Assembly (NCBI GenBank): GCA_936941205.1
Contig: CAKZJF010000082.1
Span: forward strand, 2,536 to 66,535
Direction of reading: 5' to 3'
Length of the DNA: 64,000 nt
Origin: an uncultured Candidatus Altimarinota bacterium
Lineage (GTDB): Bacteria > Patescibacteriota > Gracilibacteria > BD1-5 > UBA2023
The translations under genes were made by a program, and so were the position numbers. Shown in pieces: positions 1 through 64,000 of this stretch. Numbering within the stretch: the first letter of the stretch is position 1; each line of letters starts with the position of its first letter. The notes beneath the pieces were generated by a model, which was not told the origin of the DNA, searched no databases, and worked only from the letters and a program-made list of their open reading frames with translations.

Positions 1-70
1 CTGAAATTCGAAATGATATTGAGGACTGGATCCGTTCAAAATAATACAATACCTCCTATTTTTCTATTTT

Positions 71-625
71 ATGGATATCACACAGTATCTGAGGGAACTT
101 AAAAAAAACAGTCTTGAACGCAATATTCCAAATATTACCGAGAATAATGCTCGTTTTATTACTGACCGTATTCAAAAACAGTCTCCTTCACATATTCTAG
201 AAATCGGGACAGCCAATGGATACTCAACACTTTGTTTTGCTCAAATACTAAGACAAATATGAAAATGAGATATTACAACGATTGAGCACACGCCTGATAT
301 GCAGAATGAAGCATGCGAACATTTTCATGCATGCTGAGTTGAGTCTTTCATTACTCCACTTCTTTGAGATGCTCTGACACTGATTCCAACACTTCCAGAT
401 ACCTATTTTGATTTTGTATTTATCGATGCAATGAAAAAATCCTACCTCGATTATTATCTTCTCATCCAACCAAAACTCGTTTCTCCTGCAATGATTATCG
501 TAGATGATGTAAAAAAGTTTCGTTATAAAATGGAAAATTTTTATAACTACCTTTCAGAGAAAAAAATAGAATACACTCTTTATGAGGTTGATGATGATGA
601 TGCAACTATGATAATTCTTTTGTAG
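71..625 (+). CDS. SAM-dependent O-methyltransferase, family 3 (YrrM / caffeoyl-CoA OMT-like)
   Basis: ORFs 71-262 and 431-625 lie in one frame and join across TGA read as Gly. ILEIGTANGYS SAM loop, LLGDAL and FDFVFIDA motifs. Ends at TAG 623-625. Confidence 0.75.
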
Positions 626-674
626 ATATTTTGAATATTTGACATATATAGTTATATAGTTTATAATAATATAT

Positions 675-1472
675 ATGTCACAAAATACACTCGAACAAAC
701 ATCCAGTTCCGAGACTATAGGACTCCTTGCACGTATGGGATTTAATGTTCATTTTCTTCAAAAATTAGCACACCCAGAATCTATTCAAGAAAGAACAAGT
801 AGTGGAACCCTTCTCTATCGATATAGAATGAATGGTCATTTTTCATTCGATCCCATGAAAGATAAAAAACTTCAAAAGTTTACTGATTGGCTCCATGGAA
901 AAAGACATCTTCTTACCGGAAATTTTTCAAGTCCAAATGCTTTTTGGAACTATCATTTTACCCAATGAAAAAATGAAAATATTCCTGAGGAAATTGAACA
1001 AATGGAAATAGCATTCTATGATGCCCGATCAATAGAAGACATTATTCATATTCTCGAAAGAAGTACTCTTCCTATTCTCGCTCCCAATAAAAAGGAAATT
1101 TATCCAAGAGAAGTTCTCATAGAGAATCTTCAAAAAATTAAGTCTTGGCATCGGAAATGGATAGAATATCATGAGAAAGTGTCGAGTTGAAGTGTTATGC
1201 TAGAACTTCAAGAACGGGTAAAAAAACTCTTATCCACGGGTGATACTATTTCTCATGGAATTTGAGGAGAGAAAGATTCTATCAGGAAAAAACTTGAGTT
1301 GATGCAACAACAATCCAAGGAAATATTGCGCCATGCAACCAGATCACATGATATACGATCTCATGTCATCCGCATACTTTCCTGATATGATTCAAAGAAG
1401 AAAGTTCCCTATCCAGTTGTATTTACAGAAGAAGAAATGAACACAGTATATAAACTCTATAGCATCCTATAA
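675..1472 (+). CDS. hypothetical protein (265 aa)
   Basis: ORFs 675-968 and 1002-1190 plus the downstream stretch share one frame interrupted only by TGA. Ends at TAA 1470-1472. No family recognised. Confidence 0.55.
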
Positions 1473-1572
1473 AAAATGAATCATTCCCGTTGCAATACGA
1501 TAGAAAACATATATACTTTCTATCGTATTTTTTCATACAATTCTTGTTTTACTCATTTATTTATATTGAATT

Positions 1573-1887
1573 ATGGCAACTCTTATTTCTACTGATGCGG
1601 ATTTTACAAATAATATTTCTACTGGACTTACTCTCGTTGATTTTTGGGCTGAGTGGTGTGGTCCTTGCCAGATGATGCTTCCAAGACTTGAAGAACTTTC
1701 CTCAAAGGTTGATGGAAAAGCAAAAGTTATGAAACATAATGTTGATACTGATCCTCAAGTTCCAACACAATTCCGTGTTATGAGCATTCCAACTATTATC
1801 CTCTTTAAAGATGGACAACCAGTTGAAAAATTTGTAGGAGTACAAGATGTTACTACATTAACTCAAGCTATTGAAAAGCATATATAA
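1573..1887 (+). CDS. trxA: thioredoxin
   Basis: Uninterrupted 104-aa ORF with the WCGPC active site and typical thioredoxin length. Confidence 0.95.
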   Translation: MATLISTDADFTNNISTGLTLVDFWAEWCGPCQMMLPRLEELSSKVDGKAKVMKHNVDTDPQVPTQFRVMSIPTIILFKDGQPVEKFVGVQDVTTLTQAIEKHI

Positions 1888-1904
1888 GCATTTTTTTAAT
1901 TAAA

Positions 1905-1940
1905 CAAAAAATACCTCCCAAATTTTGGGAGGTATTTTTT
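1905..1940. terminator. bidirectional rho-independent terminator
   Basis: Stem atacctccca (1911-1920) / tgggaggtat (1926-1935), flanked by an A-run and a T-run. Lies between convergent trxA and the giant minus-strand gene. Confidence 0.7.
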
Positions 1941-1954
1941 ACAGAATTATTCTA

Positions 1955-4900
1955 CTACTGAATTACTACCTTTGAAACATTATATTGTCCAAGGAAGCGA
2001 GAAAGAAGTGGTGGAGGGTTTCGAAGAGCTCGACTTGAATAATTGAGAATGATACCAGTAGTAACTGTATCATATCCAACATTCGCTCGGATATACGTAT
2101 GACACGCAATGAGATGAGTAGCATTTCCATAGAGTGTACCATATATCTTAAGAATATTTTGAGTACTATTGGTTACACATTTTCCAGCAGCGTCAAGAAG
2201 ACCATTCGTGGTTAATACTCGTCCATTTTGTCCGACACTATCGGGAAGTGCTACAAATATCCCTGCAATACTGGTTACATCTTCTTTAATAATAATATTT
2301 CCATTACGGACAATGAATGACCAACTTGAATTTACATTATTAAGAATATTTGCGTTGATATAGAGGTTTCCATTTTCGACAATCACTGTTTTTACTCATG
2401 AAAGTGTAAGATTTGTATTGATAGAAAGATTTCCATTTCGAATTGCATACACATCATTATAGTCAGAAAGTGAGAGTCACTGTGTATCAAAATCAGCAAG
2501 TGAATTAATTGCGTAACTTCCTACTTTTGCCCGTTGTGTAATAATATTCAGTTCAGCCGTTGAGCCCCCTGTATACACCGTAGTTGTTGTAGTAGTAGAT
2601 GAGGTTGAGAGATTCGTAGTAGTAGTTCCTACCGCAGTTGTAGAAGTAAAATTTCCACTACTAACACTATCGAGGAATCATCCAACTATCTCAGTGGCAC
2701 TTGCAAAAGTTACTCTACGAAGATATACATTTCCGGCAGAACTTGAAACCATATTTTTTGAAACACGAACCTGAATAGGAATACGTATAGCTTCAAGTTT
2801 TACTTCCACTCCACCATTTGCATAATCAGAAGTCAAAGAGTTTCCGATGAAAGTTGTCAATTGTGATCCAGTATAAAGAAGAACATCATTTACTCCGCGA
2901 GCAGTTCCAGTAAATATATGAGTTCCAAGATGATCAGCCCATTGATATTTTACATATTCTCCTCGTCCAATTACAACATCAGATGGAAGATAATAACAGT
3001 TCGAATCAGAAGGCCCTGACACGACTGAGTAGTTTGTTGTATAAATACATACTCGAGCTCATGAAAGACTTACAGGAATATCATATTTTGTCTGAAGATG
3101 AAATATCAGACTATCTGCATTGGTAAATACTCGACTATTTTCTCCAATAACAACTTGATATCGTGTTGCATCGCAACGAAGAAGGTTTTCTGGAGGAAGA
3201 TATGATACTGTTTGAGCAGTAATTGGATGAATAACAGAAAGAGACGAAGCATTATTTACTGTATTGCAATCAAAATCATGAAGAAGTGTGTTCGTTGTAA
3301 AAGCAATACTACGAGAAAGCCCTGGCATATAAATATAAGTACTTGTGATTGGATCTTCACCTGGAATAGTAACTGGTGAGACCTTACAAGTTGAACTACA
3401 TCCAATACGATCAGAATTCGGACCAAGATCACACTGTTCATCATCAACTGTATTGGCAATTCCATCAACTCCATTTACTTCGAGAATACCATTTCCACAA
3501 TATCATGATGATCACCCAGTTGGACAAAGATTTCGATTATTGTAACAGGAATCATACGTTGTATGAGTACACGGAACTCCGTTATTGGCAGTTTGACAAG
3601 CATTAGCATCTATAAAAGAAGCACATATTCGATTCGAGTTATTCATACATGTGTAATACAAGCCACTACTTGATCCAGAGGTAGTAATAGTAGTAGCACA
3701 AGCACCGACAGGAGCTTGTCCATCAAGTATAGAACCAGTAAGCACTACTCCATTTGAATCTTGAATTGCACAAGAAGGAGAAAATGTGGTATTTGCAGTA
3801 GAGTAGGTACAAACGCGACTATTGGTTGAACCATATGTACCAGACGTATCACCTTCATAACAACGAATTCGATATTGGTATGTAAGAGACCCTGAAAGAT
3901 TTGCACCATTACAAGTAAGGGTAGCAGTAAGTGGAGATCCGCCAGATCGAGCGGTTGAATCAAGTGAACCACAAACTGGACCAAGTTCTACACGAATAAC
4001 AGCTGGATCAGTATTATTTATAGGATTTACATCACCTGTATTTGAAATAGTAGCAACATTTGCATATGTCCCAGCTGGAATAGTTCAAGATGTTCGTGCA
4101 TATACAATTACATCTGGAAATAATTGACCAGCACTGAGTACTCCAGAATGAGTACAGCGAAATGAACGATTTCCGTTATCTCCAGAGGTACAAGTCCACG
4201 TAGAAGATTGAATAGCACCAGAGATAACTACATTATTTGGAAGCGTATCCTCAAGTGTCGTTACTCCAGAGCTTGCTATCGGTCCAAGGTTCGATACTGA
4301 ATAGGTATATACAAGATTTCCAGACTGACTTACAATAAGCGCATCTTGTTCATCATTTCCGATATGACCTGTATTTCTATCGCGCAGTGTTCCATCTGTG
4401 AGCGTTCGTCCCACTCGTTTCTTCAACATAAGATCAAATGTGTTTCCTGGAGTAATTACAACATCAACCGGGTTACAGTTATTTACCTTATAAAGTCCGA
4501 GAATAGGGTTTAAGGTTGCAAGTTCATTTGGATCATTTGGATTCGAAAGACAAACTACATTTCTATAGACACCTGGAATACCCACAAGTGTTGCCTGAGC
4601 GGTAATTGTTGGGAATCGTTGCCCCATAGCAATACTATCACTTCGATTACATGAAAATCCAGTATTCGTATTCGTACATGTCCATCCACTTCCAGAAACA
4701 GAAGTCAGAGTAATTCCAGATGAAAAATCCGTATCTGTAATGGTAGTTGTACCAGTAACAGCGAGAAGTCCAAGATTTTCAACTATAAATGTATAGGTAA
4801 GTGCATTTCCTGATTGAGCACCAATACCCTCATCATCTCCGTTTACATATTTATGAATCATGAGATCAAATCCATTTGGATTTGGAGGATTCACGGCTGC

Positions 4901-6837
4901 ACTATCAGTATTATTTGGAAGATAGTTATCATAAATATTACTTACTGTTGCACTATTTATAATACCATTCGGTTGAAATACTGCATTGGTTGCACGAACT
5001 GGAACAGTAATTACTGGAAAAAGTTGATTTGATGCAATCACAGCTGAAGTTGTACAAGTAAAACTCGTAGATCCACTACTTCCAGTACATGTCCATCCAT
5101 TTCCTGATGGAGTATCACGAAGCGTTATATATGTTGGAAGAGTATCAGTTACGGTCGTTATACCACTACTAGAATCTGTAATACCAGTTCAGGCAATGAT
5201 CACACCATTATTCTGTACGATTATATTATAATTGAAATCTTCATTGTTCGTAATAGGAGCAAATACATCATCCCCTTTTACATATTTCTTAATGGCAAGA
5301 TCATATGCTGGAGTTACTACAACAACAGCAGGATCACACTTATTTGTAACCGGATTATAATTCGGATCTCCTGGGTTACAATCATTTGGTACAGTTGTAC
5401 AATCGAGAGTTGCTCCGGTAAGTTCACATACCGCTGCCACATTTTTTACAGCAGTACCAACTGGAGTAGTATGTGCAAGATATACTGGAACCGTAATATA
5501 TGGGAGAGTAGCTCCGGAAGCTATCGAACCAGTATATATACAAGTAAATCCTGTATTTCCTGATGTTGTACATGACCACCCTGTCGCACTAATTGAACCA
5601 CTAATTGTTACATTGGCCGGAAGTGTATCTGTAACTTTGGCGCCAGATGCAATAGTAGCACCCGAATTGGCAACTACAATAATATAATTAAAGAGTGATC
5701 CTCTTGGAAGATTCAATGCAGAAGAAACTACTTGAGCATCAGAATTTAAAGTTGATCCAGTAGAAGCATATTTTTTTACAGAGAGTCCCCCTGTCTGAGT
5801 AGTTGATCCAGTTTGATATCGTGCAGTACAATTCACAGAACCACTTCATACACATTGCCATGCATAGTTAGAAATATTTCCAACCACATTCGTAGTAAAT
5901 CCAGAAACAGCTCCCGTTCCACAATATCCCTGAGTAATTGGAGTCGAGAGGGTTCCAGAGTAGACAGTACTGCATGCTGGAGTTGTAGTAGATGTTCCAG
6001 TTTGATATCGTGCAGTACAATTCACAGGAGTAGTACCTGCAGAACCATTACATTGCCATGCATAATTTGATACATTCCCTACAACATTAGTAGCAAATGC
6101 AGAAACAGTTCCAGTTCCACAATATCCCTGAGTAATAGGAGCTATAAGTGTACCAGAATAGACAGTACTACATACTGGAGTTACAGTTGTTGTTGCAGTC
6201 GTACATGTAGTACTACAAGCATTCCCTGCTGTACCATTTGCAGCTCCATTATCACACGTTTCACCATTGGTAACATCAGTTGTACCATCTCAACAAAAGG
6301 CTGGATAATAAGCAATACACTCTTTATGTGTAATTTCTGAAGAACCTCATACTTCCCAATATTTAATAGTATATGCTAACTCAAAAATAGGAGTATTTCT
6401 TCCAGCAGTACGAATGGCTGGTGAGATACTCGAGAATCCTACACTATAACTAGGATCAAGTAATAAGAGTGTTCGACTTTCATTGGAAGCAAACTTAAGA
6501 TATGGTCCATATGTTGGATCTGTATATGCAGTTCATTGCCAGAATGCAGTCTTTGTACCATACTCCAATATTTCTGTAGGATATGGAGTACTAAAAGAAA
6601 CCGGTGTTGAGTTATCATTCAGATAAATCTCATCAGGATTGGAACCTGCATGCCAGATATCTCAAAACGCACTTCTAGCAGTACCCAAATATAAATTTGA
6701 ATCACTGTAGAAACACTGATTACAACTATTGGCAGTTTGAGCTGATGAACAAGTAGTAGATACAGTGGCTGCATAGAGTGAGTTACTGAATCAATACAAT
6801 GTTAACACACTGAGAGAAAAGGATAGAATTTTGCGCA
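1955..6837 (-). CDS. giant secreted/surface protein with DUF11-type repeats (about 1600 aa), apparent frameshift after the signal peptide
   Basis: ORF fragments 1955-2386, 2678-3022, 3059-3328, 3512-3745, 4085-5041 and 5189-5836 share one frame and are separated only by TGA where checked. Repeats of DUF11 type (YTYSVSNLGP..DTLP..WTC..LSAGQ). The signal peptide MRKILSFSLSVLTLY starts at 6837 in a different frame from the body, whose frame has TAA at 6782-6784. Confidence 0.8.
5808..6185 (-). repeat. 2 x 189-nt in-frame tandem duplication inside the giant gene
   Basis: ccagtttgatatcgtgcagtacaattcaca recurs at 5808 and 5997. Each copy encodes a 63-aa module (TQGYCGTG.VS.F.TNVVGN.SNYAWQC...VNCTARYQTG). 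Confidence 0.8.
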
Positions 6838-6861
6838 TATAAGACAAAATGAATAAAAAAA

Positions 6862-7053
6862 TTACTTGCGGATTTCTGAAGGATTTAATCCAGATTGGAT
6901 TTTGAGTTGTTCTTGTGAAGTTGTATAAGCTCCAGTTGATGGTTGCATGCTAGTGAAATCAACGGTCACAGAATCTTTTTCAATAATCTCTTTGTTTGAA
7001 GAACAAGATGTCAAAGTGCATCATAGAATGATACAGAAAAGGAAAGGTTTCAT
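6862..7053 (-). CDS. small lipoprotein (63 aa)
   Basis: ATG at 7053 and TAA at 6862-6864. N-terminus MKPFLFCIILGCTLTSCSS carries the lipobox LTSC. One internal TGA read as Gly. Confidence 0.65.
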
Positions 7054-7069
7054 AATATGAAATAATTAA

Positions 7070-10000
7070 TTAGGGTTTTGGAGGTCGAGATCAGGTTTGA
7101 TTACCACCATTTGTTGTTTGTGTAGTGCTAGTTGAAATAGGTCAAGCAGGTGCTGGCGTTTGGCTTGCTGGAATAACTACAGTAGTACTACCATCCATTG
7201 GAGTGGAAGTTGAATCCCCATCCATTGGAGTGGAAGTTGAAGGAGTTGGATTATTGTTATCTCTAGGAGTTGCTTCATATCAAACAGCAACAGAGAATCA
7301 AGTTCATTTTTCTCATGTAGATACCTCAAATCATTCCGTCTCACTTACTCAAGCAATATTTCCTGCATTTTCTATTTTGAGCTCCTTACCTCGATATAAG
7401 AGAGAACCAAGATCAATGGCAAACGAAGGAAAATTCAAACATTCTCCGAATGCACATTTATAGAACAAAGCCGAAGATGTAATCTCCTTTCCTGAAAATG
7501 TACCCTTTCCAGTAGTAAGAAGTGTTTTAATATCTTGCTCTGGGATAGATGTTGTGTTATCCCCTGTAATACTCTGGATACTTTTTTCTATTGAAACATA
7601 AATCTGCTTCATATATCCTTCTTGAGTTTTTTGCATGAGAGCGAGTATATCTCATCTTTTATTCACATTACCTTCTTCCGCAATAAGTGGTCATTTTTTT
7701 GCATCAAATGCTATGTTCATTTGTCATTTTGGCATCATACTAAAACCATGTGCTTTCTCTCCTCATTTCCATCCTGCAACTGCACCGATGAGGTTCTTAA
7801 TATTAACATTTTTATCACCAACCTTCACAGTATTGTATTCAGCATAGTACTTATCAGAATCTTTTCCCTGAAATACCGTATCAAAATCTGCTAAATCTAC
7901 ACCATTTGCTTTCGCAAGAGCCTGAAGCGTCTTACTATTCTTTCGCTCATTAAACTGTTTCTCGATTCATTTCTGAGCAGTAAATAACATTTTATCATTC
8001 TCTATTTTTACATCTCTACTATTTGAATAATCCGTCATGAGACCAGTTCGGAGTTTATGCATAGCAGCATATCTTACTGATACAGAATTTTTTGCATCTC
8101 ATTTCTTCGGAAAGAAGAATGCATACATTGCTTGAATATCTTTATTTCTTATACTTGAACGAAGCAGGCTCTTCAATTTAGGTTCAGTAGCAGCAAGGAA
8201 GGTCTCTAGATTACTAATATCAGCATTTTTATAAGCTGTAAGAAAATCAGTGAGCCCTGATTTATTTGCAAAAAATAATCTTGATAACGCTATTCGGGCA
8301 CTGGGAGTTTGCATTACTTTCTCAAATTCTGCTGCACTCACCACAGAAAGTTCAGGCTCTTTGTTTTCCTCTTTTCAGTCTACTGATGTGGTTTGTAATT
8401 CACCCTTATCAATAAATTCCACGATCAATCCTCAGCCTCATTTTGTATTTGGCTTAATCCTCATATCAACCGAATGATTTTTAATGGTTATTTTACCATC
8501 ATCTCAAACTGCATATGAACCATCAAGACTTTTTGGAAAGACAAGTGATAATTCTTTTTGAGCATCTCATCTCTTAGGAAATTCAATAGTAACTTCTTTT
8601 TGAGTTGCATCTGGATTAACGGTAATCTTTGGCTTATTATATCATGCGCTTGAAAGTAGTTCATTTGTTCCATTTTCATCCATTGTTACTACTTGATTCA
8701 CTTTCTTAAAACCAACCTGAAAATCTGATTTCTCAAATCGAACTCATGGAAGAATATAAGCAATTCCAGCAAGTTGACCAAAGTTCAGTCCAATCTGTGA
8801 CATTACCCAACCGGTATCATTCTTCTCTCTCTGGAGAATCATAACTTCATTCTCAATAATCTTAGTCAGTGCCGTTTGAATCATAAGATATCTTGATTCT
8901 AAACTTGTAGCCTGCTCATATCAATTCGATACAAGGAACTGTCTTAGATCTGACGCCATACGAATTCCCATCATTTTATTAGAAACAATTGGAGGTTTTG
9001 TATTTACAAGATTAATATCCTCAACTTTTGTAATATTTGATAACTGTCGAATTGCATCTCTCGATTTTTCAATATCTGATTGGAGATTTTCCTGTGCATC
9101 TCGACCTTGTCAGAGTCTCATTCCAGCAAAGATATTCATCCCAACTGGAGTAGCGGTAATGGATCCAAGAAAATCATTCATACGTCCGTGCATACCAAAG
9201 AATGGTAATAATTGCCCCGAATAAGCTAATCCATAATGAACACCAAGTTCTGAATTTTCAGAACGAAATATTTCTTTTGTACAAGCAATAGCAATAAGTG
9301 CCCCAAATTTTCCTCCAAATTCCATAGATCCACTTATACCAACAGTTACAGTATCAGCAAACCAATTATTGAGCTCCTTTGTAATACCAACACCACCTCC
9401 GATACGATTATTTGTAAGAAGCGTTGCCCATTCAAGTGAGAGAGATTCGAGTTTAGCAGGATTTGATAATTCTTTCGAAAGAATATCAATCTTGTCTAGT
9501 ACACTCTTCTTCTGGTCTATAGAAAGTTTTGGATCTTCTCCAATTATAGCTTTCTGTTTATTTATAGCTGACTCTGCTCCTGTTTGAATTTGTTTTTGCA
9601 CTTCAGGTTTTTTTAACTCATCAACAATACGATTGGAATTTTCTGCATTGATTCCAATATCTACCTTTCCAGATTGAAAAAATCCAACCTTATCAGGTGA
9701 TTTTGCTATATAATTCAATCATCGAATATAAGCAGAACGAATCTCAGGTTTTTTCTGCATTTCAGAGAATATTTCATTTCCAGAAGATCATGTAAGTTTC
9801 TCACCTCCGATTTCAACGAGTTTTCTTACTCGTTCAGATATTTTCTGATCATCCATTTTAGAAAAATATGTTTCAAGCTCTTTTGGAGCATAGAGTGTCA
9901 TGAAAGAACGATCATCAGATAATAAATTTGCTGATTTTTTATCCTTAAAATCAACTACATGTTTTACCCCCTCACGGTACGTGGAAAGATAATTAATAAA

Positions 10001-10894
10001 TACAGAGCGAGAAAATGTATCTGGAGTAGTTTGTCTATCTTTTGCGAGAAGCCAATCCTGTGTGGTTTGTCCAGCCTTATAAAAAGATTGGAGTTCTACG
10101 AATAAAGGATCAAGATTTTGCCTATTCTTCTCATAGATTTTCTTAAATTCACGAACGGTTGCACGTTCTCCAAGTCCAAGTTTTCCATTGGAACGATATC
10201 ACTCAAAAGTATCTAAAGAAAAAGCACCTGTTTCTACAAGTTTTCCTGAAATACAAAATTCAATAAGAGCAGCAATATTTGCATCTCAAAGACTGAGAGG
10301 ATTATTTTTTGTTCATTCAGAACGAAAAACATCCTGTGTAGATGTTGCTGTAAACAATTCAAGGAGAGCTACTACTCCTGGATTATCCTTTATAGACTTA
10401 AGTCATTCGAGGAGAGCTTTTGCTTGAAGGGGATTATTATCACTATCTTTTGCCATTTCACGAAAATCAGCCCTATCTGCAATGGAACGGCTTAAGTTTT
10501 GACGAGCAGTATCAGCAGTATCTTTAACTCAATCAGTCTGAGTATTATTTCAAGATTCAAGAGAAGTATATTTCTCTTGAAAAGATGTTCTTAATTGAAT
10601 AAGCTTTAGTTTTTCTTCCTCGGTAAAAGTACTATCTCTTGAATCAATGGCTGAAGTAAGTTCATTTAAAATCTTATTTTTTATAGCCATATTTTTTATA
10701 GCGACTTGATTAATCTCCTTATCAAGGACATCCATAAGTGCTAATCTTGCCTGTAGATTCTCTTGTTTATTAATATCCTCCAATAATTTTTTTATACCTA
10801 AATCAGACGTTTGAGCCTCAGGTGGTTTATTTGCATCTGCTCAAGAATAAAATGCAGATATGTTTATATTACCAGTGGTACGAATTGTATACAT
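7070..10894 (-). CDS. large hypothetical protein (1274 aa), no family recognised
   Basis: ORF fragments 7349-7636, 8099-8344, 9110-9718 and 10550-10783 share one frame with ATG 10894 and TAA 7070-7072. Spot-checked gaps contain only TGA. No signal peptide. Central Gly-rich hydrophobic stretch and a C-terminal Thr/Ser/Pro-rich tail. Confidence 0.75.
7191..7244 (-). repeat. 2 x 27-nt tandem coding repeat
   Basis: ccatccattggagtggaagttgaa occurs at 7191 and 7218. Encodes STSTPMDG(D/S) in the tail of the 1274-aa protein. Confidence 0.9.
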
Positions 10895-11060
10895 ACAAAA
10901 CAGATTAAAAATTTATTTCTAGATTATGCTATCATATTTCCCTATCTTTTGCAAATAAACAAGATATTTGTAGGAAATGAATAAAATATAAACAATATTA
11001 CATTAATATTTAATAATGTCAATATATCAGATATTCAATTCGCAGAAAAATCACATTAAT

Positions 11061-11092
11061 AAAAAATCCCTTAGATATCTAAGGGATTTTTT
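11061..11092 (-). terminator. rho-independent terminator
   Basis: Stem aatccctta / taagggatt with loop gatatc, flanked by A and T runs, immediately downstream of the CDS ending at 11110. Confidence 0.7.
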
Positions 11093-11109
11093 AAGATTAT
11101 TCTATAGAA

Positions 11110-11958
11110 CTATGCTCGACGACGAAGAGAGAACATAAGACCAAATGAAATGAAGAATGCAGCAGCTATAAGAAGGAGAGATTCTGGACCTGTCTTAGTC
11201 TTTGTCATATCTTTTGGATTTGGCTTTACAGTAACACCAGATGCTGTTCCTGTTGGTTTTGGAGTCGGAGTTACTGGGGAAACTGATCCAGTATTTGCTG
11301 GAGGAGTAGCAGTTTTTCCATCAAGACGGTACGCTACACATTCATAATGAGTTTTCTTAGGACCTTCAGCACCAGCAGTTACCTCATGGTATGCAACTGG
11401 AAAACGAACCATACCTACGTAGTCTCCGTTGTTTTTTGTGGAAGATTCAAGAGTGTATCCAGCACCAAGTACTGATTCTGTAACCTTAACTTTTTGACCA
11501 GGCTGTACAAAGTATACTTTTCGACTTGGATTGGTTCAACCACTATCTGTTACGAAAAGAATTTCCTGAGATACACGCCATTCTGCTCCAGATGTATTCC
11601 ATCGAGTTGCAGCATCAGCAAGATTAATAAGCTGAATACCCGCTACTGATTCTTTATGTTCATCTTCGTAGATAACGTATTGCATAGTTCCAGAAGCAAC
11701 ATTTGCAAACATATCATACATATTCCCACCTCCAACACGTTCTTTTTCTTTTACTCATTTTCCATCAAAACATTGATTACATTGATTTGCAGAAAAGAAA
11801 GGTTGTGTAGTACAGCTTACTTCTTGATAGTCTGATATAGCCGCATAAAGAGGCGCAGTAGAAATCATACATACTGCAGATGCGAGAAGAACGCGAGTTG
11901 AAATCATGTGCAAAAATGGTGAAAATGTAAAAATAATGTGAAAAAACTTCCTCCGCAT
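11110..11958 (-). CDS. secreted surface protein with C-terminal membrane-anchor/sorting-like signal
   Basis: ORFs 11110-11412, 11536-11721 and 11755-11958 share one frame, and the stops between them are TGA (11536-11538, 11755-11757). Signal peptide ends ..APLYAA. Pro/Thr-rich linker, then KTGPES + hydrophobic helix + RRRA tail. Confidence 0.75.
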
Positions 11959-12056
11959 TCTATTGCAAGAATGGTTTTTGTCAAAAAAAAACCTTGTATA
12001 AACGGATGAAATGTATACAATATTTGTACATTTATATTATAATTAAGTTTTACGGT

Positions 12057-12602
12057 ATGTTATCAAATGTACAAGTAGACCTTCACAAAGCGAAGGATCA
12101 CCTATTGACAGAGCTTGCAAAGCTTCAAGTATGACGTGCAAATCCTGCAATTGTTGAAGGAATCATGGTAATGGCTTATGGAAGCCTTCAACCATTACGT
12201 AATACTGCTGCGGTAGGAATTCTTGATTCTCAAACCCTTTCTATCCAACCTTGGGATAAATCTATCATTCGTGATATTGATAAGGCTATTACTGATGCAA
12301 ATCTTGGATTGAATCCACAGAATAATGGAGAATCTATTATGATTAAAATTCCAACTCCTACAGAAGAACGTCGCCGTGAACTTGTGAAGATTGCAGGAAA
12401 GATAGCCGAAGAAGGAAAAGTTGCAATTCGAAATATTCGACAAGAATATAAAAAACATATCGATACAGCGAAAAGTAATAAAGAAATCAGTGATGACATC
12501 GCAAAATGATATGAAACCGAACTGCAGAAATATATAGATGATGCTATTAAATGAGTTGACACTGACCTAAAGCATAAAGAAGAAGAAATTATGAAAGTGT
12601 AG
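12057..12602 (+). CDS. frr: ribosome recycling factor
   Basis: 181 aa. ATG 12057 is in frame with ORF 12165-12509. LQPWDKS, NLGLNP and PTEERRREL motifs. Ends at TAG 12600-12602. Confidence 0.9.
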
Positions 12603-12706
12603 TACTCACTACCATCCTCCATATTCTGGGGGATTTTTCTTGCATTGAACGAAAAATAGACATAATTATAGAACATCAATCCGCTCCCCATATTCCATTC
12701 AATATT

Positions 12707-13768
12707 ATGCATGCATATACCCTCTGATACACCAATAATCCAGTAATAGAAAAATATACTTTCCACTATGAATCAATTCTTCGTGAAAAGATACAAAAGC
12801 TTAACACTGATGGAATAATTTCAAGTGAATTCCTCTCACTTCCGAGTGAATTTTTATTAATACCTGATATTTCCAGTAATTTTGATTCATTTGATGCAAA
12901 AGTTCTCCCATTCTTATGAAATGAATGGGAGAACTATAAAAAAAGCTGACTTGATTGAATGGAATCTACAAAAGGAAAAAGGATACCATGAACTCAAATA
13001 CTCCTTACTCCCCATGATTGGAATCCAGATAGATATCTAGAAGCTCATCCAGATCGTATAAACTCATGAAATACCCTTGATTTTTGATGAAAAAGTGATA
13101 GCGAATGGTTCCAACTTTTTGAAAAAAGCTTTGCAATCCTTACCGCTATATCACCTGGATTTACGGATGAACTCAGTAACATGATACGAAAAATAATTCC
13201 AATGGGGATAAGTCATGGAACACATAATTCAGCATCGTATTCTCGATGTATCGGGCATATATATATGAGTTACCCATCTGGCATGCAATATAGTGAACTT
13301 GCACTCCTTGAGGCCATTATTCATGAATCAAACCACAATAAACTCAATCTCATTTTGCGATGTGAACTACTCCTGAATAATACATTTCATGAAATCTACT
13401 ATTCCCCGTATCGCCCCGATCCTCGTCATATTCATGGAATCTACCTTTGACTTCATGCCATGGTTTGAGTATTCTCTATTTTCTTTGAAGCAGTAGAGCG
13501 ATGACTTCTCATACTCGATGGAGGATGGATGGAAAAAAGTCTTGCTTATGTCATGAAGAATGCTCTTTCCATTCGCGTACTTGAACGGTATGGGCAGTTT
13601 ACAAAGAAATGAGAAGAAATATTTTTGGAAATGAAAACTCTACACCAAGAAACTTCAAATCGCATTAAATACTTAGCCATCCCTGATGAATTTCGTCATC
13701 ATGCAACCGAAAGAGTTCATGAACATTTTAAGAAAGCCTTACACGATGCTCCATTTATTCATTATTAA
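12707..13768 (+). CDS. HExxH-motif domain protein (possibly aKG-HExxH-type peptide beta-hydroxylase family)
   Basis: Frame of ORF 13181-13450 extends across TGA from ATG 12707 to TAA 13766-13768. AIIHESNHNKLN (HExxH), followed by YSPYRPDPR..HG..LGLHA. Confidence 0.6.
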
Positions 13769-13777
13769 TATGTTCTT

Positions 13778-16765
13778 GTGTCCCAGATATATAATAGTTC
13801 CCTTCATTCAACTGCACGAATTTTACTTTTTCGTGAAAAATACAACTCAAAGGAAAAATATTACATTCTCTCCGATGATGAGAAAGAACTTATAAATTGG
13901 GAAAAAATAAGTGCTTTTATTATTGGAAAGCAAGCCATAAGAATTCATACTCATACTGATTTATTTCTAGCAAATCAGAAAACAACTGGAATATATTTGG
14001 TGCATACTCATATATTTGAAGGCACCCATACACTTGACTATATATTTGGAAGAAATTCTTTTTTCATAGAACGTTGAAATTCTATAGCCCCTGAAATCAT
14101 AGTAGAAAAACTCGTAGAACTTTGATATATTTTTAAGGATTTTCCTGAACAATCAGGTGAATATAAGCGTGAGGGTGATGTTATTCGTGTAATGGATCAC
14201 TGGAATGAATACGAATATATTATTGAGTATTTTGATAGTGAAATCGATGATATTATTTCGATAGAGAAATCAACCGGAAAGAGAGAACATAAACAAAATA
14301 TTTCTCTCATACGCAAAAATATTACCATCGACGAAAATCAAAAATCTATACTCAACAAAGAAATTCTCCAAACACTTATTGAGTCAAAAAATAATTACTG
14401 GTATATAGGATGAGATTTTCTTCCCTATAATGAAGCGCTCATAAATACATTTCCTCAAGAAAACACCTCTCTATTTCCAGGTCTTCCATCTGATGAATGA
14501 ATCCGTTGCACCTATTTGTATCCTTCTATTGATACCATAGAATCCCTTAAAACACTGGTAGAAACCTACGCCTCAAACACGACAATTTATACAAAATATC
14601 CTCGAAGTTTTCATGAATTTCTTGAATATAATGGAATATCCTCTTGCCAAGTAAAAGAAACTTCCACTCAACATCTAGAAAGTTATCTCGATGAAAAAAA
14701 TAAGAAACTCATACTTTGTGATGATATTCTTGGAAAGATATTCGTACGAAAAAGAACCAAAAAATCTCTTGCAAAAAATCTTGATCTCCTCCTTCATATT
14801 CAATCATGAGATTATGTCGTTCATAGGGATCATGGAATCGGTCGTTTTGAACAAATTATAAGTAAAGAATTGGCTGGAATAAAACGAGAATACATGGAAC
14901 TATTATACCTTGATGGTGATAAAATCTTTGTACCACTTACTGAACTCTATAGATTAAGTAAATATGTAGGTGAAAATTCACCACTTCTTACGAATCTAAA
15001 ATGAAAAGAATGGGAACGGCTCATGAAAAAAACAGATGAAGAGATTGAAAAGATTGCTGAAGAAATACTGGAAACGGGAGCAAAAAGAGCGATTGCAAAA
15101 TGAACATCCTTCCCTGCTTTTCATGAACAAGAAAACACATTTCTTCATGCCTTTAAGTACATCCATACTCCCGATCAGATTGAAGCGATATGAGAGATAT
15201 TTGCAGATATGGAATCAGATCAGCCTATGGACCGACTCCTTTCTGGTGATGTATGATTCTGAAAAACAGAAGTTGCCATGAATGCCATATATAAAGCGGT
15301 TCTTGCTGGAGCTCAGGTAGCAGTGATATCACCACTGCTTGTTCTTTCCGACGAACATGCAGAAACTTTTTCAGAGCGGATGGGTTGATTTGGTGTTCGG
15401 ATTGCAAGTCTTACCCGAATGACGAGTAAATCAGAAGAAAAAGAAATACTCCGTGATCTTAAAAATGGAAAGATTGATGTCATCGTATGAACCCATCGAC
15501 TCCTATCTGAAGATATAATTTTTCACCAACTCTGACTTCTCGTTATCGATGAAGAACATAAATTTGGTGTTTCACATAAGGAACGCTTCAAACAATTCAA
15601 GGCACATATTGATATATTATCACTTTCAGCTACTCCAATACCACGAAGCTTAAATCTCGCACTTTCCGGAATCAAGAAAACATCACTCCTTACTACTCCA
15701 CCAAGAAATAAAAAACCCATTAGAACACTCGTCAGTCGATGGGAAGATTTTACCATCGAAAAAGCGATTAAAACAGAAATGGAACGAGGTGGACAAGTTA
15801 TTATCCTTCATAATAGAATAGCAAGCCTTGATACCATCGAAAAGGAAATCAAAAATATACTTCATGATGCAAGTATCAAGATTATTACGACTCATGGAAG
15901 AATGAATGGAGATGAAATCGAAGAGAGAATTCATGATTTTAAGAAAGGAAAATATCATATTCTTCTCACTACAACCATTATTGAAAATGGTGTAAATTTT
16001 CTTTCTGCCAATACTATTATAATAAGCAATGCTGAAGAATTTTGACTTGCTCAACTCCACCAATTAAGATGACGAGTTTGACGAAAAGATGTAGAATGAA
16101 TTTGTTATCTTTTATATAGAAAATACGAACTCGTAGGAGAGGAAAAAGAGAGAATTATTACTCTGGTGAATAATACACATCTTTGAGCTTGATTCGAGAT
16201 TGCGATGCGAGATATGGAAATTCGTGGTGCTGGAGACATACTCTGAATCCGCCAATCTGGAAAATCAAAAGATGTAGGTCTCAGCCTATACTTTCAATTG
16301 TTAGAAGAGAAAATCAGCGAAATTAAAAATCAAAAAAATTATACACTCCCACCATGCAAGATTGAGCTGGATCTTTCATATTCGATAGAAAGTACGTATT
16401 TTGAAAATGAAATCGATAAGATTACTTTTTTTCGAGATATTGAATCCATCGAAACAATCGAGGATATCTATGGAGTAGAACAAAGTTTTATTGATGCCAA
16501 TGGTACTATTTCAGAAGAAGGAGAAAATTTCTTTCTTCTTATAAAGTCACGTCTGATTCTCCAAAAATATGGCATCATCTCTCTCAAAAAAGTTGGTGCG
16601 AATTATCTTTTCGATTTCCATGAGAAAAATCCTATAGAAAAACTCAAAGAATTCTTAGAAAAATTCGATAAATCAAAGAACTATACCCTCCTATCTACCT
16701 ATAAAATCCGAGTGGCAACAAAACATTGGAAAAATACGAAAGGATTTCTATGAGGATTTCTATAA
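13778..16765 (+). CDS. mfd: transcription-repair coupling factor
   Basis: ORFs 13778-14077, 14192-14413, 14516-14809, 15779-16045 and 16298-16753 share one frame. Walker A GDVGFGKTEVA (both Gly after V are TGA), LLVIDEEHKFGV, SATPIPR and QLHQLRGRVGR. True stop TAA 16763-16765. Confidence 0.9.
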
Positions 16766-16814
16766 GAAATAGAAAAAATACTTTTGATAAGATAGTATTA
16801 AATATCTTTTTTAT

Positions 16815-16844
16815 AAAAAACTCTCACTGTATGAGAGTTTTTTA
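16815..16844. terminator. bidirectional rho-independent terminator
   Basis: aaaaaactctca / tgagagtttttt with loop ctgta, between convergent mfd and prfA. Confidence 0.7.
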
Positions 16845-16862
16845 TATGAAAAAAGAGAATTA

Positions 16863-17942
16863 TTACTTTGCCCCACGAGCAGCTGCCTCAAGTTTTGCAG
16901 TTTGATCAGCAATAGCAAGGGCATCTATAATATCAGCAAGATCCCCTGTCATGATAGTTGGTATATTTGAAAAATTTGCATTAATACGATGATCAGTAAT
17001 ACGATCTTGTGGAAAATTATAGGTACGAATTTTTTCACTTCTATCCCCTGTTCACACCTGTGCAAGACGAGCATCTCAGAGTTCTTTTGCACGCTTTTCT
17101 TCTTCAAGAGCAAAAAGCCTGGCGCGAAGAACAGAAATGGCTTTTATCTTATTCTGAAGTTGTGAACGTTCATCTTGACATTCAACTGCCAATCCACTTG
17201 GAAGATGAACCACACGTATGGCGGAATTTGTTTTATTTACATGCTGTCAACCTGCGCCACTCGCTCGACAAGCAAGAATCTCAAGATCCTCTTCACGGAT
17301 TTCTATATCAAAATCCTCTACTTCAGGAAGAACTGCCACAGTAATGGTAGAAGTGTGAACTCGTCCATTTTTCTCTGTATTTGGGATACGTTGAACTCGA
17401 TGAACTCATGATTCAAACTTAAACCGAGAATAGGCACCAATTCCATCAATTTTATAAATTACCTCCTTATATCCACCAGCATCATTCCAAGACTCACTCA
17501 TAATCTCAACGGTATATCATCCAGCTCGGGCAAAATTTACATACGCTCCAGCCAGCTCATGGGCAAATAAACCAGCCTCATCTCATCAAACTCAGGCACG
17601 AATTTCTAAGATTACATTCTTTTCATCGCTTGGATCCTTGGGAAGAAGTGCAATCTTGAGTTCTTCTTCAAGTACTGGGATTCTCAACTCAGCATCAGCA
17701 ATCTCCGATTTCATAAGTTCGAGCATTTCTGGATCTTTTTCATTACTGACTAATGCTTTTGCTTCATCATAGTTTGCATAGAGAAGCTTGTATTCTCGAT
17801 ACAATTCCACCGTTTTTTCCAGTGATTTCTTCTTTTGATTTACAGTCTTCAATCGTTTAAGATCACTATAAATAGTTGGATCTGAAAGCTCGGTTTCATA
17901 GGTTTCATAGTCGGTAATCAGGGTGTCGAGTTGGAACTTCAT
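16863..17942 (-). CDS. prfA: peptide chain release factor 1
   Basis: 359 aa. N-terminus is ORF 17592-17942. [17 protein letters not shown] (PxT-type RF1 motif, not SPF) and SGAGGQHVNKT (GGQ). Ends at TAA 16863-16865. Confidence 0.9.
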
Positions 17943-18140
17943 GGGGGAAAATAGTAAGAATAAGTGCTCGAGTGATTGTATTCACAGAAAAACGACATAC
18001 ATTATACAGAAAAAAATAAAAAGTCGAGAGGAACAATGTGAAAAAGTTGGAACACTTCTTGTGTTCATGGTCTATAATTTTCAGTTGATTCTGATATATT
18101 TATGGGTATAAATGGGGCCTAAAAAAATAAATATAATTTT

Positions 18141-18162
18141 GCCCAGATGGTGGAATGGTAGA
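18141..18162 (+). pseudogene. orphan copy of the first 22 nt of tRNA-Leu
   Basis: gcccagatggtggaatggtaga is identical to 18267-18288. No matching 3' acceptor strand (tctgggc), anticodon arm or T arm in the next 100 nt. Confidence 0.5.
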
Positions 18163-18266
18163 TGTGTGACCAAAGGGATCCATACCCCCGAGAACAAGAC
18201 TTGTGATAGCAAGACGACATTCGAGAGGGGTACACGGAAGAAAAACAAATAGATCAAAATTCATTT

Positions 18267-18350
18267 GCCCAGATGGTGGAATGGTAGACACGGAGGACTC
18301 AAAATCCTCTGCCTTCGGGTGTGCGGGTTCGAGTCCCGCTCTGGGCACCA
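18267..18350 (+). tRNA. tRNA-Leu (anticodon CAA)
   Basis: Acceptor gcccaga/tctgggc, anticodon stem gagga/tcctc with loop ctCAAaa, long variable arm, T loop ggttcgagtcc, encoded CCA. Confidence 0.9.
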
Positions 18351-18391
18351 GTAAAATACTCTCTCCTTTTACTTCTTCATCTTGATATGAA

Positions 18392-19324
18392 ATGGAAATC
18401 ATCAAATTGGATCGTATCAAACAATGGATAGATATTATCAATCCATCCGTTGAGGAAGTAGATGAAATTATGGAAAAATATGATTTCCATTCACTAGATC
18501 GTGATGCTATATTAGAAGAAAACCAGTATGCACGTATAGATACGTATGATGACTATCTTTTTATCGTACTTCACTTTCCAAAACTCGAACCAAGAAGTAA
18601 ACGATATATTCACAATGAATTTAACATATTTATATCGAAAAACTATCTTATTACTTTTCGTTACTTTAATACCTCTGCTGTAAAACAGCTTCAGGAAAAA
18701 TACCAAGATATTAATGCAGCAAAAAAAGAAATGGAGGATGAAGATATGCCTTTTAATACCGGTATTATCTTGTATGAATTGATTGATAATCTCCTCATAA
18801 AGGTAATGCGAATGATTGAATATTTCTGAAAGGATCTCAGAATGCTCGAAAATGAACTCCTCAGTAGCAATAGCGAAAAGCTGATTGAAGAAATCATGAT
18901 AAAAAAGAGAAATATCATTACTCTCAAACACATGATTAAACCTCAAATTGCAGTACTGAAACTCATAGAAATTCGTATGAATGAACTCTTTAACGGTGAG
19001 GTTGAATTGTATTTTGAGAATCTTGAAGATAAATTGGATAAAATTTATTCTGACATTCAACTCCTCCAAGAAAATATTGATTCCATGGAAGATACGTTAA
19101 AAAGTGTATTTGAATTAAAAACAAATACTACAATGAAACATTTGACAATATTTTCTGCGGTTATGCTTCCTCTTACATTGGTTACCAGTTTTTTTGGAAT
19201 GAACGTAGAACAAGCCACATTTCCAAACAGTATTATACTTTTTTCTATTCTATTTACTTTTGTAGGACTTGGTATATTTGTCTATTTTCTTATGCGATGA
19301 CCCAAACTTTCTTTTAAACGCTAA
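18392..19324 (+). CDS. corA: CorA-family magnesium/cobalt transporter
   Basis: ORFs 18392-18829 and 18842-19300 are in one frame. FFGMN signature followed by a C-terminal TM helix. Stop TAA 19322-19324. Confidence 0.9.
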
Positions 19325-19340
19325 ATAAACTCCCCATCTC

Positions 19341-20105
19341 ATGATTGATACCCTTCGCTATACCTATATACCACTCACATTAGCGACTATATTTCTTTCA
19401 ACCACACTCCATGCTCCGAGTATTGCATCGGAGGGATTAGAAAAAACTCAAGAAAGGAGTATGGAATCGAAGGAACTCGTTTCTTTTTGAAAATCTACCA
19501 TCTATAGTCCAAAATACTCTTTTTCAATAACACCAAAAATAGATAATAATATAGAAAAATACGTTGGGAAAAATACTCCGCTTGATAATATTCATTATAT
19601 ACCAGAAGACTTAATTCCAATCAAGAATACATATATCGATGAACGTGGAAGAAAGAGTAAACTTCGAAAAGAAGCTGCTGAACAACTTTGGAGATTAGGA
19701 GAAGCCTTCTTCTCTGAATTTGGAACAGGACTTATAGTAGTGAGTGGATATAGAAGTTATAGTTATCAACAACAACTCCTAGATCGCTGATGTTCACCTA
19801 CCCTCTGTGCACCTCCTGGTCACAGTGAACACCAGCTCGGACTCGCTATCGATATCCTAGAAGCTTCAACCAAAGAGATATATGATACCAATCCGCTCTA
19901 TAGAAAGTATTATGCCTGGTTCAAGAGAAATGCTCATCTCTATGGATATCATCAAAGCTATCAACGCTGATCAGAGCTTGATGGATATCAGATAGAACCT
20001 TGGCACTGGAGATATCTTGGAGTTACTCTTGCAACTCAACTCTCTGAACTTGGTTGGACCTATGGAGAATATAATGAATTTCAGACTTACTTAAGTTCAA
20101 AATAA
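19341..20105 (+). CDS. D-alanyl-D-alanine carboxypeptidase, peptidase M15B (VanY-like)
   Basis: N-terminal TM/signal segment. SGYRSYSYQ, SEHQLGLAIDI and EPWHWRY motifs. Internal TGA read as Gly. Confidence 0.85.
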
Positions 20106-20120
20106 CAATAATACATATTA

Positions 20121-20148
20121 AAAACACCTGAATTATTCAGGTGTTTTT
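20121..20148. terminator. bidirectional rho-independent terminator
   Basis: aaaacacctgaat / attcaggtgtttt perfect hairpin between convergent genes. Confidence 0.75.
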
Positions 20149-20172
20149 ATAATTAAAAGATTTAGAAAAGAA

Positions 20173-21204
20173 TTATGGAGCGCATGTGGAAGAAACATAT
20201 GTCCATGCATGATTTGAACATGTTGCGGTGTAATTTCCAATTCCAGGTGCCGTCGAATCAACTACGGTATAATTTGATCAATGAGCTGTTGCAGGCCAAC
20301 TTCATGAACAATTTGCAGCCCATGATGCCGGTCATCCAGGTTCACAACACAATGTTGGCGTTCCAGAACATCCAATAGCATTTGTTCATCCCCCAGATCA
20401 CATACAATCCCAAGTATGACTTCAGCAAAGTACACTTGTACCTATATCATTTGCCTTTGTTCCAGCTGTACATGATCCTGTTGTAAGTGTTGAGAGTTCA
20501 GTGAGTCCTCCACAAACACCATTTACTACTGGGATACATACTGGATTCGCTTTACTACATCAAGCCGATGAACTTCCTCCATTTAATCAGGTACATTGCC
20601 ATGTTCTCGTAGTACTACAAGCGGTTTGACCATTATCATTATAAGCAGATCCTATACTACATCAAAGTGCAACCGTATTATTACATGATCCATTTGTTTG
20701 CTTTCAAGCCCAACAACTTATATTAGTTCCACCATTTGGACTATTACAATTCCAGTCATACTTATAATCAGATGCTACTGCTGTTGTATCTGTCCAGGCA
20801 ATTGTTGAGTATGCATCACAAAGATTCATTGAAGGTTGTGATGCTACATTCGTAGTATGACTTGTTCCACAACTTGCATTACATGGCATAGTGCAAGTTC
20901 CATTGTCATAGGTTTCTATGAGTGATTTTGCCCCAGTATATGGATCCCAGGTAGCACAATTTGCCACTGCTACTGCAACGGATGTTCCATCTCCATCTTC
21001 ACGAACACACTTTGCTGTTCTTTTTTGTCTTCCATTATTTATTCAGCATCCAGCACTTGGTATTTGAACTTCACAAGCATACCGTGTAGCTCCATCCCAT
21101 ACCCATTTATATCTCCAAGTACATGCTGGTGCAGCATTGAGCACATCAGTCACATATCCTCAGAGAAGGATGAAAATGATGAAGAAAGAAAGGATAGTGC
21201 GCAT
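20173..21204 (-). CDS. secreted Cys-rich repeat protein (343 aa)
   Basis: ATG 21204 is in frame with ORF 20704-20967 and TAA 20173-20175. Signal peptide MRTILSFFIIFILL. Repeated xWxCxG..GG....C modules. Confidence 0.7.
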
Positions 21205-21239
21205 AATGAAAGAGTGAGTGATTTTATATAGAAATTTTA

Positions 21240-22661
21240 CTACACAAATAATTTCCAAAGAAGAAGAAAAATTCCTGCCGAAAGAGTAATAGTAACGGGA
21301 AGAGTTAATACCCATGCCATGAGAATATGTCGAATAGTCCCTCATTGAAGTCATCACTTTCCATGTTCAAAGGTCATAGTACCTGCAATTCCAGAGGAAA
21401 GAATATGAGTTGTACTTACTGGGAGTCAAAGTTTTGTAGCAGTTCAAATTGTAACAGCAGTAATAAGGGCTCCCGTAGTTGCCTGAGCATAATTGAGTTT
21501 TTCTTTTCCTATCTTTTCTCAGATAGTTGTAACAATCCTTTTCCATCCCACCATAGTACCAGCACCGAGTGCGATAGAAATCATGGCTAAAATCCACCAA
21601 GGAGCATAATCAGTTGCCGAACTAATGTTATCTATTGATGCTTTAAGACTCAGTAAATCAGCTGGAGCAGAATTAAAACTATCTGCCTGTACTTTTGGAA
21701 TAAAAGCATACTTCTGTTCCGACATAACTTTATAGTCCTTCTGGATTTTTAAAATATGTTTTCTCACTTCAACTTTTTCGGTATTTGATAAAACCTCTTG
21801 TTCCAAGAGAGTTTTCAGTCTTGCAACATGGTCGCGGGTTTCTCAAAATACAATCTTCTCAGAAGTTTCAAAACGAGTTTCATCAACCGCATTGAGTACA
21901 GAATCAACATGAGTAATATTCGTTCGAATTTCCGTCATATTAATACTTGGATTGATCGCAAAAGAGGCAGGTACTAAGCTAATAAGAATTAACATTGCAA
22001 GTCCTACTCATTTTTGCCCGTCATTACTTCCATGTGCATAACTTACAAATCAAGACACACCTATAAGTAAATATCGAATCCAGTTCTTTGGCTCACGATT
22101 AAAGAGCCATCCTGGTCGCTTGAAGAAATCAGAAGAAGTTACTATTTTATGAAGTAAGCCCATACAAAGAAATGCAAGCCCAAATCAGATAAGTGGAGAA
22201 ATCAGAAGCGACTTAAACACTTCTTCGGCTTTTGCCCAACTAGGTATAACAGAAGGGTCAAGATATTGCATTGCAATACTTACCCCAAGAATTGATCCGA
22301 TCAATGCATGAGAAGAGGAAGATGGAATTCCTAAATACCAAACACTCAAATTCCATATAATAGCTGAGAAGAGGAGAGAAAGAATAAGTACTACTCAAAA
22401 AGAAAGAGATTTTTCTACAATAATATCAAGAGGAAGAAGATGCATAATTCCCATGGCAACACCTATACCTCATGTTAATACACCCAAAAAATTCATAATC
22501 GCAGCAAGAAATACGGAACGTACTGGTGAAAGCGAGTTTGTATAAATTACTGGAGCAACTGCATTTGCAGTATCATTCATTCCATTAATAAACTCAAAAA
22601 TAATAATAGTTCATAGACAGAATCAAAGAAGTACGAGAATTTGTGGATCAATACCAAACAT
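21240..22661 (-). CDS. inorganic phosphate transporter, PiT family
   Basis: 473 aa, polytopic. INGMNDTANAV and HGSNDGQKG PiT signatures. ORF 21519-21806 is in the same frame. Stop TAG 21240-21242. Confidence 0.9.
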
Positions 22662-22755
22662 ACAGTAAATGAAAAGAAGATAGATCATAAAGGAAAAGAA
22701 TGGAACCTTTTCTCATATCAGGTATCATACCATGATATATATATAAAAGTCAAAA

Positions 22756-22780
22756 AATCCCCTCGTACAATGAAGGGATT
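22756..22780 (-). terminator. possible terminator of gatA
   Basis: Imperfect stem aatccc / gggatt with a 13-nt loop, followed by a T-run on the minus strand. Confidence 0.4.
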
Positions 22781-22796
22781 CTATGTTTTAGCTCTA

Positions 22797-24236
22797 TTAT
22801 ATGTTTGGCTGCTTTGATTGGATTTTTTCTTTCAAGGCCTTTTCTAATATATTTCCTACAAGGAAACACTTCTCTTCTCCAAGACTTGGACCAAGAATTT
22901 GAAGTCCAACGGGAAGTTCTGTGGTTCACCCATCTTCTGGAAGACTATATCCAACTGGAACCGTGAGGCCAGGAAGTCATGCGAGAGATCCATTTACCGT
23001 AAAAATATCAGAAAGATACATTTTGAGTGGATCATCGGTTTTTTCTCCTATTTTCCATGCAACCGATGGTGCAGTTGGAGTAACGATGACATCTACTTTT
23101 TCAAAGGCTTTTGCAAAATCATCACGAATCAACTCACGAACTGCGGATGCTTTTTTATAATATGCATCATAAAAACCACTCGATAAAACAAACGATCCAA
23201 GGATAATACGTCTCTGTGCTTCTTCTCAAAAACCAGTCGTTCGATTTTTCTTTGTATCAGATCCAATACCATCCATATGACCATATCGAATACCATCATA
23301 TCGAGAAAGATTCGTAGAAACTTCAGCTGGCATAATAATATAATACACGGCTAATCCATATTCGGTATGTGGAAGACTAATATCTATAATTTCAGCACCA
23401 AGAGAACGCAGCATCTCAATACTTGCATCAATTTCCTTTCGAACTCATACTTCAATACCATCAATAAAATATTCTTTCGGGATACCAATTTTTATTCCGT
23501 TTAAGTCTTTTCTTTTCCAAATATCTGGATGAATAGTAACGGGTGATGATAAAGAGGTAGAATCTTTTTCATCCTTTCAGGCCATAATTTCATAGAGAAA
23601 TGCTGCATCTTCTACGGTACGAGTAAATGTTCCTGGGGTATCGAGACTTGATGCCATGGAGATAACTCCATACCGGCTATTTCTTCCATATGTTGGTTTA
23701 AATCCAACAATTCAACACATACTTGCAGGCTGCCGAATAGATCAACCTGTATCTGTTCAAAGTGCTGCGGGAACAAGTCAGGCAGCTACTGCTGCTGCTG
23801 ATCAAGATGAAGAACCACCTGGAATTCGTTCTAGATCCCAAGGATTTCGAGTAATACGAACAGCACTATTCTCACCACTTCATCCCATTGCATACTCATC
23901 GAGATTCAGTTTTCCAATGCTCACCGCTCAGGCTTTTTTCAGTCGATCAGTGATAGTAGATTCATATGGAGGAATAAATCATTCCAACATATGTGAGCTT
24001 GCTGTTGTAGCTACTCATTTTTCACAAAAAAGATCTTTAATTCCCAAAGGAACTCAAGCAAGTGATGAATGAATATCTCAATACGCTATATTTTTTTCTA
24101 CCAAATTAAATGCCTGTATCTTTGAATCTATAGATTCTATGCGACTTAAATAATATGCATACACTTCTTTCTGTGAGAGATTTCAGGCCTGGATTTGTTG
24201 TATCAACTCCTTCAATGAGTAATCTTTTATTTCCAT
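22797..24236 (-). CDS. gatA: Glu-tRNA(Gln)/Asp-tRNA(Asn) amidotransferase subunit A
   Basis: 479 aa. Amidase signature GGSSSGSAAAVA and GTDTGGSIRQPA. ORF 23226-23414 is in frame. Stop TAA 22797-22799. Confidence 0.9.
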
Positions 24237-24345
24237 AAAAAAACTATAAAAATGATATGTGGGAGTATATGAAAAAGGAAAGGAAAAACAAATTTTGACA
24301 AAAAGAAGTATTATCCATAGAGTATGCTCATATTATATTTACACC

Positions 24346-24738
24346 ATGGAAAAAGAAATACTCGGAACCCCTGTAAGTGGAATTGGCTGAAAATGAATAC
24401 ATAATAAAACAGTGGAGGATCAATATCTTGAATCTTCACAATGAAAAGAAGGAAAGATACGGAAGTGACTCTCTGATTTTTTTGAAGCCATGATGAGCTT
24501 TCCTTCGATTTTAGCTATCAGACATCAACTCATGGAGATACTCAATAATCAAAACAATAGACCGCTATTTCCAGTATGATCAGATAGAATGCATCCTGAT
24601 ACTACTGATGGAAAAAGGAATTGAGATTATAGGAATGAAAATATATCAAAATGACGAACATGAATACGTGGAAATAAATCATGACATGATACTATTCAGA
24701 TGAAAAATCAATGAAGCAAGGATGAAAAAACTCACTAA
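24346..24738 (+). CDS. hypothetical small protein (uncertain, see findings)
   Basis: ATG 24346 opens a frame that becomes very TGA-dense after about 24570. A second overlapping frame (24515-24766) looks more protein-like. Confidence 0.3.
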
Positions 24739-24859
24739 ATACCGTACCTGAGACTTGCTTTTTTAAAGAGAATCTATAGTATCAATCTATTGAAGCGCAT
24801 TACATGCACGAAACAAAATTCGTGCATTTTTTTCACCCATATTTCTTCAACTTTTCCAT

Positions 24860-26224
24860 ATGGAACTCATCCAAAAGGTTCGCGGTATGCAAGATATCTT
24901 CGGGGAATATCAACGGTATTTCACATTTTTAAAAAAAGTGGCACGTCACGAATTTCGAAAAAATGGTTTTACCCGTATCACTACCCCTATCCTTGAACAC
25001 AAGGAACTTATTACTCACTCAACGGGAGAATCATCGGATATTGTAACAAAAGAAATGTATGATTTTCTTGATAAAAAAGGACGTGAGCTTGTTATGAAAC
25101 CAGAATCAACTCCTGGTGTGATGCGAGCGTATTTAGAAAATTTTCTTGCAGAACCACAACCAGTATATCTCTACTATATAGAACCACATTTTCGATATGA
25201 TCGACCTCAAAAAGGTCGCTATCGTCAATTTCATCAAGTAGGAGCTGAAATTATTGGAGAACAGGATGCTATTCTTGATGCAAAGATGATTTATACTATG
25301 GCAGCAATTCTTGATGGAATCGGACTCGCTGGAAAATATAAAGTAAAGATTAACTCTCTTGGAATTCCAAAAGAACGTGAACGTTATATTCTAGAACTTC
25401 AAGGATTTTTTGAAAACAAGAAACATCTTCTCGATGAGACTGATCTTGCTCGACTTGAAAAGAATCCGTTGAGACTCCTTGATTCTAAGAATGAAGATGT
25501 TCAAGAGCTTATGAAGGTAGCACCAAAAATTACTGATTTTCTAAAAAAAGAATCTCTTGATTATTACATGCAAGTCAAAGAATATCTTGATATTCTTTGA
25601 ATCGCATATGAGGAAGATTCGACTCTCGTTCGATGATTGGATTATTACTGTCACACTGTTTGGGAACTGGTAGATGGATCCGGAAGAACACAAGATGCTT
25701 TTGGTTGAGGTGGGCGATATGATGGACTCTCAAAAAGTATTGGATGGAAAGATGCAGTTCCAGCCGTTGGATTTGCATTCTGAGCAGAACGACTTATAGA
25801 AGCTATGATGGAATCCGGAGTACAACTCCGCAATAAAGATGCTATTCAACTTTTCTTTATTCAGTTATGAGATGATGCAAAAAAACTTGCACTTCCGCTC
25901 AGTATAGAAGCAAGAAATAAGGGAATCAATTCCCTTCTCTCACTTGGGACTCCATCTATTAAAACACAACTCAAAAAAGCAAATCGAGTGAATGCACGAT
26001 ATGTTGCAGTAATCGGTATTATGGAAGCAAAGAAATGAGTGTGTCAATTCAAAGACATGGAAAAATGAACCCAGGAAGAAGTTCCCCTCAATGAACTTAT
26101 AAGTAAAACGATATGACTCATTGGTGAAGAAAACCTTGATTTTTATCACCCATCAAAAGATTTTATATTAACAGATGGGGTTGAAAATAACTCACAAGGA
26201 AATCATGTGAATTCACTTTCATAA
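24860..26224 (+). CDS. hisS: histidine--tRNA ligase
   Basis: ORF 24860-25600 continues in frame across TGA. GMQD, RYRQFHQ, LVRGLDYY and GGGGRYDGL class II HisRS motifs. Stop TAA 26222-26224. Confidence 0.92.
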
Positions 26225-26231
26225 ATGAAAT

Positions 26232-26258
26232 AATACTCAGGATGATATCCTGAGTATT
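26232..26258 (+). terminator. rho-independent terminator of hisS
   Basis: aatactcagga / tcctgagtatt 11-bp stem with loop tgata. Weak T-tract. Confidence 0.6.
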
Positions 26259-26290
26259 TATAAATTATATCTTTTTAACCTAATTATCCT

Positions 26291-27250
26291 ATGTTACTTC
26301 CAGTTGTTCTTAAAAAACGTATTATCGCGATATATGGTGAAGAAAAAGGAAATACCGTATTTGCCGGTTGGGAAAAATCACGAATAGGTTCATTTCGAAT
26401 TAATACACTTGCCTATCCAAATATAGGAATCGATGAAATTCCTGAAGATATTGCAACCGAATTATGAGAAAAAAACATTATCATCACTCGTTTTTCTCCT
26501 CTCCCTCATACCTATACATATAGTCGAGATGACGAATATGCATTAAAATGAACACAAACATTTTATCAAGGAAAGATTTATATCCAAGGAATTGCAAGTA
26601 TGCTTCCAGTAAATGCATTGTGAATACAGAAAAATCACCATGTTCTTGATGTTTGTGCTGCCCCAGGATCAAAAACAACACAAATGGCTGCATCTATGGA
26701 AAATATTGGTTCTATTATCGCTATTGAACAAAATGCTATCAGAATGGATAAGCTTCAATACAATATATGACTCCAATGAGCACGATGTATTGAAACAGTA
26801 AAATCTGAAGCAATAAAATACCTCTCAACCTATTCTTGAAATTCATTTGATGCAATACTCCTCGATGCTCCATGTTCTGCTGAAGGAAGAATTCAAGTTT
26901 CCAATGAAAAAACATTTGGATTTTGGTCAATTGAGAATATTCGAAAGAAAGCAGAACTTCAATATGCTCTTCTTACAGAAGCTTGTAAACACCTCAAATC
27001 AAATGGTGTAATTGTCTATGCAACGTGTACTTTAGCACCCGAAGAGAATGAAGCCATTATTGATCAACTTCTGACTTCCTTTCCAGAAAGATATATACTT
27101 GAAGAAGTATGATTTTCAGGTATTGAAAGTATACCATGAATTCTTTCTTTTGGGGGGAAAACGTATCATAACGAAATAGAAAAAACCCTCCGGGTTCTTC
27201 CTACTGAATATACCGAAGGGTTCTATATTGCAAAAATACGAAAACTATAA
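26291..27250 (+). CDS. rRNA cytosine-C5 methyltransferase (NOL1/NOP2/Sun, RsmB/RsmF-like)
   Basis: 319 aa. LDVCAAPGSKT SAM motif, LLDAPCSAEG and ATCTLAPEENE catalytic Cys motifs. Stop TAA 27248-27250. Confidence 0.85.
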
Positions 27251-30200
27251 TTACTTTGCTGTACCATATACCCCATCATATACGGGTGGAGGATTAGATG
27301 ACGCAACTGGATTATACTCGATAATCACTGGATACTGAGCAAGATCTTCTGTTGTATTAGCAAATGGCTGTATAAGATCCATATCAGCACTTGTCACATT
27401 GCCACTCGTTTTATCAACAATTCATCCACCGGCAACAGTAGTAGTAGGTGTAATATGAGTTCCTGCAGGAACCATAATTCATGCTGTTCAACCAATTGCA
27501 CCAAGTCATGCATCTACGAGATAATAACGACGAAGGAAGTTCAGATCATATCGTTGAGCGACTTTATAGGAACATCCAGAGAGGAGAAAATATGGACACT
27601 TTGGAACTAAGAGACGAGATCCACCAATAGTATTTTCACTAATCACGGTTCCAAATATATGAAGCTGATTTTTTAGAATGGAAGCACTTGTATCAGGATC
27701 GAGAAAGTTTGTACCATCATAACTCATGATAGATTTTTCAGCAAAAATAGTTCCTACAATATTTGTAACACTCGGATCAATATAAACACTTCATCCAAAT
27801 CCAGATTCATCTTTCAATACTACAATACCGAGAACATCTTTTTCCAAATCATCATAGTACATATTTCCTTTAATATAGAGATTAACTCACTTTAGTACTA
27901 ATGTTCGTTTTCCGGAAATTCATACCGTAGAACCGGTATTTGCTGGAAATGCATAATTCATTTCAGAAGTTCCATTTCCATGAATATAGAGAACACTCTT
28001 ATTATTTGAAAGTTTTACGATATCACCAAATGCTGATCATCCAGCTGGAAATGATGTGGTATCATTTATAAGGGTTGAAGTAAGCCAGCTTGCAATGGGA
28101 GTAGTCTGGATATTTCGAATAAACTGATGCGTTCGTGCAATAATATCAGACTTACTAGTAAATTTACTCACCTGACCAATCAGGGTAAGGTCAGAAAGGA
28201 GTTGACCAGATACAAGATTGGAAGCATCTTCGGTTGTAGTACTTCCAACTATTTTCACATCTCGCTGACTTCCCATGGCATCATACGTAGTACCACTATG
28301 AAAGTTTCCACGTCCCATGATATCAGAGTTATAGAGAATATCCTTTCCATCAAGTTGATAATGAAGATGGGTGGAAAGATAGAGGTTAGAATTGAGTCCT
28401 ACGGTGTAACCAGGATTCTGAAGAAGACGAGTAAAGAGATCATATGGAGTTCCTGTAGCTGGAGGATTTACGGTAATCGCGTCTTTAATTCAAGCAAGTG
28501 AGGCAATAGGAGTATTATCAACATAAGTACGTACGGTTCCTCCTTTAAAATTAAATTGATTTACATCGGTACTTCCACTAAACTCAAGTTCGAGAAAATT
28601 CGAACTCATAGCAGTACGCGAACCAGTTCGAGCAAACAGTATATCTGATTCCTGAACTGCCCCCTCGATAAATCCACCATCTCGCAGCTCTTTTCGTATA
28701 ACAGTCGTATACATTGGAGAAAAATCAAGGTGAATACCTGGATCAACTACTTCTGGATTTAAATCATAGAGACAATCCGGATTATTTGCACTTGGTGCAT
28801 TAGCTATAAGACACTCTGATTTTACTGGAGTTGAATTTGCTTGATTATGAAAAAGACCTGCATGAGTAATTATTACTTGTGCATCACTAATATTGAACTC
28901 AGCATCCGGATCGGCTCTATAATTATGTTTGGTTGGAGTATATACTTTGAATCGAAATGGATAGCTTCCAGTTCACCAAGGTACTGATGGTTGATCTTGA
29001 AATGAACCACTTCCATGTGTCATAGTAAGAGTAGATGCAAAGTCCGGTATTCAAGAGGTTATATCGAATATATCTCTTTCGTATAATCCATTTCACTCTT
29101 GGGTGGCAAGAGGTTGTTCATTTCCAATTACATCTATAAGATCATCTGGTGTAGCAATAAATACAGAGGACTCGCCACTTCTATTATATTGATCCAAATA
29201 CATGGAATTATCATAGAGGAATTGAAATTGGAGTTTTCTATCTATAGAGGTTCGTTTGATTGGAATAATTGGATTATCATAGCCATCTTTTAGAGATATT
29301 TCTAACTCCGCGGTAGTACCATTCGCAATTTGTTGAGGATTTCATGATCACCGAATTATTCAAGAACCGTGTGTTTCAGAGGCATACATTTCCCAAAGTG
29401 GATTTGCATATACATTAAAGTAAAAATCACGGACCCCCTGCAATGCACTATTATAAATAGTTCATAGTACATAGGTTGTTGGTGTATCTGGATTACCAAC
29501 TACAGCTGGTTCTAAATCCCATCCAAGTGTTGATTGATTCCCTGGTGCACAATTCCCTGCCTCATCACATATTTGAATAATTCTCTGAACATAGACGCGC
29601 CCTTCTTTATCAGGACCTCAAAATTCTGTTCCAGTATGATAATCATTTGATACCTTACTAATATCCTTAATAACATCTAGCGTTGCATAATCATTTTCCG
29701 GAGTACTATCATCCGCAGGATCATCATCTCGAGAATTATCTTCCAATAGTAGAAATTGACTTGGTGTACTTACATCTTCAAAAACAGAACGTATCTCAAC
29801 AATAGGAGAACCACTATGTGGATCAGAGGTTATGACAAAATGCTGCACTCAGAATTCCGTAGGACTATCACTGGTTGCAAGAAAATCTTTTCCATGAGTA
29901 ACAGAGGCAAGCTCAGTGGTAGTTGGATTTGGGAGGACTGTATCAACTTTGATAATTGAAGTTCCGGTATTCCACTCAGATTGGTTAAGTGCATAATCGC
30001 GAGCCCGAGCCCGAAATTTATATGCACGGTGTGCTCAGGTAAGTATGGTGGTATCGGTATATACAAAAAGTAGGCTTTCCGCATTTTGACCATGGGTATA
30101 AGGTGATATCGTTTCGGTAAAATCAGTCATCATTCCAAATGGATTGAGAGATAATAAGATACTGGTATTTCAATCAAGTGGAGTATAATTCGGACTATTA

Positions 30201-32467
30201 TGGAAGTATGTATCATAACTTGTTGTACGCAAGTTATTTGCAACACGAAGCCAGGTTCCATTCCATGCACTAAAGCCGGGGGCATCATCTGCATATTGCA
30301 TCTCAACTTCTACTTCCTTTAAACCTGATCAACCGGTATCGGTTAAGGTAATTTCCATTGGTATTTGACCAGTTGGACTCCATATTCCATCACCAATATC
30401 ATAATCTGTATTCGTCCATCAATCATAATATACAAGAGTGGTTACAATTGGTGGGGTTGAATCCCAATAGTCACACATCATATTTCCAACCAAGTCACCA
30501 CCAGTAGTTCGAGCCTGAATATAATAATAGGTTGAAACATCTATAGCTCAAATAAGATCTGTAATGCCTAATGGAGAATATATAAAATCATACACCCCTG
30601 GAGCTACTCATGATACTCCTGATAACGGTACATTAAAAGGATTATATGAAAGTATACTTATATCATCAGTTTCTCCATCAGGATCACACCAAGCAATATC
30701 TTCTGCAACAGTTCAATTGGGAACTCTTGTATAGGTTTCTGGATGATTTCCATACCAATAATTTGGAGTTATTAAAGTAGTAGGGAGAATTCATGTTGGT
30801 GATCAAGCTGGTAAAACTGGTGCTGGAGTAGTAGATCATGTTAGCATGGTTGCACTACAATTTTTTGTTGCACTATTATGTGAACATGTCCAAGTATAAA
30901 CCTCTACTCAAGGTATAGAAGTATCAAGGGTGACACTTCCGGCAGTAGCAGATACTGGAGCACAACGTCAAGGAGTTGCCGTGGTAACAGCAGATACTTG
31001 CAATCAAGTTATTCCACAACCAGGATGTTCATAGGTTGCACTACATTCCATAGATGATCAAACAGCATTTTTGCATGACCAATTATAGATAGTTGTATAA
31101 TTATTTGGATTACTATCAGTAAAAAAACCAACCGTAAATGGTGTTGCACAAACATTTAAACTTCCAGAGTTAATCACAGCCGTCAAAGTTGTACCAGATA
31201 AGCTTCAGCAACTTGCTGGTGTGCTTCATGTACATTGAGTATTACAATATCCTGCTGTTCCATTCAAGGCGCCATCATCACAAAACTCATTAAAATTCGT
31301 AGCAGGATCAATAGTAGAACTTGATCAGGTTACAATGCCATCTCCACACCAATTTCCTCTAAAAGTATAACATGTATTTGATGATGCTCATGTATTTGCA
31401 TTAAAGGCACGGAGGGTTCAGGAAGATGCAGAATTAACATTTTCAACAAGTGCAGTATCTGTTCAGGGAAGAGAAATCTTTTGAAGTTCACGAGTATCCT
31501 TTGTATCACAAACACGATAGGAAGAATTATATCTCCAGTCAGTTCCATCATAATAGAGTCAACCAACTGCGGATGTTCCATTTCCAACTATAGCAATTAA
31601 AACAGACGGACTCATATTAGACCCACTGTATTTCTTCAGGGCTTTTGTTGTTGAATCATACTGATAAAAGAATCCAGTAAGATTATCTTTTACGACACTT
31701 GGAGTATATCCATTAATTAGCGAATATCCATTCACTGGAATGTTTGATTCTACATAATTCACAGCTCATGAACTCTTTGTGAAACAACTCCACGTAATTA
31801 AAGTGCCTGGAGTAACAAGTTCCCAAGTGATAGGAGTTCATCCGTGTGAATTACAAAAGAGTTTCCCAGCAGGAACTCATGAATATATATAGTTTCCATA
31901 TATATCTTTACTATTCAATTCATAATACATTGAACTTCTAATTCGCATCCGAGCCACTTCATTACCAACATCAGACAAGGTTAATGCTGATGGCTTTAAT
32001 CAAATTCACAAGAGTGATTGTATTTGTCCTGGATCAATGTTAAACTTTGGAATAATTCAAACATAATCACCGACATCTCCTGCAAGAAAGAAATTTGAAT
32101 AGGTTACCCATGTCATTGGAAAAGTTAACTTTGATCTTCCATATATTTCTATTAATGAACCACTTTCATCTAGTATACCTGTTGAACTTAAGGGACTTGT
32201 TAAATTATAGTCTATAGGGATAGATTTTGAACCTGTTCGAGTAACCGTTGACTGAAACATATACTCATGACCATATAATGCAGTATTATAATATCAAGGG
32301 ACTCCATATAAATTCACTGATGTTACTGTATCACATCAAGTAGGAAATGCTGGAGAAGTTCATAAATCTGTAATTGGTACAGCTGCAAGTATTATAAGTT
32401 GTGTACTATAATAGTAACAAGTTATAAAAGCTATCAGATATACAATATACCTATGAAGAATTTGCAT
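27251..32467 (-). CDS. giant secreted/surface protein (1738 aa)
   Basis: ORFs 27506-27727, 28037-28318, 28490-28714, 29618-29848, 31559-31762 and 32057-32260 are all in one frame with ATG 32467 and TAA 27251-27253. N-terminal TM/signal segment. xWxC..C modules. C-terminal module resembles the C-terminus of the 1955-6837 protein. Confidence 0.8.
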
Positions 32468-32667
32468 ACAAAAAAATTATATTAATACCATCATAGCATG
32501 TAATTTTAAAAAAGTCATATATTTGAGATATATATGTTAAAAATACCTATTGATATATATATAAAAGTATTTTTAAATGAATTACGATATTTCCGTAAAT
32601 TCATAGAATTTACTATTCACAAATAGTAGATATACTCCATTTCGTTATTTTCTGGAAGAAAAAAATT

Positions 32668-34020
32668 ATGCAAATATTATACTATATATCGATAGCTATA
32701 TTTATATACGGTAACTATAAAATAGTTTTATCGGACTTTAGAGAGAAAAAAATACCTAATAAATATATTGTATTCTTACTGTGTCTTCTTCCTATATACT
32801 ATTGAATACTTCAAATAATGGGGGAATCTATCTCGATTCAAGAGATCTTATTACAAACACTCATTTCAATTCTCATATCATTTTTTTTATATTATTATTG
32901 AATTTGGTCTGCAGGAGATGCGAAATATGTACTTGTACTTTCTTTATTCCTTCCAAATAATGGAATTATTCCTTTTATAGGAAATATCTGACTCATAACA
33001 CTTTTCTACTTATTTGGTTATTTTCTTTATTTTTATTTCTATCGATGCTTATTTGATTGGAAATATACCAAGGAGCTATCAAATAAGGTACTATACGGAA
33101 TAAAAGAATCCATATATTCGTACATATATATTTCAGACAATAAAAAATCACTTCTTATTCGAATTATTAAATACATACTCATCTTTATTATACTCTTTGT
33201 AAGTATACGACTAGTTCGAATGTATTTGTATGAGTATTTCTTTGTTGCACGTGATAATTATGGATACATATTCGAGTTTATTAAAAATAATCCAACTCTT
33301 ATAATTATTACCATACTAGTTACCATCTTTCTAATGAATATACTTATAAGAAAGATGGTAACTATTCTAAAAGAATATATTCATAGTAAATTCTCAAAAA
33401 ACTCTTCTCACTCATATCTCAAGGATATTATCTTCCTGTTCATCTTATATATTCCATTTTGTTCATTTATATGGTATGAATATACTCTTAATCCAAATGA
33501 ACTTACATCACATATATATACCATATTCACATTCTCACTTGCCTTCTTCTTTTTTGCAAAGGTGAGTTATTATATATACACTCTAACCTTTCAGTTATCC
33601 GAAACTGAAATTATTCCGATTAAGAAACTTTCCATCGGAGATATTGTGGATAAGAATTATCTTACAAAGTTATTTTGAGATCAAAAAGCCCTATGATACT
33701 GCCATAATATCAAAAAAGTAGATGAAAATAATGAACAAAAATGACTTCTTCTCTATCCAAGACCAAAAGAATATTTTTCAAATATACATAACCCAATTGA
33801 TGAAGAAGAATGGGCGAAGCTACAAGAAATATATAAAATCGTAAATGATTATCATAGATATATTCCTTGATATGCCTCGGTAGAAAATATCAAAATACTT
33901 CGTACATTTGCTTTCTGATTTTATATATTTCTAGGTTTTCTGATAACTTACTTTCAATGAGATATCATCGCAAGAAAGATTATAACAACATTAATTCAGT
34001 TATTTCATAACAACCTTTAA
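32668..34020 (+). CDS. A24-family prepilin peptidase-like membrane protein with long extra C-terminal domain
   Basis: 450 aa. LSDFREKKIPN (first Asp motif, CpaA/TadV-like) and WSAGDAKYVL (GxGDxKL-like second Asp motif) in a polytopic N-terminal half. ORF 33220-33678 is in frame. Stop TAA 34018-34020. Confidence 0.7.
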
Positions 34021-34955
34021 GATCATATCCTCTGAATAATTTCTAATAATTCAGTTTTTGATACCTTTTGAGGATACACATGAACAAAATCATAGAATTT
34101 CTTCTTTTCATATACTCAAGAACATATTGCATTCAGATCACACTGTAAACAAGAAACATCTTTCTCATGATAAAAATCTGTTTCACGAATTTCTTCACGA
34201 AAATCAAGAAAATGAATAATACGTTCCTCATTTTTTACAATTTTTCTCGTTTCGGTAGAACAATGTTCATATCAACGAATATAGCAGAGTGGCATTTTTT
34301 CTACACGAAAGGTTCGTCATGTGCTCGTTAAAAAATCCATGGCTCGTTTCAATGATGGTTGGAAACTATCAAAATCCGGAATGGTAGATAGTGCCGTGGA
34401 TGTTTTTCTCATCATTTCCGGATCAAGATTATTCCAGACAAAATGTTTTATCTGTGGAAAATATTTTACAAGGAACTGAACGGTTTTATCAAGATGTCCA
34501 CTATTATAGTGATTAATTACTGTATTAATCTGGACGCGTACTCATAATGAAAGAGCATTTGATATTGATCTCATCAATTTTTGATAACTCCCTGGAGTAT
34601 CAGTCAAAAAATCATGTACAGATTCAAAACATGAATAAAGAGAAAAATGTACGAGTTCCAATCATGCAGTGGAAAGCTTCTGTATATAACGAATATCAGC
34701 ACACATCATGCCATTTGAAATCATACGATTTCATAATCCAATTTTCTTAGAATATTCAATCCATTTTGGGAGATTTGGAGATAATGTTGGTTCTCACCCT
34801 GTAAATATCACACCTGAATATTGTTTTGTTTTAAAGTCATTTAATAATTCAATTCATCTTTCGAGTGAAATATTTTTCCCATTCGATGGATTTGAACAAA
34901 AATGGCATCAATTATTACAATGTCGATTTACTTGAATGTATCAAATATTTGCCAT
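34017..34955 (-). CDS. radical SAM protein, twitch/SPASM-like C-terminus (island rSAM 1)
   Basis: 312 aa. VNRHCNNGCHFC (CxxxCxxC), FTGGEPT with a TGA Gly, C-terminal CLQCDLNAICSG (Cx2Cx5CxG). Its stop overlaps the stop of the convergent A24 gene. Confidence 0.8.
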
Positions 34956-34958
34956 GTT

Positions 34959-36230
34959 TTATTGAATAGGTTGTAATATTTTAAATCCATAGGAACGAAT
35001 AAAATTGATATGTATTCACTGACAATTTTTATTATATACACATGAATCACACCTCAAAGATTTCTTTCTATAGAAATCTGAAATATACCTCTTCGTGTAG
35101 CCATCAAGAGTATATGTTTCATCATCATAATCGAGATGAGATGTGAATATTCCAGTTCCTCATAAACATTTTGGAATATTTATAAGTGGCTTTCGGAAAT
35201 TGCGGAGTTTTTCTTGGAATTCTCAAATAGTAAATCCATATTTTTCAAATACCTGACTTGGAAACTCTTCTCAATTTATAACCTCATACTCATTCAATCC
35301 ATTGATTTTTTCGATATGACTATGAGTTATAAAATTATGACAAAACTGTTTCTGAAAACAATAGTTACAAGCATCTCAGTAGCATTGCGGTTTTATTTTT
35401 CCTTTCGATTGAATAAATGGAGCAAACATTTCATAGGATTCGCCCATGACTTCGGATTTTATTTTTCGTGGATCTTGTATAAGGTCTTCATACCCCTCAA
35501 AAGCCTCGGGAGGAAAACGATTTGTCCACATATACATACCGGGAATTTTTGATAATTCCCAGGTTTTTTGAAGAATTTGAATATTGGATTGGAGATCATA
35601 AAATAATGATTCTTTATTTTCTTGAAATCATCGTCCAAATGGAATAATTTGCAAAATATCGTATTCATAGACCCCTATTTTCATAAAAAATTTCACGATC
35701 TCATCCAAATACAAGACATTGAATTTATTTACTACAATATCAATATTCACTATAATATGTGGATAATATTTTTTTATAAATATTAATGCTTTCAAGGATT
35801 TCTTAAAAGCTCAAGGAGTTGCAACCAGATAATCATGCAAGGTTGAATTATGTCCATGAAATGAAAATGTCACCTCATCCAATCATGCATCAAAAACCTT
35901 CTTACAAAAATTTTCAGAAAAAAACATATTCCCATTTGTCACCGTTTGAACTCTACTATATCCGATTTCTTTAGCATATTGGATATATCATGAAAATTTG
36001 GGATTAATACTGGCTTCCCCTCCGGAGATTATAACCCTATTATCATATCCGATTTTATATCAAGTTTTTATTTGATTTCTTATAATATCTTCCTGAGGGA
36101 AAGTCCCATTTTGGGCATCACTATCAAGACAAAATATGCACTTATTATTACAAGCAGAGGCAATACGAATCCATATGCGATTTTGTTTTGTAGTTTTTTC
36201 TTTTTCTAATAAATTTATACGATTTTTCAT
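34959..36230 (-). CDS. radical SAM protein, SPASM-like (island rSAM 2)
   Basis: 423 aa. IASACNNKCIFC, ISGGEAS, CYGDACNYCFQKQFC and CDSCVYNKNCQG. Start taken at the ATG 1 nt after the upstream stop. Stop lies 3 nt before the next ATG. Confidence 0.8.
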
Positions 36231-36231
36231 T

Positions 36232-37197
36232 CTATATTTCTCAAGTAATAGGAATAATAGCTGATTCTCAGAATTGTTCAAAATATATTTTTGGTATCCC
36301 CATACATTTCTGTTGATACACACACTGAGCACATTTTGTTGTTTTCATCATATTTTCATCTCAGACATTTACATCAACACCAATCGGTATCACCTCTCAT
36401 CTATTTATAACTAATTGAGAGAAAAAACAATAAGGTAACTGACAAAATCATCAAAAACCATAATCTATGGTAATATCATTATTAAAACTATGTGGATGTA
36501 AATTAATAAGTTGAACAATACAATCATAAGGCACAAGAAATTTCTTATGATTTGATTTATTTGGATATATAATAGAAAAAACTAAATGTATCCTTCATGT
36601 AAATGGTCAAAAAACCTTTTTTAGGAAAACTAAGTACTCTCAATATTGGTTATAATTATATTTATTTATAACCAAATTAAGTTTTACACTTCAATGTGGA
36701 AAGTTTTGATATAAGTGAATAATTCATTTTATTGCTTTACTATAATGAGTAGACTGAGTCAGCATATTGTATACTTTACATATATGTGAATGAAATGAGA
36801 CAAAGAATCGTATTTTATCTTTATATGGAAGGTATTTTTTTATAAATAATGGCGAGGCAAATAAAACAGCATTTGTCTGTACCTTAATAAAACAGCCATT
36901 ATGATATAAATAATCAATCAAATCATGAAATTGACTATATAAAGTTGGCTCTCATCAGGAAAGACAAAAAGTTATACTATACTCTTTATATTTGGAAATA
37001 GCATAGTTAATAATTTCCTTCAGAATCAGGAATTCAATCTCAGTTTTTGTAAGATTTGTACTACAAAAAAGACATCATTCATTGCAATATTTTGTTATGC
37101 GAATAATATATTCTATCTTATATCCTTGGATATTTATGTTTATATCCCCTATTGATCGATAATAATTAATTATTTCAAGTATCTTAATCTCAGTCAT
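36232..37197 (-). CDS. radical SAM protein, twitch/SPASM-like (island rSAM 3)
   Basis: 321 aa. ITKYCNEGCLFC, LSGGEPT (both Gly TGA), C-terminal CAQCVYQQKCMG. Confidence 0.8.
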
Positions 37198-37906
37198 ATA
37201 TTTGAATTAGGACCTGAATCTGTTTTATTTGTTCTTTAATAATTAGCCTATCTCAATATCCAAGTTTGTAATTCGATAATAGTTCATCGAGTGCATACTT
37301 ATATATTTCATATGTATTATATGGAAAAATATAGGATTCAAGAAAAGAATTCATATAAGCATTACTGGAATTAAGTAGAATTCTTGATAAATCCTTTTCT
37401 CTTGCTCATAATCAATAATCCAGTAAATCAAATATCCCAATCTGACCATGATTTAAGAAGAAATTACTGGGATGAATATTTCAATGAATATAGCTATCTT
37501 TATGAAGTATATTACAGAATAAAGCTAGTTTTTCTGGTTCAATCTGCAGAAATGATTCCATCTTACTATAATTAAGACGAATATTTTCAATCTCAGCATA
37601 GTAAAAACGATTATTTCATATTTTAATTTCTCACTTATAGTCATAAAGAGGAGTACAAATTCCTTTTTTTTGAAGAATATGAAAGTTCGCCTTCTCTCTC
37701 AAATGAAAATTACAAGATACTCACACATCAGACAAGTAATCGGAAGAAAAATAATATTTCATTACAACTTTTCCTCCTAATGGAATAACAATAAATCATA
37801 CATTTGCATATCGTATAGTACAATACTCTCAATATGTACGTCTAATAAATTGCTGTATATTGTTATCACTCTCAAGAATTTTTCGGATATACTGAAGGTG
37901 TATCAT
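37184..37906 (-). CDS. APH/choline-kinase-like phosphotransferase
   Basis: 240 aa. VVMKYY Lys, HGNIHPSNFF (HGDxHxxN-like) and IFDLLDYG (DFG-like). Overlaps both neighbours. An alternative ATG lies at 37939. Confidence 0.55.
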
Positions 37907-38930
37907 TTTGTAAAAAATATAGAATCTTATTAGTTGCATACTCTCTTCCAACAAACTCAATCCAATTCTTATAAAATCACAAGCAATATGTATTATATTG
38001 ACATCATGAACATTCTGGTAGCTTCTCTTTTTCTTTCCATAAAATTTTATAACTCTCTAGATTTCATATATTTATTTTTCTAGAAGATGTATCATCCTCT
38101 AATTTTCTTAATTTTATATATTCCAAATTCAAGATAGGCTCATGAATAATACAAAGTGGAGGAGATGTAAAGTGGAAGTCAGGGTAAATATTATTCTTAT
38201 AGCACAGTGCTAATACATCCTGTATACATCTTATTTGTTCAATAGAGTAATCTAATAAAATATCATCTTGATTTAAGAAAGCATATCAATGAGGCTGAAC
38301 AAATCAAAATGAAATCTTATACGTATTCCTTTCTCCATCATTTGCATCAGGTGTTATGAGTCTTACAAAATTACTTATAATAAGAAATTCAATATAATCA
38401 TATAATCCAAAAAGATTCATCTTAGTAATAACAATATTTAGATTAATACTTATAAGGGTATGAATATTATTTTCATATATATATTTTACCCAATCCGTAA
38501 ATTCTTGAATATTGGTATAACTTCATAATTTCTTATTTATAAAATCATCATGAGAATGATGTGCTAAAAATATATCATCTGCCCCAGAATTTATAAGATG
38601 AAATATGTAATCTTTTTCTTGAAAGAGCCGAATTCCATTTGTTTGTATTTGAATATTTCAAATTCCAATTTTTTTAGCAAGTTGAATATATTTTCACAAA
38701 TTTTTACTTAATGTTGGCTCTCATCATGAAAATGATAAAATCATATATTCACGTTCCTGAGCGGTATATTTCTTGACAAGTGAGAGGATTTGAAATATTA
38801 CCTGTCTTGAGGAAATATCATGCTTTCAAAAATTATTCGTCTTTGAAACATTACAAAATTTACATCTCCAATTACATTTATAGGTAACTCGGATAATCTC
38901 ATTGATGTAAATACGTTCGATATTTTGCAT
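37863..38930 (-). CDS. radical SAM protein, twitch/SPASM-like (island rSAM 4)
   Basis: 355 aa. VTYKCNWRCKFC, FSGGEPT (TGA TGA at 38721-38726), C-terminal CSGCQYNTYCLG. Confidence 0.8.
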
Positions 38931-39872
38931 TTAATTCAGTATTGGATTAATTTCATCAAGACCATACAGCCATTCATAGTGAATGAGTGGTCACCAACAT
39001 TTTCAGTAATACTTACAGTTATTACATTTATGACACCAAAACCTCTCTCGTGGAATATCCTCCTTTTTATCAAAAGAACCCCTATTTAATATATTTCAAT
39101 CATAGGTAATCTTCATTCTATTTTCATAGTCAAAGTCATCTGTGATTTGAATATATTTTTCTCTTTCAGTGGATGGAAAAATACAATACGGTATATCTGC
39201 AATTTTGAGATGAATATCCTTTTTCTTGCAGTATTCAATAATTGGTAAAATCTCCTTCATACATTCGGAATACTTTGGATTAATCCTTTCGAGTATATGC
39301 TCTTTTGAATAATAATCTCTCATAACATCTGGATATGTGATCGCAATATTTCTCACTCACTGGATTTCAAGAAATTTCACCAATTCAAAAAGAGAATTTT
39401 TATTATCTTGAGTAATTACTATATTTGCCTTCAAAAAATTTCATCTCCAATATTTCTTAATATTTTCAAAAACCCCATCCCAACGTACAAAATTATTGGT
39501 GCGAGAAATCTTCTGTTGTTCCTCTGATGAAATAGCTTCAACTGATAAAAACAACTCATCAATATATGGAAGAAACTTTTTTGCTTGGTTATCAATATGA
39601 AGAGTAGATGCATTCGTTGTTACTAGGATTGTGTAACCTAAAAGTTTTCATAATTTTAGTGCATCTAAGAATACTGGCTGAATAAATGGTTCTCCACCAA
39701 GATAGGTTACATGATTATATCATTCTCTCTTATACTTAAGAAGCTTCTTTAAAATATCCTCTTTTGTTACACGTATTTTCCAAGCTTTCTCCATATTTGG
39801 ATACTCGATACAATAAGTGCATTTTTGATTACATGTCCATCCAACGTAGATTTCAAGTCGTTTATGATTCAT
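38931..39872 (-). CDS. radical SAM protein, twitch/SPASM-like (island rSAM 5)
   Basis: 313 aa. VGWTCNQKCTYC, LGGEPF, IPYCIF and CHKCNNCKYYGKCWG. Stop TAA directly abuts the next ATG. Confidence 0.8.
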
Positions 39873-40771
39873 TATTTATGATTGAGATATACCGAAAAAT
39901 AATCCATAAGTGCATGAAGCTCCTTTTGTCCATCAACCTTCTGATATATAACTTTTTCAAAATCCTTCAGCACATCTCGAAAAATATTTAATTGTTTCTC
40001 CTGAATATCCGTAAGCAAGATCTCTTTTCCTTTTCAAAGAAAAAGAGGTCTTGAAAGTTTCTTTCAGAGGTATGTAGAAACTATATCACTATAGTACACC
40101 TTCTCATCAATATCAATAAAAAGTGATTCATTGATTAAGGATGTATTGTATCCATCATTTTTCATAAATCCATATAATATAATATCGTGTGCGTATGAGA
40201 AATCAAGTATCTTTTTCATTACCATGGCCAAATTAGATAAATCTTGCTTACTCCATGAGGCCGTAAAATACACAGGAAGAATATTAAATCATTTTATTCC
40301 CATTTCTATAAGTTTTAAAAACTGTTCATAGGCCATTCATTCTTTCCCCGGAGAAATTACAAGATTCATAAATAATCGATCGATAAGATTACAACTCTGT
40401 GCAATTGACATTACTTTCTCATAACAAAAATTATTTTCTTGATCAATACTAAAAAAAATTCGTGAAAAGTAGGTATCAAGTCATTTCCCTATTTCATGGG
40501 TCAGAAGACTGGTATTTGTTACGATTTCATATTCCCATGAATGATGAATATTTAATTTCTGTATAAAACTCACAATATTTTCCCAAACAATTAATGGTTC
40601 TCCGCCAAAAAATTTTACAGATCAAATGGATGATTTATTGTTTTCTAAAAAAATTGAAAGAGCTTCATATCACTGAAGAGGAAGAATTTTTCAATCCTTT
40701 ACAACATTACAGTAAGAGCAATTAAAATTACACGCGGTGGTGGTATGTATAATGATATTATATTTCTGCAT
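39872..40771 (-). CDS. radical SAM protein, core only (island rSAM 6)
   Basis: 299 aa. TTACNFNCSYC and FGGEPL. No C-terminal Cys cluster. Paralogous to 49507-50505. TAATG overlap with the next gene. Confidence 0.75.
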
Positions 40772-41582
40772 TTCGAATTTCACAATTATCAATTAAAAAG
40801 CAATGACTGCATCTTTTTTGTGTATAACATACATCGCCAGTTCAAAAGCGAAATATATCCTCCTCTCAAACTTGTCATAATATTCCATTATCAAAATCAT
40901 AATAGTTCTGGAACTTCCCAAAAAATTCTTTTGGAAATTTTACAAATGTGGCATGAACTCAAAATTTTTCAAGAGTACAAAATAGTTTATCAATAAATCC
41001 ACGATTCTCACTATAACTATATCCTAATATATCATGATATAGTTCATACGGTCTATCGTGTGGAAAATAATTTACAAAATCAAAATTCTTAATGCCATAC
41101 TGAGTAGTAAGAATGGTTATATCACGATAAATTGATTGTATATTTTGTTTATGAATATGAATAATACATTTTTGATGGAGTCATGATGTAGAAATAAATT
41201 TCATATTACAGAGAAGTTGAGCATATGAAATACCACCATTTACTATGGTAGTATGAATAGATTTATCAAATCTATGAAAATAATAACCAAGAGAAGTAAG
41301 TCAAGAATCTTGGAGCCGTGAAAGTAATGATTTTGAAAGTAAGAATGTATTCGTCAAAATCCCGATTGACCTCTTTCATTGAGACTTAGAAAATCAGATA
41401 ATCTCAAGCAAATTCGGATGAAGTAAAGGATTTCATCCATACAGTGTTATGTTTATATCTCTAGACGATTGTATTTGTTCGTATATTAAATCCGTATTTA
41501 AAAATGGCTCTCTTTTTCTATATGTCTGTTCTAAACAATAAAGACAATTATTATTGCATGTATAGGTAATTCGAATGTCCAT
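40758..41582 (-). CDS. radical SAM protein, twitch/SPASM-like (island rSAM 7)
   Basis: 274 aa from MDIRITYTCNNNCLYC. LYGGNPL. C-terminal CYTQKRCSHCFLIDNC. ATG lies 2 nt after the upstream stop. Confidence 0.75.
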
Positions 41583-41584
41583 AA

Positions 41585-42334
41585 TTATAATGCGGTAATT
41601 GGTCGTACCTGGAGGATATATAATTTTCATTTCGAAATAGTCCATTCCACATCTATTTCAAAATCATAAAAAGTTTGAAGCCTAGATAGTTCCGATATGA
41701 GTAATCCTTCCCATTCTAAGGTTAATGAATTATTTTCTTTTTCATAAATATATATATCTAGGTTTTCTCAAATATATTTATATTGAATATTTTTCTTATG
41801 TTCGATAATGGTATAATTCTTGCTGAGAAAGAGTTTATTCGCTTTTACGACACCATCAACGAGAAATTGATTACATCATTTAATATATTCTATAAGTCTT
41901 CCGTTATTAAAATTGGAGAAGTAGACTCATGATACCTCTCATATAATAAATTCCTGAATCAATACATTCATTTTTCTTTTTTCAAGAACTTTTCAAGTAA
42001 TCTTAATTTCATATTCATCTAAAAAATCATTTTCCACTGATTGAAATACATCCAAAATATCATTGTGTAATAGTTTTTCTGAAATTCTTCATTCAATAGA
42101 TTCAAATAAACCAGCATAGGAAAGTTTCATACTATCCTCATTACTCATAGAGGAACGACATATATAATATTCCGTTCACACTATATTCATATAATCGGTG
42201 TAAATATCTTCATTTATATCTTCTTTCTCTGTTATCATAAATCATCGAGGAATATAAAAAGCATCTTTAATTTTTAATAAATTAAGTATTTTTCAACCAA
42301 CACTCTTTTCTAGATTGATTTGTGAGTAATTCAT
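41585..42334 (-). CDS. PPDK_N-like (PEP/pyruvate-binding, ATP-grasp type) domain protein
   Basis: 249 aa. VGGKILNLL..IPRGF near the N-terminus and KLYILQVRPIT at the C-terminus, the two hallmarks of the PEP-utilising enzyme nucleotide-binding domain. Confidence 0.55.
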
Positions 42335-43560
42335 TATCATATTCTTTTTATAAATCAAGTATTAAAATTAATTTCGATAAGATCATTATTTTCTAATCAG
42401 AAGAAGTAATCAATTCAGACTGAATCAATATATCTCATTCATAATTCTTTTGAAATAATTTTATAATGACTCGTATGAATACTATCATCTTCAACTCAGG
42501 AACAAGAAAGTAAATATTTAAATTTATAAATATATGGAATTGAAGAATTTATATCTTTATTTCAAATCAGTACAATATATTTATCAAAATGATATTTAAT
42601 ATTAAATATATCTTCTATTTTTATAGCAAATAAAGACACTACTCTATTTTCCTGAATTCAAACATTAGAAAGATAGGATTCTCAAATTTGAGTTCTTTTA
42701 CCTGAACTTATATCTACGGAAAGAAAGAAGTTAACATCATAATCTGCAATTCATTGATAATACTTATTTATATACTGACTTTGAATAGTTTCATTTTTTA
42801 GAGGCTTAAATAAATGAAATTCAAAATGAATAGAAATCTTTAAATCATTTATTAGTTTTTCAAAACGTTTTTGGTAAATATAATTTTTAAATAATAAATT
42901 TGGCAAAAGCTCTTTTGAATTTCTATATTTTTTCGTATCTAGAAAATAAGTATTAAATATATCTTTTCAAAAAAAATATATTTTCGTTCTATCCAAAATT
43001 TTTTTACTCACTCAGCAAGATATATCATCATATATAAATATAGGGGATACTAAAAAATCATTTTTTGTAAATCAAATACTATTCAAAAAATTTCCTATTA
43101 AAATAAACTTTTCGTTAATTTCATACTTTCAAATTATTTCTGAAGAAAATGATTTTGGTAAGAAATCTTTTTCCGAATGCTTCAAACATGTAAAAGAATA
43201 ATCACAAGTATAACATTCACTATGATTTATTTGTAAACTCCATGTATAAAATAAATACATTTTATTTAATAGATATTTTTCTATTAAATATCTCTCTTTT
43301 ATAATGCAATATGGAAAATTAACTAAATGAATAATAAATCAATTTTCATTTAGTCTATAATAAAGTTTTTCCAGTAGGTAAATAAAAGAGTTTCAAATAT
43401 AATCTAATATCTTTTTTTCTTGTTTTAAAGTATATATTATAATAATTTTTGTATGACTCAGCTTTTCTATTTTTTTAATATAATTAAACAGGAAATATTC
43501 AAAATCTTTTGTTGAAGAAAAAATATCGATATTTAACTTGAATATTTTTCGTTTTATCAT
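42334..43560 (-). CDS. hypothetical protein, paralogue A: rSAM-auxiliary-like Cys domain + possible ATP-grasp-like domain
   Basis: 408 aa, whole frame checked line by line. NFPYCII and ECYTCDYSFTC resemble the C-terminal domains of neighbouring rSAMs, but there is no CxxxCxxC core. Ends ..IEINFNTGFIKRIG. Confidence 0.7.
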
Positions 43561-44801
43561 ATTCGCTTAATGAATCAAGTAAAAAAATTAGCCTCAATGT
43601 TTTGGCCAGTTTCCAATCAATAAAAAATTCCTGTTCATATATGATCAATATATTGAGCACCTATTTCATTAAATATGATCTTATAATGTGCTAATTCTTC
43701 AAGTCTATTATATGAGAGAAAATATTTAAATTTATATATTTCAGGAATATATAAATTTAAATCATGTTCAAAAAATAATACTAAATATTTCTCAAAATTA
43801 CTTACAACTTTATTTATATCACTCAATGTTACAATTTCCAAAACAATTTTACAATTATTTGTATAATGATTTATATTGGATCTTCATTGTATCTCCATTC
43901 AAATATCAGTCCTTTTTTTAAAAACTAATTCTTCCATGAGATGTAATGAAATATTCTTCTTTCTTTGAAATCAATAATTAATCCCATTGTACTGTGTAAT
44001 TCCTATTTCATCTCATTCAATATTATAGGATTTATCCTTATATAGTTCCCTATCAAAATCCGTATAACTTAGGAATATAGATAATCCCAATTTTTTCAGC
44101 AATCTGTTGAATCTATTTTGCAATAAATAATTTCTAAAAAAAAGATTTGATCTTACTCATGAAACCATATTTTCTGTGTCAATAAAATAATTTTCATAGC
44201 TCACTCAATTCAGTCAATCAATAAAAAGTTCAATCTTATGCATTAAATCCGTATTCATTTCTTCAAAATCCGTATTCAATTCAAATAAGAAATCAAAATA
44301 AATATTCTTCCTTGGAATTCATATATTCTCAAAGAAAAGCAATATCATATCAATTTTATTAAGAAATTGATTTTTTTGAATGGTTAAACAATCAAAACTC
44401 TGTACAAAGTGGGAGTTATATCAAGGACAAGAAAAATAATATTTACATTTGTAACACTTATTATGGCTCTTAGGAAGAACATAAATTTTATTTAAAAACA
44501 CCTCATTTATAAAATATTTTTTTATAATATCTTCATTTCTTGTTATACAGTAAGGAATATTTAAAAATTTAATTTTAATATTATTTCTACTAATGAATTG
44601 CTCGATACGTCATAACTTAGGGATTAATATATCGATAATATATGAAAAAATATGTATATCTCTCTTAAGGGTATAAATAATAAAACCGTTTTCTTGAGTG
44701 GGATATGCTTTCTTTAAAACTCTAAAAAAAAATAATTCAAACGAGGCTATTGATTGGAAATCATCAATATTTACTCTGATGGTGTTACTTTTATTATTCA
44801 T
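43554..44801 (-). CDS. hypothetical protein, paralogue B of 42334-43560
   Basis: 415 aa. ORFs 43635-43841 and 44610-44801 are in one frame. NIPYCIT and KCYKCKYYFSCPG. Ends ..IEANFFTGFIKRIG. Confidence 0.7.
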
Positions 44802-46176
44802 TACAGATCTTATTACTAATATGAGCCAGTGGATCTAATTTATCGTATCCACCATTATATATATTTGCATCCATTCTGCTTCATCCACGACATTTTTCTT
44901 TATGTAAGCAATCACTGCACTCCTTTGGAAGAAAACCATTATTTAACATTTTTTGCACGTATTCACCACTCCAAACTTCACCAATATCATGATCAAAAAT
45001 ACTTCATAAATTTGAATCAAATGCAGACATTATCTGAATATTTCCATCGGTTGTAATGATAGTTTTAACATTATGACTTTCTGATAATTCACCATCTATC
45101 ACAGAACCTGCAACTTCCAAATTTTTCATTACACAAAAAGGGACACTATCAACAATTTTATAATTTACCCCATATTGGTGATTGAGTTTGTATAATTTAG
45201 CAAGGGCAAGAGTAATCATTTCACGACTAATTCACTTGGTTGTTCCTGTCGAGTATAATCGAAAAAAATGCCAATTTTCTAATTGAAATTTATTACAAAC
45301 ATATGCGTATATCTGGCTTAAATGTATTATATTTTTTGGTGTAAGAATCGTAAGAAAATCAAGAGTAATATTTTTAAAATTTACTATCTTTTCAAGTTGG
45401 AAAATTTTTTGATCATATTTGGTTTTGAATGTTTCCAATCCAGTAATTCACTGAATATTATAGGCACCTTGTTTATTAATCGTGTAATAGTCATCATTAT
45501 TAAATTCATGCATAGAGACCATAAGATTGACTGAAAAATTTTCATTTAATCGCTCAAGTGTTTTATCAAATAAGAGAGTTCAATTGGTATTTATGCGTAT
45601 AAATATACCCTTATCACGTATATATTCTAATAAATCAAATAAGAAATTAGCAGAAAAAGGCTCTCAACCTGTAATTATAATATCACGAGTACCTGCTATA
45701 TAAAGTTTATCTATAATATTTTTGTATTCTTGTAATCAGAGTCATTTTCGAAAATTACGATCTTTTAACGGATAGTCATAATCATTGAAACAGTAGTTAC
45801 AAAATAAATTACATTTACTCGTAATAGTTAATACAACTCCAAATGGAATTAATTTTAATTTATTCTTCTCTTGAAAAAAGTGAAAATCATGAATATCTGT
45901 TTGAGATAAAAGAGTAAATACTTCCCTTCCAATATCATCCAAAGAAGAAGTTATTATCCAGTTTTTTATAGTAAATTCAGGAAGTTCCGTGGAAAAAAAA
46001 TCTCTATGTGTAAAATATACGCTTTGATATTGAAAAGTATGAATATCTTGAAATACAACTTCTATACATCCATTTTCTTTCTCAATAATTCTAGAAATCT
46101 TATATCGAGTCAACAATATCCTATCATAAGAGATGGAAGGAAATAATACGAGCGAGTAGAAAATTTTTGTAATCAT
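44794..46176 (-). CDS. radical SAM/SPASM-like maturase-type enzyme with about 105-aa N-terminal extension
   Basis: 460 aa. ORFs 45004-45219, 45232-45438 and 45742-46176 are in one frame. TSKCNLFCNYC, ITGGEPF, PFCV.., and ECSDCLHKEKCRGGS (CX2CX5CX3 with the last Cys replaced by Ser). Confidence 0.8.
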
Positions 46177-46183
46177 GACTAAC

Positions 46184-48253
46184 TTATGATATTAACTGAT
46201 GTAAAATTTCATAGTACTTTATAATTATATAATTCATATTTTTAATACATTGTTGTAATTTCATATCTGAACTATTTAAATCTCAAGAGAAATTATAACT
46301 TATATTTTTATACGAAAAATATCGTCCTTCTTTTTTTTGATCGAAATATATATGTACTATATAGTTATTTCATCATAAGTATAATTTATAGGAGAAGCGA
46401 TTATGAAATGAAAATGTAAATGCTACATCTATATCTGAGAATAAAAGATGAGAAAATTGTTTCCATTTTCGCAAATACTCTACCCTCTTCTCTTGAGAAT
46501 CTATACAAATTTTCAAAAGATTCTCAGAAAAATGAAATACACATTCTTCTTGTATCTTCTTATGTTTTTTCGTAATAAAAAAATCACCAAAAATCAGAGC
46601 ATCAAGATGAGTGGAAAGAAACAAATTCATAGCCTCTTGAGGTGTTTCAACTATAGGTTCAGACTTTACATTTAATGATGTATTAATAAGAGCTGGTACT
46701 CATGTTTTCTTGTAAAATATACTTATAAGCTCATGAATTCTCGGATTCTCATTTTTATTTACAGTCTGATATCGTACAGTTCAATCAACATGAGTGACTC
46801 CCGCTAAAAAAGAAATTTTTGACGGCAGAACAACTGAAGATAAAGTCATATATGGACTTTTTATCTGAACAGAAATATATTCTTGGAAATATTCCTCAAG
46901 CATAATTGGAGCCAATGGTCTCCAATTCTCTCGACTCTTTATTGTATTTACTCATAGATTATTTTCTCGAAGCATTGGAGAGGCTAGTATACTTCTATAT
47001 CAAAGTGCTCGGGGTCAGAATTCTGAAGAACCATGAAAGCATCAAATGATTTTATTTTCAATTAGATTATTTACAACAATTTCTGGATTATAGGGTATCA
47101 CTTCTATTAAATCAGATACATTATTGATAACTTCTTGAAAAACATGAACAGAGTAATTCTTGCCAATATTTGGAAAATAATGAATCTTTCCTTTTTGAGA
47201 ATTATCTTCATTCTCTATTATATAATATAAGAAATATAATCATCAGAGAGCAATTCACTGATCTCATACCGCAGATTGAACAAAAATATTTTCAAAACCA
47301 CATTCTTGAAGTAAGATAGTATTAGCTAAAACATTCAGTCCAACTCATCATGCAATGCATATATTTTTTGATTGCGTAAGAATTTGAGCCCTATTTCAGA
47401 GGTATCGAATTGCTTTTTCAGTATGAAATTGTAAATGTGCAGCAATATCAGCAAATATTGATGCAGTAATATCATCCTCTTTTTTCTTATAGTCTCATTG
47501 TGCTATCTTATAAAGCTGTATAAGATATTCCTTCATTTCATGCAATTGAATACCTTTTTTGAAAAAATAAACATCTTTTCACAAATATGAAAACAATTCT
47601 ATATCGGAAAATCGATTCTTATCTCCATACGCAGATAGCCCCATAACACTTCAAGATTCAAGTCATATAAGATCGGAAATCATTTCATAAGTTGCCCCTA
47701 CTCCATATATTCCAATACCTTCATCCACCTCCATCCCCTCTATAAATTGTATTTTCCTGTTTTCACCATAATAAATAGATTGTGTCATGTTAATTCCATT
47801 CAATCAACCCTCACCATCATATCAACTTGAATCTAAAACTAAAATAGCAGAATCACAAAAAGAGGAAGAAAAATATGAACTCATTCCATGGAGGAGATGG
47901 TGCTCTTCGAAAAATCAATATGGCTGAAGAAAATCCGTATTATTTAAATATCTCCAGTTTTGATATACTGAATATATAAATGGATAATCAATAAAATAGT
48001 TCTCATCAATGTTAATTCCAAGTCAAATTATTGTAAAGTTCTCATAATTTCAAATTATGGAAAATAAATAATCTAATCATCTATAAAAATATTGCTTCTT
48101 TATAAATTCATTTGATTCTTCGGGAATTATACAATGTTTGAGTCGTGCAAGTCTTTCTAATTCAATCCCATACAGCTTTCATTGAAAGAACATTACAATA
48201 GAAGGATCATGTTCAACATTGGCAAGACAGATGTATATTTTTTCTCTTTCCAT
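46184..48253 (-). CDS. carbamoyltransferase (NodU/CmcH/TobZ family) with C-terminal extension
   Basis: 689 aa. GLSAYGD, HGSSEFGPRALGYRSILA, RENWRPLAP and NTSLNVKSEPIV motifs (frames spot-checked). ORF 46373-46630 is in frame. Confidence 0.8.
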
Positions 48254-48254
48254 T

Positions 48255-49526
48255 CTATATTAAATTCTTAATAATATGTGCTATTTTTGATGTCTCTCAG
48301 ATTAACGCATTTCGAATATTTTCAGAATGGATATCCTTTCCGAGATCAATCTCCATACCTTCCACAATATGATTCACCAATGTATGGAGAAAATTATACG
48401 ACAAAAGTGGGAGAGATAAGCTTTTGGGTGTGTATGCCCAACTCTTCAGTAGTATAGTAATATTCTTTTGAATACAAGGATTCTTACAATAAGCAATATC
48501 AATACTTATAAGAAACAAAAGAGTGTAAATAAATGTTACAATAAGTGGAGCAGTATTTATTTTATTAAAATCTACTATATATACCTTTGAATCTTTTCAT
48601 AAAAAATGACATATGTCCAAATTAAAATATGTATATGTATGCGTAAGTATTGGATTATTGAATAAATTTTCCACATCTAGAATAGAATCATAATCTCATG
48701 GCATCATTCATAATAATTGATTTATATCATCAATAGTACATGATCGTTGTATAGAAAAAATTGTTTGTAACTTAAAAATTTCAAGTAGAAATTCTTGCTT
48801 ATTTCCATAAAGATATTTGAGTGTTACTGGCTTTGCATCTAAAAAACTAAAGCCAGAGAAATAGTATGGCAAGCCATTGAAGTTTTTCTGAATAATATAG
48901 CATTCTTGTGGTATATTCATGTGTGCCAATTGAAATATACTATATCAATTCATAACATTCACTACATCTGAAAAACGATGAAAACACCCTTTAATAATGT
49001 ATCGTTTCATTTTATATACCCCAATATAATCATTATATAAAAACTTAAACTCTGAATTTGAATCAAATACCCTATAAAGACATTCTGTCAATTGCGTAAA
49101 TCCTTCTTCTCATAAATAAAAGAAGTGCTGTCTTAACTCGCACTCGTAAAAATGCAATATTTTATTTTTCTTTGTAAAATATATACTATTTTCGATTCTC
49201 AACATATCTTCCTGGATTTTTTGCTCTATTCAATTCGGTACATACTGTAAGATATTCATACTAGCAATAGAAATTCATCTTCCAATAAAAAAATTCCTGA
49301 TTACATTCGTACAGATTTCCAAAAGATTCTTATGAATTAATGTATTATATATTAGTAGTAATTCTGTATCTTTTATTTCAAAAATAAGAAGTCATGTATT
49401 GTCTTTTTTTAGAAAAATACAATTGTATGCAAAAAAAATATTTATATTTAAAACTCCGAGTTTCTCATACAATATATAGGAAAGCTCAGAACTCCAGAAT
49501 GTCTCATTATTTAGAAATTGTATCAT
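48255..49526 (-). CDS. hypothetical protein (423 aa), possibly kinase-fold
   Basis: ORFs 48297-48518 and 48708-48929 are in one frame with ATG 49526 and TAG 48255-48257. The weak VYIVDFNK segment is the only hint of function. Confidence 0.6.
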
Positions 49527-50505
49527 TCCCTTTTGAAGTTAATACTCGGTAAATATTTCATCCCATATTACTTCTATTATTTTCATCACTATTCATAATT
49601 TTATAAATTACTACATAATCCCGTAAATATCCAAGTTTTTCAGGTAAACTATATAATAATTTTACTATTGTTTTAATATCATACTTCTTTACTACTTCAT
49701 ACAAGGATGTATTCTGAATATTCCCAATGAGAGTTGCACTTTCAACTTGTTTTATAAGATTATCTCATAAAGTATCATATTGTTTTCCAATAAAAAGTTC
49801 ATCACTCGAATCTTGATAAATATTTAACTTTGAGTCAATTACTAATCAAATCTCAACAGGTATTCAATCAAAATATGAAAATTTATAGATTTTTGCATTC
49901 GCATATGTTTCATTATGAATATATTGTTTATCAACATATATTATAAATTTCTTCAAATTTTTTAGATCATCTTGTTTCCATGGAATAGTTAACATTACCG
50001 GAATAATATTTACCTTTAAAAATCAAAATTCCATAACTCTATCAATCTTTTCATATACTAGATTAATATGAACCGGACTCACAATAAAATTAATCTGAAT
50101 GAGATGAAATGCCTTTTGGAGAAATTTTCATTTCAGGAGTTGTTTATATGTCTCCTCTTTATCAGCATGAAATGTAAGGTAGATTCGTACATTATTTTGA
50201 ATTAAAAAATTCAAAATATCTTCCGTTAATAATATTCAATTCGTACCGATTGAATATTGTAATTTTGAGTTATTTGCATGCTCAATAAAGTATCTTACAT
50301 TTTCAAAGTTTAATAGTGGCTCACCTCAGAAAAAATTAATCGTACAGTCGTCATAATACTCTTCATTTTTATGAAGATATGATATAATCTCATCTATTTT
50401 CTCAGTATTTATATATGTATCATCAAAATGAATAGGACAATACATACATCTTCGATTACAAGCATTTGCCATAATGAGATCAATTACAATCTTTCTAGTA
50501 TTCAT
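49507..50505 (-). CDS. radical SAM protein, core only (paralogue of 39872-40771)
   Basis: 332 aa, frame verified line by line. MANACNRRCMYC and FFGGEPL. No C-terminal Cys cluster. Confidence 0.8.
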
Positions 50506-50531
50506 ACACTTCTATACGTTAATATACAAAA

Positions 50532-51416
50532 TTATTCTCAAGAAACTATCTGGCTCATAAAATCTTGAATTCAGGCAACAAAATCTGAATTATTTCTATC
50601 CCTTATGTCAAGTAGAGATATTTGACCTTGCCAATATCATGTGGGGTTCTTTATCATACCAATAGGCGCAAATATACTATCGTATATTGGAAAAAATCAA
50701 TCTAAATAACGATTACAATGATTTTCATCAGAAAAAGCAAGAATATGAGACTTTCAAAGAGTTTCAGCTAATTTCTTCATGTAATAAAAGGCATACTTAT
50801 GGAGTCTCAACTTTTTTATTCCACCATATTTTTTATAATAGTCATTGGTGTATTGTAAATTTGAGATAAAGAGTGTTTGTTCTCAGATATATAAACTGAA
50901 TCAGAAAATCTTTATTCAATGGTCTCGTATTTCAAAAAATAAAGAATTACTTGAATCATGCCAATCCTTCGCTCATTGAAAAATATGAAATTGCAAACTA
51001 TATCATTTTACAAGAAAGCTACAAGTATATTCTTCCTTAAGAGGAAAATGATTTATATGATATAAAAATATATCATATAAATCAAAGTAGAGTACATTCT
51101 TACTCCTATGCCAATGATCAATTAAAAGAAATATTTCTCAAAAATGAAACGCTTTCATAATCTCTATAATACGATCTTTGTATATTTCATATGTTTGGAG
51201 ATTTTTAAGAATTATTTCCTCTTTTTCAGAAGCATAGTTATCATAATTCAGTACTATCAAAAAAAATCGAAAAAATTCTTTTTCAAATTTATAAATCTCC
51301 GGCATTCAAGAAAAAAAATCCCTACCAGTTACTGTTTTTAAAAAGAGTAATGTTTTCTTAAAATCTGCACTATCCACGGTACTAAGAATTCAGTCTACTA
51401 GTTTCTTATTATCCAT
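50532..51416 (-). CDS. hypothetical protein (294 aa)
   Basis: ATG 51416 and TAA 50532-50534. Frame spot-checked in three places. No family recognised. Confidence 0.6.
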
Positions 51417-52698
51417 ACAAACGATTTCTTTTATAATAATAATCAAGAAATAATTTTGAATATAATTCGAGTTCATCCATCGTAAATCATAAATCAGTCC
51501 ATCGCTTTAGTAAATAGATTTTCCGTTTTTGAAATATAGCATCATCTATTAAGTAAAGATTCAAGATATCATTTTCCAAATCTGTTGAAATATTCATTCT
51601 TATATTATCATTTTCTCGTACAAATAATGAATCATAGTACTGAGTAAAAGTATTAAATTTAGCACTATTCTCTTGAGTAAAAGCAAATATATTGAATGGA
51701 ATTCATCTACGAAGATTATCACTCATAAAAGAGAGATAATTATCAATCTCACTTAAAGAATATCCGTTGAGTATTTTTTTATTCTGCTTCCAGCTACCAT
51801 AGCTTACATCTTCATATGCAATAACTCATGGTATATATGACGTAGCTGAAAGTCCTATTCATACTATAGCTGTATTATTAGTTTTTCTTTCCTCTATCTC
51901 CCTTCTATGGGTATCAAACAGTCATAAAAATTTTCCATCAATATATGTATCTACTATTTTAACTGCTTTTTTTGAAGTGCTAATATAATACTTGCAAAGA
52001 TCAAGAAATTTATCTTTTCAATATTTTCCAAGAAAAATATTCGCAAATCCTGTTTTAATAGAAATATCCCATCGATTAATCTCCAGATTTACATCTAAAC
52101 CATGATTTTTAATCTTTTGTCATGCAGCGTAAATATATTCTAGATCATTTATGAGATCATCTAGGGTCATAGATGGAAGATTATACATAAGATCAAATGA
52201 TATCTTCTTAAATCCACACTCAATAGCCTGATTAATAGCCATATCTAATTTCGTTTTACTAAACTTTCTATTATTATATCTATTCACCTTTTCACTTGTA
52301 GTTTGCACTCCAAACATAATATCTGTAACACCAAAATCCTTCAAAATATGAAGCGTATTTGAAGTTAAGTAAAATGGATGAATCTCTACTTGCCAACTGT
52401 AACCTTCAGATAAAGAAAAATTTTCAAGTATTTTTGTGGACATCTCCCTAATCTCCTCATCAGATGCAAGATTAAAAGTTCCTCATCCAAAATATATTGA
52501 ATCAAGTGGTTTTTTAATAACAGTTGAATATTTTTCCAATTCTTGAAGCATGTAGTCTCTATATATCTTTGTATCGGTTTCATTCACCCGAAGAAGCGCC
52601 TCACAATCACAATAATTACAGCGAGTATCACAGTATATACTATGGATATAAAGTTGCAAGAATCATTCCTTCTCATTATATAAATTCCATTTATTCAT
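51409..52698 (-). CDS. HemN-like radical SAM protein (coproporphyrinogen dehydrogenase / class C methylase fold)
   Basis: 429 aa, frame verified line by line. LYIHSIYCDTRCNYC, IYFGGGTF and GVTDIMFGVQT. An in-frame upstream ATG at 52824 is an alternative start. Confidence 0.75.
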
Positions 52699-52701
52699 TA
52701 C

Positions 52702-52732
52702 ATTCTTCTCTGAAACTTTTTCAGAGAAGAAT
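52702..52732 (-). promoter_or_regulatory. perfect 14-bp hairpin 3 nt upstream of the HemN-like ATG
   Basis: attcttctctgaaa (52702-52715) pairs with tttcagagaagaat (52719-52732) across a 3-nt loop. No T-tract follows. Confidence 0.5.
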
Positions 52733-52833
52733 ACATTCATAGGATAACGAAAGGCAAAACCATCCTCTTTAAAAAAGAGAATAAGAAATAGTATTTTCTC
52801 AATTTCTTCAAATAATTTCTTCATAAATATATA

Positions 52834-53715
52834 CTATTTGATCATACGATCCAAATAAGTTATAATATATTCAAAATGACTATATAGTATTTTAACCTCA
52901 CCATTATCATCATTATAAATTGCGTTTCCATCTCTCATAGTAGTAGAAATTTCCTTAAACTTGCTATTGTATAATTCAATATTTTTTGAATCTCAAAGAG
53001 TTGTATATATTCTTATCAATTCTCGATATGCCATAAATTTATTTATATAATATCCATCTCCAGTAGCCTCAAGATTTCATAAAGATTGAAGTGTGGCAAT
53101 GGATTTATCACTATTCCCCATTCTATCATACGAAATTGCCATAAGTAATAATGATGGAGAATACACTTTACCATTTTTATTTGTTTCAAATAATTTTATT
53201 GCTTCACTGTATTTTTTATTCTTAAATGCAACTAGTCATTTCAATCGATCCAAGACTGGATATTTAATAATATACTTCTCAATAAGCTTATCAGCTTCTG
53301 TATAATCATTCAAAAAGATATATGCAATTATCACATTTCAAATTGTCGTAGAAAAATTTACAAAATTAGTCTCTGCTCAACTTGAATGTTTATTCCAATA
53401 TATAAGAACTTCATCATATTTTCATAAGTCATTCAATACTTGTATGAGATTGGTAAGATTTCGAGGACTTTGTCATTTTGTTATTTCATAATTTTGTTTA
53501 ATATATTGCAGTGCCTTATCAGAATTGCTATCAATTTGACGTTGCTCTTTGCTAATTTTTTCTTCTGAGAGAATTTCCTTCTTAATGAGTATTCATGAAT
53601 TTACTACAACACCACTTGATGTAGTATTAACACTTCAAGGAGAAGATGGTAAAAAATTACATGAAGTCAAAAAACATACAGAGAGGAGTATTCAGATATT
53701 TCGTATGCTATACAT
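52834..53715 (-). CDS. TPR-like repeat lipoprotein
   Basis: 293 aa. MYSIRNIGILLSVCFLTSC lipobox signal. Helical repeats with the TPR-like spacing W/Y..A...Y/F. Confidence 0.65.
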
Positions 53716-53797
53716 ATATGTGTAATTAAAAAAATAACGATTATATACAATAATAATATTACTTCTTTCGAAAAATACAATCTTTTACTAAAAATAC

Positions 53798-53825
53798 TTG
53801 ATATAAATATTTTTATTCTTATATC
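53798..53825 (+). promoter_or_regulatory. candidate promoter of tRNA-Cys
   Basis: ttgata (53798-53803), 16-nt spacer, tatatc (53820-53825), 9 nt before the tRNA 5' end. Confidence 0.4.
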
Positions 53826-53834
53826 TTTACATAT

Positions 53835-53909
53835 GGTGCCATGGCAGAGTGGTTATGCGGGAGTTTGCAAAGCTCCATACATCGGTTCGATTCCGTTTCG
53901 GCACCTCCA
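53835..53909 (+). tRNA. tRNA-Cys (anticodon GCA)
   Basis: Closely parallels E. coli tRNA-Cys. D loop agtggtta, anticodon stem ggagt/gctcc with loop ttGCAaa, T loop ttcgatt, discriminator T plus CCA. One irregular position at the T-stem/acceptor junction. Confidence 0.8.
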
Positions 53910-53916
53910 TTCATCC

Positions 53917-55059
53917 TTATCGAAATCGAGATACAAAATCATACTTGGTTTCAAAATAAGCAATAATATATTTATTTAAATGTTTAGATAATGATTCAAT
54001 TAAAAGGAATGGAATATGAATAGAATCTTCATATAATTTTTCATTGAATTTTGCCTCATTCACATCATATCACTCACGAAGACAAAACATTTTCTCAATA
54101 TTAATTTCATCTCAAAAATTCTCCTTTTTTTTCGACTCAAACCTTGTAATAATCTGATGTGAAAATTTCTCCATCTTAGTGAGATATAATCCATCTTCAA
54201 TACTTCAAAAGATATGATCTTCTTGAGTACTTCACTGGCCAGCTAGGAGAGTACACATATAAAGGAGTCCATTGGATCATAAATATAACCCTTTTCATAA
54301 AGAACAATTCGAGAGATGTTCTTTAGAAAATGATTCTGCAAGATATTTCTCTATAATTTCTTCTATTGGATCAATCTGAACGCGATATCGCAGTAAATTT
54401 TGTATATAGTAGTTAAATATTTTAATATATTCTAACTTGAAAATATCTGCAGCCTTCCTGTTAATGAATCCTTTTTTGGCAATAAGCTGGCAAATTGCAA
54501 TGCTTTTTGTTCAAATTTCTTCAACAAAATATTTCACTAAATCAGAAAGGTACACTACATTTTCTTTTGTTACCACAATTGAAACTCGTGGAGCTACTCA
54601 ATAGATAGCCTTATATTTTTCAATATTATTTCCAATAATTTCATATAATTTATAATCCTTTATAGTTTTATGTACCCTATAGTGGTCATATGTATTATAA
54701 AGAAATGAATCTATAGAAAACTGAAGTTCTATAGCATGATCATGAAAAAATTTATACATGTCTTTCGTATAAATGGTTCCATTTGTATTAATGGTTCCTA
54801 TTTCAATATTTTTGGTTGGATACTCTCATCTCATCTTTTCAACATGCAAAATAAGCTGTTGAATAAAGGCAAAATTTAATAAAGGTTCTCATCATAAAAC
54901 AGAAATAACAATTTCATCCGTTTGCTCAATCACCTGAGTCACTAATTCTGCTATTTTATCAGACCATATCAGATTCATTTCTATTTTATCAACAAAACAA
55001 TACGTACAATCTAAATTGCATTCTCGATTTACAAATATAGTAAATGAATTGATTTTCAT
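53917..55059 (-). CDS. radical SAM/SPASM protein (anaerobic sulfatase-maturase-like)
   Basis: 380 aa, every line checked in frame. VNRECNLDCTYCF, LGGEPLL and the SPASM-type segment CSLGKGLYLGSNGLLYMC. Stop lies 8 nt from the tRNA-Cys 3' end. Confidence 0.8.
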
Positions 55060-55143
55060 AAAAAATTATAATGCTAAATGAGTAAATGATTCTGAGTGTA
55101 CAATATTTCATTAAGTACAACTATGGAAAACAAAGTATTCCTC

Positions 55144-56127
55144 TTATTTATCAAAAAATTGTTCACAAACATTGCAACTATAGCAGTCTTTTGGACATTT
55201 TCTGAGTTTAGCAAAAAAAGAGAGTCGAGTTAATTTATCATTATCAATGTAAGGGATATTTTGATATGGAAAATCAATAATATCTTTTAAATCTCCATGA
55301 TAAGTTCAAGCTATATATGCATCTAACATTTTTCTAATTCGCTCAGTTGATTCTGGTCTTGTATCCAATTTAAATACATCAACAATATCTTGATAATGAA
55401 TAAGATCTTCTGGTCGAATAAACGGTGCTCGAAAAATTAATTTTCGATTCTTGTGAACCATTGGCACACAAGAATAATCTTCAATTAAATTATACTTTCC
55501 ATTGTGAATTCTCTCTTCTGTATTGTAATCCACCCGATGTGCAGCAATATTAAAATGTGTATGTCTATATGGGCAGTTAGAAAAACATCCTTCATTTAAT
55601 AGCATTTGAATTGGAAGTCATGTTCGATCTTTTATATTTTTTATCAATTCAATATCTCGATTTATATCTCGATCAATCGTTAAAATATCAATTCATAAAT
55701 CTTTAAAATATATTGCCTGTTCTACGGATTTTAAATAACAATTAATTGACGAATAAATAATAATCTTAGGAAGTGCTTTTCGAAAAAAGGGAGCATATAA
55801 CATGTTAGTCAGTGTGATTGAGGTTAATCATCGCATATGAAGCTTTTTTATGAATTTTATAAGCTTCAACATATGAAATTTATCTCAGGTATTTTCACCC
55901 TCACAGGTTGCATTCATTATCAAGATGGTATCTATCCCATATTTATTACATGTATCAATTACAGAATATAATGCAACCTCTTCATAATCATTCATCTGTA
56001 TTTCATCTCTTCATGAATTTCCAAGAGAATATGGTAATGGTAAATACACTGAACTAATATGATCCTTATAATCATCTATGAGGGCAAAAAAATCGGGCTT
56101 CTGATTAAATCAAATGGAGAATTTCAT
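55144..56127 (-). CDS. U32-family-like protein (TIM-barrel with Cys motifs)
   Basis: 327 aa. ORF 55305-55605 is in frame. Layout ..IYSSINC..LGIDILTIDRDIN..IQMLLNEGCFSNCPYRH parallels the U32 E.F.HGALC....G.C region but is diverged. C-terminal CPKDCYSCNVC. Confidence 0.45.
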
Positions 56128-56136
56128 AGAAAATAA

Positions 56137-57252
56137 CTAAATAGTAATATCAATATTATACTTATGCTGCAGTTTCTTTAAAAGAATAATTTTTTCTTTT
56201 ACATCAGATGATTCAAAATCATTTCCATATATATTATTAATATCTGAATATTTGAAATAGAAAGTTTTGTCGTAGAATTGTAATAGTTTTAAAGTATCAA
56301 CAAATTCTTCTAATGTTTCTTGAAAATAATTAAAAATTATATGATTACAAAGCTCAATCTTTGAATTTCTTCGCATATCTAATAAATTCTCCATGAGCCT
56401 ATCTATACTATATCAACGCTTCATAAGAGATAATATACGTGGTGAAGTATGTTGAATAGGAAGAAGCATATATGGTATTCTACCATTAAATATATATTTC
56501 TTTAAAGACGGGTAATATTTTAGAAAGAAAACAGGATTAATATTTGTAATATATATACGAATTGATTCATGTATCGAAAAAATCTTTTCAACCAAATCAA
56601 CAAAAGTAGTCCCCATATCTATTCCATAACTTCCACAATCATCAGAAAGTAAATAAAAATCTGTTTTTCATTGTTGAAAATCTTCCTTTACCTGATCCAT
56701 TATATCCTGAATAGCAAGACTCTTGGTGGCTCATTTAATTTTCTTAATATTACAGTAAGAACAATTGAACTCACATCATGTAGATATCTCAATGAAAGAT
56801 TTACTTTCAAAATTACCAAGCAACTCACCATATTGCTTAAAATCATTATCAGTATCTAGGATGCTAATCTTGTTTTTAAAAGAATAACTCTCAACTTTTT
56901 TTAGATTTATCTTATACTCAAAATAACTCTCAACGGCAACATGGTTTTTCGAATCTATATAATATAATTCATTTCCATATCGTTCCCGAATACTATTACT
57001 AATACATCCAATCAGTATAATTCTTTTATTTTGTTGAAGGTAATAATCAATCTTTTGAAATGTTTCATCTAAAAAACCACTATTCACTCAGCATAAATCA
57101 AGTAAAATTAATTGGCATGAAGCAAAATCTTTCACCAATATATAATTATTAATTACAAGAAAATTATAAATCTTTACAAATTTATTATCCGAAAGAATAC
57201 AGTCATTTGAAATACGGTCAATAAATATCTTTTCTGAGTTTGTGAATACCAT
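56137..57252 (-). CDS. MiaB-fold radical SAM protein (paralogue 1 of 4)
   Basis: 371 aa. ORFs 56137-56394, 56413-56616 and 56776-57087 are in one frame. ISTGCEFNCSYC and LPIQHTSPRILSLMKRGY (MiaB/RimO-like PxQSGS..L..M.R.Y). Confidence 0.8.
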
Positions 57253-57294
57253 GTGTTTGGTGGAAATGATAGTTTTAAAAAGATTTATATATGT

Positions 57295-57322
57295 ATTATA
57301 GGAAGTTATTGAATGAGTTCAA
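57295..57322 (-). promoter_or_regulatory. near-consensus sigma70-type promoter for 56137-57252
   Basis: On the minus strand, TTGAAC (57322-57317), 16-nt spacer, TATAAT (57300-57295), 43 nt upstream of ATG 57252. Confidence 0.55.
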
Positions 57323-57362
57323 TATTATTTGTTCATATACTTATATAAGCACTGTCATTTTA

Positions 57363-57390
57363 TTGCATAAGTCTTGAGTCTGTATATAGT
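57363..57390 (+). promoter_or_regulatory. candidate promoter for 57431-58684
   Basis: TTGCAT (57363-57368), 16-nt spacer, TATAGT (57385-57390), 40 nt upstream of ATG 57431. Confidence 0.45.
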
Positions 57391-57430
57391 AAAAATATAA
57401 CAATCCTCTTTATTTATATAAAAAAATCAA

Positions 57431-58684
57431 ATGAAGAAAATATTTATCTGATTTGGAACATGACCAGAGCAAATTATATTCCACCAAGCAACTCTCCTAT
57501 ATAATTTTTTTCTTATAAATGGATATACCCTTGTGAAAGAAGCAAAACTGGCTGATGTCATTTTTTTATGCTGATATCCATTTAATAATCATGAAGAAAC
57601 AAGAGTTCTGCTTACCTTAAATTACTATCTAAAAAAGTATCCAAATACCGATATTATTGCCTTTTGACACCTCGCTGATATGATTCAGGGAATGAACGAA
57701 TTCTGAAAACTGAAAGTAATATGATTATATCAATCAAAGAGAATAAATACCTTATTTCCACATACCATACCAATAGAAGAAATACACGTAGAAAATTATC
57801 GATTCTTTATACCTCTAAAAATTGATAATTTATATATTTGAGATTTTTGATATGATATCTCTATTAAGACAAACTATATACTTCGAGAAGATGAACTCAA
57901 TATATCAATCGATACACTCAGAAATTGAGGAGTATCAATCAGTTGAATAGAAGAGTATGAGGAAAAATATTGTTATCTGGAAGATAAGACCAATAACATT
58001 TATATACAAACCTCATATGGCTGTGCATTTAAATGTTCATATTGTGTTATTAATAGTGTATGATGAGTTATTAGTAGGCCAATGGATGAGATTCTAAAGC
58101 AAATACAAAAATGAATTGAAGCAGGAAAAAAATCCGTTTATATTGTTGATCAAGATAGTGGAAGTTATGGTATTGATATATGACTTGATTTTGCTGATTT
58201 ACTCAACAAAATTAATAAAATACCTTGAGATTTTGATATACGTATTTATTATTTTGAACCGTCAAGATTTTTAAAGCTCTATAAAAAAATAAATGTTGAT
58301 ATTCTCACAAGAAGGTTAGCATTTCTGAATATTCCCATACAAACCACCTCACAGAGAATACTTACTCTTATGAATCGGAATTATGATATCACTGAAGTAT
58401 TAAATATTATTCGGAAACTTCGCAGAATTAACATGAGGATTCGACTTGAAACCATTGTAATGTATGGGTTCCCTACGGAAACATATGATGAATTTATGGA
58501 ATATCCAAAAATACTTCCCTACTTTGATCATATAGAATTCTTACGATATTCGGAAAGGCCATGAACAAAATCAGTAAAATTATGAGGAAAAATACTATAT
58601 GCTGATATGGAAAAACGATTTTCTATCATGTGAAAACTGAAAGAAAAATTTCCAACCAAAATAGATTATTGTATGGAAATATAA
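57431..58684 (+). CDS. MiaB-fold radical SAM protein (paralogue 2 of 4, only plus-strand gene of the island)
   Basis: 417 aa. ORF 58370-58564 is in frame. TSYGCAFKCSYC and IPIQTTSQRILTLMNRNY. Confidence 0.8.
58339..58408. repeat. 70-nt patch, 69/70 identical to the reverse complement of 59004-59073
   Basis: acaaaccacctcacagagaatacttactcttatgaatcggaattatgatatcactgaAgtattaaatatt, with a single A/G difference. Confidence 0.9.
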
Positions 58685-58694
58685 ATAGAAGACA

Positions 58695-60002
58695 CTAATA
58701 ACAACTTGCCAGTATCTTTTTCCGTTCTCTTGGACTTCATATAACTGGATCGATCTTATCACCAAATTTTTGCTTCATTTTTAGAATTACCAAAGATTTC
58801 CTGAGAATTTCTTCATGGGAATTTTTTTGCATGTTATAAGTTTTTGTTCACTTTTTATCTGCGTAACATAGAAAATCAGTACAATCAAAATATTTTAATA
58901 ATCGAAAATAATCAGAAAACTCATCATATGTTTCAGTAGGAAAGCCATAAATAACTATAGATCAAAGCAAGATACTAGTATTATACATCTTTATTTTCTT
59001 ACAAATATTTAATACCTCAGTGATATCATAATTCCGATTCATAAGAGTAAGTATTCTCTGTGAGGTGGTTTGTAATGTAATTCGAGCATATGATACTTTA
59101 TTTTCCCAAAATTCTGGAGCTATCCTATGAAAATTCTCTACAAGATGCTTGGGTTCAAGATAATAGAATTTTATATGAAAATCTCAAGGTATTTCATTGA
59201 TTTTATTTATGAGAAAAGCAAAATCAAGTCATATATCAATACCATAACTTCCAACATCTTCATCAATAATGATAATATTTTTTGCACCTATAGATACGGC
59301 ATGTTGAATATCGGAAATAATATCATCGATTGGAAAACTCTTTGTATATCAAGAAACCCGCTTAATTGCACAATAGGAACAATCAAATCCACATCCCCGT
59401 GTAGTTTCTATATAAAAGTTATCAATTGAATCTTCCATATAATTATAATCTCATGGATATTCTTCTATGGTATTATTTTGATATGTTCCATCAATGATTG
59501 AATCAATAGTTATTGAGAGATCATATTCTGATATTTCATAATTTGTTTCCAGTTTCAAATTACTTCATAATGCATTATGAAGTAAATCTCACAAAGAAAC
59601 CTCTTCGAGTTTTAATGGAATAAAGAAACGTATTCTTCATACATGAATATCTTTTATGGAAATAGTACCATGAAAAATGGTATCAAATTTTTCGTATTCA
59701 GAATATGAAATATACATGAGTCATGGTATGCGTTTTATACCATATATCATATTTGGTGCAGATCCGAACACAATAATCTTTTTATCTTTATAGGTATTCA
59801 GATAATAATAGAGAGAAAGAAGGACAAGTTTTTCTTCATAATTATCAAATGGATATGCATTCAATAAAATATAGTCTGCATCTTTTGCATTTTTTACTAA
59901 TTTGTATCCATTTTGAATCAGAAATTCATATACAATAGTTGATTGAAATCACACTTGACTATGCTCAGCTCAACTTGCACTTCAAATAAATATAGTAGAC
60001 AT
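58695..60002 (-). CDS. MiaB-fold radical SAM protein (paralogue 3 of 4)
   Basis: 435 aa, frame spot-checked. TTRGCGFDCSYC and ITLQTTSQRILTLMNRNY. Convergent with 57431-58684, with stops 10 nt apart. Confidence 0.8.
59004..59073. repeat. inverted partner of the 58339-58408 patch
   Basis: Reverse complement matches 58339-58408 at 69/70 positions. Confidence 0.9.
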
Positions 60003-60023
60003 AATATGAATTTTAATAAATAA

Positions 60024-61325
60024 CTATATATCTCTCTTTTGAAAAATATGAATTCCTTGGTGTAAGGTTTCATTTTTATCAAATATTTTTGTAAGAAAAT
60101 GTTCCTTCATTTTCCAAAGAAAGACCAATCTTCGAATCATTTCTTCTTTTGGTATTTTGCCCATAAAGAATGGAGATTGTGTTCATTTTCGATCCGAGTA
60201 ATACCAAAACCATACTTCATCGAAATAATTAATAACCTGAAAATATGTTTTAAATTCATCGAATGTTTCTGAAGGAAATCAATATATAAACTGGGTTGTT
60301 ATTATAATATTTGGATTGATACGTTTAATCTCCTGTGTAATACTAAGAACATTTGGTATATTATAACTCCTATTCATGAGCTTTAAAATTCTCTGTGACA
60401 TCGTTTGTAGCGGAACACAAAAATTAATAATCCTATTCCATATGGCTGGGTCAATTGTATGAAATAATTTCTCTAGCCTCCCTGGTTCAAAATAAAATAT
60501 TTTCAAGCGAAAATTTCATTCTATTGCATTAATTTCATTAAGGAGTTGAGCAAAGTTTTTTCAGATATCCAATCCATAACTTGCACTATCTTCATCAATA
60601 AAATGAAAGATAGTATATCAAAGTCATAATCATCGTTTTATTTTTCTTAAAATAATCTCTGTTGGGATGCTTTGAACAAATCCAGCTATACTTCTAATAT
60701 CACAATACGAACAATGTCATCCACATCACGTACATATCTCTAATGGATACTCACCTGTTTTATCAAGTAAATAGTTATATTTCTCAGTATTATATTCGGA
60801 AATTCGATCAATTGGATAATTTCATGCTTGTATAGCATCAAAATCTATAGATAAATCCTCCTGTGAGAATATATATCTTGATTCAATATTCGCATCAAGA
60901 TATCAATATTTATCAATATTTAAGCTTTCGATATTTAATGGAATAAAGAAACGGAGAGTATCAACCTCAATATTATGTATAGAAATACTTCGCATAAAAA
61001 GTGCATCAAATTTATCTTTTTCTTTTAATCATATCATTTGAATTCTGGAAATCCCTTGCAAATATGGCATCATCGCAGGAATTGATCCTATAAGAACAAT
61101 ATTTGCATTCGGATAGCGAACTAAATAATAATTAATAGTTAATAAATTTATTTTCTCTTCAAACTCTTCGAAAGGATATCCATTCAATACTATAATATCA
61201 GCATTGATTGGTGATGAAATCAATGTATATCCATTTTGTTCAAAAAAATTATATACAACAGTGCTTTGATAAGCACAAACTTTATGTTCACTTCAACTTC
61301 AACTTCCAATAAAAACATTTTGCAT
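60024..61325 (-). CDS. MiaB-fold radical SAM protein (paralogue 4 of 4)
   Basis: 433 aa. ORFs 60279-60506 and 61029-61223 are in frame. CTGCGGHCSYC and VPLQTMSQRILKLMNRSY. Confidence 0.8.
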
Positions 61326-61334
61326 AAAAATAAA

Positions 61335-62081
61335 TTAATCACATCATCCATCAAGAAATAAAGTTGTACCATTTACAAATGAGGAATCATCACTTGCCAA
61401 AAATATAATTGACTTAGCAACCTCTGTAATCTTTCAGAATCTTCAAAGATATATTGTATTGTCATCATCCTCTGAAGAATCTCATGTTGGATTTTCATAA
61501 TCTCTGTTATCAATATTACCAGGGGCAATAGCATTTATTCGAATATTTGGTCAAGCAATTTTTGCAAATTCTTTTGTAAGTACAATGATTCAAGCCTTGG
61601 AAATATCATAATCAATAAGGTCTGATGAAAAATGTTTTATTCCCTGAAGCGATGAAAGATTAATAATTTTTCATCAAATAATTTGTCTATCCAGCATTCG
61701 TCTTAAAACATACCGTGTACACAAAAATGTACCAAGAAGATTGGTATCTATGGTTTTTTTCCATTGTTCAACGGTTCTTTCAAAAATGGGAACTTCCTGA
61801 GAAAATCATGCATTATTTATACAAATATCTATTTTTCCAAATTGTTCTATTACTCAATCTACCATGGATATAACATCTCATTCTATGGAAACATCACATT
61901 TCACAGCTATAGCATGTCATCATAATCGAGATATCGTATCCACCACAACAAATGCTTCTTTCTCGGAAGTAAGATAGGTAATAACTACCTGTGCTCCTTC
62001 TTTTCAAAAATATAAAGCTGTTGCCCTTCATATTCAACGAGCACCACCAGTAATCACGACTATTTTCCCTTGAAATTGCAT
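61335..62081 (-). CDS. short-chain dehydrogenase/reductase (FabG-like)
   Basis: 248 aa. VITGGARGIGRATA (two Gly are TGA), NNAG, YDISK (YxxxK) and IAPG. Confidence 0.85.
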
Positions 62082-62090
62082 ATAAAACTA

Positions 62091-62756
62091 TTAATGAATA
62101 CTTCGATACAACATAAAAGATTCCGCATATGGAAGTCAACTTTCCATTCATCGAATACGAGCCAATGTTTCCAATCATTCGATATTTCGTGCATATGGAA
62201 AAGATTGATTTTCTGATATATAAAGCTGAAATAATTGCTTCTTATAATCAAGAAAATCACCAATATCTTCATAATGATTTGGGAGAAATTGATCCTTTCC
62301 TATAGATAATTCTGTCGAAGAAAGAATTTCAAAGAGATAAATTTTCTTAATAAAATGAAACCGTTCAATCGGCCGAAGAGCAGTAATTACAGAACGAGCT
62401 GTTAAAGCATGATCTATATTCAAATCATTATAAAAGTGTGTATATATAACACTTGGCTCTATCTTTTGAATTACCTTTTCAATCGATTGTATAATGGTAA
62501 GAAGTGGAATGGTATCGAAACCAGTATCTGGAAAAAATTCTTGAAAAACTTCATCAATTCATAGTTGTGCTACTATCCTTTGAAAACATTCCAATCGAAT
62601 ATTTTTTTTCTCTTCTTTTCTTGCATTTCATGGTGAAGACAAGAGCAAGATATTAACACTATAGCCCTGTTGTATTAATTTACAAATAGTTCCACCCATT
62701 CATAAAACTTCATCATCGGGATGAGCTATTATTATGAGAATCTTCTTATCATTCAT
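62091..62756 (-). CDS. PIG-L / LmbE-family deacetylase
   Basis: 221 aa. ILIIIAHPDDEVLGMGGT signature. ORF 62175-62423 is in frame. Confidence 0.8.
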
Positions 62757-63744
62757 ATTTTCATTCAAGTAAATGAACTAAATTTCACTCAAGAACCTTT
62801 CGTGATTGTTCTGTCATAGGTGTATGATTCTCATAGGTTCAGAATCACTCTGACATATCTACTTTTGGGAAATTTCAAGTATGTCGTCCAAGTATATCAA
62901 GCAAAAAATATGAGTCATTTAAAAAAAGTATATCACTCGATTCATTCCTTGAAATAAGTATTTCATCCTGTTTTTCTCAATTTCTCATGCCTATTTGTAG
63001 TATTTCTTCATTTCACCTTCAGTAAAGACCAATCATGCATTCGGTTAAATCTTTTAAAGAAATCACTCTTCATCTATGAATAAATATCTCTCAACCAATA
63101 CTTGTACAAAAAGAGAAGTAAATCAAATCAATAATCTCATTGATAGTAATATAAAATCGTCTGGTATTGGGATTTGTGATAGTAAGGGGTCGATGATTCA
63201 TGATTTGATGAAACAATACTTGTACCACACTTCCATTACTTCATAAAACATTACCGGCACGAAGAACTGAAAATATTGTTTCTTTTTGGTTTACATTTGC
63301 ATGAATACATAATTGTTCTCATATTGCCTTCGTATTACCGTAGAGATTATATGGATCAACTGCTTTATCTGTAGAAACATAGAGCACCTTTTTTACTTTA
63401 TTAAAAATAGCGGCATCGATAAGATTTTGAGTACCCTGGACATTTATTGATATGGCCTCTTCTGGGTTTTCCTGACATTTTGAAATATGCTTCAATGCCG
63501 CTAAATGAATAACATAATCTACTCAATGGAGCACCTTTTTAAGAAGTTCTCAATTTCTTATATCTCAGAGGACAAATTGAATCTTTGAAGAATGCATTAT
63601 TCGTTCCATTTGCACTTGTCTATCTTCCGAACGAGACAATACAATTACTTTCTTTATCTGATATTTTTCAAGTAAAGATTGTACGATAGCCTGTCACCAA
63701 GTTCCTGTTCATCAAGTAATGAGAATAGTTGTATTATGAAACAT
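62746..63744 (-). CDS. NDP-sugar 4,6-dehydratase of the PseB/FlaA1/CapD type
   Basis: 332 aa. ILITGGTGTWG, GDIRN, HLAALKH..ENPEEAISINVQGTQN, STDKAVDPYNLYGNTK and RAGNVLGSNGSV. Confidence 0.8.
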
Positions 63745-63746
63745 AT

Positions 63747-64000
63747 TTATTTGGTAAATAACTCATTCTGTTTGGGTATCTGAGTTTTAATAAGATAGGT
63801 GTAATAATAATTATTATTATTCAAATAGGAAATAGTTTTTAGGATATACATTACGTATTTAAATTCTTTGTATTCAAAACCATTTTCTCTTGTTTGATGA
63901 AATTGATGTCATATTCTCATAAACTGATATATTCAAGCAAGATTTATATTTCAACAAAGTATCTCCAAAAAACGATTAAATACCATATCAACAGAACAAT
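63747..64000 (-). CDS. 3' end of an upstream gene (partial, runs off the window)
   Basis: Open frame, with TGA read as sense, ending at TAA 63747-63749, 2 nt before the dehydratase ATG. No family recognised. Confidence 0.5.

What the first reader, a model, noticed from the sequence alone, without database searches (positions are those of the whole stretch)
34017..64000. 30-kb island in which 15 of 28 genes are radical SAM enzymes: candidate undescribed tailoring pathway
Seen: intact CxxxCxxC plus GGEP-type motifs in the CDS starting at 34017, 34959, 36232, 37863, 38931, 39872, 40758, 44794, 49507, 51409, 53917, 56137, 57431, 58695 and 60024. Most neighbours are 0-26 nt apart or overlap (TAATG, stop-inside-start), which implies co-translation in long operons. 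Interspersed genes: a carbamoyltransferase, an APH-like kinase, a PPDK_N-like protein, two ATP-grasp-like paralogues, a U32-like protein, a TPR lipoprotein, and a PIG-L deacetylase, SDR and NDP-sugar 4,6-dehydratase. Not seen: precursor peptide, transporter, glycosyltransferase, aminotransferase. Established: dense SPASM/twitch rSAM sets occur in RiPP maturation and in heavily tailored sugar or cofactor pathways. Inference: I do not recognise this gene set as any described pathway. It may build a multiply modified peptide whose precursor lies elsewhere, or a nucleotide-sugar-derived surface glycan, possibly for the giant surface proteins or pili of this lineage.
Basis: partly seen in the sequence, partly recalled or inferred. 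Interest (0 to 1): 0.9.

Follow-up and report, generated by a model that had tools for sequence, protein, structure and literature searches.

The report
Giant HXS-type radical SAM maturation locus
The 30-kb island is real, and it is the tailoring part of a 37-kb locus with 18 radical SAM genes, an expanded Gracilibacteria version of the His-Xaa-Ser (HXS) protein-maturation system; its repeat-protein precursor and a glycosyltransferase lie about 4 kb and 0 kb past the window edge.

Summary
**Observation: confirmed.**
- TGA encodes glycine (code 25).
- 34017-64000 holds 27 complete genes plus one cut gene.
- 15 have CxxxCxxC and all 15 pass Pfam Radical_SAM.
- Most gaps are 26 nt or less.

**What it is.**
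- The set is co-conserved in at least 22 other code-25 (Gracilibacteria-type) loci.
- In most, it follows a His-Xaa-Ser core on the same strand: HxsD, HxsD-like, HxsB, HxsA.
- A sister-assembly contig (99.76% identical over 5.3 kb) continues the array past the window end. It adds a GT2, two rSAMs, a second U32-like gene, HxsA ((HGS)5-RW tail), HxsB (508 bits, cut-off 370), HxsD-like and HxsD.
- That head has no HxsC. The only HxsC-type enzymes are six paralogues inside the window.
- So the island is the tailoring array of one ~36.7-kb, 35-gene, 18-rSAM HXS-type locus.

**Known and new.**
- HXS is a four-gene antiphage system characterised in E. coli (2026).
- I found no paper describing this expanded form, which adds a carbamoyltransferase, RimO-like and HemN-like rSAMs, a sugar branch and orphan proteins.
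- The chemistry and biological role are inferred.

**Verdict:** new variant of a known kind; high interest.

The parts
63747..64000 (-). C-terminal 84 codons of a 484-aa family-2 glycosyltransferase (cut by the window end)
   Evidence: Open frame (frame 2). The full gene is in L030 7312-8766. PF00535 43.2 bits against a cut-off of 23.3. It ends 2 nt before g27.
62746..63744 (-). g27: PseB-like UDP-GlcNAc 4,6-dehydratase
   Evidence: PF02719 259 bits. TIGR03589 PseB 263 bits, below the cut-off of 408.
62091..62756 (-). g26: PIG-L family deacetylase
   Evidence: PF02585 82.6 bits. 55% identical orthologue in L001.
61335..62081 (-). g25: short-chain dehydrogenase/reductase
   Evidence: PF13561 192 bits. 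52% identical orthologue in L001.
60024..61325 (-). g24: MiaB/RimO-like rSAM; the N-terminal cluster cysteines are lost and there is no TRAM domain
   Evidence: PF04055 50.1 bits. TIGR00089 167.7 bits, below the cut-off of 251. Cys map.
58695..60002 (-). g23: MiaB/RimO-like rSAM, paralogue of g22 and g24 (42-47% identity)
57431..58684 (+). g22: MiaB/RimO-like rSAM, the only plus-strand gene of the array
   Evidence: PF04055 72.4 bits. Closest solved relative is RimO 4jc0, E 6e-25.
56137..57252 (-). g21: MiaB/RimO-like rSAM that keeps N-terminal cysteines (18, 46, 54, 83)
   Evidence: PF04055 62.3 bits and weak UPF0004. TIGR00089 136.9 bits, below 251. Cys map.
55144..56127 (-). g20: U32-like protein with a C-terminal Cys-rich motif; a paralogue sits next to HxsA beyond the window
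   Evidence: PF01136 16.4 bits, below threshold. PDB 5d88 E 0.037. 46% identical to the L030 U32-like gene. Found in 6 loci.
53917..55059 (-). g19: rSAM, PapB/anSME-like, without a clear auxiliary-cluster motif
   Evidence: PF04055 41.8 bits. PapB model 104.5 bits, below the cut-off of 340.
53835..53909 (+). tRNA-Cys(GCA), antisense to the array, in its only large gap
   Evidence: ARAGORN. Rfam tRNA 40.9 bits.
52834..53715 (-). g18: predicted TPR lipoprotein (LTSC lipobox)
   Evidence: TPR_1 28.7 bits and TPR_6 26.4 bits. N-terminus.
51409..52824 (-). g17: HemN/HemW-like rSAM
   Evidence: PF04055 65.9 bits. TIGR00538 115 bits, below the cut-off of 325. 52% identical orthologues in L001 and L002.
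50532..51476 (-). g16: protein of unknown family
   Evidence: No Pfam, NCBIfam or PADLOC hit. Weak homologues in L005 and L007.
49507..50505 (-). g15: rSAM without auxiliary cysteines; its family, shared with g07, is present in 21 of 23 loci
   Evidence: PF04055 54.1 bits..
48255..49526 (-). g14: protein of unknown family
   Evidence: No hit in any library.
46184..48253 (-). g13: O-carbamoyltransferase of the TobZ/NovN/GdmN type
   Evidence: PF16861 197 bits plus PF02543 71 bits. PDB sequence hits at E about 1e-46. Orthologue model pLDDT 87.5, Foldseek to TobZ and GdmN at E about 1e-37. Found in 13 loci.
44794..46176 (-). g12: SPASM-type rSAM (C-terminal CxxCx5C) with a 110-aa N-terminal extension; the most conserved gene of the array
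   Evidence: PF04055 60.6 bits. 52-67% identical in 22 other loci.
43554..44801 (-). g11: orphan protein, paralogue of g10; N-terminal FPYC...CxxCx5C motif and an invariant C-terminal His
   Evidence: No family hit. PDB profile search empty. Family has 19 clusters among 1.84 billion representatives.
42334..43560 (-). g10: orphan protein, paralogue of g11
   Evidence: 4 clusters among 5.8 billion proteins. AF2 model pLDDT 38.6, unusable.
41585..42340 (-). g09: stand-alone PPDK_N (ATP-grasp type nucleotide-binding) domain protein
   Evidence: PF01326 73.8 bits. Closest solved relatives are rifampin phosphotransferase / PEP synthase, E 1e-8.
40758..41645 (-). g08: HxsC-type rSAM paralogue (C-terminal CxxCx5C); present in 20 of 23 loci
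   Evidence: PF04055 57.9 bits. Gracilibacteria HxsC profile E 2.5e-22..
39872..40771 (-). g07: rSAM without auxiliary cysteines (family shared with g15)
   Evidence: PF04055 31.5 bits, marginal. 46-53% identical orthologues.
38931..39872 (-). g06: HxsC-type rSAM paralogue
   Evidence: PF04055 69 bits. HxsC4 model 73.3 bits over its full length. HxsC profile E 9e-37.
37863..38930 (-). g05: HxsC-type rSAM paralogue
   Evidence: PF04055 62.9 bits. HxsC profile E 5e-32.
37184..37939 (-). g04: possible APH-like kinase (weak)
   Evidence: PF01636 21.8 bits, below the cut-off of 23.2.
36232..37197 (-). g03: HxsC-type rSAM paralogue
   Evidence: PF04055 45.2 bits. TIGR03977 HxsC is its best NCBIfam hit at 60.9 bits. 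HxsC profile E 5e-27.
34959..36368 (-). g02: HxsC-type rSAM paralogue with a long Cys-rich C-terminal extension; its start overlaps g03 by 137 nt, so the true start may lie downstream
   Evidence: PF04055 56.8 bits. HxsC4 model 120.9 bits. HxsC profile E 1.6e-47.
34017..34955 (-). g01: HxsC-type rSAM paralogue, the last gene of the array
   Evidence: PF04055 76.1 bits. TIGR03977 HxsC 94.7 bits, below the cut-off of 268. HxsC profile E 3.9e-40.
32668..34020 (+). g00: 450-aa prepilin-peptidase (A24) homologue, convergent with g01; a conserved neighbour of the array end, and not shown to be part of the system
   Evidence: PF01478 33.1 bits. Same position in L004, L007, L008, L010 and L018.

Best explanation
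**What it is**
The island is the tailoring array of one very large HXS-type (His-Xaa-Ser) radical SAM protein-maturation locus of a code-25 Gracilibacterium.

**Layout of the whole locus**
It runs on the minus strand from about 6.7 kb beyond the window end down to 34017, in this order:
- HxsD, HxsD-like, HxsB, HxsA;
- U32-like, rSAM, rSAM, GT2 (outside the window; the last 84 codons of the GT2 lie inside it);
- the 27 genes inside the window.

**Shown here**
- The gene content and the family assignments at the stated scores.
- Continuity of the array across the window edge.
- The presence of HxsA, HxsB and HxsD at the head of the locus.
- The absence of any HxsC-type gene at the head.
- Six HxsC-type paralogues in the window.
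- Conservation of this linkage across many genomes.

**Inferred mechanism**
1. HxsA is made ribosomally. It has a conserved basic/hydrophobic leader and a C-terminal His/Gly/Ser-rich region ending in (HGS)5-RW.
2. HxsB, with HxsD/HxsD-like as partner proteins, and the six HxsC-type paralogues (g01, g02, g03, g05, g06, g08) install radical-mediated modifications on the H-x-S motifs. In E. coli, HxsB, HxsC and HxsD are all needed for a +8 Da modification of one SHRSS motif.
3. The other rSAMs add further C-H functionalisations such as methylation, thiolation or cross-links. These are SPASM-type g12, the g07/g15/g19 group, HemN-like g17, and RimO-like g21-g24.
4. Non-radical steps add an O-carbamoyl group (g13), an ATP-dependent activation or phosphorylation (g09 with the orphans g10/g11, and possibly g04), and a hydroxylation (U32-like g20).
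5. A small sugar branch (PseB-like g27, SDR g25, PIG-L g26) makes a 6-deoxy-amino sugar that the GT2 puts on serine.
6. The product is exported to the cell envelope. By analogy with E. coli HXS it may act there as a barrier to phage DNA entry. Its near-universal, chromosomal presence in the lineage also fits a housekeeping envelope role.
For: **The head of the locus**
- L030 is 99.755% identical to window 58696-64000. It continues the same strand with GT2, 2 rSAMs, U32-like, HxsA, HxsB, HxsD-like and HxsD, with gaps from -119 to +30 nt.
- HxsB scores 508.5 bits against the TIGR03978 cut-off of 370.
- HxsA carries the Gracilibacteria leader and (HGS)5-RW.
- The window's own last 254 nt encode the C-terminus of that GT2, so the join is real.

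**The array is tied to the head**
- No HxsC-type gene exists in the head.
- Six window genes match the Gracilibacteria HxsC profile at E 1e-22 to 1e-47.
- HxsC or HxsC4 is the best NCBIfam hit for g01, g02, g03 and g06.
- HxsC is essential in E. coli (PMC13128918).

**Conservation of the linkage**
- Loci anchored on g12 in 19 GTDB species, plus others, show the same families. At least 8 of them include the Hxs head on the same strand.
- Starting instead from HxsB, 3 of 3 new loci have the HxsD, HxsD-like, HxsB, HxsA head followed by variable tailoring genes.
- Five contig lengths are shared between the carbamoyltransferase and HxsB hit lists.
- Core families are present in 20-22 of 23 loci.

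**Other support**
- All 15 rSAMs are intact.
- The closest solved relative of g22 is RimO, an enzyme that modifies a protein.
- A natural carbamoyltransferase-rSAM fusion exists (P0024).
Against: **Direct evidence is missing**
- HxsA, HxsB and HxsD are not inside the window. They come from a sister assembly of the same population, whose other end is chimeric with phage-like DNA.
- No modification chemistry is shown for any enzyme here.

**Scores below curated cut-offs**
- No window rSAM reaches any NCBIfam curated cut-off.
- HxsD (40.6 against 50) and HxsD-like (39.2 against 41) in L030 fall just below theirs.
- HxsA matches the HxsA3/HxsA4 models only below threshold.

**Features that point elsewhere**
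- Gracilibacteria HxsA lacks the peptidoglycan-binding domain of the E. coli effector.
- The closest solved relatives of g13 act on sugars or small molecules.
- A tRNA gene on the opposite strand and one inverted gene (g22) interrupt the array, so it is not one transcript.
- PADLOC gives only generic rSAM-core hits.
Confidence: 0.75

Rival explanations
1. Two neighbouring but independent systems. One is a small Hxs core. The other is a separate rSAM-rich pathway that builds a heavily tailored nucleotide sugar, aminoglycoside-like compound or surface glycan. In that pathway PseB-like, SDR, PIG-L and GT2 would start the route, the rSAMs would tailor the sugar, a TobZ-like enzyme would carbamoylate it, and APH-like and PPDK_N-like proteins would phosphorylate it.
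For: - The sugar genes are embedded in the array with 9-nt gaps.
- All solved relatives of g13 carbamoylate sugars or small molecules.
- g02 hits the sugar-modifying rSAM BlsE weakly (35.6 bits).
- PIG-L deacetylases and APH-type kinases occur in aminoglycoside pathways (own knowledge).
- L028 has a DegT aminotransferase beside the Hxs head.
Against: - The head has no HxsC, and the only HxsC-type genes lie in the array.
- The rSAM families of the array follow HxsA in many genomes that have no sugar genes at all, for example L018, L003 and L027.
- Of the sugar genes, only PIG-L and the SDR recur, and only in L001; PseB-like g27 has no match in any other fetched locus.
- No aminotransferase, cyclitol synthase or second glycosyltransferase is present.
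- RimO-like and PapB/anSME-like enzymes are typically protein or peptide modifiers.
Confidence: 0.15
2. The chemistry is the same as in the best explanation (maturation of HxsA), but the role is not phage defence. The product would be a constitutive envelope or surface component of these episymbiotic, cell-wall-poor bacteria, for example a metal-binding, adhesive or structural His-rich coat. This is a rival only at the level of biological role.
For: - HxsB is very widespread and 61-78% identical across at least 120 Gracilibacteria clusters.
- The head sits next to the ATP synthase operon or ribosomal protein genes, not in mobile contexts.
- The array end sits next to the same prepilin-peptidase gene in many species, which suggests vertical inheritance.
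- The (HGS)n tail varies from 4 to about 35 repeats and lacks the basic residues and the peptidoglycan-binding domain of E. coli HxsA.
Against: - The only experimental datum for the family is antiphage activity (PMC13128918).
- The tailoring set varies greatly between species, as expected for genes under conflict-driven diversification.
Confidence: 0.4
3. The island is an artefact: chance Cys motifs, mistranslation, or a degenerate array of pseudogenes.
For: - The region has low GC (0.27) and many paralogues.
- The table-11 reading is fragmented.
Against: - All 15 pass Pfam thresholds under code 25.
- TGA sits on invariant glycines.
- Orthologues are 43-78% identical in other genomes, with motifs intact.
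- No frameshifts were seen.
Confidence: 0.01

Closest known systems
HXS antiphage system of E. coli and other Pseudomonadota (HxsD-HxsB-HxsC-HxsA; Li et al., Nat Commun 2026, PMC13128918; NCBIfam TIGR03976-03979)
   Same: - The head has an HxsD-family protein, an HxsB that passes the curated equivalog threshold, and a secreted-looking protein with tandem His-Xaa-Ser repeats.
- HxsC-type rSAMs with a second Cys cluster are present.
- The genes are co-directional and tightly packed.
   Different: - About 35 genes and 18 rSAMs instead of 4 genes and 2 rSAMs.
- Six divergent HxsC paralogues, all below the TIGR03977 cut-off and located at the far end of the locus.
- The order is D, D-like, B, A rather than D-B-C-A.
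- HxsA has no peptidoglycan-binding domain, and its repeats are HGS rather than basic-rich.
- It adds a carbamoyltransferase, RimO-like and HemN-like rSAMs, U32-like proteins, a sugar branch with GT2, and orphan proteins.
- It is in Gracilibacteria, whereas 99.7% of described systems are in Pseudomonadota.
- It sits beside housekeeping genes.
Variant Hxs families curated in NCBIfam (HxsA3 NF038309, HxsA4 NF038313, HxsC4 NF038332, HxsD-like NF038315)
   Same: - The leader of the Gracilibacteria HxsA matches HxsA3, and its tail matches HxsA4.
- The small ORF matches HxsD-like.
- g02 and g06 have HxsC4 as their best hit.
   Different: - All of these matches are below the curated cut-offs, so this is a further, uncurated branch.
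- These models exist only as annotation rules. I found no paper describing such multi-paralogue systems.
RiPP pathways with several rSAM enzymes acting on one precursor, such as polytheonamide (own knowledge, not tested here)
   Same: A ribosomal precursor with a repetitive core is modified many times by rSAM enzymes, together with other tailoring enzymes encoded in the same cluster.
   Different: - Those pathways use one to three rSAMs iteratively.
- Here there are 18 distinct rSAM genes from at least five subfamilies, with old paralogy (21-30% identity).
- The precursor is a 134-aa protein, not a short peptide.
TobZ/NovN/GdmN/VtdB O-carbamoyltransferases
   Same: g13 has both Pfam domains and the same fold.
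   Different: - The known enzymes act on antibiotic sugars or macrolactams.
- Here the enzyme is embedded in a protein-maturation locus, and in one relative it is fused to an rSAM domain (P0024).

Membership tests
HXS (His-Xaa-Ser) system | HxsA: a protein with tandem His-Xaa-Ser repeats encoded in the locus | tested here: met
   - Not in the window: no (HxS)x2 in any frame of the island, and no hit to the HxsA profile.
- Present about 4 kb beyond the window edge, on the same strand, in the 99.76%-identical contig L030. It is 134 aa and ends in (HGS)5-RW.
- It matches NCBIfam HxsA3/HxsA4 only below cut-off.
HXS (His-Xaa-Ser) system | HxsB: SPASM rSAM passing TIGR03978 (cut-off 370 bits) | tested here: met
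   - L030 12030-13520 scores 508.5 bits.
- No HxsB inside the window; there is only a weak g15 match, E 4e-11.
HXS (His-Xaa-Ser) system | HxsC: rSAM passing TIGR03977 (cut-off 267.9 bits) | tested here: not met
   - Best window scores: g01 94.7, g02 72.3, g03 60.9.
- Core-position HxsC of sibling loci is equally low, at 79 bits.
- Six window genes match a clade-specific HxsC profile at E 1e-22 to 1e-47. They are divergent paralogues, not equivalogs.
HXS (His-Xaa-Ser) system | HxsD: small protein passing TIGR03976 (cut-off 50 bits) | tested here: inconclusive
   - L030 HxsD scores 40.6 bits, below the cut-off.
- The sibling L003 HxsD scores 55.5 bits and passes.
- Pfam PF27806 is recorded for the siblings.
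- Nothing HxsD-like lies inside the window.
HXS (His-Xaa-Ser) system | Four-gene architecture D-B-C-A (more than 99% of described systems) | tested here: not met
   About 35 genes in the order D, D-like, B, A..., with the C-type paralogues at the far end.
HXS (His-Xaa-Ser) system | HxsA carries a peptidoglycan-binding domain | tested here: not met
   No Pfam domain in the L030 HxsA at E up to 0.01.
HXS (His-Xaa-Ser) system | Blocks phage DNA entry | not testable with these tools
   This needs infection experiments. PADLOC 2023 has no HXS model and gave only generic pVip-core hits.
Radical SAM superfamily (PF04055) | CxxxCxxC cluster motif and a Pfam score at or above 29.5 bits | tested here: met
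   All 15 genes qualify, at 31.5 to 76.1 bits.
SPASM/twitch rSAM subgroup | C-terminal auxiliary Fe-S cluster domain (PF13186/TIGR04085) | tested here: inconclusive
   - No PF13186 hit at E up to 0.01 for any window protein.
- A C-terminal CxxCx5C motif is present in g01, g02, g03, g05, g06, g08 and g12.
- It is absent from g07, g15, g17, g19 and g21-24.
MiaB/RimO methylthiotransferases (TIGR00089) | Subfamily cut-off of 251 bits, an N-terminal three-Cys cluster domain, and a C-terminal TRAM domain | tested here: not met
   - g21-24 score 137-171 bits.
- No TRAM hit.
- N-terminal cysteines are kept only in g21.
- They work-alike candidates at best.
HemN/HemW class rSAM | TIGR00538 (cut-off 325) or TIGR00539 (cut-off 205) | tested here: not met
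   g17 scores 115 and 102 bits, covering only the N-terminal half of the models.
NodU/CmcH/TobZ O-carbamoyltransferases | Carbam_trans_N plus Carbam_trans_C domains and the Kae1-like/YrdC-like fold | tested here: met
   - PF02543 71.4 bits and PF16861 197.4 bits.
- Foldseek to TobZ and GdmN at E about 1e-37, TM 0.64-0.79.
PseB (UDP-GlcNAc 4,6-dehydratase, inverting) | TIGR03589 cut-off of 407.75 bits | tested here: not met
   - g27 scores 263 bits.
- It is a member of the broader PF02719 family at 259 bits.
PEP-utilising phosphotransferases (PEP synthase, PPDK, rifampin phosphotransferase) | ATP-grasp domain plus a phosphohistidine swivel domain | tested here: inconclusive
   - g09 is the ATP-grasp domain alone (PF01326 73.8 bits; PDB hits).
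- A swivel domain in g10/g11 was suspected from a 'TSHYKIISKELG' motif.
- It was not detected by Pfam, by a PDB profile search or by an exhaustive profile search.

The most novel reading that the evidence does not exclude
Gracilibacteria as a lineage carry a chromosomal, vertically inherited but hypervariable HXS-derived mega-locus. It uses up to 18 different radical SAM enzymes, plus carbamoylation, glycosylation and orphan enzymes, to turn a His-Gly-Ser repeat protein into what would be the most heavily radical-modified ribosomal product known. In about 1-Mb genomes, some 3% of the coding capacity would go to this single envelope product. Its species-specific decoration would then be a main interface with phages or host cells for these episymbiotic bacteria.
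Probability: 0.35. Interest if true: 0.85.

Novelty: new variant of a known kind. Interest (0 to 1): 0.75.

Why it matters
- **New enzymology.** Typical RiPP or protein-maturation clusters have one to three rSAMs. Eighteen in one locus, from at least five subfamilies with ancient paralogy, points to a long series of distinct radical reactions on one repetitive substrate. That would be a rich source of new chemistry. It could also help identify the still undefined +8 Da HxsC/HxsB modification.
- **Reach of the HXS family.** The family would extend from a four-gene defence cassette of Proteobacteria to a lineage-wide, chromosomal feature of a candidate-phyla-radiation group.
- **A testable question.** How do ultra-small, recoded, host-dependent bacteria build their envelope and resist phages? 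These genomes invest a large share of their coding capacity here.
- **Practical lesson.** The precursor and the glycosyltransferase were missed only because the window ended 4 kb too early.

Tried and rejected
1. **Contig look-ups with my own translations.** The window's own 106-kb record was never shown.
2. **My error.** I read the last 256 nt of the window as intergenic. That was wrong: frame 2 is open and encodes the GT2 C-terminus.
3. **Swivel domain in g10/g11.** I suspected a phosphohistidine swivel domain. It is not supported by Pfam at E up to 5, a PDB profile search or an exhaustive profile search. The AF2 model was unusable at pLDDT 38.6, so no fold search was run on it.
4. **Precursor inside the window.** There are no H-x-S repeats, no leader-like ORF and no convincing small ORF. 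The only odd gap is a tRNA-Cys.
5. **Giant upstream proteins or pili as substrates.** No H-x-S repeats and no link beyond neighbourhood.
6. **Contig-length trick.** Looking for contig lengths 106174 or 971203 in the HxsB hit list was inconclusive, because the list is cut at 120 hits.
7. **PADLOC.** Only generic pVip rSAM-core matches.
8. **Literature.** I searched for Gracilibacteria, Absconditabacteria or CPR together with radical SAM. Nothing describes these arrays.
9. **Left end of L030.** It has GC 0.43, uses the standard code and encodes a podovirus tail-adaptor homologue. I treat it as an assembly chimera, not as evidence of a prophage.
10. **Prepilin-like site in the HxsA leader.** KG|FLTDE has G at -1, F at +1 and E at +5. 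I considered it because of the conserved A24-peptidase neighbour. I rejected it as evidence, because the hydrophobic segment does not follow the site directly and the leader also matches HxsA3 below its cut-off. It remains a speculation.

Full report
**1.

The window has 31.8% GC. Its ORF coverage is 24 kb with TGA as a stop and 112 kb with TGA as sense. TGA codons fall on the invariant glycines of the SDR TGxxxGxG motif, the Rossmann GxxGxxG motif and the rSAM GGEP motif, so the code is table 25.

Under that code, 34017-63744 holds 27 complete genes. The last 254 nt of the window hold the C-terminus of a 28th gene.

- All 15 exceed the Pfam Radical_SAM gathering score.
- Gaps run from -137 to +26 nt, with three exceptions. 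One is 201 nt and holds a tRNA-Cys on the opposite strand. One is 84 nt. One is the 178-nt divergent region between g21 and g22, the only plus-strand gene.
- GC falls from about 0.36 to about 0.27 at 32 kb.

**2. What the genes are**

No rSAM reaches the curated cut-off of any NCBIfam model. The sub-threshold pattern and an all-against-all comparison give five groups:

| Group | Genes | Features |
|---|---|---|
| HxsC-type | g01, g02, g03, g05, g06, g08 | HxsC or HxsC4 is the best hit for four of them; all have a C-terminal CxxCx5C motif |
| SPASM-type | g12 | 110-aa N-terminal extension; the most conserved gene of the set |
| No auxiliary Cys | g07, g15, loosely g19 | PapB/anSME-like |
| HemN-like | g17 | matches only the N-terminal half of the models |
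| MiaB/RimO-like | g21, g22, g23, g24 | no TRAM domain; only g21 keeps N-terminal cysteines; closest solved relative of g22 is RimO |

Paralogues are 21-30% identical, so they are old. The exception is g22-24, at 42-47%.

The other genes are:
- **g13:** a TobZ/NovN/GdmN-type O-carbamoyltransferase. A confident model of its orthologue matches TobZ and GdmN at E about 1e-37.
- **g09:** a stand-alone PPDK_N ATP-grasp domain.
- **g10/g11:** two orphan paralogues. The family has 4 clusters among 5.8 billion proteins and 19 among 1.84 billion representatives. It has no Pfam or PDB relative.
- **g04, g20:** weak APH-like and weak U32-like proteins.
- **g18:** a TPR lipoprotein.
- **g14, g16:** two proteins with no hits.
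- **g25, g26, g27:** an SDR, a PIG-L deacetylase and a PseB-like dehydratase.

**3. Relatives elsewhere**

The carbamoyltransferase search found full-length relatives only in Gracilibacteria-type assemblies. Their neighbourhoods are syntenic with the island.

A scan of GTDB species representatives with the g12 alignment gave 19 loci. All read TGA as sense, even within GGEP.

Across 23 distinct loci, each covering only ±10 kb:
- g12, the g07/g15 family and g08 are present in 20-22;
- g13, g05 and g06 are present in 13;
- g02 is present in 10.

**4. The key link**

In L003/L014, L005, L006, L011, L013, L018 and L022, the array starts with five genes:
- an HxsD-family gene;
- a 61-71-aa HxsD-like ORF;
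- a ~500-aa rSAM;
- a protein ending in (HGS)n-RW, with n from 4 to about 35;
- an HxsC-type rSAM.

In L003, HxsD (55.5 against 50) and HxsB (489 against 370) pass the curated thresholds.

The reverse test used three HxsB genes on long contigs I had not seen. In all three the same head was followed by variable tailoring genes: 8 or more rSAMs in L027; an aminotransferase, an Asn synthase homologue, a carbamoyltransferase and 2 rSAMs in L028; and 2 rSAMs, an FkbO-like protein and a halogenase-like protein in L029.

HxsB is very common in Gracilibacteria. The 120 listed clusters are all at least 61% identical, and NCBI already names many of them HxsB.

**5. The window itself**

Profiles built from these relatives find no HxsA, HxsB, HxsD or HxsD-like gene anywhere in the 64 kb. 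They do hit six island genes as HxsC-type, at E 1e-22 to 1e-47.

An exact-match scan for the window's terminal 50 nt found a contig from a sister assembly, L030. It is 99.755% identical to window 58696-64000. On the same strand, with gaps from -119 to +30 nt, it continues as follows:

| Gene | Size | Evidence |
|---|---|---|
| GT2 | 484 aa | PF00535 43.2 bits; its C-terminus is the window's last 254 nt |
| rSAM | ~300-326 aa | passes PF04055 |
| rSAM | 306 aa | passes PF04055; g07/g15-like |
| U32-like | 331 aa | 46% identical to g20 |
| HxsA | 134 aa | conserved leader plus (HGS)5-RW |
| HxsB | 496 aa | TIGR03978 508.5 bits against 370 |
| HxsD-like | 71 aa | 39.2 bits against 41 |
| HxsD | 188 aa | 40.6 bits against 50 |

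This corrects my own misreading, where I took the window's last 256 nt for an intergenic region.

The head contains no HxsC-type gene. The only HxsC-type enzymes of the locus are therefore the six in the window. HxsC is essential in the E. coli system, so the array and the head are functionally tied.

The whole locus spans about 36.7 kb, with 35 genes and 18 rSAMs.

**6. What is known**

The HXS system was characterised in 2026 (PMC13128918):
- It has four genes, in the order D-B-C-A.
- 99.7% of known systems are in Pseudomonadota.
- HxsB, HxsC and HxsD mature HxsA by N-terminal processing and a +8 Da change on one SHRSS motif.
- Mature HxsA sits in the periplasm and blocks phage DNA entry.

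The paper mentions no expanded or CPR variant. Literature searches for rSAM arrays in Gracilibacteria, Absconditabacteria or CPR found nothing.

NCBIfam holds variant models (HxsA3, HxsA4, HxsC4, HxsD-like). The Gracilibacteria proteins match them only below threshold.

**7. Best explanation and rivals**

| Reading | Confidence |
|---|---|
| The island is the tailoring array of an expanded HXS-type locus that modifies HxsA many times | 0.75 |
| Two adjacent but independent systems, the array making a tailored sugar or small molecule | 0.15 |
| Artefact | excluded |

The steps of the best explanation are inferred from family resemblance only. They are radical modifications by HxsB, the HxsC paralogues and the other rSAMs; carbamoylation; ATP-dependent activation; hydroxylation; and glycosylation with a 6-deoxy-amino sugar.

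For the rival, the sugar genes and the substrate range of TobZ-type enzymes speak in its favour. Three points speak against it: the head lacks an HxsC, the same rSAM families follow HxsA in genomes without sugar genes, and the sugar genes are rare among the loci.

The biological role is open, between phage defence by analogy and a constitutive envelope component. The second is suggested by the lineage-wide, housekeeping-adjacent location and by the non-basic HGS repeats that lack a peptidoglycan-binding domain.

**8. Limits**

- The head of the locus comes from a sister assembly, not from the window.
- That contig's other end is joined to phage-like DNA with the standard code. The join is probably a chimera.
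- The junction that matters here is vouched for by the window's own GT2 fragment and by synteny with L001.
- No chemistry is demonstrated.
- g10, g11, g14 and g16 remain uncharacterised.

Noticed in passing
window 53835-53909 (+): A tRNA-Cys(GCA) gene lies antisense in the only large gap (201 nt) of the minus-strand rSAM array, between g18 and g19. It must split the array into separate transcripts. The same arrangement appears in the near-identical contigs L023 and L024.
   Followed up: partly
window 57431-58684 (+) and L030 1-2260: g22 is the only inverted gene of the array and a 42-47% paralogue of g23 and g24. In the sister contig L030 the sequence diverges from the window exactly at the g22/g23 junction (window 58695/58696). 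What follows there has GC 0.43, uses the standard code and encodes a podovirus-type tail-adaptor homologue, 36.5% identical to phage DSL-LC04. This is probably an assembly chimera.
   Followed up: partly
window 32668-34020 (+) and the HxsA leaders in L003, L018, L022, L027-L030: A long (450-aa) prepilin-peptidase homologue is the conserved convergent neighbour of the array end in at least 6 species. The invariant HxsA leader '...KKIKG|FLTDESGK...' has G at -1, F at +1 and E at +5, like a class-III signal, although the hydrophobic segment comes 15 residues later. A processing link is pure speculation.
   Followed up: partly
window 1-32000 compared with 32000-64000: GC drops from about 0.36 to about 0.27 at the start of the locus. 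Upstream are housekeeping genes (ribosome recycling factor, GatA-like, HisS-like), a tRNA-Leu at 18267-18350, and three giant T/S/G-rich secreted proteins of 1627, 1274 and 1738 aa.
   Followed up: partly
window 42334-44801 (-), g10 and g11: This orphan family is confined to this clade (19 representative clusters among 1.84 billion). Its N-terminal 'FPYC...CxxCx5C' stretch resembles the C-terminal Fe-S module of the HxsC-type rSAMs. It also has an invariant C-terminal His in 'H-Y-x-I-x-x-x-E-x-G'. In L003 only a 111-aa N-terminal fragment remains, next to an 88-aa PPDK_N fragment.
   Followed up: partly
L026 6571-9249: A natural fusion of the carbamoyltransferase with an rSAM domain (P0024, 892 aa) occurs in a related array. 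This suggests the two activities work on the same substrate.
   Followed up: no
L027 1-9800, L028 1-9200, L029 1-9200: In three genomes the Hxs head lies directly downstream of housekeeping genes: the ATP synthase operon in L027 and L028, and ribosomal-protein and IF3 genes in L029. This is a fixed chromosomal context rather than a mobile defence island.
   Followed up: no
window 36232-36368: g02 and g03 overlap by 137 nt as called. The N-terminal ~45 residues of g02 are probably not translated, with the true start likely downstream.
   Followed up: no
L012 (CALNYL010000009.1): One genome keeps only the U32-like (g20-type) gene and the g12-type rSAM as an adjacent pair, with no other array genes nearby. 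This may be a minimal functional couple or a remnant.
   Followed up: no

What the first reader, a model, noticed from the sequence alone, without database searches (positions are those of the whole stretch)
34017..41582. Tandem run of seven rSAM genes, six of them twitch/SPASM-like paralogues, translationally coupled and interrupted by a kinase gene
Seen: six of the seven consecutive rSAM genes share the layout CNxxCxFC/YC, then (S/L)GGEP, then a (I/P)P(Y/L)C segment, then a terminal Cx2Cx5C(xG) motif (CLQCDLNAICSG, CDSCVYNKNCQG, CAQCVYQQKCMG, CSGCQYNTYCLG, CHKCNNCKYYGKCWG, CSHCFLIDNC). The seventh, 39872-40771, has the core only. Junctions are TAA-ATG abutting (38931/38930), TAATG (39872), or 1-3 nt spacers. 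An APH-like kinase gene (37184-37906) overlaps both of its rSAM neighbours. Inference: local gene amplification followed by divergence, suggesting sequential or site-specific radical modifications of one substrate.
Basis: partly seen in the sequence, partly recalled or inferred. Interest (0 to 1): 0.75.

Follow-up and report, generated by a model that had tools for sequence, protein, structure and literature searches.

The report
Ancient Hxs-type multi-radical-SAM gene array
The seven back-to-back radical-SAM genes are real (readable only when TGA is translated as glycine), but they are not a recent local duplication: they belong to an old, conserved enzyme set found in tiny symbiotic bacteria and archaea, and its relatives elsewhere sit beside His-x-Ser repeat peptides, which makes an uncharacterised pathway testable.

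Summary
With genetic code 25 (TGA=Gly), 34017-41582 (minus strand) encodes seven Radical_SAM proteins and one kinase-like protein with the stated junctions.

- **Shared architecture:** R1-R5 and R7, plus upstream G12, have a CX3CX2C core and a conserved four-Cys C-terminal module (P-x-C ... CX2CX5C). R2 has two modules, R7 a variant, R6 none.
- **"Local amplification" is not supported:** paralogues are 21-30 % identical, yet each has 1:1 orthologues (47-78 %) in the same order in other Gracilibacteria. R1, R2, R4 and R5 have orthologues in Ca. Absconditicoccus praedator. R1 and R2 have reciprocal best hits (27-43 %) in Desulfobacter, Omnitrophota and DPANN archaea (R1 also in Myxococcota). R6 groups with G15, 9 kb away.
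- **Family membership:** the proteins fail the SPASM, twitch, HxsC and HxsC4 cut-offs, but HxsC/HxsC4 are nearest.
- **Context elsewhere:** in standard-code genomes R2-R1-A24-like peptidase follows HxsD-HxsB-HxsA (His-x-Ser repeats). Some arrays also carry nitrogenase-like NflHDK.

Best reading: a recoded-CPR version of an expanded Hxs-type maturation system that modifies one substrate stepwise. No HxsA, HxsD or bona fide HxsB is in the window, so the substrate is unidentified.

The parts
34017..34955 (-). R1: radical SAM protein, 312 aa. CX3CX2C core plus PLC(224) ... C269x2C272x5C278. The most widely conserved member of the array.
   Evidence: Pfam Radical_SAM 76 bits. Best NCBIfam match HxsC 94.7 bits, cut-off 268. 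All auxiliary Cys conserved 5/5. Reciprocal best hits of 34-43 % in five arrays from other phyla or domains.
34959..36230 (-). R2: radical SAM protein, 423 aa, with two four-Cys sets (C283x4C288x2C291x5C297, and PKC355 ... C394x2C397x5C403). Probably three Fe-S clusters.
   Evidence: HxsC4 121 bits, cut-off 500; 12 Cys conserved 7/7. Reciprocal best hits of 27-41 % in four external arrays.
36232..37197 (-). R3: radical SAM protein, 321 aa, same module (LPYC257 ... C289x2C292x5C298). Lies in the variable slot between R4 and R2.
   Evidence: An orthologue was found only in L001 (46 %).
37184..37906 (-). K: protein-kinase-like / APH-like protein, 240 aa. Overlaps R4 by 44 nt and R3 by 14 nt. The catalytic-loop Asp is replaced (HGN). 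A variable-slot gene.
   Evidence: Pfam APH 21.9 bits, below the gathering score of 23.2. Weak matches to CK1 and VRK catalytic loops. Orthologue at 42 % next to NflH in L008. Junctions.
37863..38930 (-). R4: radical SAM protein, 355 aa (C243, PPLC260 ... C307x2C310x5C316).
   Evidence: Orthologues at 52-59 % in seven loci and 48 % in Ca. A. praedator.
38931..39872 (-). R5: radical SAM protein, 313 aa (IPYC230 ... C283x2C286x5C292-W-G).
   Evidence: More than 100 orthologue clusters at 49-77 %. AF2 model of orthologue P0002 has pLDDT 89. Nearest folds are SuiB, BlsE, PqqE, viperin and anSME at TM 0.5-0.6.
39872..40771 (-). R6: radical SAM protein, 299 aa, core only with no auxiliary Cys. A different subfamily (G15 / HxsB / PapB-like N-terminal half).
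   Evidence: closest to G15, 30 %, 1e-21; R6 with G15 types, 99 % bootstrap. R6+R5 fusions exist in databases.
40758..41582 (-). R7: radical SAM protein, 274 aa, with the variant module C252x5C258x2C261x5C267. It aligns with the first module of R2.
   Evidence: R2 vs R7: probability 99.3 %, four Cys aligned.
32668..34020 (+). G0: A24 (prepilin-peptidase)-like polytopic membrane protein, 450 aa. Convergent with R1, sharing a 4-nt TTAA stop overlap. A likely system component.
   Evidence: Pfam Peptidase_A24 33 bits. Syntenic in L001, L002 and L009. An A24-like gene lies within 1.5 kb downstream of R1 in 38 of 54 metagenomic loci. hhalign 96 % over 92 columns.
41585..42340 (-). G9: stand-alone PPDK_N (ATP-grasp-type phosphotransferase) domain protein.
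   Evidence: Pfam PPDK_N 73.8 bits. Orthologues at 61-62 % in L001 and L007.
42334..44801 (-). G10 (42334-43560) and G11 (43554-44801): paralogues with an N-terminal PYC ... CX2CX5C module but no rSAM core, plus a C-terminal domain of unknown type ending in GFIKRIG.
   Evidence: 32 % identical to each other. No Pfam or NCBIfam hit. All four Cys align to those of R5 (hhalign 78 %, E 1.8e-5). Alignment.
44794..46176 (-). G12: radical SAM protein, 460 aa, with the same four-Cys layout (VPFC348 ... C420x2C423x5C429) and a 115-aa N-terminal extension. The first gene of the conserved core G12-R7-R6-R5-R4-[slot]-R2-R1.
   Evidence: SPASM models just below cut-off (18.2 vs 21.5; 24.1 vs 27). Orthologues at 60-68 % in all loci. 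No PqqD/RRE signal.
46184..53715 (-). Upstream part of the same co-directional run. G13 carbamoyltransferase; G14 unknown; G15 R6-like rSAM; G16 unknown; G17 HemN-like rSAM; G18 TPR lipoprotein.
53917..61325 (.). Further rSAM genes beyond a tRNA-Cys gene. G19 (HxsB/PapB-like); G20 U32-like Fe-S protein; G21, G23 and G24 (minus strand) and G22 (plus strand), all MiaB/RimO-like rSAMs.
   Evidence: G21 is a reciprocal best hit of the MiaB-like domain in the Desulfobacter Hxs array.

Best explanation
**What it is.** The seven genes form the 3' part of a run of about 20 co-directional genes, within a 30-kb region holding 15 radical-SAM genes. The genome is Gracilibacteria-type and reads TGA as glycine.

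R1-R5, R7 and upstream G12 belong to one divergent HxsC-like subfamily. Each has the SAM-cleaving CX3CX2C cluster plus a C-terminal module of four conserved cysteines, which probably binds one auxiliary [4Fe-4S] cluster (two in R2). R6 is a core-only enzyme of the HxsB/PapB-like lineage.

**History.** These are not recent duplicates. They are old, distinct orthologue groups inherited together as an array. The conserved core is G12-R7-R6-R5-R4-[variable slot]-R2-R1, followed by the A24-like membrane peptidase G0. The slot holds R3 and the kinase-like gene here, and nitrogenase-like NflD-K-H in relatives.

**System type.** The array is the recoded-CPR version of an expanded His-Xaa-Ser (Hxs)-type maturation system. 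In standard-code bacteria, the R2-R1-A24 triad follows HxsD, HxsB and an HxsA precursor bearing (His-Gly/Ser-Ser)n repeats.

**Proposed mechanism.** Each enzyme reductively cleaves SAM. The 5'-deoxyadenosyl radical abstracts a hydrogen from a shared substrate, which is most likely a ribosomally made peptide or protein. The auxiliary cluster moves electrons or anchors the substrate. Different paralogues install different or site-specific modifications in sequence, probably as a physical complex. G0 then processes the product at the membrane. The kinase-like proteins, the carbamoyltransferase, the U32-like protein and (elsewhere) NflHDK add lineage-specific tailoring.

**Shown:** gene models, genetic code, Cys architecture, orthology and synteny, natural fusions, and the Hxs association of R1/R2 orthologues.

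**Inferred:** cluster binding, peptide substrate, order of action, complex formation, and the role of G0.
For: - **Code and genes:**
- **Common four-Cys module:** conserved in all orthologues and aligned Cys-to-Cys.
- **Nearest curated families:** HxsC and HxsC4, including a match of the terminal CX2CX5C region to the last 40 residues of HxsC4.
- **Collinear orthologous arrays in Gracilibacteria:** orthologues 47-78 % identical against 22-33 % for paralogues.
- **Ca. A. praedator:** orthologues next to NflHDK.
- **Tree:** orthologue groups supported at 87-100 % bootstrap.
- **Fusions:** natural fusions of different R-types (R2+R5, R6+R5, R5+G12, R2+R1+R2), including proteins from Nanoarchaeota and Woesearchaeota.
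- **Desulfobacter locus:** HxsA4 (83 bits, cut-off 55), HxsD, and HxsB (511 bits, cut-off 370), followed by R2-type (41 %) and R1-type (42 %) reciprocal best hits.
- **Woesearchaeota array:** HxsA3-like H-x-S proteins nearby.
- **Census of 41 R1-containing metagenomic loci of at least 10 kb:** 33 have three or more R-type domains; 29 have an A24-like gene; 16 have HxsB-like; 10 have HxsD-like; 8 have long H-x-S repeat ORFs; 9 have NflH-like. Locus L042 combines all of these.
- **Experimental precedent:** HxsB and HxsC mature the protein HxsA, with N-terminal processing and export (PMC13128918).
Against: - The 64-kb window and all eight CPR loci lack any H-x-S repeat ORF, HxsD or bona fide HxsB. 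Among metagenomic loci flagged as TGA-recoded, 0 of 11 have H-x-S repeats.
- All R proteins score far below the curated HxsC and HxsC4 cut-offs.
- G12's N-terminal extension shows no RRE signal.
- Several accessory genes fit a small-molecule or sugar substrate better: carbamoyltransferase, two kinase-like genes, U32-like, HemN-like, PseB/PIG-L/SDR, glycosyltransferases in relatives, and NflHDK.
- Auxiliary-cluster binding is inferred from Cys conservation only; the model coordinates could not be inspected.
- There are no biochemical data for any member.
Confidence: 0.6

Rival explanations
1. A small-molecule cofactor pathway. The rSAM suite, with the group VI nitrogenase-like reductase present in relatives, builds or reduces a tetrapyrrole-like or other non-peptide cofactor, as proposed for Elusimicrobia. 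The window's array would be a version that lacks the nitrogenase-like genes.
For: - Meheust et al. predicted this for NifH-group-VI/rSAM loci and noted similar loci in Gracilibacteria and Myxococcales. A 2026 review still lists it as the only proposal.
- NflD-K-H sits in the slot of orthologous arrays.
- G17 is HemN-like, and G12's best hits are NirJ/AhbD types.
- No precursor peptide is found in the CPR loci.
Against: - The HemN and NirJ similarities are far below cut-off and generic.
- No tetrapyrrole biosynthesis genes are seen in the window.
- R1/R2 orthologues are embedded in bona fide HxsA/HxsB/HxsD peptide systems.
- In L042, NflH lies in the same cluster as an H-x-S repeat gene.
- The one Elusimicrobiota locus examined has no R1-R7 orthologues.
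Confidence: 0.17
2. A carbohydrate, nucleotide-sugar or glycoconjugate tailoring pathway. The twitch-like rSAMs would act on a sugar-derived scaffold (as BtrN, DesII and BlsE do), with kinases, a carbamoyltransferase, a deacetylase and a dehydratase as partners.
For: - TobZ/NodU-type carbamoyltransferase G13, APH-like K, PPDK_N G9, and PIG-L, SDR and PseB-like genes at 61335-63744.
- Glycosyltransferase-type genes in or beside related arrays: PMT_2 in L014, a weak GT1 in the L004 slot, and a large GT2/GT1 protein next to the L002 array.
- BlsE and DesII are among the top structural matches.
Against: - None of these accessory genes belongs to the conserved core; L009 has only the seven rSAM genes.
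- The structural matches are equally good to peptide-modifying SuiB, PqqE and anSME.
- The Hxs linkage of R1/R2 points to a peptide.
- The sugar genes lie beyond a strand switch and a tRNA gene, so they may be a separate unit.
Confidence: 0.12
3. One reading: a recent local tandem amplification of one twitch/SPASM rSAM gene in this genome, followed by divergence.
For: The six genes are adjacent, co-directional, tightly packed and homologous over their full length.
Against: - Identity between neighbours is only 21-30 %.
- Each gene has 1:1 orthologues in the same order in other Gracilibacteria, in Absconditabacteria and, for R1 and R2, in other phyla and in archaea. These are closer than any neighbour.
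- R6 belongs to another lineage.
Confidence: 0.02

Closest known systems
His-Xaa-Ser (Hxs/HXS) system: HxsA repeat protein, rSAM maturases HxsB and HxsC, and HxsD (NCBIfam TIGR03976-03978, NF038313, NF038332; antiphage HXS system, Nat Commun 2026, PMC13128918)
   Same: - HxsC and HxsC4 are the best-scoring curated families for R1-R5 and R7.
- The terminal CX2CX5C region matches the HxsC4 C-terminus.
- R6, G15 and G19 resemble HxsB.
- R1 and R2 orthologues lie directly downstream of bona fide HxsD-HxsB-HxsA genes in Desulfobacter and in many metagenomic loci.
- HxsC is a two-cluster rSAM acting on a protein that is processed and exported.
   Different: - The canonical system has four genes with one HxsC. 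Here there are 7-15 rSAM genes.
- All scores are far below the curated cut-offs.
- No HxsA, HxsD or bona fide HxsB is in the window or in any CPR locus examined.
- Extra kinase-like, carbamoyltransferase, U32-like and (in relatives) nitrogenase-like genes are present.
- An A24-like membrane peptidase is a regular partner.
Group VI nitrogenase-like (NflHDK) loci with large radical-SAM suites (Meheust et al. 2020, ISME J; bioRxiv 10.1101/765248)
   Same: - Orthologous arrays in Gracilibacteria (L004, L007, L008) and Ca. A. praedator (L012) carry NflD-K-H inside the array.
- Their NflH, NflK and NflD are 47-49 %, 27-33 % and about 19 % identical to those of an Elusimicrobiota locus.
- That paper already noted similar loci in Gracilibacteria and Myxococcales.
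   Different: - The window itself has no NflHDK.
- The one Elusimicrobiota locus examined has no orthologues of R1-R7.
- Group VI membership of these NflH proteins was not tested by phylogeny here.
- The published functional guess (tetrapyrrole) differs from the peptide link found here.
SPASM / twitch subgroup radical-SAM enzymes (anSME, SuiB, PqqE, BtrN, BlsE, MoaA)
   Same: - A partial TIM-barrel core followed by a C-terminal Cys-rich extension containing a CX2CX5C motif.
- The AF2 model shows a helix and a beta-hairpin between the first Cys and the CX2CX5C.
- The top Foldseek hits are these enzymes.
   Different: - There are only four conserved auxiliary Cys, with no CX9-15GX4C element and no trailing X3C or final Cys.
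- Pfam SPASM, TIGR04085 and the N_Twi model do not match R1-R7.
- Sequence identity to any solved structure is 12-20 %, with TM about 0.5-0.6.
- The ligand set (one Cys before the hairpin plus CX2CX5C) differs from both the canonical twitch and the SPASM AuxII sites. That comparison rests on my own knowledge of the anSME and BtrN structures.

Membership tests
Radical SAM superfamily (PF04055) | CX3CX2C cluster motif and the GGE SAM-binding motif, with an HMM score above the gathering score | tested here: met
   All seven proteins score 31.5-76 bits against a gathering score of 29.5. The CNxxCx(F/Y)C triad is conserved in all orthologues.
SPASM domain (PF13186 / TIGR04085) | HMM match above cut-off, and the seven-Cys pattern that binds two auxiliary clusters | tested here: not met
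   R1-R5 and R7 give no hit even at E<=10 on isolated C-terminal segments. Only four conserved auxiliary Cys are present. Upstream G12 alone is near threshold (18.2 vs 21.5; 24.1 vs 27).
Twitch-domain radical SAM (e.g. NF033640 N_Twi_rSAM; BtrN-type) | A truncated SPASM-like C-terminal domain binding one auxiliary [4Fe-4S] cluster | tested here: inconclusive
   Four invariant Cys and a hairpin-containing C-terminal extension fit the idea, and the nearest folds include twitch and SPASM enzymes. However, N_Twi scores 24-35 bits against a cut-off of 170, and cluster geometry could not be measured.
HxsC (TIGR03977) / HxsC4 (NF038332) | Score above the curated cut-off (268 / 500 bits) | tested here: not met
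   Best HxsC scores: R1 94.7, R2 72.5, R3 60.9. Best HxsC4 scores: R2 121, R5 73, R1 73.
Hxs system | Co-located HxsA (His-Xaa-Ser repeat protein), HxsB and HxsD | tested here: not met
   The window and eight CPR loci have no H-x-S repeat ORF. No protein of the array that was scanned (R1-R7, K, G9-G27, G0) hits HxsD. The best HxsB score is G19 at 67.6 bits against a cut-off of 370. These partners are present next to R1/R2 orthologues in Desulfobacter and in 8-16 of 41 metagenomic loci.
Group VI nitrogenase-like / rSAM locus | NflH plus NflD (with or without NflK) adjacent to the rSAM genes | tested here: not met
   No NifH-, NifD- or NifK-like ORF occurs anywhere in the window. They are present in the orthologous arrays L004, L007, L008 and L012. 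Placement of these NflH proteins in group VI was not tested.
APH / protein-kinase-like phosphotransferase (gene K) | HMM score above the gathering score, and the catalytic HxD ... N loop plus a DFG-type Asp | tested here: inconclusive
   APH scores 21.9 bits against 23.2. The loop reads HGNIHPSN in the window and HGSIHTSD in the L008 orthologue, so the catalytic Asp is not conserved. A DYG/DL Asp is present.

The most novel reading that the evidence does not exclude
The large radical-SAM suites that accompany group VI nitrogenase-like reductases would be expanded Hxs-type maturases. On this reading the unknown product, and the NflHDK substrate, derives from a ribosomal His-x-Ser repeat peptide rather than a tetrapyrrole; it could be a peptide-derived cofactor, a metal binder or an envelope effector. 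The machinery would consist of many distinct HxsC-like paralogues, often fused, plus an A24-type membrane peptidase. It would be shared by ultrasmall CPR bacteria, DPANN archaea and several free-living anaerobes. In the TGA-recoded lineages the precursor would have moved elsewhere in the genome or changed form.
Probability: 0.3. Interest if true: 0.85.

Novelty: new variant of a known kind. Interest (0 to 1): 0.7.

Why it matters
**Scale.** About 3 % of a roughly 1-Mb-class reduced genome is devoted to up to 15 radical-SAM enzymes whose product is unknown. The same paralogue set recurs in more than 100 Gracilibacteria clusters, in a cultured predator (Ca. Absconditicoccus praedator), in DPANN archaea and in several other phyla.

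**Three literatures joined.** The analysis connects:
- the Hxs repeat-peptide systems, recently shown to be antiphage;
- the wholly uncharacterised group VI nitrogenase-like enzymes;
- the multi-rSAM arrays of ultrasmall symbionts.

**A concrete substrate class.** It proposes His-x-Ser repeat proteins as the substrate and points to tractable source organisms (Desulfobacter, A. praedator) for experiments.

**An annotation pitfall.** Under the standard genetic code the whole array is invisible.

Tried and rejected
- **Table-11 ORF calling:** gives only fragments, so everything was retranslated with code 25.
- **SPASM and twitch HMMs on full proteins and isolated C-termini:** no match for R1-R7.
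- **RRE/PqqD search on G12's N-terminal extension:** negative.
- **PADLOC:** only generic rSAM-core matches to pVip, so no defence-system membership.
- **Precursor search:** no conserved small ORF, H-x-S repeat, period-3 repeat or His-rich tail in the window or the CPR loci.
- **Horizontal-transfer island suggested by the GC step at about 32 kb:** rejected. GC3 is uniform, and TGA supplies 30-89 % of Gly codons in the array genes.
- **Prepilin-motif search in the neighbours:** only one inserted pilin-like gene, in L002, and nothing general.
- **Elusimicrobiota locus:** NflHDK are homologous but its two rSAMs are not R1-R7 orthologues.
- **Literature on Gracilibacteria, Absconditabacteria, Vampirococcus and DPANN:** no description of these arrays.
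- **Technical failures:** the first NJ attempt timed out and the second gave NaN distances. One search is the valid tree, and its deep nodes among R-types remain unresolved.
- **Genome-contig scan:** found only five loci because the back-translated patterns contained Gly.

Full report
**1. Genetic code and gene models**

With the standard bacterial code the region contains only 50-90 aa fragments on the minus strand. One of them ends '...ITLYG' exactly where an rSAM GGEP motif should follow.

Treating TGA as a sense codon raises the window's coding capacity from 3.9k to 30k residues in ORFs of at least 100 aa. In-frame TGAs fall on invariant glycines such as LSggEP and the Rossmann GxGxxG motifs.

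At the TGA positions of R1 and R2, orthologues from standard-code organisms have Gly in 36 of 67 aligned residues, including every invariant column, and never Trp. The window therefore uses code 25.

Together with best hits to 'Candidatus Gracilibacteria' MAGs, this places it in the Gracilibacteria/Absconditabacteria group of CPR bacteria.

**2. The observation**

Eight genes occupy 34017-41582 on the minus strand. They are R1, R2, R3, the kinase-like K, R4, R5, R6 and R7 (coordinates in 'parts').

- All seven R proteins exceed the Pfam Radical_SAM gathering score.
The GGE motif is TGGEP in R1, SGGEA in R2 and YGGNP in R7. R7 has no P-x-C segment. R2 carries two Cys sets.

Alignments of each protein with its orthologues show which cysteines matter:

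- R1, R3, R4, R5 and upstream G12 keep the CX3CX2C triad, one Cys in a P-[YLF]-C context, and a terminal CX2CX5C.
- R7 has CX5CX2CX5C.
- R2 has CX4CX2CX5C plus PKC ... CX2CX5C.
- R6 has only the triad.

Profile-profile comparison aligns these cysteines Cys-to-Cys at probabilities of 93-99.5 %. The C-terminal motifs are therefore one common module.

G10 and G11, just upstream, carry the same four-Cys module at their N-terminus without any rSAM core.

**3. What kind of domain**

- No Pfam SPASM, TIGR04085 or twitch (N_Twi) match is obtained for R1-R7, even on isolated C-terminal segments at E<=10. Only G12 approaches the SPASM cut-offs.
- The sole C-terminal match is to the last 40 or so positions of the NCBIfam model HxsC4. 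Over the full length, HxsC and HxsC4 are the top families, but at 25-121 bits against cut-offs of 268 and 500.
- An AlphaFold2 model of P0002, the R5 orthologue (77 % identical, correctly translated), is confident (pLDDT 89, pTM 0.88). It shows a helix and a beta-hairpin between Cys230 and the CX2CX5C.
- Foldseek finds only remote relatives: SuiB, BlsE, PqqE, viperin, GDGT-MAS, DesII, anSME and MoaA, at TM 0.5-0.62 and 12-20 % identity.

The module is SPASM/twitch-like in topology but is not a member of those HMM-defined families.

**4. Not a local amplification**

*Within the window.* The six proteins are 21-30 % identical to one another. R6's nearest relative is G15 at 49507-50505.

*R5 family size.* R5 alone has more than 100 database clusters at 49-77 % identity.

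*Synteny in seven other Gracilibacteria contigs.* The order is collinear: G12-R7-R6-R5-R4-[slot]-R2-R1, followed by the A24-like gene G0. Orthologues are 47-78 % identical, against 22-33 % for the second-best (paralogous) match.

*The variable slot.*
- In the window it holds R3 and K.
- In L001 it holds R3 and an unrelated gene.
- In L009 it is empty.
- In L004, L007 and L008 it holds NflD-NflK-NflH-like genes with various extras.

*Beyond Gracilibacteria.* The cultured predator Ca. Absconditicoccus praedator has orthologues of R2 (39 %), R4 (48 %), R1 (43 %) and R5 (30 %) next to NflHDK.

*Tree.* A bootstrapped NJ tree (65 sequences, 300 columns) supports every orthologue group at 87-100 %. 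It places the A. praedator genes inside the R1, R2, R4 and R5 groups (100 %). It joins R6 to the G15 type (99 %). The deep order among R-types is unresolved.

*Composition.* GC3 is uniform across the window, and TGA supplies 30-89 % of the Gly codons of the array genes. The array is therefore native to a recoded lineage and is not a recent import.

**5. Wider distribution and fusions**

An exhaustive search with the R5 orthologue finds 237 representatives at E<=1e-10. Many are 600-1400-aa proteins with 2-4 matched stretches.

Classifying them with HMMs of the window's orthologue groups shows natural fusions of different types. Examples are R2+R5, R6+R5, R5+G12, R2+R1+R2 and R1+R2.

Source names include Parcubacteria, Buchananbacteria, Nanoarchaeota and Woesearchaeota.

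The Woesearchaeota and Nanoarchaeota contigs are genuinely archaeal; the Woesearchaeota one has PolD, Cdc6 and eIF-2beta as neighbours. Each carries an array of about 9-12 rSAM domains of the same CX3CX2C + CX2CX5C type, including strong R1 (202-242 bits) and R2 (223-245 bits) types.

**6. The Hxs link**

*Reach of the R1 type.* A search with the Nanoarchaeota R1-type protein returns 823 clusters. Named sources include Omnitrophota, Desulfobacter, Moranbacteria, Myxococcota and Verrucomicrobia.

*The Desulfobacter locus.*
- It begins with a 105-aa ORF ending in twelve His-x-Ser repeats. This passes the curated HxsA4 model (83 bits, cut-off 55).
- A near-threshold HxsD follows (46.6 vs 50; Pfam HxsD hit).
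- Next comes a bona fide HxsB (511 bits, cut-off 370).
- Then come ten or more rSAM genes. Among them are reciprocal best hits of R2 (41 %), R1 (42 %) and the MiaB-like G21.

*Reciprocal best hits overall.* R1 has reciprocal best hits in all five external arrays (34-43 %) and R2 in four (27-41 %).

*The Woesearchaeota contig.* It encodes two secreted proteins of about 130 aa ending in HNSHSSHSSHGSHGSHSS. Their leader resembles HxsA3 (46.7 bits, cut-off 65).

*Metagenome scan.* At least 459 R1-type stretches were found. The census of the 41 loci of at least 10 kb gives:

| Feature | Loci (of 41) |
|---|---|
| Three or more R-type domains | 33 |
| A24-like membrane protein | 29 |
| HxsB-like gene | 16 |
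| HxsD-like gene | 10 |
| NflH-like gene | 9 |
| Long perfect (H-G/S-S)n ORF | 8 |

*Recurrent order.* It is HxsD-HxsB-HxsA- ... -R2-R1-A24. Locus L042 has this together with NflH. An A24-like gene lies within 1.5 kb downstream of R1 in 38 of 54 loci that have enough sequence.

*Conserved R1/G0 overlap.* In the window, R1 and G0 are convergent and share a 4-nt TTAA stop overlap. The same overlap is seen in L001 and L009.

*Experimental context.* HxsB and HxsC mature the protein HxsA (a site-specific modification, N-terminal processing and export) in an antiphage system (PMC13128918).

**7. What is missing**

- Neither the 64-kb window nor any of the eight CPR loci contains an H-x-S repeat ORF, another short-period repeat peptide or a conserved small ORF. 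The scanned proteins of the array give no HxsD hit and no bona fide HxsB.
- Among metagenomic loci flagged as TGA-recoded, 0 of 11 have H-x-S repeats, against 8 of 30 standard-code loci.
- G12's N-terminal extension gives no RRE signal.

The substrate in Gracilibacteria is therefore unidentified. It may be encoded elsewhere, may have a different form, or may not be a peptide.

**8. Prior knowledge**

The only published description touching these arrays is the report of 'group VI' nitrogenase paralogues that co-occur with up to 13 rSAM genes in Elusimicrobia. That report noted similar loci in two Gracilibacteria and in Myxococcales, and guessed at tetrapyrrole reduction. A 2026 review states that group VI has no characterised member.

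The Gracilibacteria slot genes are homologous to an Elusimicrobiota NflH, NflK and NflD at 47-49 %, 27-33 % and about 19 % identity. The two rSAMs of that locus are not R1-R7 orthologues.

The window itself has no NflHDK.

No paper on Gracilibacteria, Absconditabacteria, Vampirococcus or DPANN mentions the arrays.

**9. Verdict**

The 'local amplification' reading is refuted by its own criterion. 'Sequential modification of one substrate' remains the best mechanistic idea, and it now has indirect support from conserved synteny, natural fusions and the Hxs association.

I file the array as a new variant of a known kind: an expanded, HxsA-less, recoded-lineage version of Hxs-type rSAM maturation systems, overlapping with the group VI NFL-associated rSAM loci. 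Membership in HxsC proper, SPASM and twitch is not met by the curated criteria.

The kinase call is weak (sub-threshold APH, catalytic Asp not conserved).

Noticed in passing
whole window (e.g. 34017-63744): The genome uses genetic code 25 (TGA=Gly). Under table 11 every gene in the window is fragmented. Many database orthologues are mistranslated with Trp at these positions.
   Followed up: yes
53835-53909 (+): A tRNA-Cys(GCA) gene lies on the opposite strand inside the Cys-rich rSAM array, between G18 and G19. It splits the array into at least two transcription units.
   Followed up: partly
42334-44801 (-): G10 and G11 are paralogues (32 %) with the PYC ... CX2CX5C module but no rSAM core. 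They have a conserved C-terminal domain of unknown type that always ends in G(F/I)IK(R/K)IG. No family match was found in any library.
   Followed up: partly
32668-34020 (+) and 34017-34955 (-): The A24-like gene G0 and R1 are convergent and share a 4-nt TTAA stop overlap. The same overlap occurs in L001 and L009. In other phyla the A24-like gene follows R1 on the same strand (38 of 54 loci).
   Followed up: yes
56137-61325: Four MiaB/RimO-like rSAM paralogues: G21, G23 and G24 on the minus strand and G22 on the plus strand. G22-G24 are 42-47 % identical to each other. By eye, their N-terminal UPF0004-like domains lack the usual three-Cys cluster motif. G21 is a reciprocal best hit of a domain in the Desulfobacter Hxs array.
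   Followed up: partly
55144-56127 (-): G20 is a weak U32-family match with conserved Cys, including a terminal CX3CX2CX2C. Its orthologue is triplicated in L008. U32 proteins include O2-independent hydroxylases (own knowledge).
   Followed up: no
61335-63744 (-): SDR, PIG-L deacetylase and PseB-like UDP-GlcNAc 4,6-dehydratase genes lie at the upstream edge of the window. Whether they belong to the rSAM system or to a separate glycan unit is unknown, because the window ends at 64000.
   Followed up: no
1955-6847, 7070-10894, 27251-32467 (-): Three giant predicted proteins of 1630, 1274 and 1738 aa. The 1738-aa protein is homologous to the 800-890-aa secreted proteins found downstream of G0 in L001 and L009, so the neighbourhood R1-G0-surface protein is syntenic.
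   Followed up: partly
about 32 kb: GC drops from about 0.36 (1-32 kb) to about 0.27 (32-64 kb). GC3 is uniform (0.17-0.29), so the step reflects amino-acid composition rather than foreign origin.
   Followed up: yes
L002: 13363-15762: In one Gracilibacteria relative, a 799-aa protein with a prepilin-type N-terminus (..AFTLVELIVV..) and two repeated domains is inserted between R2 and R1.
   Followed up: no
L013 (Woesearchaeota), L014 (Nanoarchaeota): DPANN archaeal contigs carry arrays of 9-12 R-type rSAM domains, several fused into 600-1160-aa proteins. One fusion has an internal region giving only a faint (E 0.12) GT-B/epimerase-type Pfam signal. L014 has a PMT_2 glycosyltransferase inside the array.
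   Followed up: partly
37184-37906 (-): The kinase-like gene K has HGN (HGS in its L008 orthologue) in place of the catalytic HxD. It may be an atypical kinase or a pseudokinase.
   Followed up: partly
18267-18350 (+): A tRNA-Leu(CAA) gene.
   Followed up: no

What the first reader, a model, noticed from the sequence alone, without database searches (positions are those of the whole stretch)
41585..44801. Tandem paralogues that keep the rSAM auxiliary Cys domain but lack the rSAM core, next to a PPDK_N-like protein
Seen: 42334-43560 and 43554-44801 encode 408- and 415-aa proteins. Their first 130 aa or so contain N(F/I)PYCI and Cx2Cx5C motifs like the C-terminal domains of the neighbouring rSAMs (compare IPYCIF and CHKCNNCKYYGKC in 38931-39872), but there is no CxxxCxxC. 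Their C-terminal halves end in the same IE(I/A)NF.TGFIKRIG. The duplication carried the junction too, since both are followed by gaatATGATAA. Downstream is a 249-aa protein with GGK..NL and LYILQVRPIT (PPDK_N hallmarks). Inference: orphan Fe-S or substrate-binding modules fused to an ATP-dependent (ATP-grasp-like) domain. I have not seen this architecture described. The ATP-grasp assignment is weak.
Basis: partly seen in the sequence, partly recalled or inferred. Interest (0 to 1): 0.7.

Follow-up and report, generated by a model that had tools for sequence, protein, structure and literature searches.

The report
Split dikinase with rSAM-derived Cys domain
Two tandem genes and the small ATP-binding gene after them most likely form a split, ATP-driven phosphate-transfer enzyme whose phosphate-carrying subunits have borrowed a four-cysteine domain from a neighbouring radical-SAM enzyme, a combination not described before and seen here only in Gracilibacteria.

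Summary
Genes 43554-44801 (A, 415 aa) and 42334-43560 (B, 408 aa) on the minus strand are full-length paralogues (32% identity, E 3e-47). The next gene, 41585-42340, is a stand-alone PPDK_N ATP-grasp protein.

Residues about 1-130 are homologous to the C-terminal four-Cys domain of the neighbouring HxsC4-like radical-SAM enzyme g38931 (hhalign 94%, E 1.5e-7). They have no CxxxCxxC motif.

No part of A or B is ATP-grasp-like. The last 80-100 residues are a very divergent PEP-utilizer 'swivel' phosphohistidine domain with an invariant His. The evidence is hhalign 91.7%, E 7.7e-7, and rifampin phosphotransferase as the top two Foldseek hits in the PDB. Pfam and NCBIfam do not detect it.

In 7 of 7 independent loci a family gene lies next to a stand-alone PPDK_N gene. 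The best reading is a split dikinase of the PpsAB/HpeHI/rifampin-phosphotransferase type, in which one or two His-carrier subunits share one ATP-grasp subunit. It sits in an operon rich in radical-SAM genes and linked to sugar-nucleotide genes. The substrate is unknown.

The family is tiny (19 representatives among 1.84 billion proteins). The two named genomes that carry it are both Gracilibacteria. I rate it a new variant of a known kind.

The parts
43554..44801 (-). Gene A (g43554), 415 aa under code 25: rSAM-derived four-Cys domain, orphan middle domain, C-terminal swivel-His domain. 14 TGA (Gly) codons.
   Evidence: orthologues at 45-54% identity in L001, L005, L006
44412..44801 (-). Gene A residues 1-130: domain homologous to the last third of an HxsC4-like rSAM enzyme (beta-alpha units plus the Cys motif). 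No CxxxCxxC.
   Evidence: hhalign 93-94%, E about 2e-7, with shuffled and Cys-masked controls. AF2 pLDDT is about 80-96 over most of this part.
44427..44549 (-). Gene A four invariant cysteines: C85 (in NIPYC) and C116-x2-C119-x5-C125. Candidate ligands for one metal or Fe-S site.
43848..44411 (-). Gene A residues 131-318: orphan middle domain with the conserved NLFFKNYIxQKxF motif. Presumed to contribute to substrate binding.
   Evidence: No Pfam or PDB similarity. Conservation.
43557..43847 (-). Gene A residues 319-415: divergent PEP-utilizer swivel (phosphohistidine) domain.
   Evidence: hhalign 91.7%, E 7.7e-7, 75 columns. Controls. Foldseek top hits are RPH 5fbu and 5fbt.
43686..43688 (-). 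Gene A His372 (CAT): predicted phosphocarrier histidine. Invariant in all 22 members that include this region.
42334..43560 (-). Gene B (g42334), 408 aa: paralogue of A with the same three-domain layout. 16 TGA (Gly) codons.
   Evidence: orthologues in L001 and L005
43186..43308 (-). Gene B four invariant cysteines: C85 (in NFPYC), C116, C119, C125.
42337..42645 (-). Gene B residues 306-408: swivel (phosphohistidine) domain with the motif TSHYKIISKELGMRYID.
42466..42468 (-). Gene B His365 (CAT): predicted phosphocarrier histidine.
41585..42340 (-). g41585, 251 aa: stand-alone PPDK_N ATP-grasp (nucleotide-binding) component. It ends right after LQVRPITAL and has no His domain of its own.
   Evidence: PF01326 E 2e-20. 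NCBIfam PEP synthase/PigC N-terminal parts. hhalign against PpsA 124-340: 96.4%, E 1.3e-9. Motifs GGK, RSSMSNED, DVEW, LQVRPIT.
43554..43560 (-). A/B junction ATGATAA: the start codon of B overlaps the Gly(TGA)-stop(TAA) of A, which suggests translational coupling.
42334..42340 (-). B/PPDK_N junction ATGATAA: the same 7-nt overlap.
38931..39872 (-). g38931, HxsC4-like rSAM enzyme. Its C-terminal domain (about residues 150-298, IPYCIF ... CHKCNNCKYYGKCWG) is the closest relative of the N-terminal domain of A and B.
   Evidence: NF038332 E 2e-20; hhalign 94%, E 1.5e-7
44794..46176 (-). g44794, rSAM enzyme with a SPASM-like C-terminus. It is the conserved upstream neighbour of the dikinase genes.
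   Evidence: synteny
40758..41582 (-). g40758, rSAM enzyme and conserved downstream neighbour. The likely start is the third Met at 41582, 2 nt after the PPDK_N stop.
46184..48253 (-). g46184, NodU/CmcH-type carbamoyltransferase. It is in the same operon and is conserved in L001, L005, L006 and L010.
   Evidence: Carbam_trans_C E 1.7e-58

Best explanation
Genes A and B together with g41585 encode a split (multi-component) ATP-dependent dikinase. It belongs to the same mechanistic class as PEP synthase, rifampin phosphotransferase (RPH), phenylphosphate synthase PpsAB and HpeHI.

g41585 is the ATP-grasp component. A and B are two alternative substrate-binding/phosphocarrier components. Each carries a C-terminal swivel domain with an invariant His (His372 in A, His365 in B).

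Inferred mechanism, by analogy with PpsAB, HpeHI and RPH: the ATP-grasp presents ATP. The swivel His attacks the beta-phosphate, and the gamma-phosphate is released as Pi. The His~P domain then swings back to the protein's own N-terminal and middle domains and phosphorylates a bound substrate, giving AMP, Pi and phospho-substrate.

The substrate-binding part is new. Residues 1-130 derive from the last third of an HxsC4-like radical-SAM (rSAM) enzyme and keep a four-Cys site, probably an Fe-S or metal site, but have lost the SAM-cleaving core. Residues 131 to about 310 are an orphan domain.

The donor-like rSAM enzyme (g38931) is in the same operon. I infer that A and B bind the same kind of intermediate as these rSAM enzymes, most likely a sugar or sugar-nucleotide-derived small molecule. 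I also infer that A and B phosphorylate two different positions or two successive intermediates.

Shown: the domain homologies, the invariant His and Cys residues, and the conserved gene pairing. Inferred: phosphotransfer itself, Fe-S binding, and the nature of the substrate.
For: 1. Swivel domain by profile comparison. The family C-terminal profile (22 sequences) against 6 authentic swivel domains gives hhalign probability 91.7%, E 7.7e-7, over 75 columns, with the family His on the catalytic His. Controls: 200 column shuffles score 9.2 +/- 1.8 (max 17.9) against a real score of 39.8. Reversed alignments score 7.5 and 9.4. The other family regions score about 9.

2. PDB sequence search. hmmsearch of that profile against all PDB sequences puts PEP synthase 8a8e residues 437-481 (the His motif) second. 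The whole family against full-length E. coli PpsA matches best at residues 391-454.

3. Structure. The AF2 model has pLDDT 80.7 and pTM 0.79. The top two Foldseek hits in the PDB are rifampin phosphotransferase 5fbu and 5fbt (E 1.4e-3 and 3.2e-3, probability 1.00). These are followed by dehydratase reactivases 2d0o and 1nbw, which I recall as having swivelling domains, and by PPDK 5lu4.

4. The partner protein. g41585 is PPDK_N only. All 7 orthologues end at or within three residues of the LQVRPI motif with no His domain, so they need a His domain in trans.

5. Gene pairing. In 7 of 7 independent loci a family gene is adjacent to, and usually overlaps, a stand-alone PPDK_N gene. This includes members at only 24-28% identity and a locus with a different gene order, P0017-PPDK_N-P0019. 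PPDK_N identity falls in step with the family: 60-68% in the close loci and 35-42% in the distant ones.

6. Precedent. Two-component dikinases with a separate ATP-grasp protein and a protein that combines a substrate-binding domain with a C-terminal swivel His are characterised experimentally (PMC12167813).

7. N-terminal domain homology to the g38931 C-terminus.
Against: Pfam, NCBIfam and plain HMM-against-PDB searches do not detect the swivel domain at significant E-values.

The Gly-Gly of the T/S-x-x-G-G-x-x-x-H loop, described as a key element that orients the His (PMC12167813), is absent. The loop length also varies among family members.

There is no detectable similarity to the rifampin-binding-type substrate domain of the known two-component dikinases.

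The Foldseek E-values are modest, and the model was built from sequences that carry Trp in place of TGA-encoded Gly.

No substrate can be named. Fe-S binding rests only on four invariant Cys. No biochemical data exist for any member.
Confidence: 0.65

Rival explanations
1. The machinery is the same, but it works as a PigC/RedH/HapC-type activating ligase. His~P phosphorylates a carbonyl or hydroxyl oxygen only transiently. The phosphate then leaves during a condensation, elimination or rearrangement, possibly set up for or by the neighbouring radical-SAM or carbamoyltransferase enzymes, so no phosphorylated end product accumulates.
For: One of the two best NCBIfam hits of g41585 is the prodigiosin ligase PigC (3.9e-18). 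The setting is a biosynthetic operon, not a catabolic one. Domain evidence is the same as for the best explanation.
Against: PigC-type enzymes are single chains with their own central domain, and nothing here resembles that domain. Sequence alone does not distinguish transient from stable phosphorylation.
Confidence: 0.17
2. A and B are protein-directed phosphocarriers or regulators. This would resemble EI/PTS relays or the PPDK-derived protein kinase VadK. The rSAM-like N-terminal domain would dock onto, or mimic part of, the neighbouring rSAM enzymes, and the His~P would modify or regulate a protein rather than a small molecule.
For: The N-terminal domain is a copy of a domain of an enzyme in the same operon. 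Swivel domains do serve protein phosphotransfer in EI. A PPDK-derived kinase that regulates a metabolic pathway is reported (PMC13400623, listed; abstract only read).
Against: The closest structural match is the small-molecule kinase RPH. The split architecture matches small-molecule dikinases (PMC12167813). No HPr-like acceptor was identified in the operon genes scanned.
Confidence: 0.08
3. The swivel-like domain is a degenerate relic with no phosphotransfer. A and B are scaffolds or substrate chaperones for the rSAM enzymes, and g41585 acts on its own or with another partner.
For: The canonical GG loop is lost and the loop length varies. The domain is invisible to Pfam.
Against: The His and the following I-[IV]-x-[RK]-E-[IL]-G helix are conserved across members down to about 24% identity. 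A stand-alone PPDK_N has no known activity without a His domain. Pairing is strict in 7 of 7 loci and the two partners diverge in parallel.
Confidence: 0.07
4. One reading: orphan Fe-S or substrate-binding modules fused to an ATP-grasp-like, nucleotide-binding C-terminal half.
For: The system is ATP-linked through the neighbouring PPDK_N gene.
Against: The N-terminal, middle, C-terminal and whole-family profiles score 11.7-14.7 (probability 0.3% or less) against the PPDK_N orthologues, while the positive control gives 96.4%. The C-terminal part matches the swivel domain instead.
Confidence: 0.03

Closest known systems
Two-component small-molecule dikinases: HpeHI (Rhodococcus), CreHI (Corynebacterium), phenylphosphate synthase PpsAB (Thauera). 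Source: PMC12167813.
   Same: The layout is split in the same way. One protein is a stand-alone PPDK_N ATP-grasp. The other combines a substrate-binding region with a C-terminal swivel domain whose catalytic His lies within about 50 residues of the C-terminus. The genes are adjacent. The expected chemistry is ATP to AMP + Pi + phospho-substrate through a His~P intermediate.
   Different: The substrate-binding part is unrelated. Here it is an rSAM-derived four-Cys domain plus an orphan domain, about 310 aa in total, in place of the RIF-binding-like helical domain of roughly 450 aa. The GG loop before the His is missing. The ATP-grasp is smaller (244-257 aa against about 340-360). Often two His-carrier paralogues share one ATP-grasp. 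The context is a biosynthetic operon rich in rSAM genes, not aromatic catabolism. The host is Gracilibacteria, which use code 25.
Rifampin phosphotransferase RPH (PDB 5fbs, 5fbt, 5fbu, 5hv1; PMC4844700)
   Same: It is the best structural match in the PDB for the model. Its swivel His domain is also at the extreme C-terminus, after the substrate-binding domain.
   Different: RPH is a single chain with the ATP-grasp fused at the N-terminus. Its rifampin-binding domain has no detectable counterpart here.
PEP synthase / pyruvate phosphate dikinase
   Same: The ATP-grasp (PPDK_N) and swivel phosphohistidine modules are homologous. The motifs RSS..ED, DxEW and LQxRP are kept in g41585.
   Different: There is no PEP/pyruvate-binding TIM-barrel domain. 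The proteins are split. There is no regulatory Thr-containing GGxT(S/C)H motif.
HxsC / HxsC4-like radical-SAM enzymes (TIGR03977, NF038332), represented here by g38931 and g34017
   Same: Residues 1-130 of A and B align colinearly with the last 150 or so residues of g38931. The alignment includes P-[YF]-C and C-x2-C-x5-C-x-G.
   Different: A and B lack the CxxxCxxC SAM-cluster motif, the GGE motif and the first two thirds of the barrel. They cannot be radical-SAM enzymes.
Prodiginine ligases PigC / RedH / HapC
   Same: They use PPDK_N and swivel modules for ATP-dependent activation inside a biosynthetic pathway. g41585 hits the PigC model at 3.9e-18.
   Different: They are single-chain enzymes of about 880 aa with a different central domain. 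They have no Cys domain.

Membership tests
Two-component (split) PEP-synthase/RPH-type dikinase | A separate ATP-grasp (PPDK_N) protein with no His domain | tested here: met
   g41585 is PF01326 E 2e-20 and 251 aa, and ends right after LQVRPITAL. Its 7 orthologues are 244-257 aa and end at or within three residues of the LQVRPI motif.
Two-component (split) PEP-synthase/RPH-type dikinase | A partner protein with a C-terminal swivel (PEP-utilizer mobile) domain | tested here: met
   hhalign 91.7%, E 7.7e-7, with clean controls. Foldseek top hits are RPH 5fbu and 5fbt, probability 1.00. The Pfam PF00391 HMM itself does not hit.
Two-component (split) PEP-synthase/RPH-type dikinase | A conserved catalytic His within about 50 residues of the C-terminus | tested here: met
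   His365 of 408 and His372 of 415. The His is invariant in all 22 members that cover the region and aligns to the catalytic His.
Two-component (split) PEP-synthase/RPH-type dikinase | The T/S-x-x-G-G-x-x-x-H glycine-rich loop before the His (PMC12167813) | tested here: not met
   The S/T is mostly kept (FKYF[LI]S). The GG is absent, and the spacer between the S/T and the His varies in length.
Two-component (split) PEP-synthase/RPH-type dikinase | A RIF-binding-like substrate domain N-terminal to the swivel domain | tested here: inconclusive
   There is no sequence similarity. The Foldseek TM-score of about 0.2 normalised to the query suggests that only the swivel part superposes. The aligned residues are not shown by the tool.
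Two-component (split) PEP-synthase/RPH-type dikinase | Genes for the two components are adjacent or co-operonic | tested here: met
   7 of 7 independent loci, mostly with overlapping stop and start codons.
Two-component (split) PEP-synthase/RPH-type dikinase | Catalysis of ATP + substrate to AMP + Pi + phospho-substrate through His~P | not testable with these tools
   This needs biochemistry.
Radical SAM superfamily | A CxxxCxxC SAM-cluster motif and a GGE motif in a partial TIM barrel | tested here: not met
   The only conserved Cys are C85, C116, C119 and C125. There is no Radical_SAM or Fer4_12 hit.
SPASM / twitch auxiliary-cluster domain | A match to the SPASM model, or the seven-Cys CX9-15GX4C ... 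CX2CX5CX3C pattern | tested here: not met
   None of 22 N-terminal domains hits PF13186 at E up to 10. Only four Cys are present (P-x-C ... CX2CX5C). The match to g44794, the one rSAM here with a weak SPASM hit, is weak (E 0.011).
SPASM / twitch auxiliary-cluster domain | Structural superposition on solved SPASM or twitch domains | tested here: inconclusive
   No rSAM structure is among the top 50 whole-chain Foldseek hits.
C-terminal Cys domain of HxsC/HxsC4-like rSAM enzymes | Profile homology to the post-core region with P-[YFL]-C ... C-x2-C-x5-C-x-G | tested here: met
   g38931 group: 94%, E 1.5e-7. g34017: 3e-4. rSAMs that lack the motif score at noise. Shuffled and Cys-masked controls support the result.

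The most novel reading that the evidence does not exclude
The four-Cys domain binds a [4Fe-4S] cluster and does more than hold the structure together. A and B would then be Fe-S-containing phosphocarrier subunits that share a substrate-binding module with the radical-SAM enzymes of the operon and work in a complex with them. ATP-driven phosphorylation would install a leaving group on a sugar-type intermediate and would be coupled directly to radical chemistry. This would be a first mechanistic link between swivel-His dikinases and radical-SAM enzymes. It would also be an example of a radical-SAM accessory domain recruited as an independent substrate-recognition module.
Probability: 0.2. Interest if true: 0.8.

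Novelty: new variant of a known kind. Interest (0 to 1): 0.55.

Why it matters
Split swivel-His dikinases were recognised as a subfamily only recently, and so far only in aromatic catabolism. This finding would extend the class to a biosynthetic operon rich in radical-SAM genes, in an uncultivated reduced-genome lineage.

It shows a new way of building the substrate-binding subunit, by copying the C-terminal Cys domain of a neighbouring radical-SAM enzyme. It also shows one ATP-grasp subunit serving one or two phosphocarrier paralogues.

It assigns a testable function to a protein family that has no Pfam or NCBIfam annotation and to a 'PPDK_N-only' protein that would otherwise be mis-annotated as a truncated PEP synthase.

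There is a practical lesson as well. Public protein databases hold these proteins translated with code 4 (Trp at every TGA-encoded Gly), which lowers search sensitivity and the quality of structure prediction.

Tried and rejected
Table-11 ORF calling gave only fragments. I switched to code 25.

Pfam and NCBIfam scans of A and B, full-length and per domain, found nothing.

HMM profile searches against PDB sequences:
- Full-length: 0 hits.
- C-terminal domain: only a sub-threshold PEP synthase hit, E 1.4.
- N-terminal domain: noise.
- Middle domain: noise.

Pairwise BLAST and phmmer of the N-termini against the cluster rSAMs were only marginal (E 0.003 and 2e-4 in a tiny database). Profile-profile comparison was needed.

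The first AF2 model, from 10 sequences, was poor (pLDDT 60.5), and its Foldseek search gave nothing significant. It was replaced by the 25-sequence model.

I used the code-4 database versions P0001 and P0007 as stand-ins, so the models carry Trp at TGA positions.

ATP-grasp similarity of the C-terminal halves was tested and rejected.

A RiPP reading was considered. There is no precursor-like small ORF and no intergenic room in the operon. It is not excluded, since a precursor could lie elsewhere.

No tRNA reading UGA lies in the window. Code 25 therefore rests on TGA at conserved Gly positions and on taxonomy.

Model coordinates are not exposed. I could not measure Cys-Cys distances or run a domain-only structure search.

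Literature searches for Gracilibacteria or Absconditabacteria radical-SAM clusters found nothing relevant.
Full report
**1. Genetic code and the observation**

When TGA is read as a sense codon, the summed length of ORFs of 150 aa or more in the window rises from 3,109 to 27,165 aa.

The TGA codons fall on conserved glycines. Examples are the radical-SAM (rSAM) GGE motif (SxxEP, TGxEP, FFxGEP) and the GGK motif of PPDK_N. TGA is therefore Gly (code 25), not Trp.

TGA is in fact the main Gly codon in these genes: 14 TGA against 7 GGN in gene A, and 16 against 2 in gene B. The only two species-representative genomes that carry the family are both Candidatus Gracilibacteria, a lineage known to use code 25.

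- Gene A, 43554-44801(-), encodes 415 aa. Gene B, 42334-43560(-), encodes 408 aa.
- They are 32% identical over their full length, E 3e-47.
- Both carry N(I/F)PYC and Cx2Cx5C and have no CxxxCxxC.
- Both end in NF.TGFIKRIG.
- Both are followed by gaatATGATAA, where the next start codon overlaps the Gly-stop of the preceding gene.
- The next gene, 41585-42340(-), is a 251-aa PPDK_N protein, PF01326 E 2e-20.

**2. How rare the family is**

Word-indexed searches of 5.8 billion proteins found 10 relatives. An exhaustive HMMER search of 1.84 billion cluster representatives found 19.

All of these are rich in Trp at positions where the window has TGA. They therefore come from TGA-recoding organisms and were translated with code 4. 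None has a Pfam domain on record.

Of 185,579 species genomes, 2 carry the family.

**3.

The motif pair P-[YFLK]-C ... C-x2-C-x5-C-x-G occurs at the C-terminal end of six rSAM enzymes in the operon and at residues 83-127 of A and B.

I compared a profile of 23 family N-termini with an alignment of HxsC-like rSAMs from the window and from L001.
- The result was hhalign probability 93.4%, E 2.4e-7, score 51. Family positions 51-123 aligned to the post-core region.
- One hundred column-shuffled decoys scored 12.4 +/- 2.1, maximum 18.
- The reversed profile scored 14.1.
- With the four Cys columns masked, the score was still 22.8.
- Greedy extension aligned family residues 4-125 colinearly with g38931 residues 151-298.

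Tested against each rSAM type separately, the signal is graded:
- g38931 (HxsC4-like): 94%, E 1.5e-7
- g34017: E 3e-4
- g34959 and g37863: E about 2e-3
- rSAMs that lack the motif: noise

The domain therefore looks like the last third of a g38931-like rSAM enzyme that has lost the SAM-cluster part.

I could not show that it is a SPASM or twitch domain. None of 22 members hits PF13186, and no rSAM structure is among the top 50 Foldseek hits. Fe-S binding is an inference from four invariant Cys.

**4.

Reading the sequences, TSHYKIISKELGMRYID (B) and LAHYKIIFNEIGAQYID (A) resembled the TSHAAIVARELGIPAV phosphohistidine motif of PEP-utilizing enzymes. I tested this as follows.

- Reference set. 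I took authentic swivel-domain sequences from E. coli PpsA and PtsI and from PDB alignments of 2ols, 8a8e, 9dae and RPH 5fbs, and aligned them (A4).
- Profile against profile. The 22-sequence family C-terminal profile (A3) against A4 gave hhalign probability 91.7%, E 7.7e-7, score 39.8, over 75 columns. That spans essentially the whole domain, with the invariant family His on the catalytic His.
- Controls. Two hundred column shuffles scored 9.2 +/- 1.8, maximum 17.9. Reversed alignments scored 7.5 and 9.4. The family N-terminal and middle regions scored 9.2 and 9.1.
- Independent sequence support. hmmsearch of A3 against all PDB sequences ranked PEP synthase 8a8e residues 437-481 (the His motif) second, although at E 1.4. 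The whole family against full-length PpsA matched best at residues 391-454.
- Structure. A second AF2 model, from 25 sequences, reached pLDDT 80.7 and pTM 0.79. Its top two Foldseek hits in the PDB were rifampin phosphotransferase 5fbu and 5fbt (E 1.4e-3 and 3.2e-3, probability 1.00). These were followed by dehydratase reactivases 2d0o and 1nbw, which I recall as having swivelling domains, and by PPDK 5lu4.
- ATP-grasp test. No part of A or B resembles an ATP-grasp. Scores against the PPDK_N orthologues were 11.7-14.7, while the positive control (PPDK_N orthologues against PpsA 124-340) gave 96.4%, E 1.3e-9.

**5. Pairing with PPDK_N**

g41585 and its six orthologues are 244-257 aa. They keep the motifs GGK, RSS..ED, DVEW and LQVRPI, and they stop at or within three residues of the last motif. 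They therefore have no His domain of their own.

In seven independent loci, a family gene is adjacent to such a gene and usually overlaps it:

| Locus | Arrangement |
|---|---|
| Window | A-B-PPDK_N |
| L001 | A-B-PPDK_N |
| L005 | A-B-PPDK_N |
| L006 | A-PPDK_N (no B) |
| L007 (L008 is the same) | P0017-PPDK_N-P0019 |
| L009 | P0021-PPDK_N |
| L010 (L011 is the same) | P0016-PPDK_N |

The last three loci hold members at only 24-28% identity to A. Adjacency thus survives deep divergence and a change in gene order.

PPDK_N identity falls in step with the family, from 60-68% in the close loci to 35-42% in the distant ones. The most conserved core is a g44794-like rSAM/SPASM gene, then one or two family genes with one PPDK_N gene, then a g40758-like rSAM gene.

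**6. Mechanism**

The architecture matches the experimentally characterised two-component dikinases HpeHI, CreHI and PpsAB (PMC12167813). In these, an ATP-grasp protein presents ATP to a second protein. The C-terminal swivel His of that second protein is pyrophosphorylated on the beta-phosphate, loses the gamma-phosphate, and then phosphorylates the substrate bound in the same protein. RPH is the fused, single-chain version.

I therefore propose that g41585 together with A and B is a split dikinase with two alternative His-carrier and substrate subunits.

It differs from the known subfamily in these ways:
- The GG loop before the His is missing, and the loop length varies.
- The substrate-binding part is not RIF-binding-like. 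It consists of the rSAM-derived Cys domain plus an orphan middle domain with a conserved NLFFKNYIxQKxF motif.
- The ATP-grasp is shorter.

**7. Context and substrate**

The genes sit in a run of 18 co-directional genes (53715 down to 34017), packed with overlaps or gaps of 26 nt or less.

The wider 30-kb cluster contains:
- About 15 rSAM-type genes. Ten have HMM support. Five are called from the CxxxCxxC and GGE motifs or from paralogy.
- A NodU/CmcH-type carbamoyltransferase.
- A weakly Bud32-like kinase.
- At the far end, an SDR, a PIG-L deacetylase and a PseB/CapD-type 4,6-dehydratase.

There is no room for a precursor-peptide gene, and no candidate. A modified sugar or glycan-type small molecule is the most likely product, but this is an inference. 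The substrate of A and B is unknown.

**8. Verdict**

- The system is best filed as a new variant of a known kind. It works like a split PEP-synthase/RPH-type dikinase and meets most defining features that could be tested. It fails the GG-loop motif and has a novel substrate-binding module.
- No paper in the searchable library describes it.

Noticed in passing
window 1-64000: The whole window uses genetic code 25 (TGA = Gly), and TGA is the dominant Gly codon in the cluster genes. Every public database copy of these proteins is translated with code 4 (Trp at each TGA), which weakens homology searches and structure prediction.
   Followed up: yes
window about 32000: There is a sharp composition shift. 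GC is 0.33-0.39 in 1-32000 (giant surface proteins and housekeeping genes) and 0.21-0.31 in 32000-64000 (the rSAM cluster), with a steadily negative GC skew. I did not test whether the cluster is a horizontally acquired island.
   Followed up: no
window 1955-6838(-), 7070-10894(-), 27251-32467(-), 20173-21546(-): These ORFs encode very large proteins (1627, 1274 and 1738 aa) and one of 457 aa. Three of them (1627, 1738 and 457 aa) show repeated Cys-rich and Thr/Ser-rich modules and N-terminal signal-like segments, and look like cell-surface proteins. This comes from reading the translations only; they were not scanned.
   Followed up: no
window 56137-57252(-), 57431-58684(+), 58695-60002(-), 60024-61325(-): Four more rSAM genes lie here. 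Three are close paralogues of about 417-435 aa with an N-terminal extension of about 190 aa before the CxxxCxxC motif. One of them is on the opposite strand. Pfam reports only the Radical_SAM core. Two were identified only by motif and paralogy.
   Followed up: partly
window 61335-63744(-): A sugar-nucleotide module sits at the end of the cluster: an SDR (adh_short_C2, E 1.7e-56), a PIG-L family deacetylase (E 4.6e-23) and a Polysacc_synt_2 (PseB/CapD-type) dehydratase (E 6.3e-77). It points to a sugar-derived pathway product.
   Followed up: partly
window 53835-53909(+) and 18267-18350(+): A tRNA-Cys(GCA) gene lies inside the cluster, on the opposite strand, in the only sizeable intergenic gap (201 nt). 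A tRNA-Leu(CAA) gene lies in the left half. No tRNA reading UGA is in the window.
   Followed up: no
window 37184-37939(-): g37184 (251 aa), inside the operon, has only weak Bud32/RIO-type kinase hits in NCBIfam (best E 0.0025) and no Pfam hit. It may be a second, unrelated small kinase in the pathway.
   Followed up: partly
window 48255-49526(-), 50532-51476(-), 55144-56127(-): Three further operon proteins (423, 314 and 327 aa) have no family hit in the libraries scanned: both for the 314-aa protein, Pfam and NCBIfam for the 423-aa one, and Pfam only for the 327-aa one. The 327-aa protein ends in a Cys-rich CPKDCYSCNVC motif. g48255 and g50532 have no counterpart in L001, L005 or L006.
   Followed up: partly
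L001 8715-9992, L005 2527-3801, L006 8689-9966: The related loci carry an extra rSAM gene of 424-425 aa between the g44794 orthologue and gene A. The window lacks it.
   Followed up: no
L006 9977-11967; L007 678-4203: The copy number and order of the His-carrier genes vary. L006 has A only, with no B. L007 has PPDK_N flanked by two divergent family members, P0017 and P0019.
   Followed up: yes
window 40758-41645(-): The first-ATG call for the rSAM gene g40758 overlaps PPDK_N by 61 nt. The 273-aa orthologues and the Met at 41582 (2 nt after the PPDK_N stop) suggest that the true start is 41582. Similar first-ATG overlaps (-137, -77 and -68 nt) at g36232, g37184 and g50532 may also be start-codon miscalls.
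   Followed up: partly
window 21240-26224 and 32668-34020(+): The chromosomal context is ordinary: a PHO4 phosphate transporter, a GatA-type amidase and histidyl-tRNA synthetase. A 450-aa membrane protein with a Peptidase_A24 (prepilin peptidase) N-terminal domain converges on the end of the cluster.
   Followed up: partly

What the first reader, a model, noticed from the sequence alone, without database searches (positions are those of the whole stretch)
56137..61325. Four MiaB-fold radical SAM paralogues without the methylthiotransferase N-terminal Cys triad
Seen: four 371-435-aa proteins share an N-terminal flavodoxin-like segment (IG.G.G.E....Q.T..Y.F....GY.L......AD.I.LN.YPF), a CxxxCSYC motif, and (P)(I/L)Q(T/H)(T/M)S(Q/P)RIL.LM(N/K)R.Y, which matches the MiaB/RimO-type motif. 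In three of them the N-terminal domain has zero or one Cys, so the auxiliary cluster that defines methylthiotransferases cannot be formed. One paralogue (57431-58684) is inverted relative to the rest and sits behind a divergent promoter pair (57295-57390). Inference: a subfamily of MiaB-fold enzymes with non-MTTase chemistry, expanded locally.
Basis: partly seen in the sequence, partly recalled or inferred. Interest (0 to 1): 0.65.

Follow-up and report, generated by a model that had tools for sequence, protein, structure and literature searches.

The report
MiaB-like radical SAM paralogues lacking auxiliary-cluster cysteines
A freshwater Gracilibacteria genome (where TGA codes for glycine) carries four neighbouring copies of a MiaB/RimO-type radical SAM enzyme that all lack the RNA-binding tail, and three have also lost the three cysteines that normally hold the sulfur-donating iron-sulfur cluster, so they probably do different chemistry on an unknown non-RNA substrate.

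Summary
The four genes (371, 417, 435, 433 aa) are paralogues with an MTTase-type N-domain and radical SAM core. None has a TRAM domain. g56137 keeps the canonical auxiliary-cluster triad (C18-X35-C54-X28-C83). The other three, and all 12 aligned orthologues, have fixed E/H, Y and S(H) there, versus C/C/C in 179 of 189 standard-code homologues.

They form a 100%-bootstrap, Gracilibacteria-only subclade: 2 representatives among 1.84 billion proteins. It sits inside a large, uncurated TRAM-less MTTase-like family that is separate from MiaB/RimO/MtaB/e-MtaB and lies in biosynthetic multi-rSAM clusters. Here the genes sit in a conserved ~30-kb cluster with about 15 rSAM genes.

Caveats:
- Each triad-less type keeps three other cysteines outside the rSAM motif, conserved where orthologues allow a test. 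A relocated auxiliary cluster is not excluded.
- The B12 idea is not supported.
- The "divergent promoter pair" is not above AT-rich background.
- Substrate and chemistry remain inferred.

Verdict: a new variant of a known kind, of moderate interest.

The parts
56137..57252 (-). g56137, 371 aa. TRAM-less MTTase-like radical SAM protein that keeps the canonical UPF0004 Cys triad (C18, C54, C83; CX35CX28C) and the rSAM motif C160-x3-C164-x2-C167. It also carries the DDCGSYG Cys (C206).
   Evidence: Triad columns read CCC. TIGR00089 gives 136.9 bits against a 251-bit cutoff, and the alignment ends at profile position 339/429. Orthologues are 54-57% identical in L001, L002 and L004.
57253..57430 (.). 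178-bp intergenic gap between the divergently oriented g56137 and g57431. It holds one sigma-70-like site on the minus strand (57322-57295).
   Evidence: The match is 10/12, but the region as a whole has fewer promoter-like sites than shuffles (37 vs 46.2), so this is not evidence of function. X1 contig 56616-57501 spans the gap.
57431..58684 (+). g57431, 417 aa. Triad-less, TRAM-less paralogue and the only one on the + strand. rSAM motif C198/C202/C205, triad columns E/Y/H, and three other Cys (C47, C181, C414). It is a lineage-specific extra copy, sister to the 435-type.
   Evidence: (417+435 grouping 77% bootstrap). The only close relative is P0011, on the same 19.7-kb contig as P0001.
58695..60002 (-). 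g58695, 435 aa. Triad-less, TRAM-less paralogue ('435-type'). rSAM motif C204/C208/C211, no Cys in the N-domain, and conserved C374, C379 and C434. It has a ~50-60 aa insertion between the N-domain and the barrel.
   Evidence: The AF2 model of P0001 (the same protein with W at TGA positions) has pLDDT 90.7 and pTM 0.90. Foldseek best hits are RimO 4jc0 at 5e-20, MtaB 9a6d and MiaB 7mj*.
60024..61325 (-). g60024, 433 aa. Triad-less, TRAM-less paralogue ('433-type'). It has an extended motif C198-x2-C201-x3-C205-x2-C208, plus conserved C17 and C303.
   Evidence: The AF2 model of P0092 has pLDDT 92.1. Orthologues are about 64% identical in L001, L002 and L004.
61335..63744 (-). Conserved upstream neighbours: an SDR (61335-62081), a PIG-L family deacetylase (62091-62756) and a PseB/CapD-like NAD-dependent sugar dehydratase (62746-63744).
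   Evidence: Pfam: adh_short_C2 1.7e-56, PIG-L 4.6e-23, Polysacc_synt_2 6.3e-77. The same order occurs in L001; PIG-L and SDR are also found in L002 and L004.
34017..56127 (-). The rest of the low-GC multi-rSAM cluster. It holds about 11 further rSAM genes (HxsC-like, HxsC4-like, PapB-like, NirJ2-like SPASM, HemN-like), a NodU-type carbamoyltransferase (46184-48253), a PPDK_N fragment (41585-42340), a weakly U32-like protein (55144-56127), a TPR lipoprotein and several proteins with no family.
   Evidence: All rSAM hits fall far below curated cutoffs. Orthologues of many of these genes lie next to the MTTase-like genes in L001, L002 and L004 and in the standard-code locus L031.
32668..34020 (+). 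Membrane protein with a type IV leader peptidase (A24) domain at the cluster boundary.
   Evidence: Pfam PF01478, 8.1e-08. A homologue sits at the end of the L031 cluster.

Best explanation
The four genes are a Gracilibacteria-specific expansion of an uncharacterised, TRAM-less branch of the methylthiotransferase (MiaB/RimO/MtaB) radical SAM family. They are embedded in a conserved ~30-kb multi-radical-SAM tailoring cluster that acts on a non-RNA substrate, either a small molecule, a glycan or lipid precursor, or a peptide.

g56137 keeps everything needed for two-cluster sulfur insertion (UPF0004 triad plus CX3CX2C). It most likely thiolates or methylthiolates the cluster's substrate in the way MiaB and RimO do.

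The 433-, 435- and 417-aa paralogues keep the SAM-cleaving [4Fe-4S] site and the SAM-binding PxQ..S.RIL.LM.R.Y motif. In them the canonical auxiliary-cluster ligands are replaced by fixed E/H, Y and S residues, and a ~50-60 aa insertion has been added. They therefore most likely generate the 5'-deoxyadenosyl radical and perform sulfur-independent H-abstraction chemistry at other positions of the same scaffold, for example epimerisation, dehydration, dehydrogenation or C-C bond formation.

Shown: fold, family placement, loss of the triad and of TRAM, clade structure and conserved synteny. Inferred: catalytic competence, the type of chemistry and the substrate class.
For: - Code 25 reading and ORFs.
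- MTTase homology over the full length, including the N-domain: TIGR01579 aligns residues 15-422, 19-411 and 22-407 at E about 1e-36, and TIGR00089 gives E 1e-40 to 1e-50, always below the cutoff and ending near profile position 360/429.
- Solved-structure relatives are RimO and MiaB.
- AF2 models have pLDDT 90.7 and 92.1, with RimO, MtaB and MiaB as best Foldseek matches.
- Triad columns are CCC in g56137 and in 179/189 standard-code homologues, but E/H, Y, S(H) in the three paralogues and all 12 orthologues aligned.
- The replacement residues are fixed: E13 14/14, H14 13/14, Y50-P51-F52 14/14, S81 13/14. The rSAM Cys and the Q311/S314/R316/M321/R323 motif are invariant.
- No TRAM: there are about 58 fewer residues after the MNR motif than in canonical MTTases.
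- In the NJ tree, all TRAM-less proteins form a clade at 100%, and the triad-less clade is also 100%.
- The exhaustive HMMER search finds only 2 representatives of the triad-less clade, then a drop from 627 to 294 bits to a large family of 350-400 aa triad-bearing proteins.
- Only Gracilibacteria MAGs carry the triad-less type.
- The synteny PIG-L/SDR/433/435/371/HemN-like/carbamoyltransferase/SPASM is conserved in L001, L002 and L004.
- The wider family lies in biosynthetic contexts with a carrier protein, adenylation enzyme, aminotransferase, B12-rSAM, carbamoyltransferase, or seven rSAM genes in a row.
Against: - No biochemical or expression data exist, and no RNA runs hold the locus.
- Each triad-less type retains three other non-motif Cys, conserved in the 433- and 435-types, which could ligate a relocated auxiliary cluster. 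In that case sulfur chemistry might be retained.
- The substrate is unknown. No precursor-peptide ORF fits in the window's cluster, and the sugar genes could serve an unrelated neighbouring pathway.
- The tree is a distance (NJ) tree with no class-B outgroup.
Confidence: 0.6

Rival explanations
1. The auxiliary cluster is relocated. The three paralogues still bind a second Fe-S cluster, using new cysteine sets, and still carry out sulfur insertion or methylthiolation, or use the cluster for substrate binding or electron transfer as SPASM/twitch enzymes do. The sets would be C17/C198/C303 in the 433-type, C374/C379/C434 in the 435-type, and C47/C181/C414 in the 417-aa copy.
For: - Every non-motif Cys of the 433-type is conserved (9/9, 9/9, 8/9), and three of the four non-motif Cys in the 435-type are conserved (8/8, 7/8, 7/8).
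- In the 433-type model, C198 sits in the cluster-binding loop right after barrel strand 192-196 and C303 sits at the C-terminal end of strand 299-303. That is the active-site end of the barrel.
- C303 aligns with the conserved His of the canonical H(I/L)PxQSGS motif.
Against: - The three sets lie at different positions in each paralogue type, so no common new site exists.
- C374 and C379 lie five residues apart in one beta-strand and so would face opposite sides. This is inference.
- At 60-65% identity, conservation of three residues is only mildly significant.
- Conservation cannot be judged for the 417-aa copy, which has only two near-identical sequences.
- The canonical site is replaced by fixed polar residues rather than by Cys.
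Confidence: 0.22
2. They are cobalamin-dependent (class B-like) enzymes. The flavodoxin-like N-domain, freed of its Fe-S cluster, would bind cobalamin, and the enzymes would methylate unactivated carbons.
For: - Weak similarity to B12-rSAM families: TIGR04013 and TIGR04014 at E 1e-11 to 1e-13.
- Foldseek matches to MgmA (7e-14) and to OxsB, TsrM and TokK (1e-9 to 1e-11).
- B12-rSAM genes neighbour relatives in L029 and L033.
Against: - The B12-family alignments cover only the rSAM core, starting at about residue 117-195, while MTTase models also align the N-domain.
- There is no PF02310 hit at E <= 0.01, whereas UPF0004 gives weak hits for two of the four proteins.
- MTTase structural matches are 6-10 orders of magnitude better.
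- AprD4, which has a B12-like domain without cobalamin, scores as well as true B12 enzymes.
- From my own knowledge, CPR bacteria generally lack cobalamin biosynthesis.
Confidence: 0.06
3. They are non-catalytic partner subunits. The triad-less paralogues would be scaffolds or substrate-presenting subunits for the triad-bearing g56137, or decaying duplicates.
For: - The tight, order-conserved triplet 433/435/371 is compatible with a complex.
- In L004, a second triad-bearing copy occupies the slot that the 435-type holds in L001 and L002. This shows the slots are interchangeable to some degree.
Against: - The CX3CX2C cysteines and the SAM-motif residues are invariant across 14 family members at 40-70% identity.
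- There are no frameshifts or stops other than TGA=Gly.
- The replaced site is itself under purifying selection.
- Confident, compact AF2 models.
Confidence: 0.07
4. They are ordinary tRNA or ribosomal-protein methylthiotransferases (the default automatic annotation 'MiaB/RimO family'), merely divergent because of the fast-evolving CPR genome.
For: The best family hit is TIGR00089. One relative of the wider family carries that automatic name.
Against: - Scores are 80-114 bits below the cutoff, and far below every equivalog cutoff.
- There is no TRAM domain and no triad in three of four.
- They form a separate clade at 100% bootstrap from MiaB, RimO, MtaB and CDKAL1-like proteins.
- There are four copies inside a biosynthetic cluster.
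Confidence: 0.03

Closest known systems
RimO (30S ribosomal protein S12 methylthiotransferase; T. maritima structure 4jc0)
   Same: It is the best sequence and structure match: phmmer 7.5e-28 over the rSAM core, and Foldseek 5.2e-20 with TM 0.62 over 429 columns. It shares the flavodoxin-like N-domain, the partial TIM-barrel rSAM core, CX3CX2C, the (Q/E/D)D..SYG.D motif and the PxQ..S..IL..M.R.Y motif.
   Different: [quoted passage not shown] All four window proteins lack TRAM and three lack the triad. They carry a 50-60 aa insertion and a helical C-terminal extension instead. Identity is only 18-25%.
MiaB / MtaB / e-MtaB (CDKAL1-like) tRNA methylthiotransferases
   Same: Same three-motif core. 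NCBIfam equivalog models align at E 1e-30 to 1e-40. MiaB 7mjv-7mjz and the MtaB model 9a6d are top Foldseek hits.
   Different: Scores are 100-140 bits against equivalog cutoffs of 315-357. They fall in a separate clade. They have no TRAM domain, so no evident RNA-binding module, and their genomic context is biosynthetic rather than translational.
The uncharacterised TRAM-less MTTase-like family (e.g. P0093-P0240; Thermoplasmatales L005/L007, Marinamargulisbacteria L006, L029, L031, L033)
   Same: This is the immediate parent family. Its members are about 350-400 aa with UPF0004 plus rSAM domains and no TRAM. They share motifs such as LADDCGSYG.DIG.DFA.LLN and P.Q(S/T).S.RILKLMNR.Y and occur in multi-rSAM or natural-product-like clusters, often as tandem pairs. 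g56137 is an ordinary member.
   Different: Members of the parent family keep the Cys triad (CCC in 179/189). The three Gracilibacteria paralogues do not, and they carry an extra insertion. The parent family has no curated model (209-236 bits against a 251-bit cutoff), and I found no published function.
AprD4 (radical SAM 1,2-diol dehydratase, 6fd2) and class B B12-rSAM enzymes (MgmA 9ccb, OxsB, TsrM, TokK)
   Same: Same two-domain layout, with an N-terminal Rossmann/flavodoxin-like domain followed by an rSAM barrel (Foldseek E 7e-14 to 1e-9). AprD4 is a precedent for such an N-domain carrying no cofactor in an enzyme that acts on an aminosugar. This is an analogy from my own knowledge.
   Different: The similarity is much weaker than to MTTases. 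The N-domain of the window proteins is homologous to UPF0004 and not to PF02310.
His-Xaa-Ser (HXS) system rSAM maturases HxsB/HxsC
   Same: Several neighbouring small rSAM genes have HxsC or HxsC4 as their best NCBIfam hit. The related locus L001 carries an HxsD-domain gene.
   Different: All scores are far below cutoffs (46-121 bits against 268-500). The window has no HxsA or HxsD. The MTTase-like genes are not part of the described HXS antiphage system (PMC13128918, listed; abstract only).

Membership tests
Radical SAM methylthiotransferases (MiaB/RimO/MtaB; TIGR00089) | N-terminal UPF0004 (MTTase) domain fold | tested here: met
   MTTase equivalog models align from residue about 15-22 onward. 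Pfam UPF0004 hits are weak and sub-threshold for g56137 and g58695 (E 0.0015 and 0.0037). The AF2 models show a beta-alpha-beta flavodoxin-like N-domain, and full-length Foldseek matches go to RimO, MtaB and MiaB.
Radical SAM methylthiotransferases (MiaB/RimO/MtaB; TIGR00089) | CysX35-36CysX32-33Cys triad ligating the auxiliary [4Fe-4S] cluster (PMC5352715) | tested here: not met
   Met only by g56137 (C18-X35-C54-X28-C83). g57431, g58695 and g60024 read E/Y/H, H/Y/S and H/Y/S at the triad columns, where 179/189 homologues read CCC.
Radical SAM methylthiotransferases (MiaB/RimO/MtaB; TIGR00089) | Central radical SAM domain with CX3CX2C | tested here: met
   PF04055 E 4.6e-13 to 6.6e-20, above the gathering score. 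CxxxCSYC is present in all four and invariant in relatives.
Radical SAM methylthiotransferases (MiaB/RimO/MtaB; TIGR00089) | C-terminal TRAM domain (~60 aa) | tested here: not met
   No PF01938 or PF18693 hit. TIGR00089 alignments end at about profile position 339-366 of 429. The proteins have 93-115 residues after the MNR motif against a median of 165 in canonical MTTases. The C-terminus is helical in the models.
Radical SAM methylthiotransferases (MiaB/RimO/MtaB; TIGR00089) | Score above the curated family cutoff | tested here: not met
   136.9, 169.5, 171.3 and 167.7 bits against a cutoff of 251.
Radical SAM methylthiotransferases (MiaB/RimO/MtaB; TIGR00089) | Methylthiolation activity (SAH plus 5'-dA produced, -SCH3 transferred) | not testable with these tools
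   This needs enzyme assays.
Class B (cobalamin-binding) radical SAM enzymes | N-terminal B12-binding domain (PF02310) | tested here: not met
   No PF02310 hit at E <= 0.01 for any of the four. B12-family NCBIfam models align only to the rSAM core, with the earliest start at residue 117.
Class B (cobalamin-binding) radical SAM enzymes | Cobalamin binding | not testable with these tools
   There is no sequence motif diagnostic for class B, so this needs reconstitution.
TRAM-less MTTase-like family (uncurated; defined here) | Groups with the TRAM-less proteins to the exclusion of MiaB, RimO, MtaB and e-MtaB | tested here: met
   NJ bootstrap 100% for the all-TRAM-less clade. In the profile search, the hits after the triad-less clade that I fetched (about 40 of 150) are TRAM-less proteins, mostly 350-430 aa, apart from a few fusion proteins.
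TRAM-less MTTase-like family (uncurated; defined here) | Location in multi-enzyme biosynthetic or multi-rSAM clusters | tested here: met
   Seen in the window cluster, in L001, L002 and L004, and in L006, L029, L031 and L033.
His-Xaa-Ser (HXS) system | HxsA repeat peptide, HxsB, HxsC and HxsD above family cutoffs | tested here: not met
   Neighbouring rSAM genes score 46-121 bits against cutoffs of 268-500. No HxsD or HxsA was found in the window. The MTTase-like proteins are not components of HXS.

The most novel reading that the evidence does not exclude
The three paralogues are founders of a new catalytic class built on the MTTase scaffold. The site that held the sulfur-donating [4Fe-4S] cluster would have been rebuilt either into a different centre (the fixed Glu/His/Tyr/Ser constellation) or into paralogue-specific three-Cys sites. 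Together with about 12 other divergent radical SAM enzymes, they would assemble an unprecedented, heavily radical-tailored metabolite or surface molecule. A genome-reduced CPR episymbiont keeps this cluster at the cost of roughly 30 kb of a genome that is probably only about 1 Mb (the related Gracilibacteria MAG has a 971-kb contig), possibly for interaction with its host.
Probability: 0.2. Interest if true: 0.75.

Novelty: new variant of a known kind. Interest (0 to 1): 0.5.

Why it matters
MTTases are defined by a two-cluster mechanism in which the N-terminal [4Fe-4S] cluster carries the sulfur that is methylated and inserted. This is a natural clade that keeps the whole scaffold but has replaced all three ligands with fixed non-Cys residues, next to a sister paralogue that keeps them. 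It offers a ready-made comparison for asking what the MTTase fold can do without its canonical auxiliary cluster.

The work also exposes a large family of TRAM-less MTTase-like proteins (at least 150 representatives at 50% identity) with no curated model. This family sits in natural-product-like clusters. That suggests methylthiolation or related radical chemistry on small molecules, for which I found no published example.

The host context adds interest. Gracilibacteria are uncultivated, genome-reduced, code-25 organisms. About 15 radical SAM genes in one cluster is an unusual investment for them, and standard (table 11 or table 4) annotation breaks or mistranslates these genes.

There is also a practical consequence. 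Public protein databases hold these proteins with Trp at every TGA-encoded Gly, including the Gly next to the cluster-binding Cys.

Tried and rejected
1. Table 11 ORF calling gave only fragments. Code 4 (TGA=Trp) was rejected in favour of code 25 on column statistics.
I used the database copies P0001 and P0092, which have W at the TGA positions.
3. The divergent promoter pair is not above background, and no terminator lies between the convergent genes.
4. tRNA-Gly(UCA) as direct proof of the code: not present in the window, which has only tRNA-Leu(CAA) and tRNA-Cys(GCA).
5. B12-binding hypothesis: no domain hit.
6. HXS or another anti-phage defence assignment for the cluster: only generic rSAM (pVip) similarity, and HxsC-like scores are far below cutoffs.
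7. RiPP precursor search by inspection: the gaps in the window's cluster (32468-32667, 53716-53916, 55060-55143, 57253-57430) leave no room for an obvious precursor ORF. This was not pursued further.
8. Literature searches for triad-less or TRAM-less MTTase-like enzymes, and for Gracilibacteria rSAM clusters, found nothing relevant.
9. RNA-seq evidence: no runs were found.
10. Misassembly of the inverted copy is rejected, because independent contigs span both junctions.
11. The first bootstrap run timed out and was redone with numpy distances.
12. Cys-Cys distances in the models could not be measured, because coordinates are not exposed.

Full report
**1. The observation**

With the standard bacterial code the region 56137-61325 contains only ORF fragments of 85-103 aa. 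In-frame stops fall exactly where radical SAM proteins have glycine, for example ST*CEFNCSYC and MKR*YS. All of these stops are TGA. Reading TGA as sense raises the summed ORF length of the window from 2,260 to 26,229 aa.

- 56137-57252 (-), 371 aa
- 57431-58684 (+), 417 aa
- 58695-60002 (-), 435 aa
- 60024-61325 (-), 433 aa

At the TGA columns of these proteins, 189 homologues from standard-code organisms carry Gly 39.6% of the time, against a background of 5.6%. Trp is not among the eight most frequent residues there. The code is therefore 25 (TGA=Gly) and not 4.

Reference-genome hits to the same proteins are Candidatus Gracilibacteria MAGs, and the locus occurs in freshwater and lake metagenomes. 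By inspection, the upstream half of the window encodes ordinary chromosomal genes, including Mfd, GatA, HisS and a release factor with an RF1-type motif. This is a cellular chromosome.

The CxxxCSYC motif and the P(I/L)Q..S.RIL.LM.R.Y motif are literally present in all four proteins. The long N-terminal string in the finding is a loose consensus that matches none of them exactly. N-domain Cys counts are 4, 1, 0 and 1.

The inverted copy is not an assembly artefact. Independent contigs span both of its junctions. The "divergent promoter pair" is not distinguishable from AT-rich background, with 37 promoter-like sites found against 46 +/- 7 expected.

**2. What the proteins are**

Pfam sees only Radical_SAM, plus sub-threshold UPF0004 hits in two of the four. 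NCBIfam places all four nearest the MiaB/RimO subfamily model TIGR00089, at E 1e-40 to 1e-50. The scores are 137-171 bits against a cutoff of 251, and the alignments stop near profile position 360 of 429, which means before the TRAM domain. MtaB, RimO and MiaB equivalog models align across the N-domain as well. B12-rSAM models align only to the rSAM core, at E 1e-11 to 1e-13.

The nearest solved structures by sequence are RimO 4jc0 and MiaB 7mjv. AlphaFold2 models of the 435-type and 433-type are confident, with pLDDT 90.7 and 92.1. The best Foldseek matches are RimO, MtaB and MiaB at E about 5e-20 to 4e-18. MgmA, OxsB, TsrM, AprD4 and TokK follow at 7e-14 to 1e-8.

The literature defines an MTTase by three features (PMC5352715; PMC10702137):
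- a UPF0004 domain with a CX35-36CX32-33C motif that binds the auxiliary cluster
- an RS domain with CX3CX2C
- a TRAM domain of about 60 aa

**3. The triad and TRAM**

In a 24-sequence alignment, canonical MTTases read C/C/C at the GC..N, NTC and GC positions. g56137 also reads C/C/C (C18, C54, C83; spacing X35 and X28). g57431, g58695, g60024 and all 12 orthologues aligned read E or H, then Y, then S or H. Across 189 standard-code homologues the pattern is CCC in 179.

The replacement residues are fixed within the triad-less family: E13 14/14, H14 13/14, Y50-P51-F52 14/14, G80 14/14 and S81 13/14. The site has been rebuilt under selection and has not simply decayed.

All four proteins lack TRAM. 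They have 93-115 residues after the MNR motif, against a median of 165 in canonical MTTases. The triad-less proteins also carry an insertion of about 50-60 aa between the N-domain and the barrel.

**4.

Each triad-less type has three other cysteines outside the rSAM motif:
- The 433-type has C17 (9/9), C198 (9/9, giving CxxCxxxCxxC) and C303 (8/9). C303 aligns with the His of the canonical H(I/L)PxQSGS motif.
- The 435-type has C374 (8/8), C379 (7/8) and C434 (7/8).
- The 417-aa copy has C47, C181 and C414. Their conservation cannot be assessed, because only two near-identical sequences exist.

In the 433-type model, C198 lies in the cluster-binding loop and C303 lies at the C-terminal end of a barrel strand. 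I could not measure distances because coordinates are not exposed. "No auxiliary cluster" is therefore established only for the canonical site.

**5. Family structure and distribution**

A word-indexed search of 5.8 billion proteins found only about 15 close relatives. All are unnamed and from metagenomes, all have Radical_SAM as their only Pfam hit, and all are translated with W at TGA positions.

An exhaustive HMMER search of 1.84 billion representatives found two representatives of the triad-less clade, at 708 and 627 bits. Scores then drop to 294 bits and below for a large family. The members I examined are mostly about 350-430 aa, all lack TRAM, and carry the Cys triad in all but a few cases. 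A few are fused to a C-terminal region that weakly resembles B12-rSAM families, or are tandem-fused. This wider family scores 209-236 bits on TIGR00089, just under the cutoff. It has no dedicated model, and only one member carries an automatic name.

In an NJ tree of 38 sequences, the bootstrap supports are as follows:
- all TRAM-less proteins together, separate from MiaB, RimO, MtaB and CDKAL1-like proteins: 100%
- the triad-less clade: 100%
- the 433-, 435- and 371-types: 100% each
- the 417-aa copy grouping with the 435-type: 77%

**6. Genomic context**

The four genes lie in a low-GC block (27% against 35% upstream) on the minus strand, from about 34 kb to the end of the window. This block contains about 11 further divergent rSAM genes, whose best hits are HxsC-like, HxsC4-like, PapB-like, NirJ2-like SPASM and HemN-like, all far below cutoffs. 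It also contains:
- a NodU-type carbamoyltransferase
- a PPDK_N fragment
- a weakly U32-like protein
- an SDR, a PIG-L deacetylase and a PseB/CapD-like dehydratase
- an A24-peptidase-domain membrane protein at the boundary

The order PIG-L / SDR / 433 / 435 / 371 / ... / HemN-like / rSAM / carbamoyltransferase / SPASM is conserved in L001 and L002. L001 also has the PseB-like gene upstream and the U32-like gene after the 371-type. The Gracilibacteria MAG locus L004 keeps the same order, except that it has 433/373/371: a second triad-bearing copy sits where the 435-type is.

The inverted 417-aa copy exists only in this organism and one near-identical relative.

Outside Gracilibacteria:
- The standard-code locus L031 shares homologues of five window gene families. 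It has seven rSAM genes in a row but only one MTTase-like gene, which is triad-bearing.
- L029 pairs the family with a B12-rSAM, an aminotransferase, a carrier protein, an adenylating enzyme and a carbamoyltransferase.
- Thermoplasmatales loci have tandem triad-bearing pairs.

The family context is therefore biosynthetic and not translational. The expansion with triad loss is specific to Gracilibacteria.

**7. Mechanism (inferred)**

g56137 has everything required for MiaB/RimO-type two-cluster sulfur insertion. It probably thiolates or methylthiolates a non-RNA substrate.

The three triad-less paralogues retain the SAM-cleaving site and the SAM motifs, but not the canonical sulfur-carrying cluster. 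They most likely use the 5'-deoxyadenosyl radical for sulfur-independent tailoring at other positions of the same scaffold.

The rivals, in order of likelihood, are a relocated auxiliary cluster, non-catalytic partner subunits, a cobalamin-dependent enzyme, and an ordinary but divergent MTTase. No expression data exist, PADLOC shows nothing specific, and I found no prior description in the searchable literature.

**8. Verdict**

This is a new, lineage-restricted variant of a known enzyme kind, nested in a sizeable uncharacterised family and in an unusually rSAM-rich cluster of a CPR bacterium. It is of moderate interest. The decisive experiments are Fe/S stoichiometry, SAM-product analysis and Cys-variant spectroscopy of the recoded proteins.

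Noticed in passing
window 1-64000: The whole window uses TGA as a Gly codon (code 25). Public protein databases hold these proteins and their relatives with Trp at every TGA position, including the Gly next to the first rSAM Cys (e.g. P0002 'RWCGFNCSYC'). This distorts profiles and structure predictions.
   Followed up: yes
window 34017-61325: About 15 radical SAM genes lie in about 27 kb, nearly all on the minus strand, at 27% GC against 35% upstream. The cluster core is conserved in other Gracilibacteria (L001, L002, L004) and partly in a standard-code organism (L031). Its product is unknown.
   Followed up: partly
window 60024-61325 (residues 198-208): The 433-type has an extended CxxCxxxCxxC motif. 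The extra Cys lies three residues before the rSAM motif and is conserved 9/9, together with conserved C17 and C303.
   Followed up: partly
window 58695-60002 (residues 374, 379, 434): The 435-type has a conserved FDCxDFLCY motif in the last barrel strand and a conserved C-terminal 'CY' ending. The role of these residues is unknown.
   Followed up: partly
window 53835-53909 (+): A tRNA-Cys(GCA) gene sits inside the minus-strand rSAM cluster, on the opposite strand, in the gap between the TPR lipoprotein gene and a PapB-like rSAM gene.
   Followed up: no
window 41585-44801 (-): A 251-aa PPDK_N (ATP-binding) fragment is followed by two paralogous proteins of 408 and 415 aa with no family hit. By eye, their C-termini (…SHYKIISKELG…FTGFIKRIG) resemble the phospho-His swivel domain of PEP-utilising enzymes. 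This could be a split PEP-synthase-like or PigC-like enzyme.
   Followed up: no
window 55144-56127 (-): A 327-aa protein with only a weak Peptidase_U32 hit (E 0.0057) is the most conserved protein of the cluster, at 80.6% identity to its L001 orthologue. It carries Cys-rich motifs (GCFSNCPY, CPKDCYSCNVC) and lies directly downstream of the triad-bearing g56137.
   Followed up: no
L004 10001-13580: In this Gracilibacteria MAG the triplet is 433 / 373 / 371. Two triad-bearing copies are present and there is no 435-type, so the paralogue set is evolutionarily plastic.
   Followed up: partly
P0105, P0110, P0115, P0120, P0123: Some members of the wider TRAM-less family are fused to a long C-terminal extension (630-769 aa in total) that gives only weak, sub-threshold hits to B12-rSAM families such as HpnJ. 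Others are head-to-tail fused duplicates (1019 and 1245 aa). This echoes the tandem gene pairs seen in Thermoplasmatales.
   Followed up: no
window 1955-6838, 20173-21546, 27251-32467 (-): Very large (1627 and 1738 aa) and smaller Cys-rich, Thr/Ser/Gly-rich predicted surface proteins carry repeated 'YAWQC.GS…NCTARYQTG' modules. They may be adhesins of an episymbiont.
   Followed up: no
window 16863-18068 (-) and 18155-19324 (+): A release factor with an RF1-type P-x-T motif (IPNTE) and GGQ is present, which fits a genome in which UGA is not a stop. The ORF called at 18155 overlaps tRNA-Leu(CAA) at 18267-18350, so the true start of the CorA-like gene is probably further downstream.
   Followed up: no
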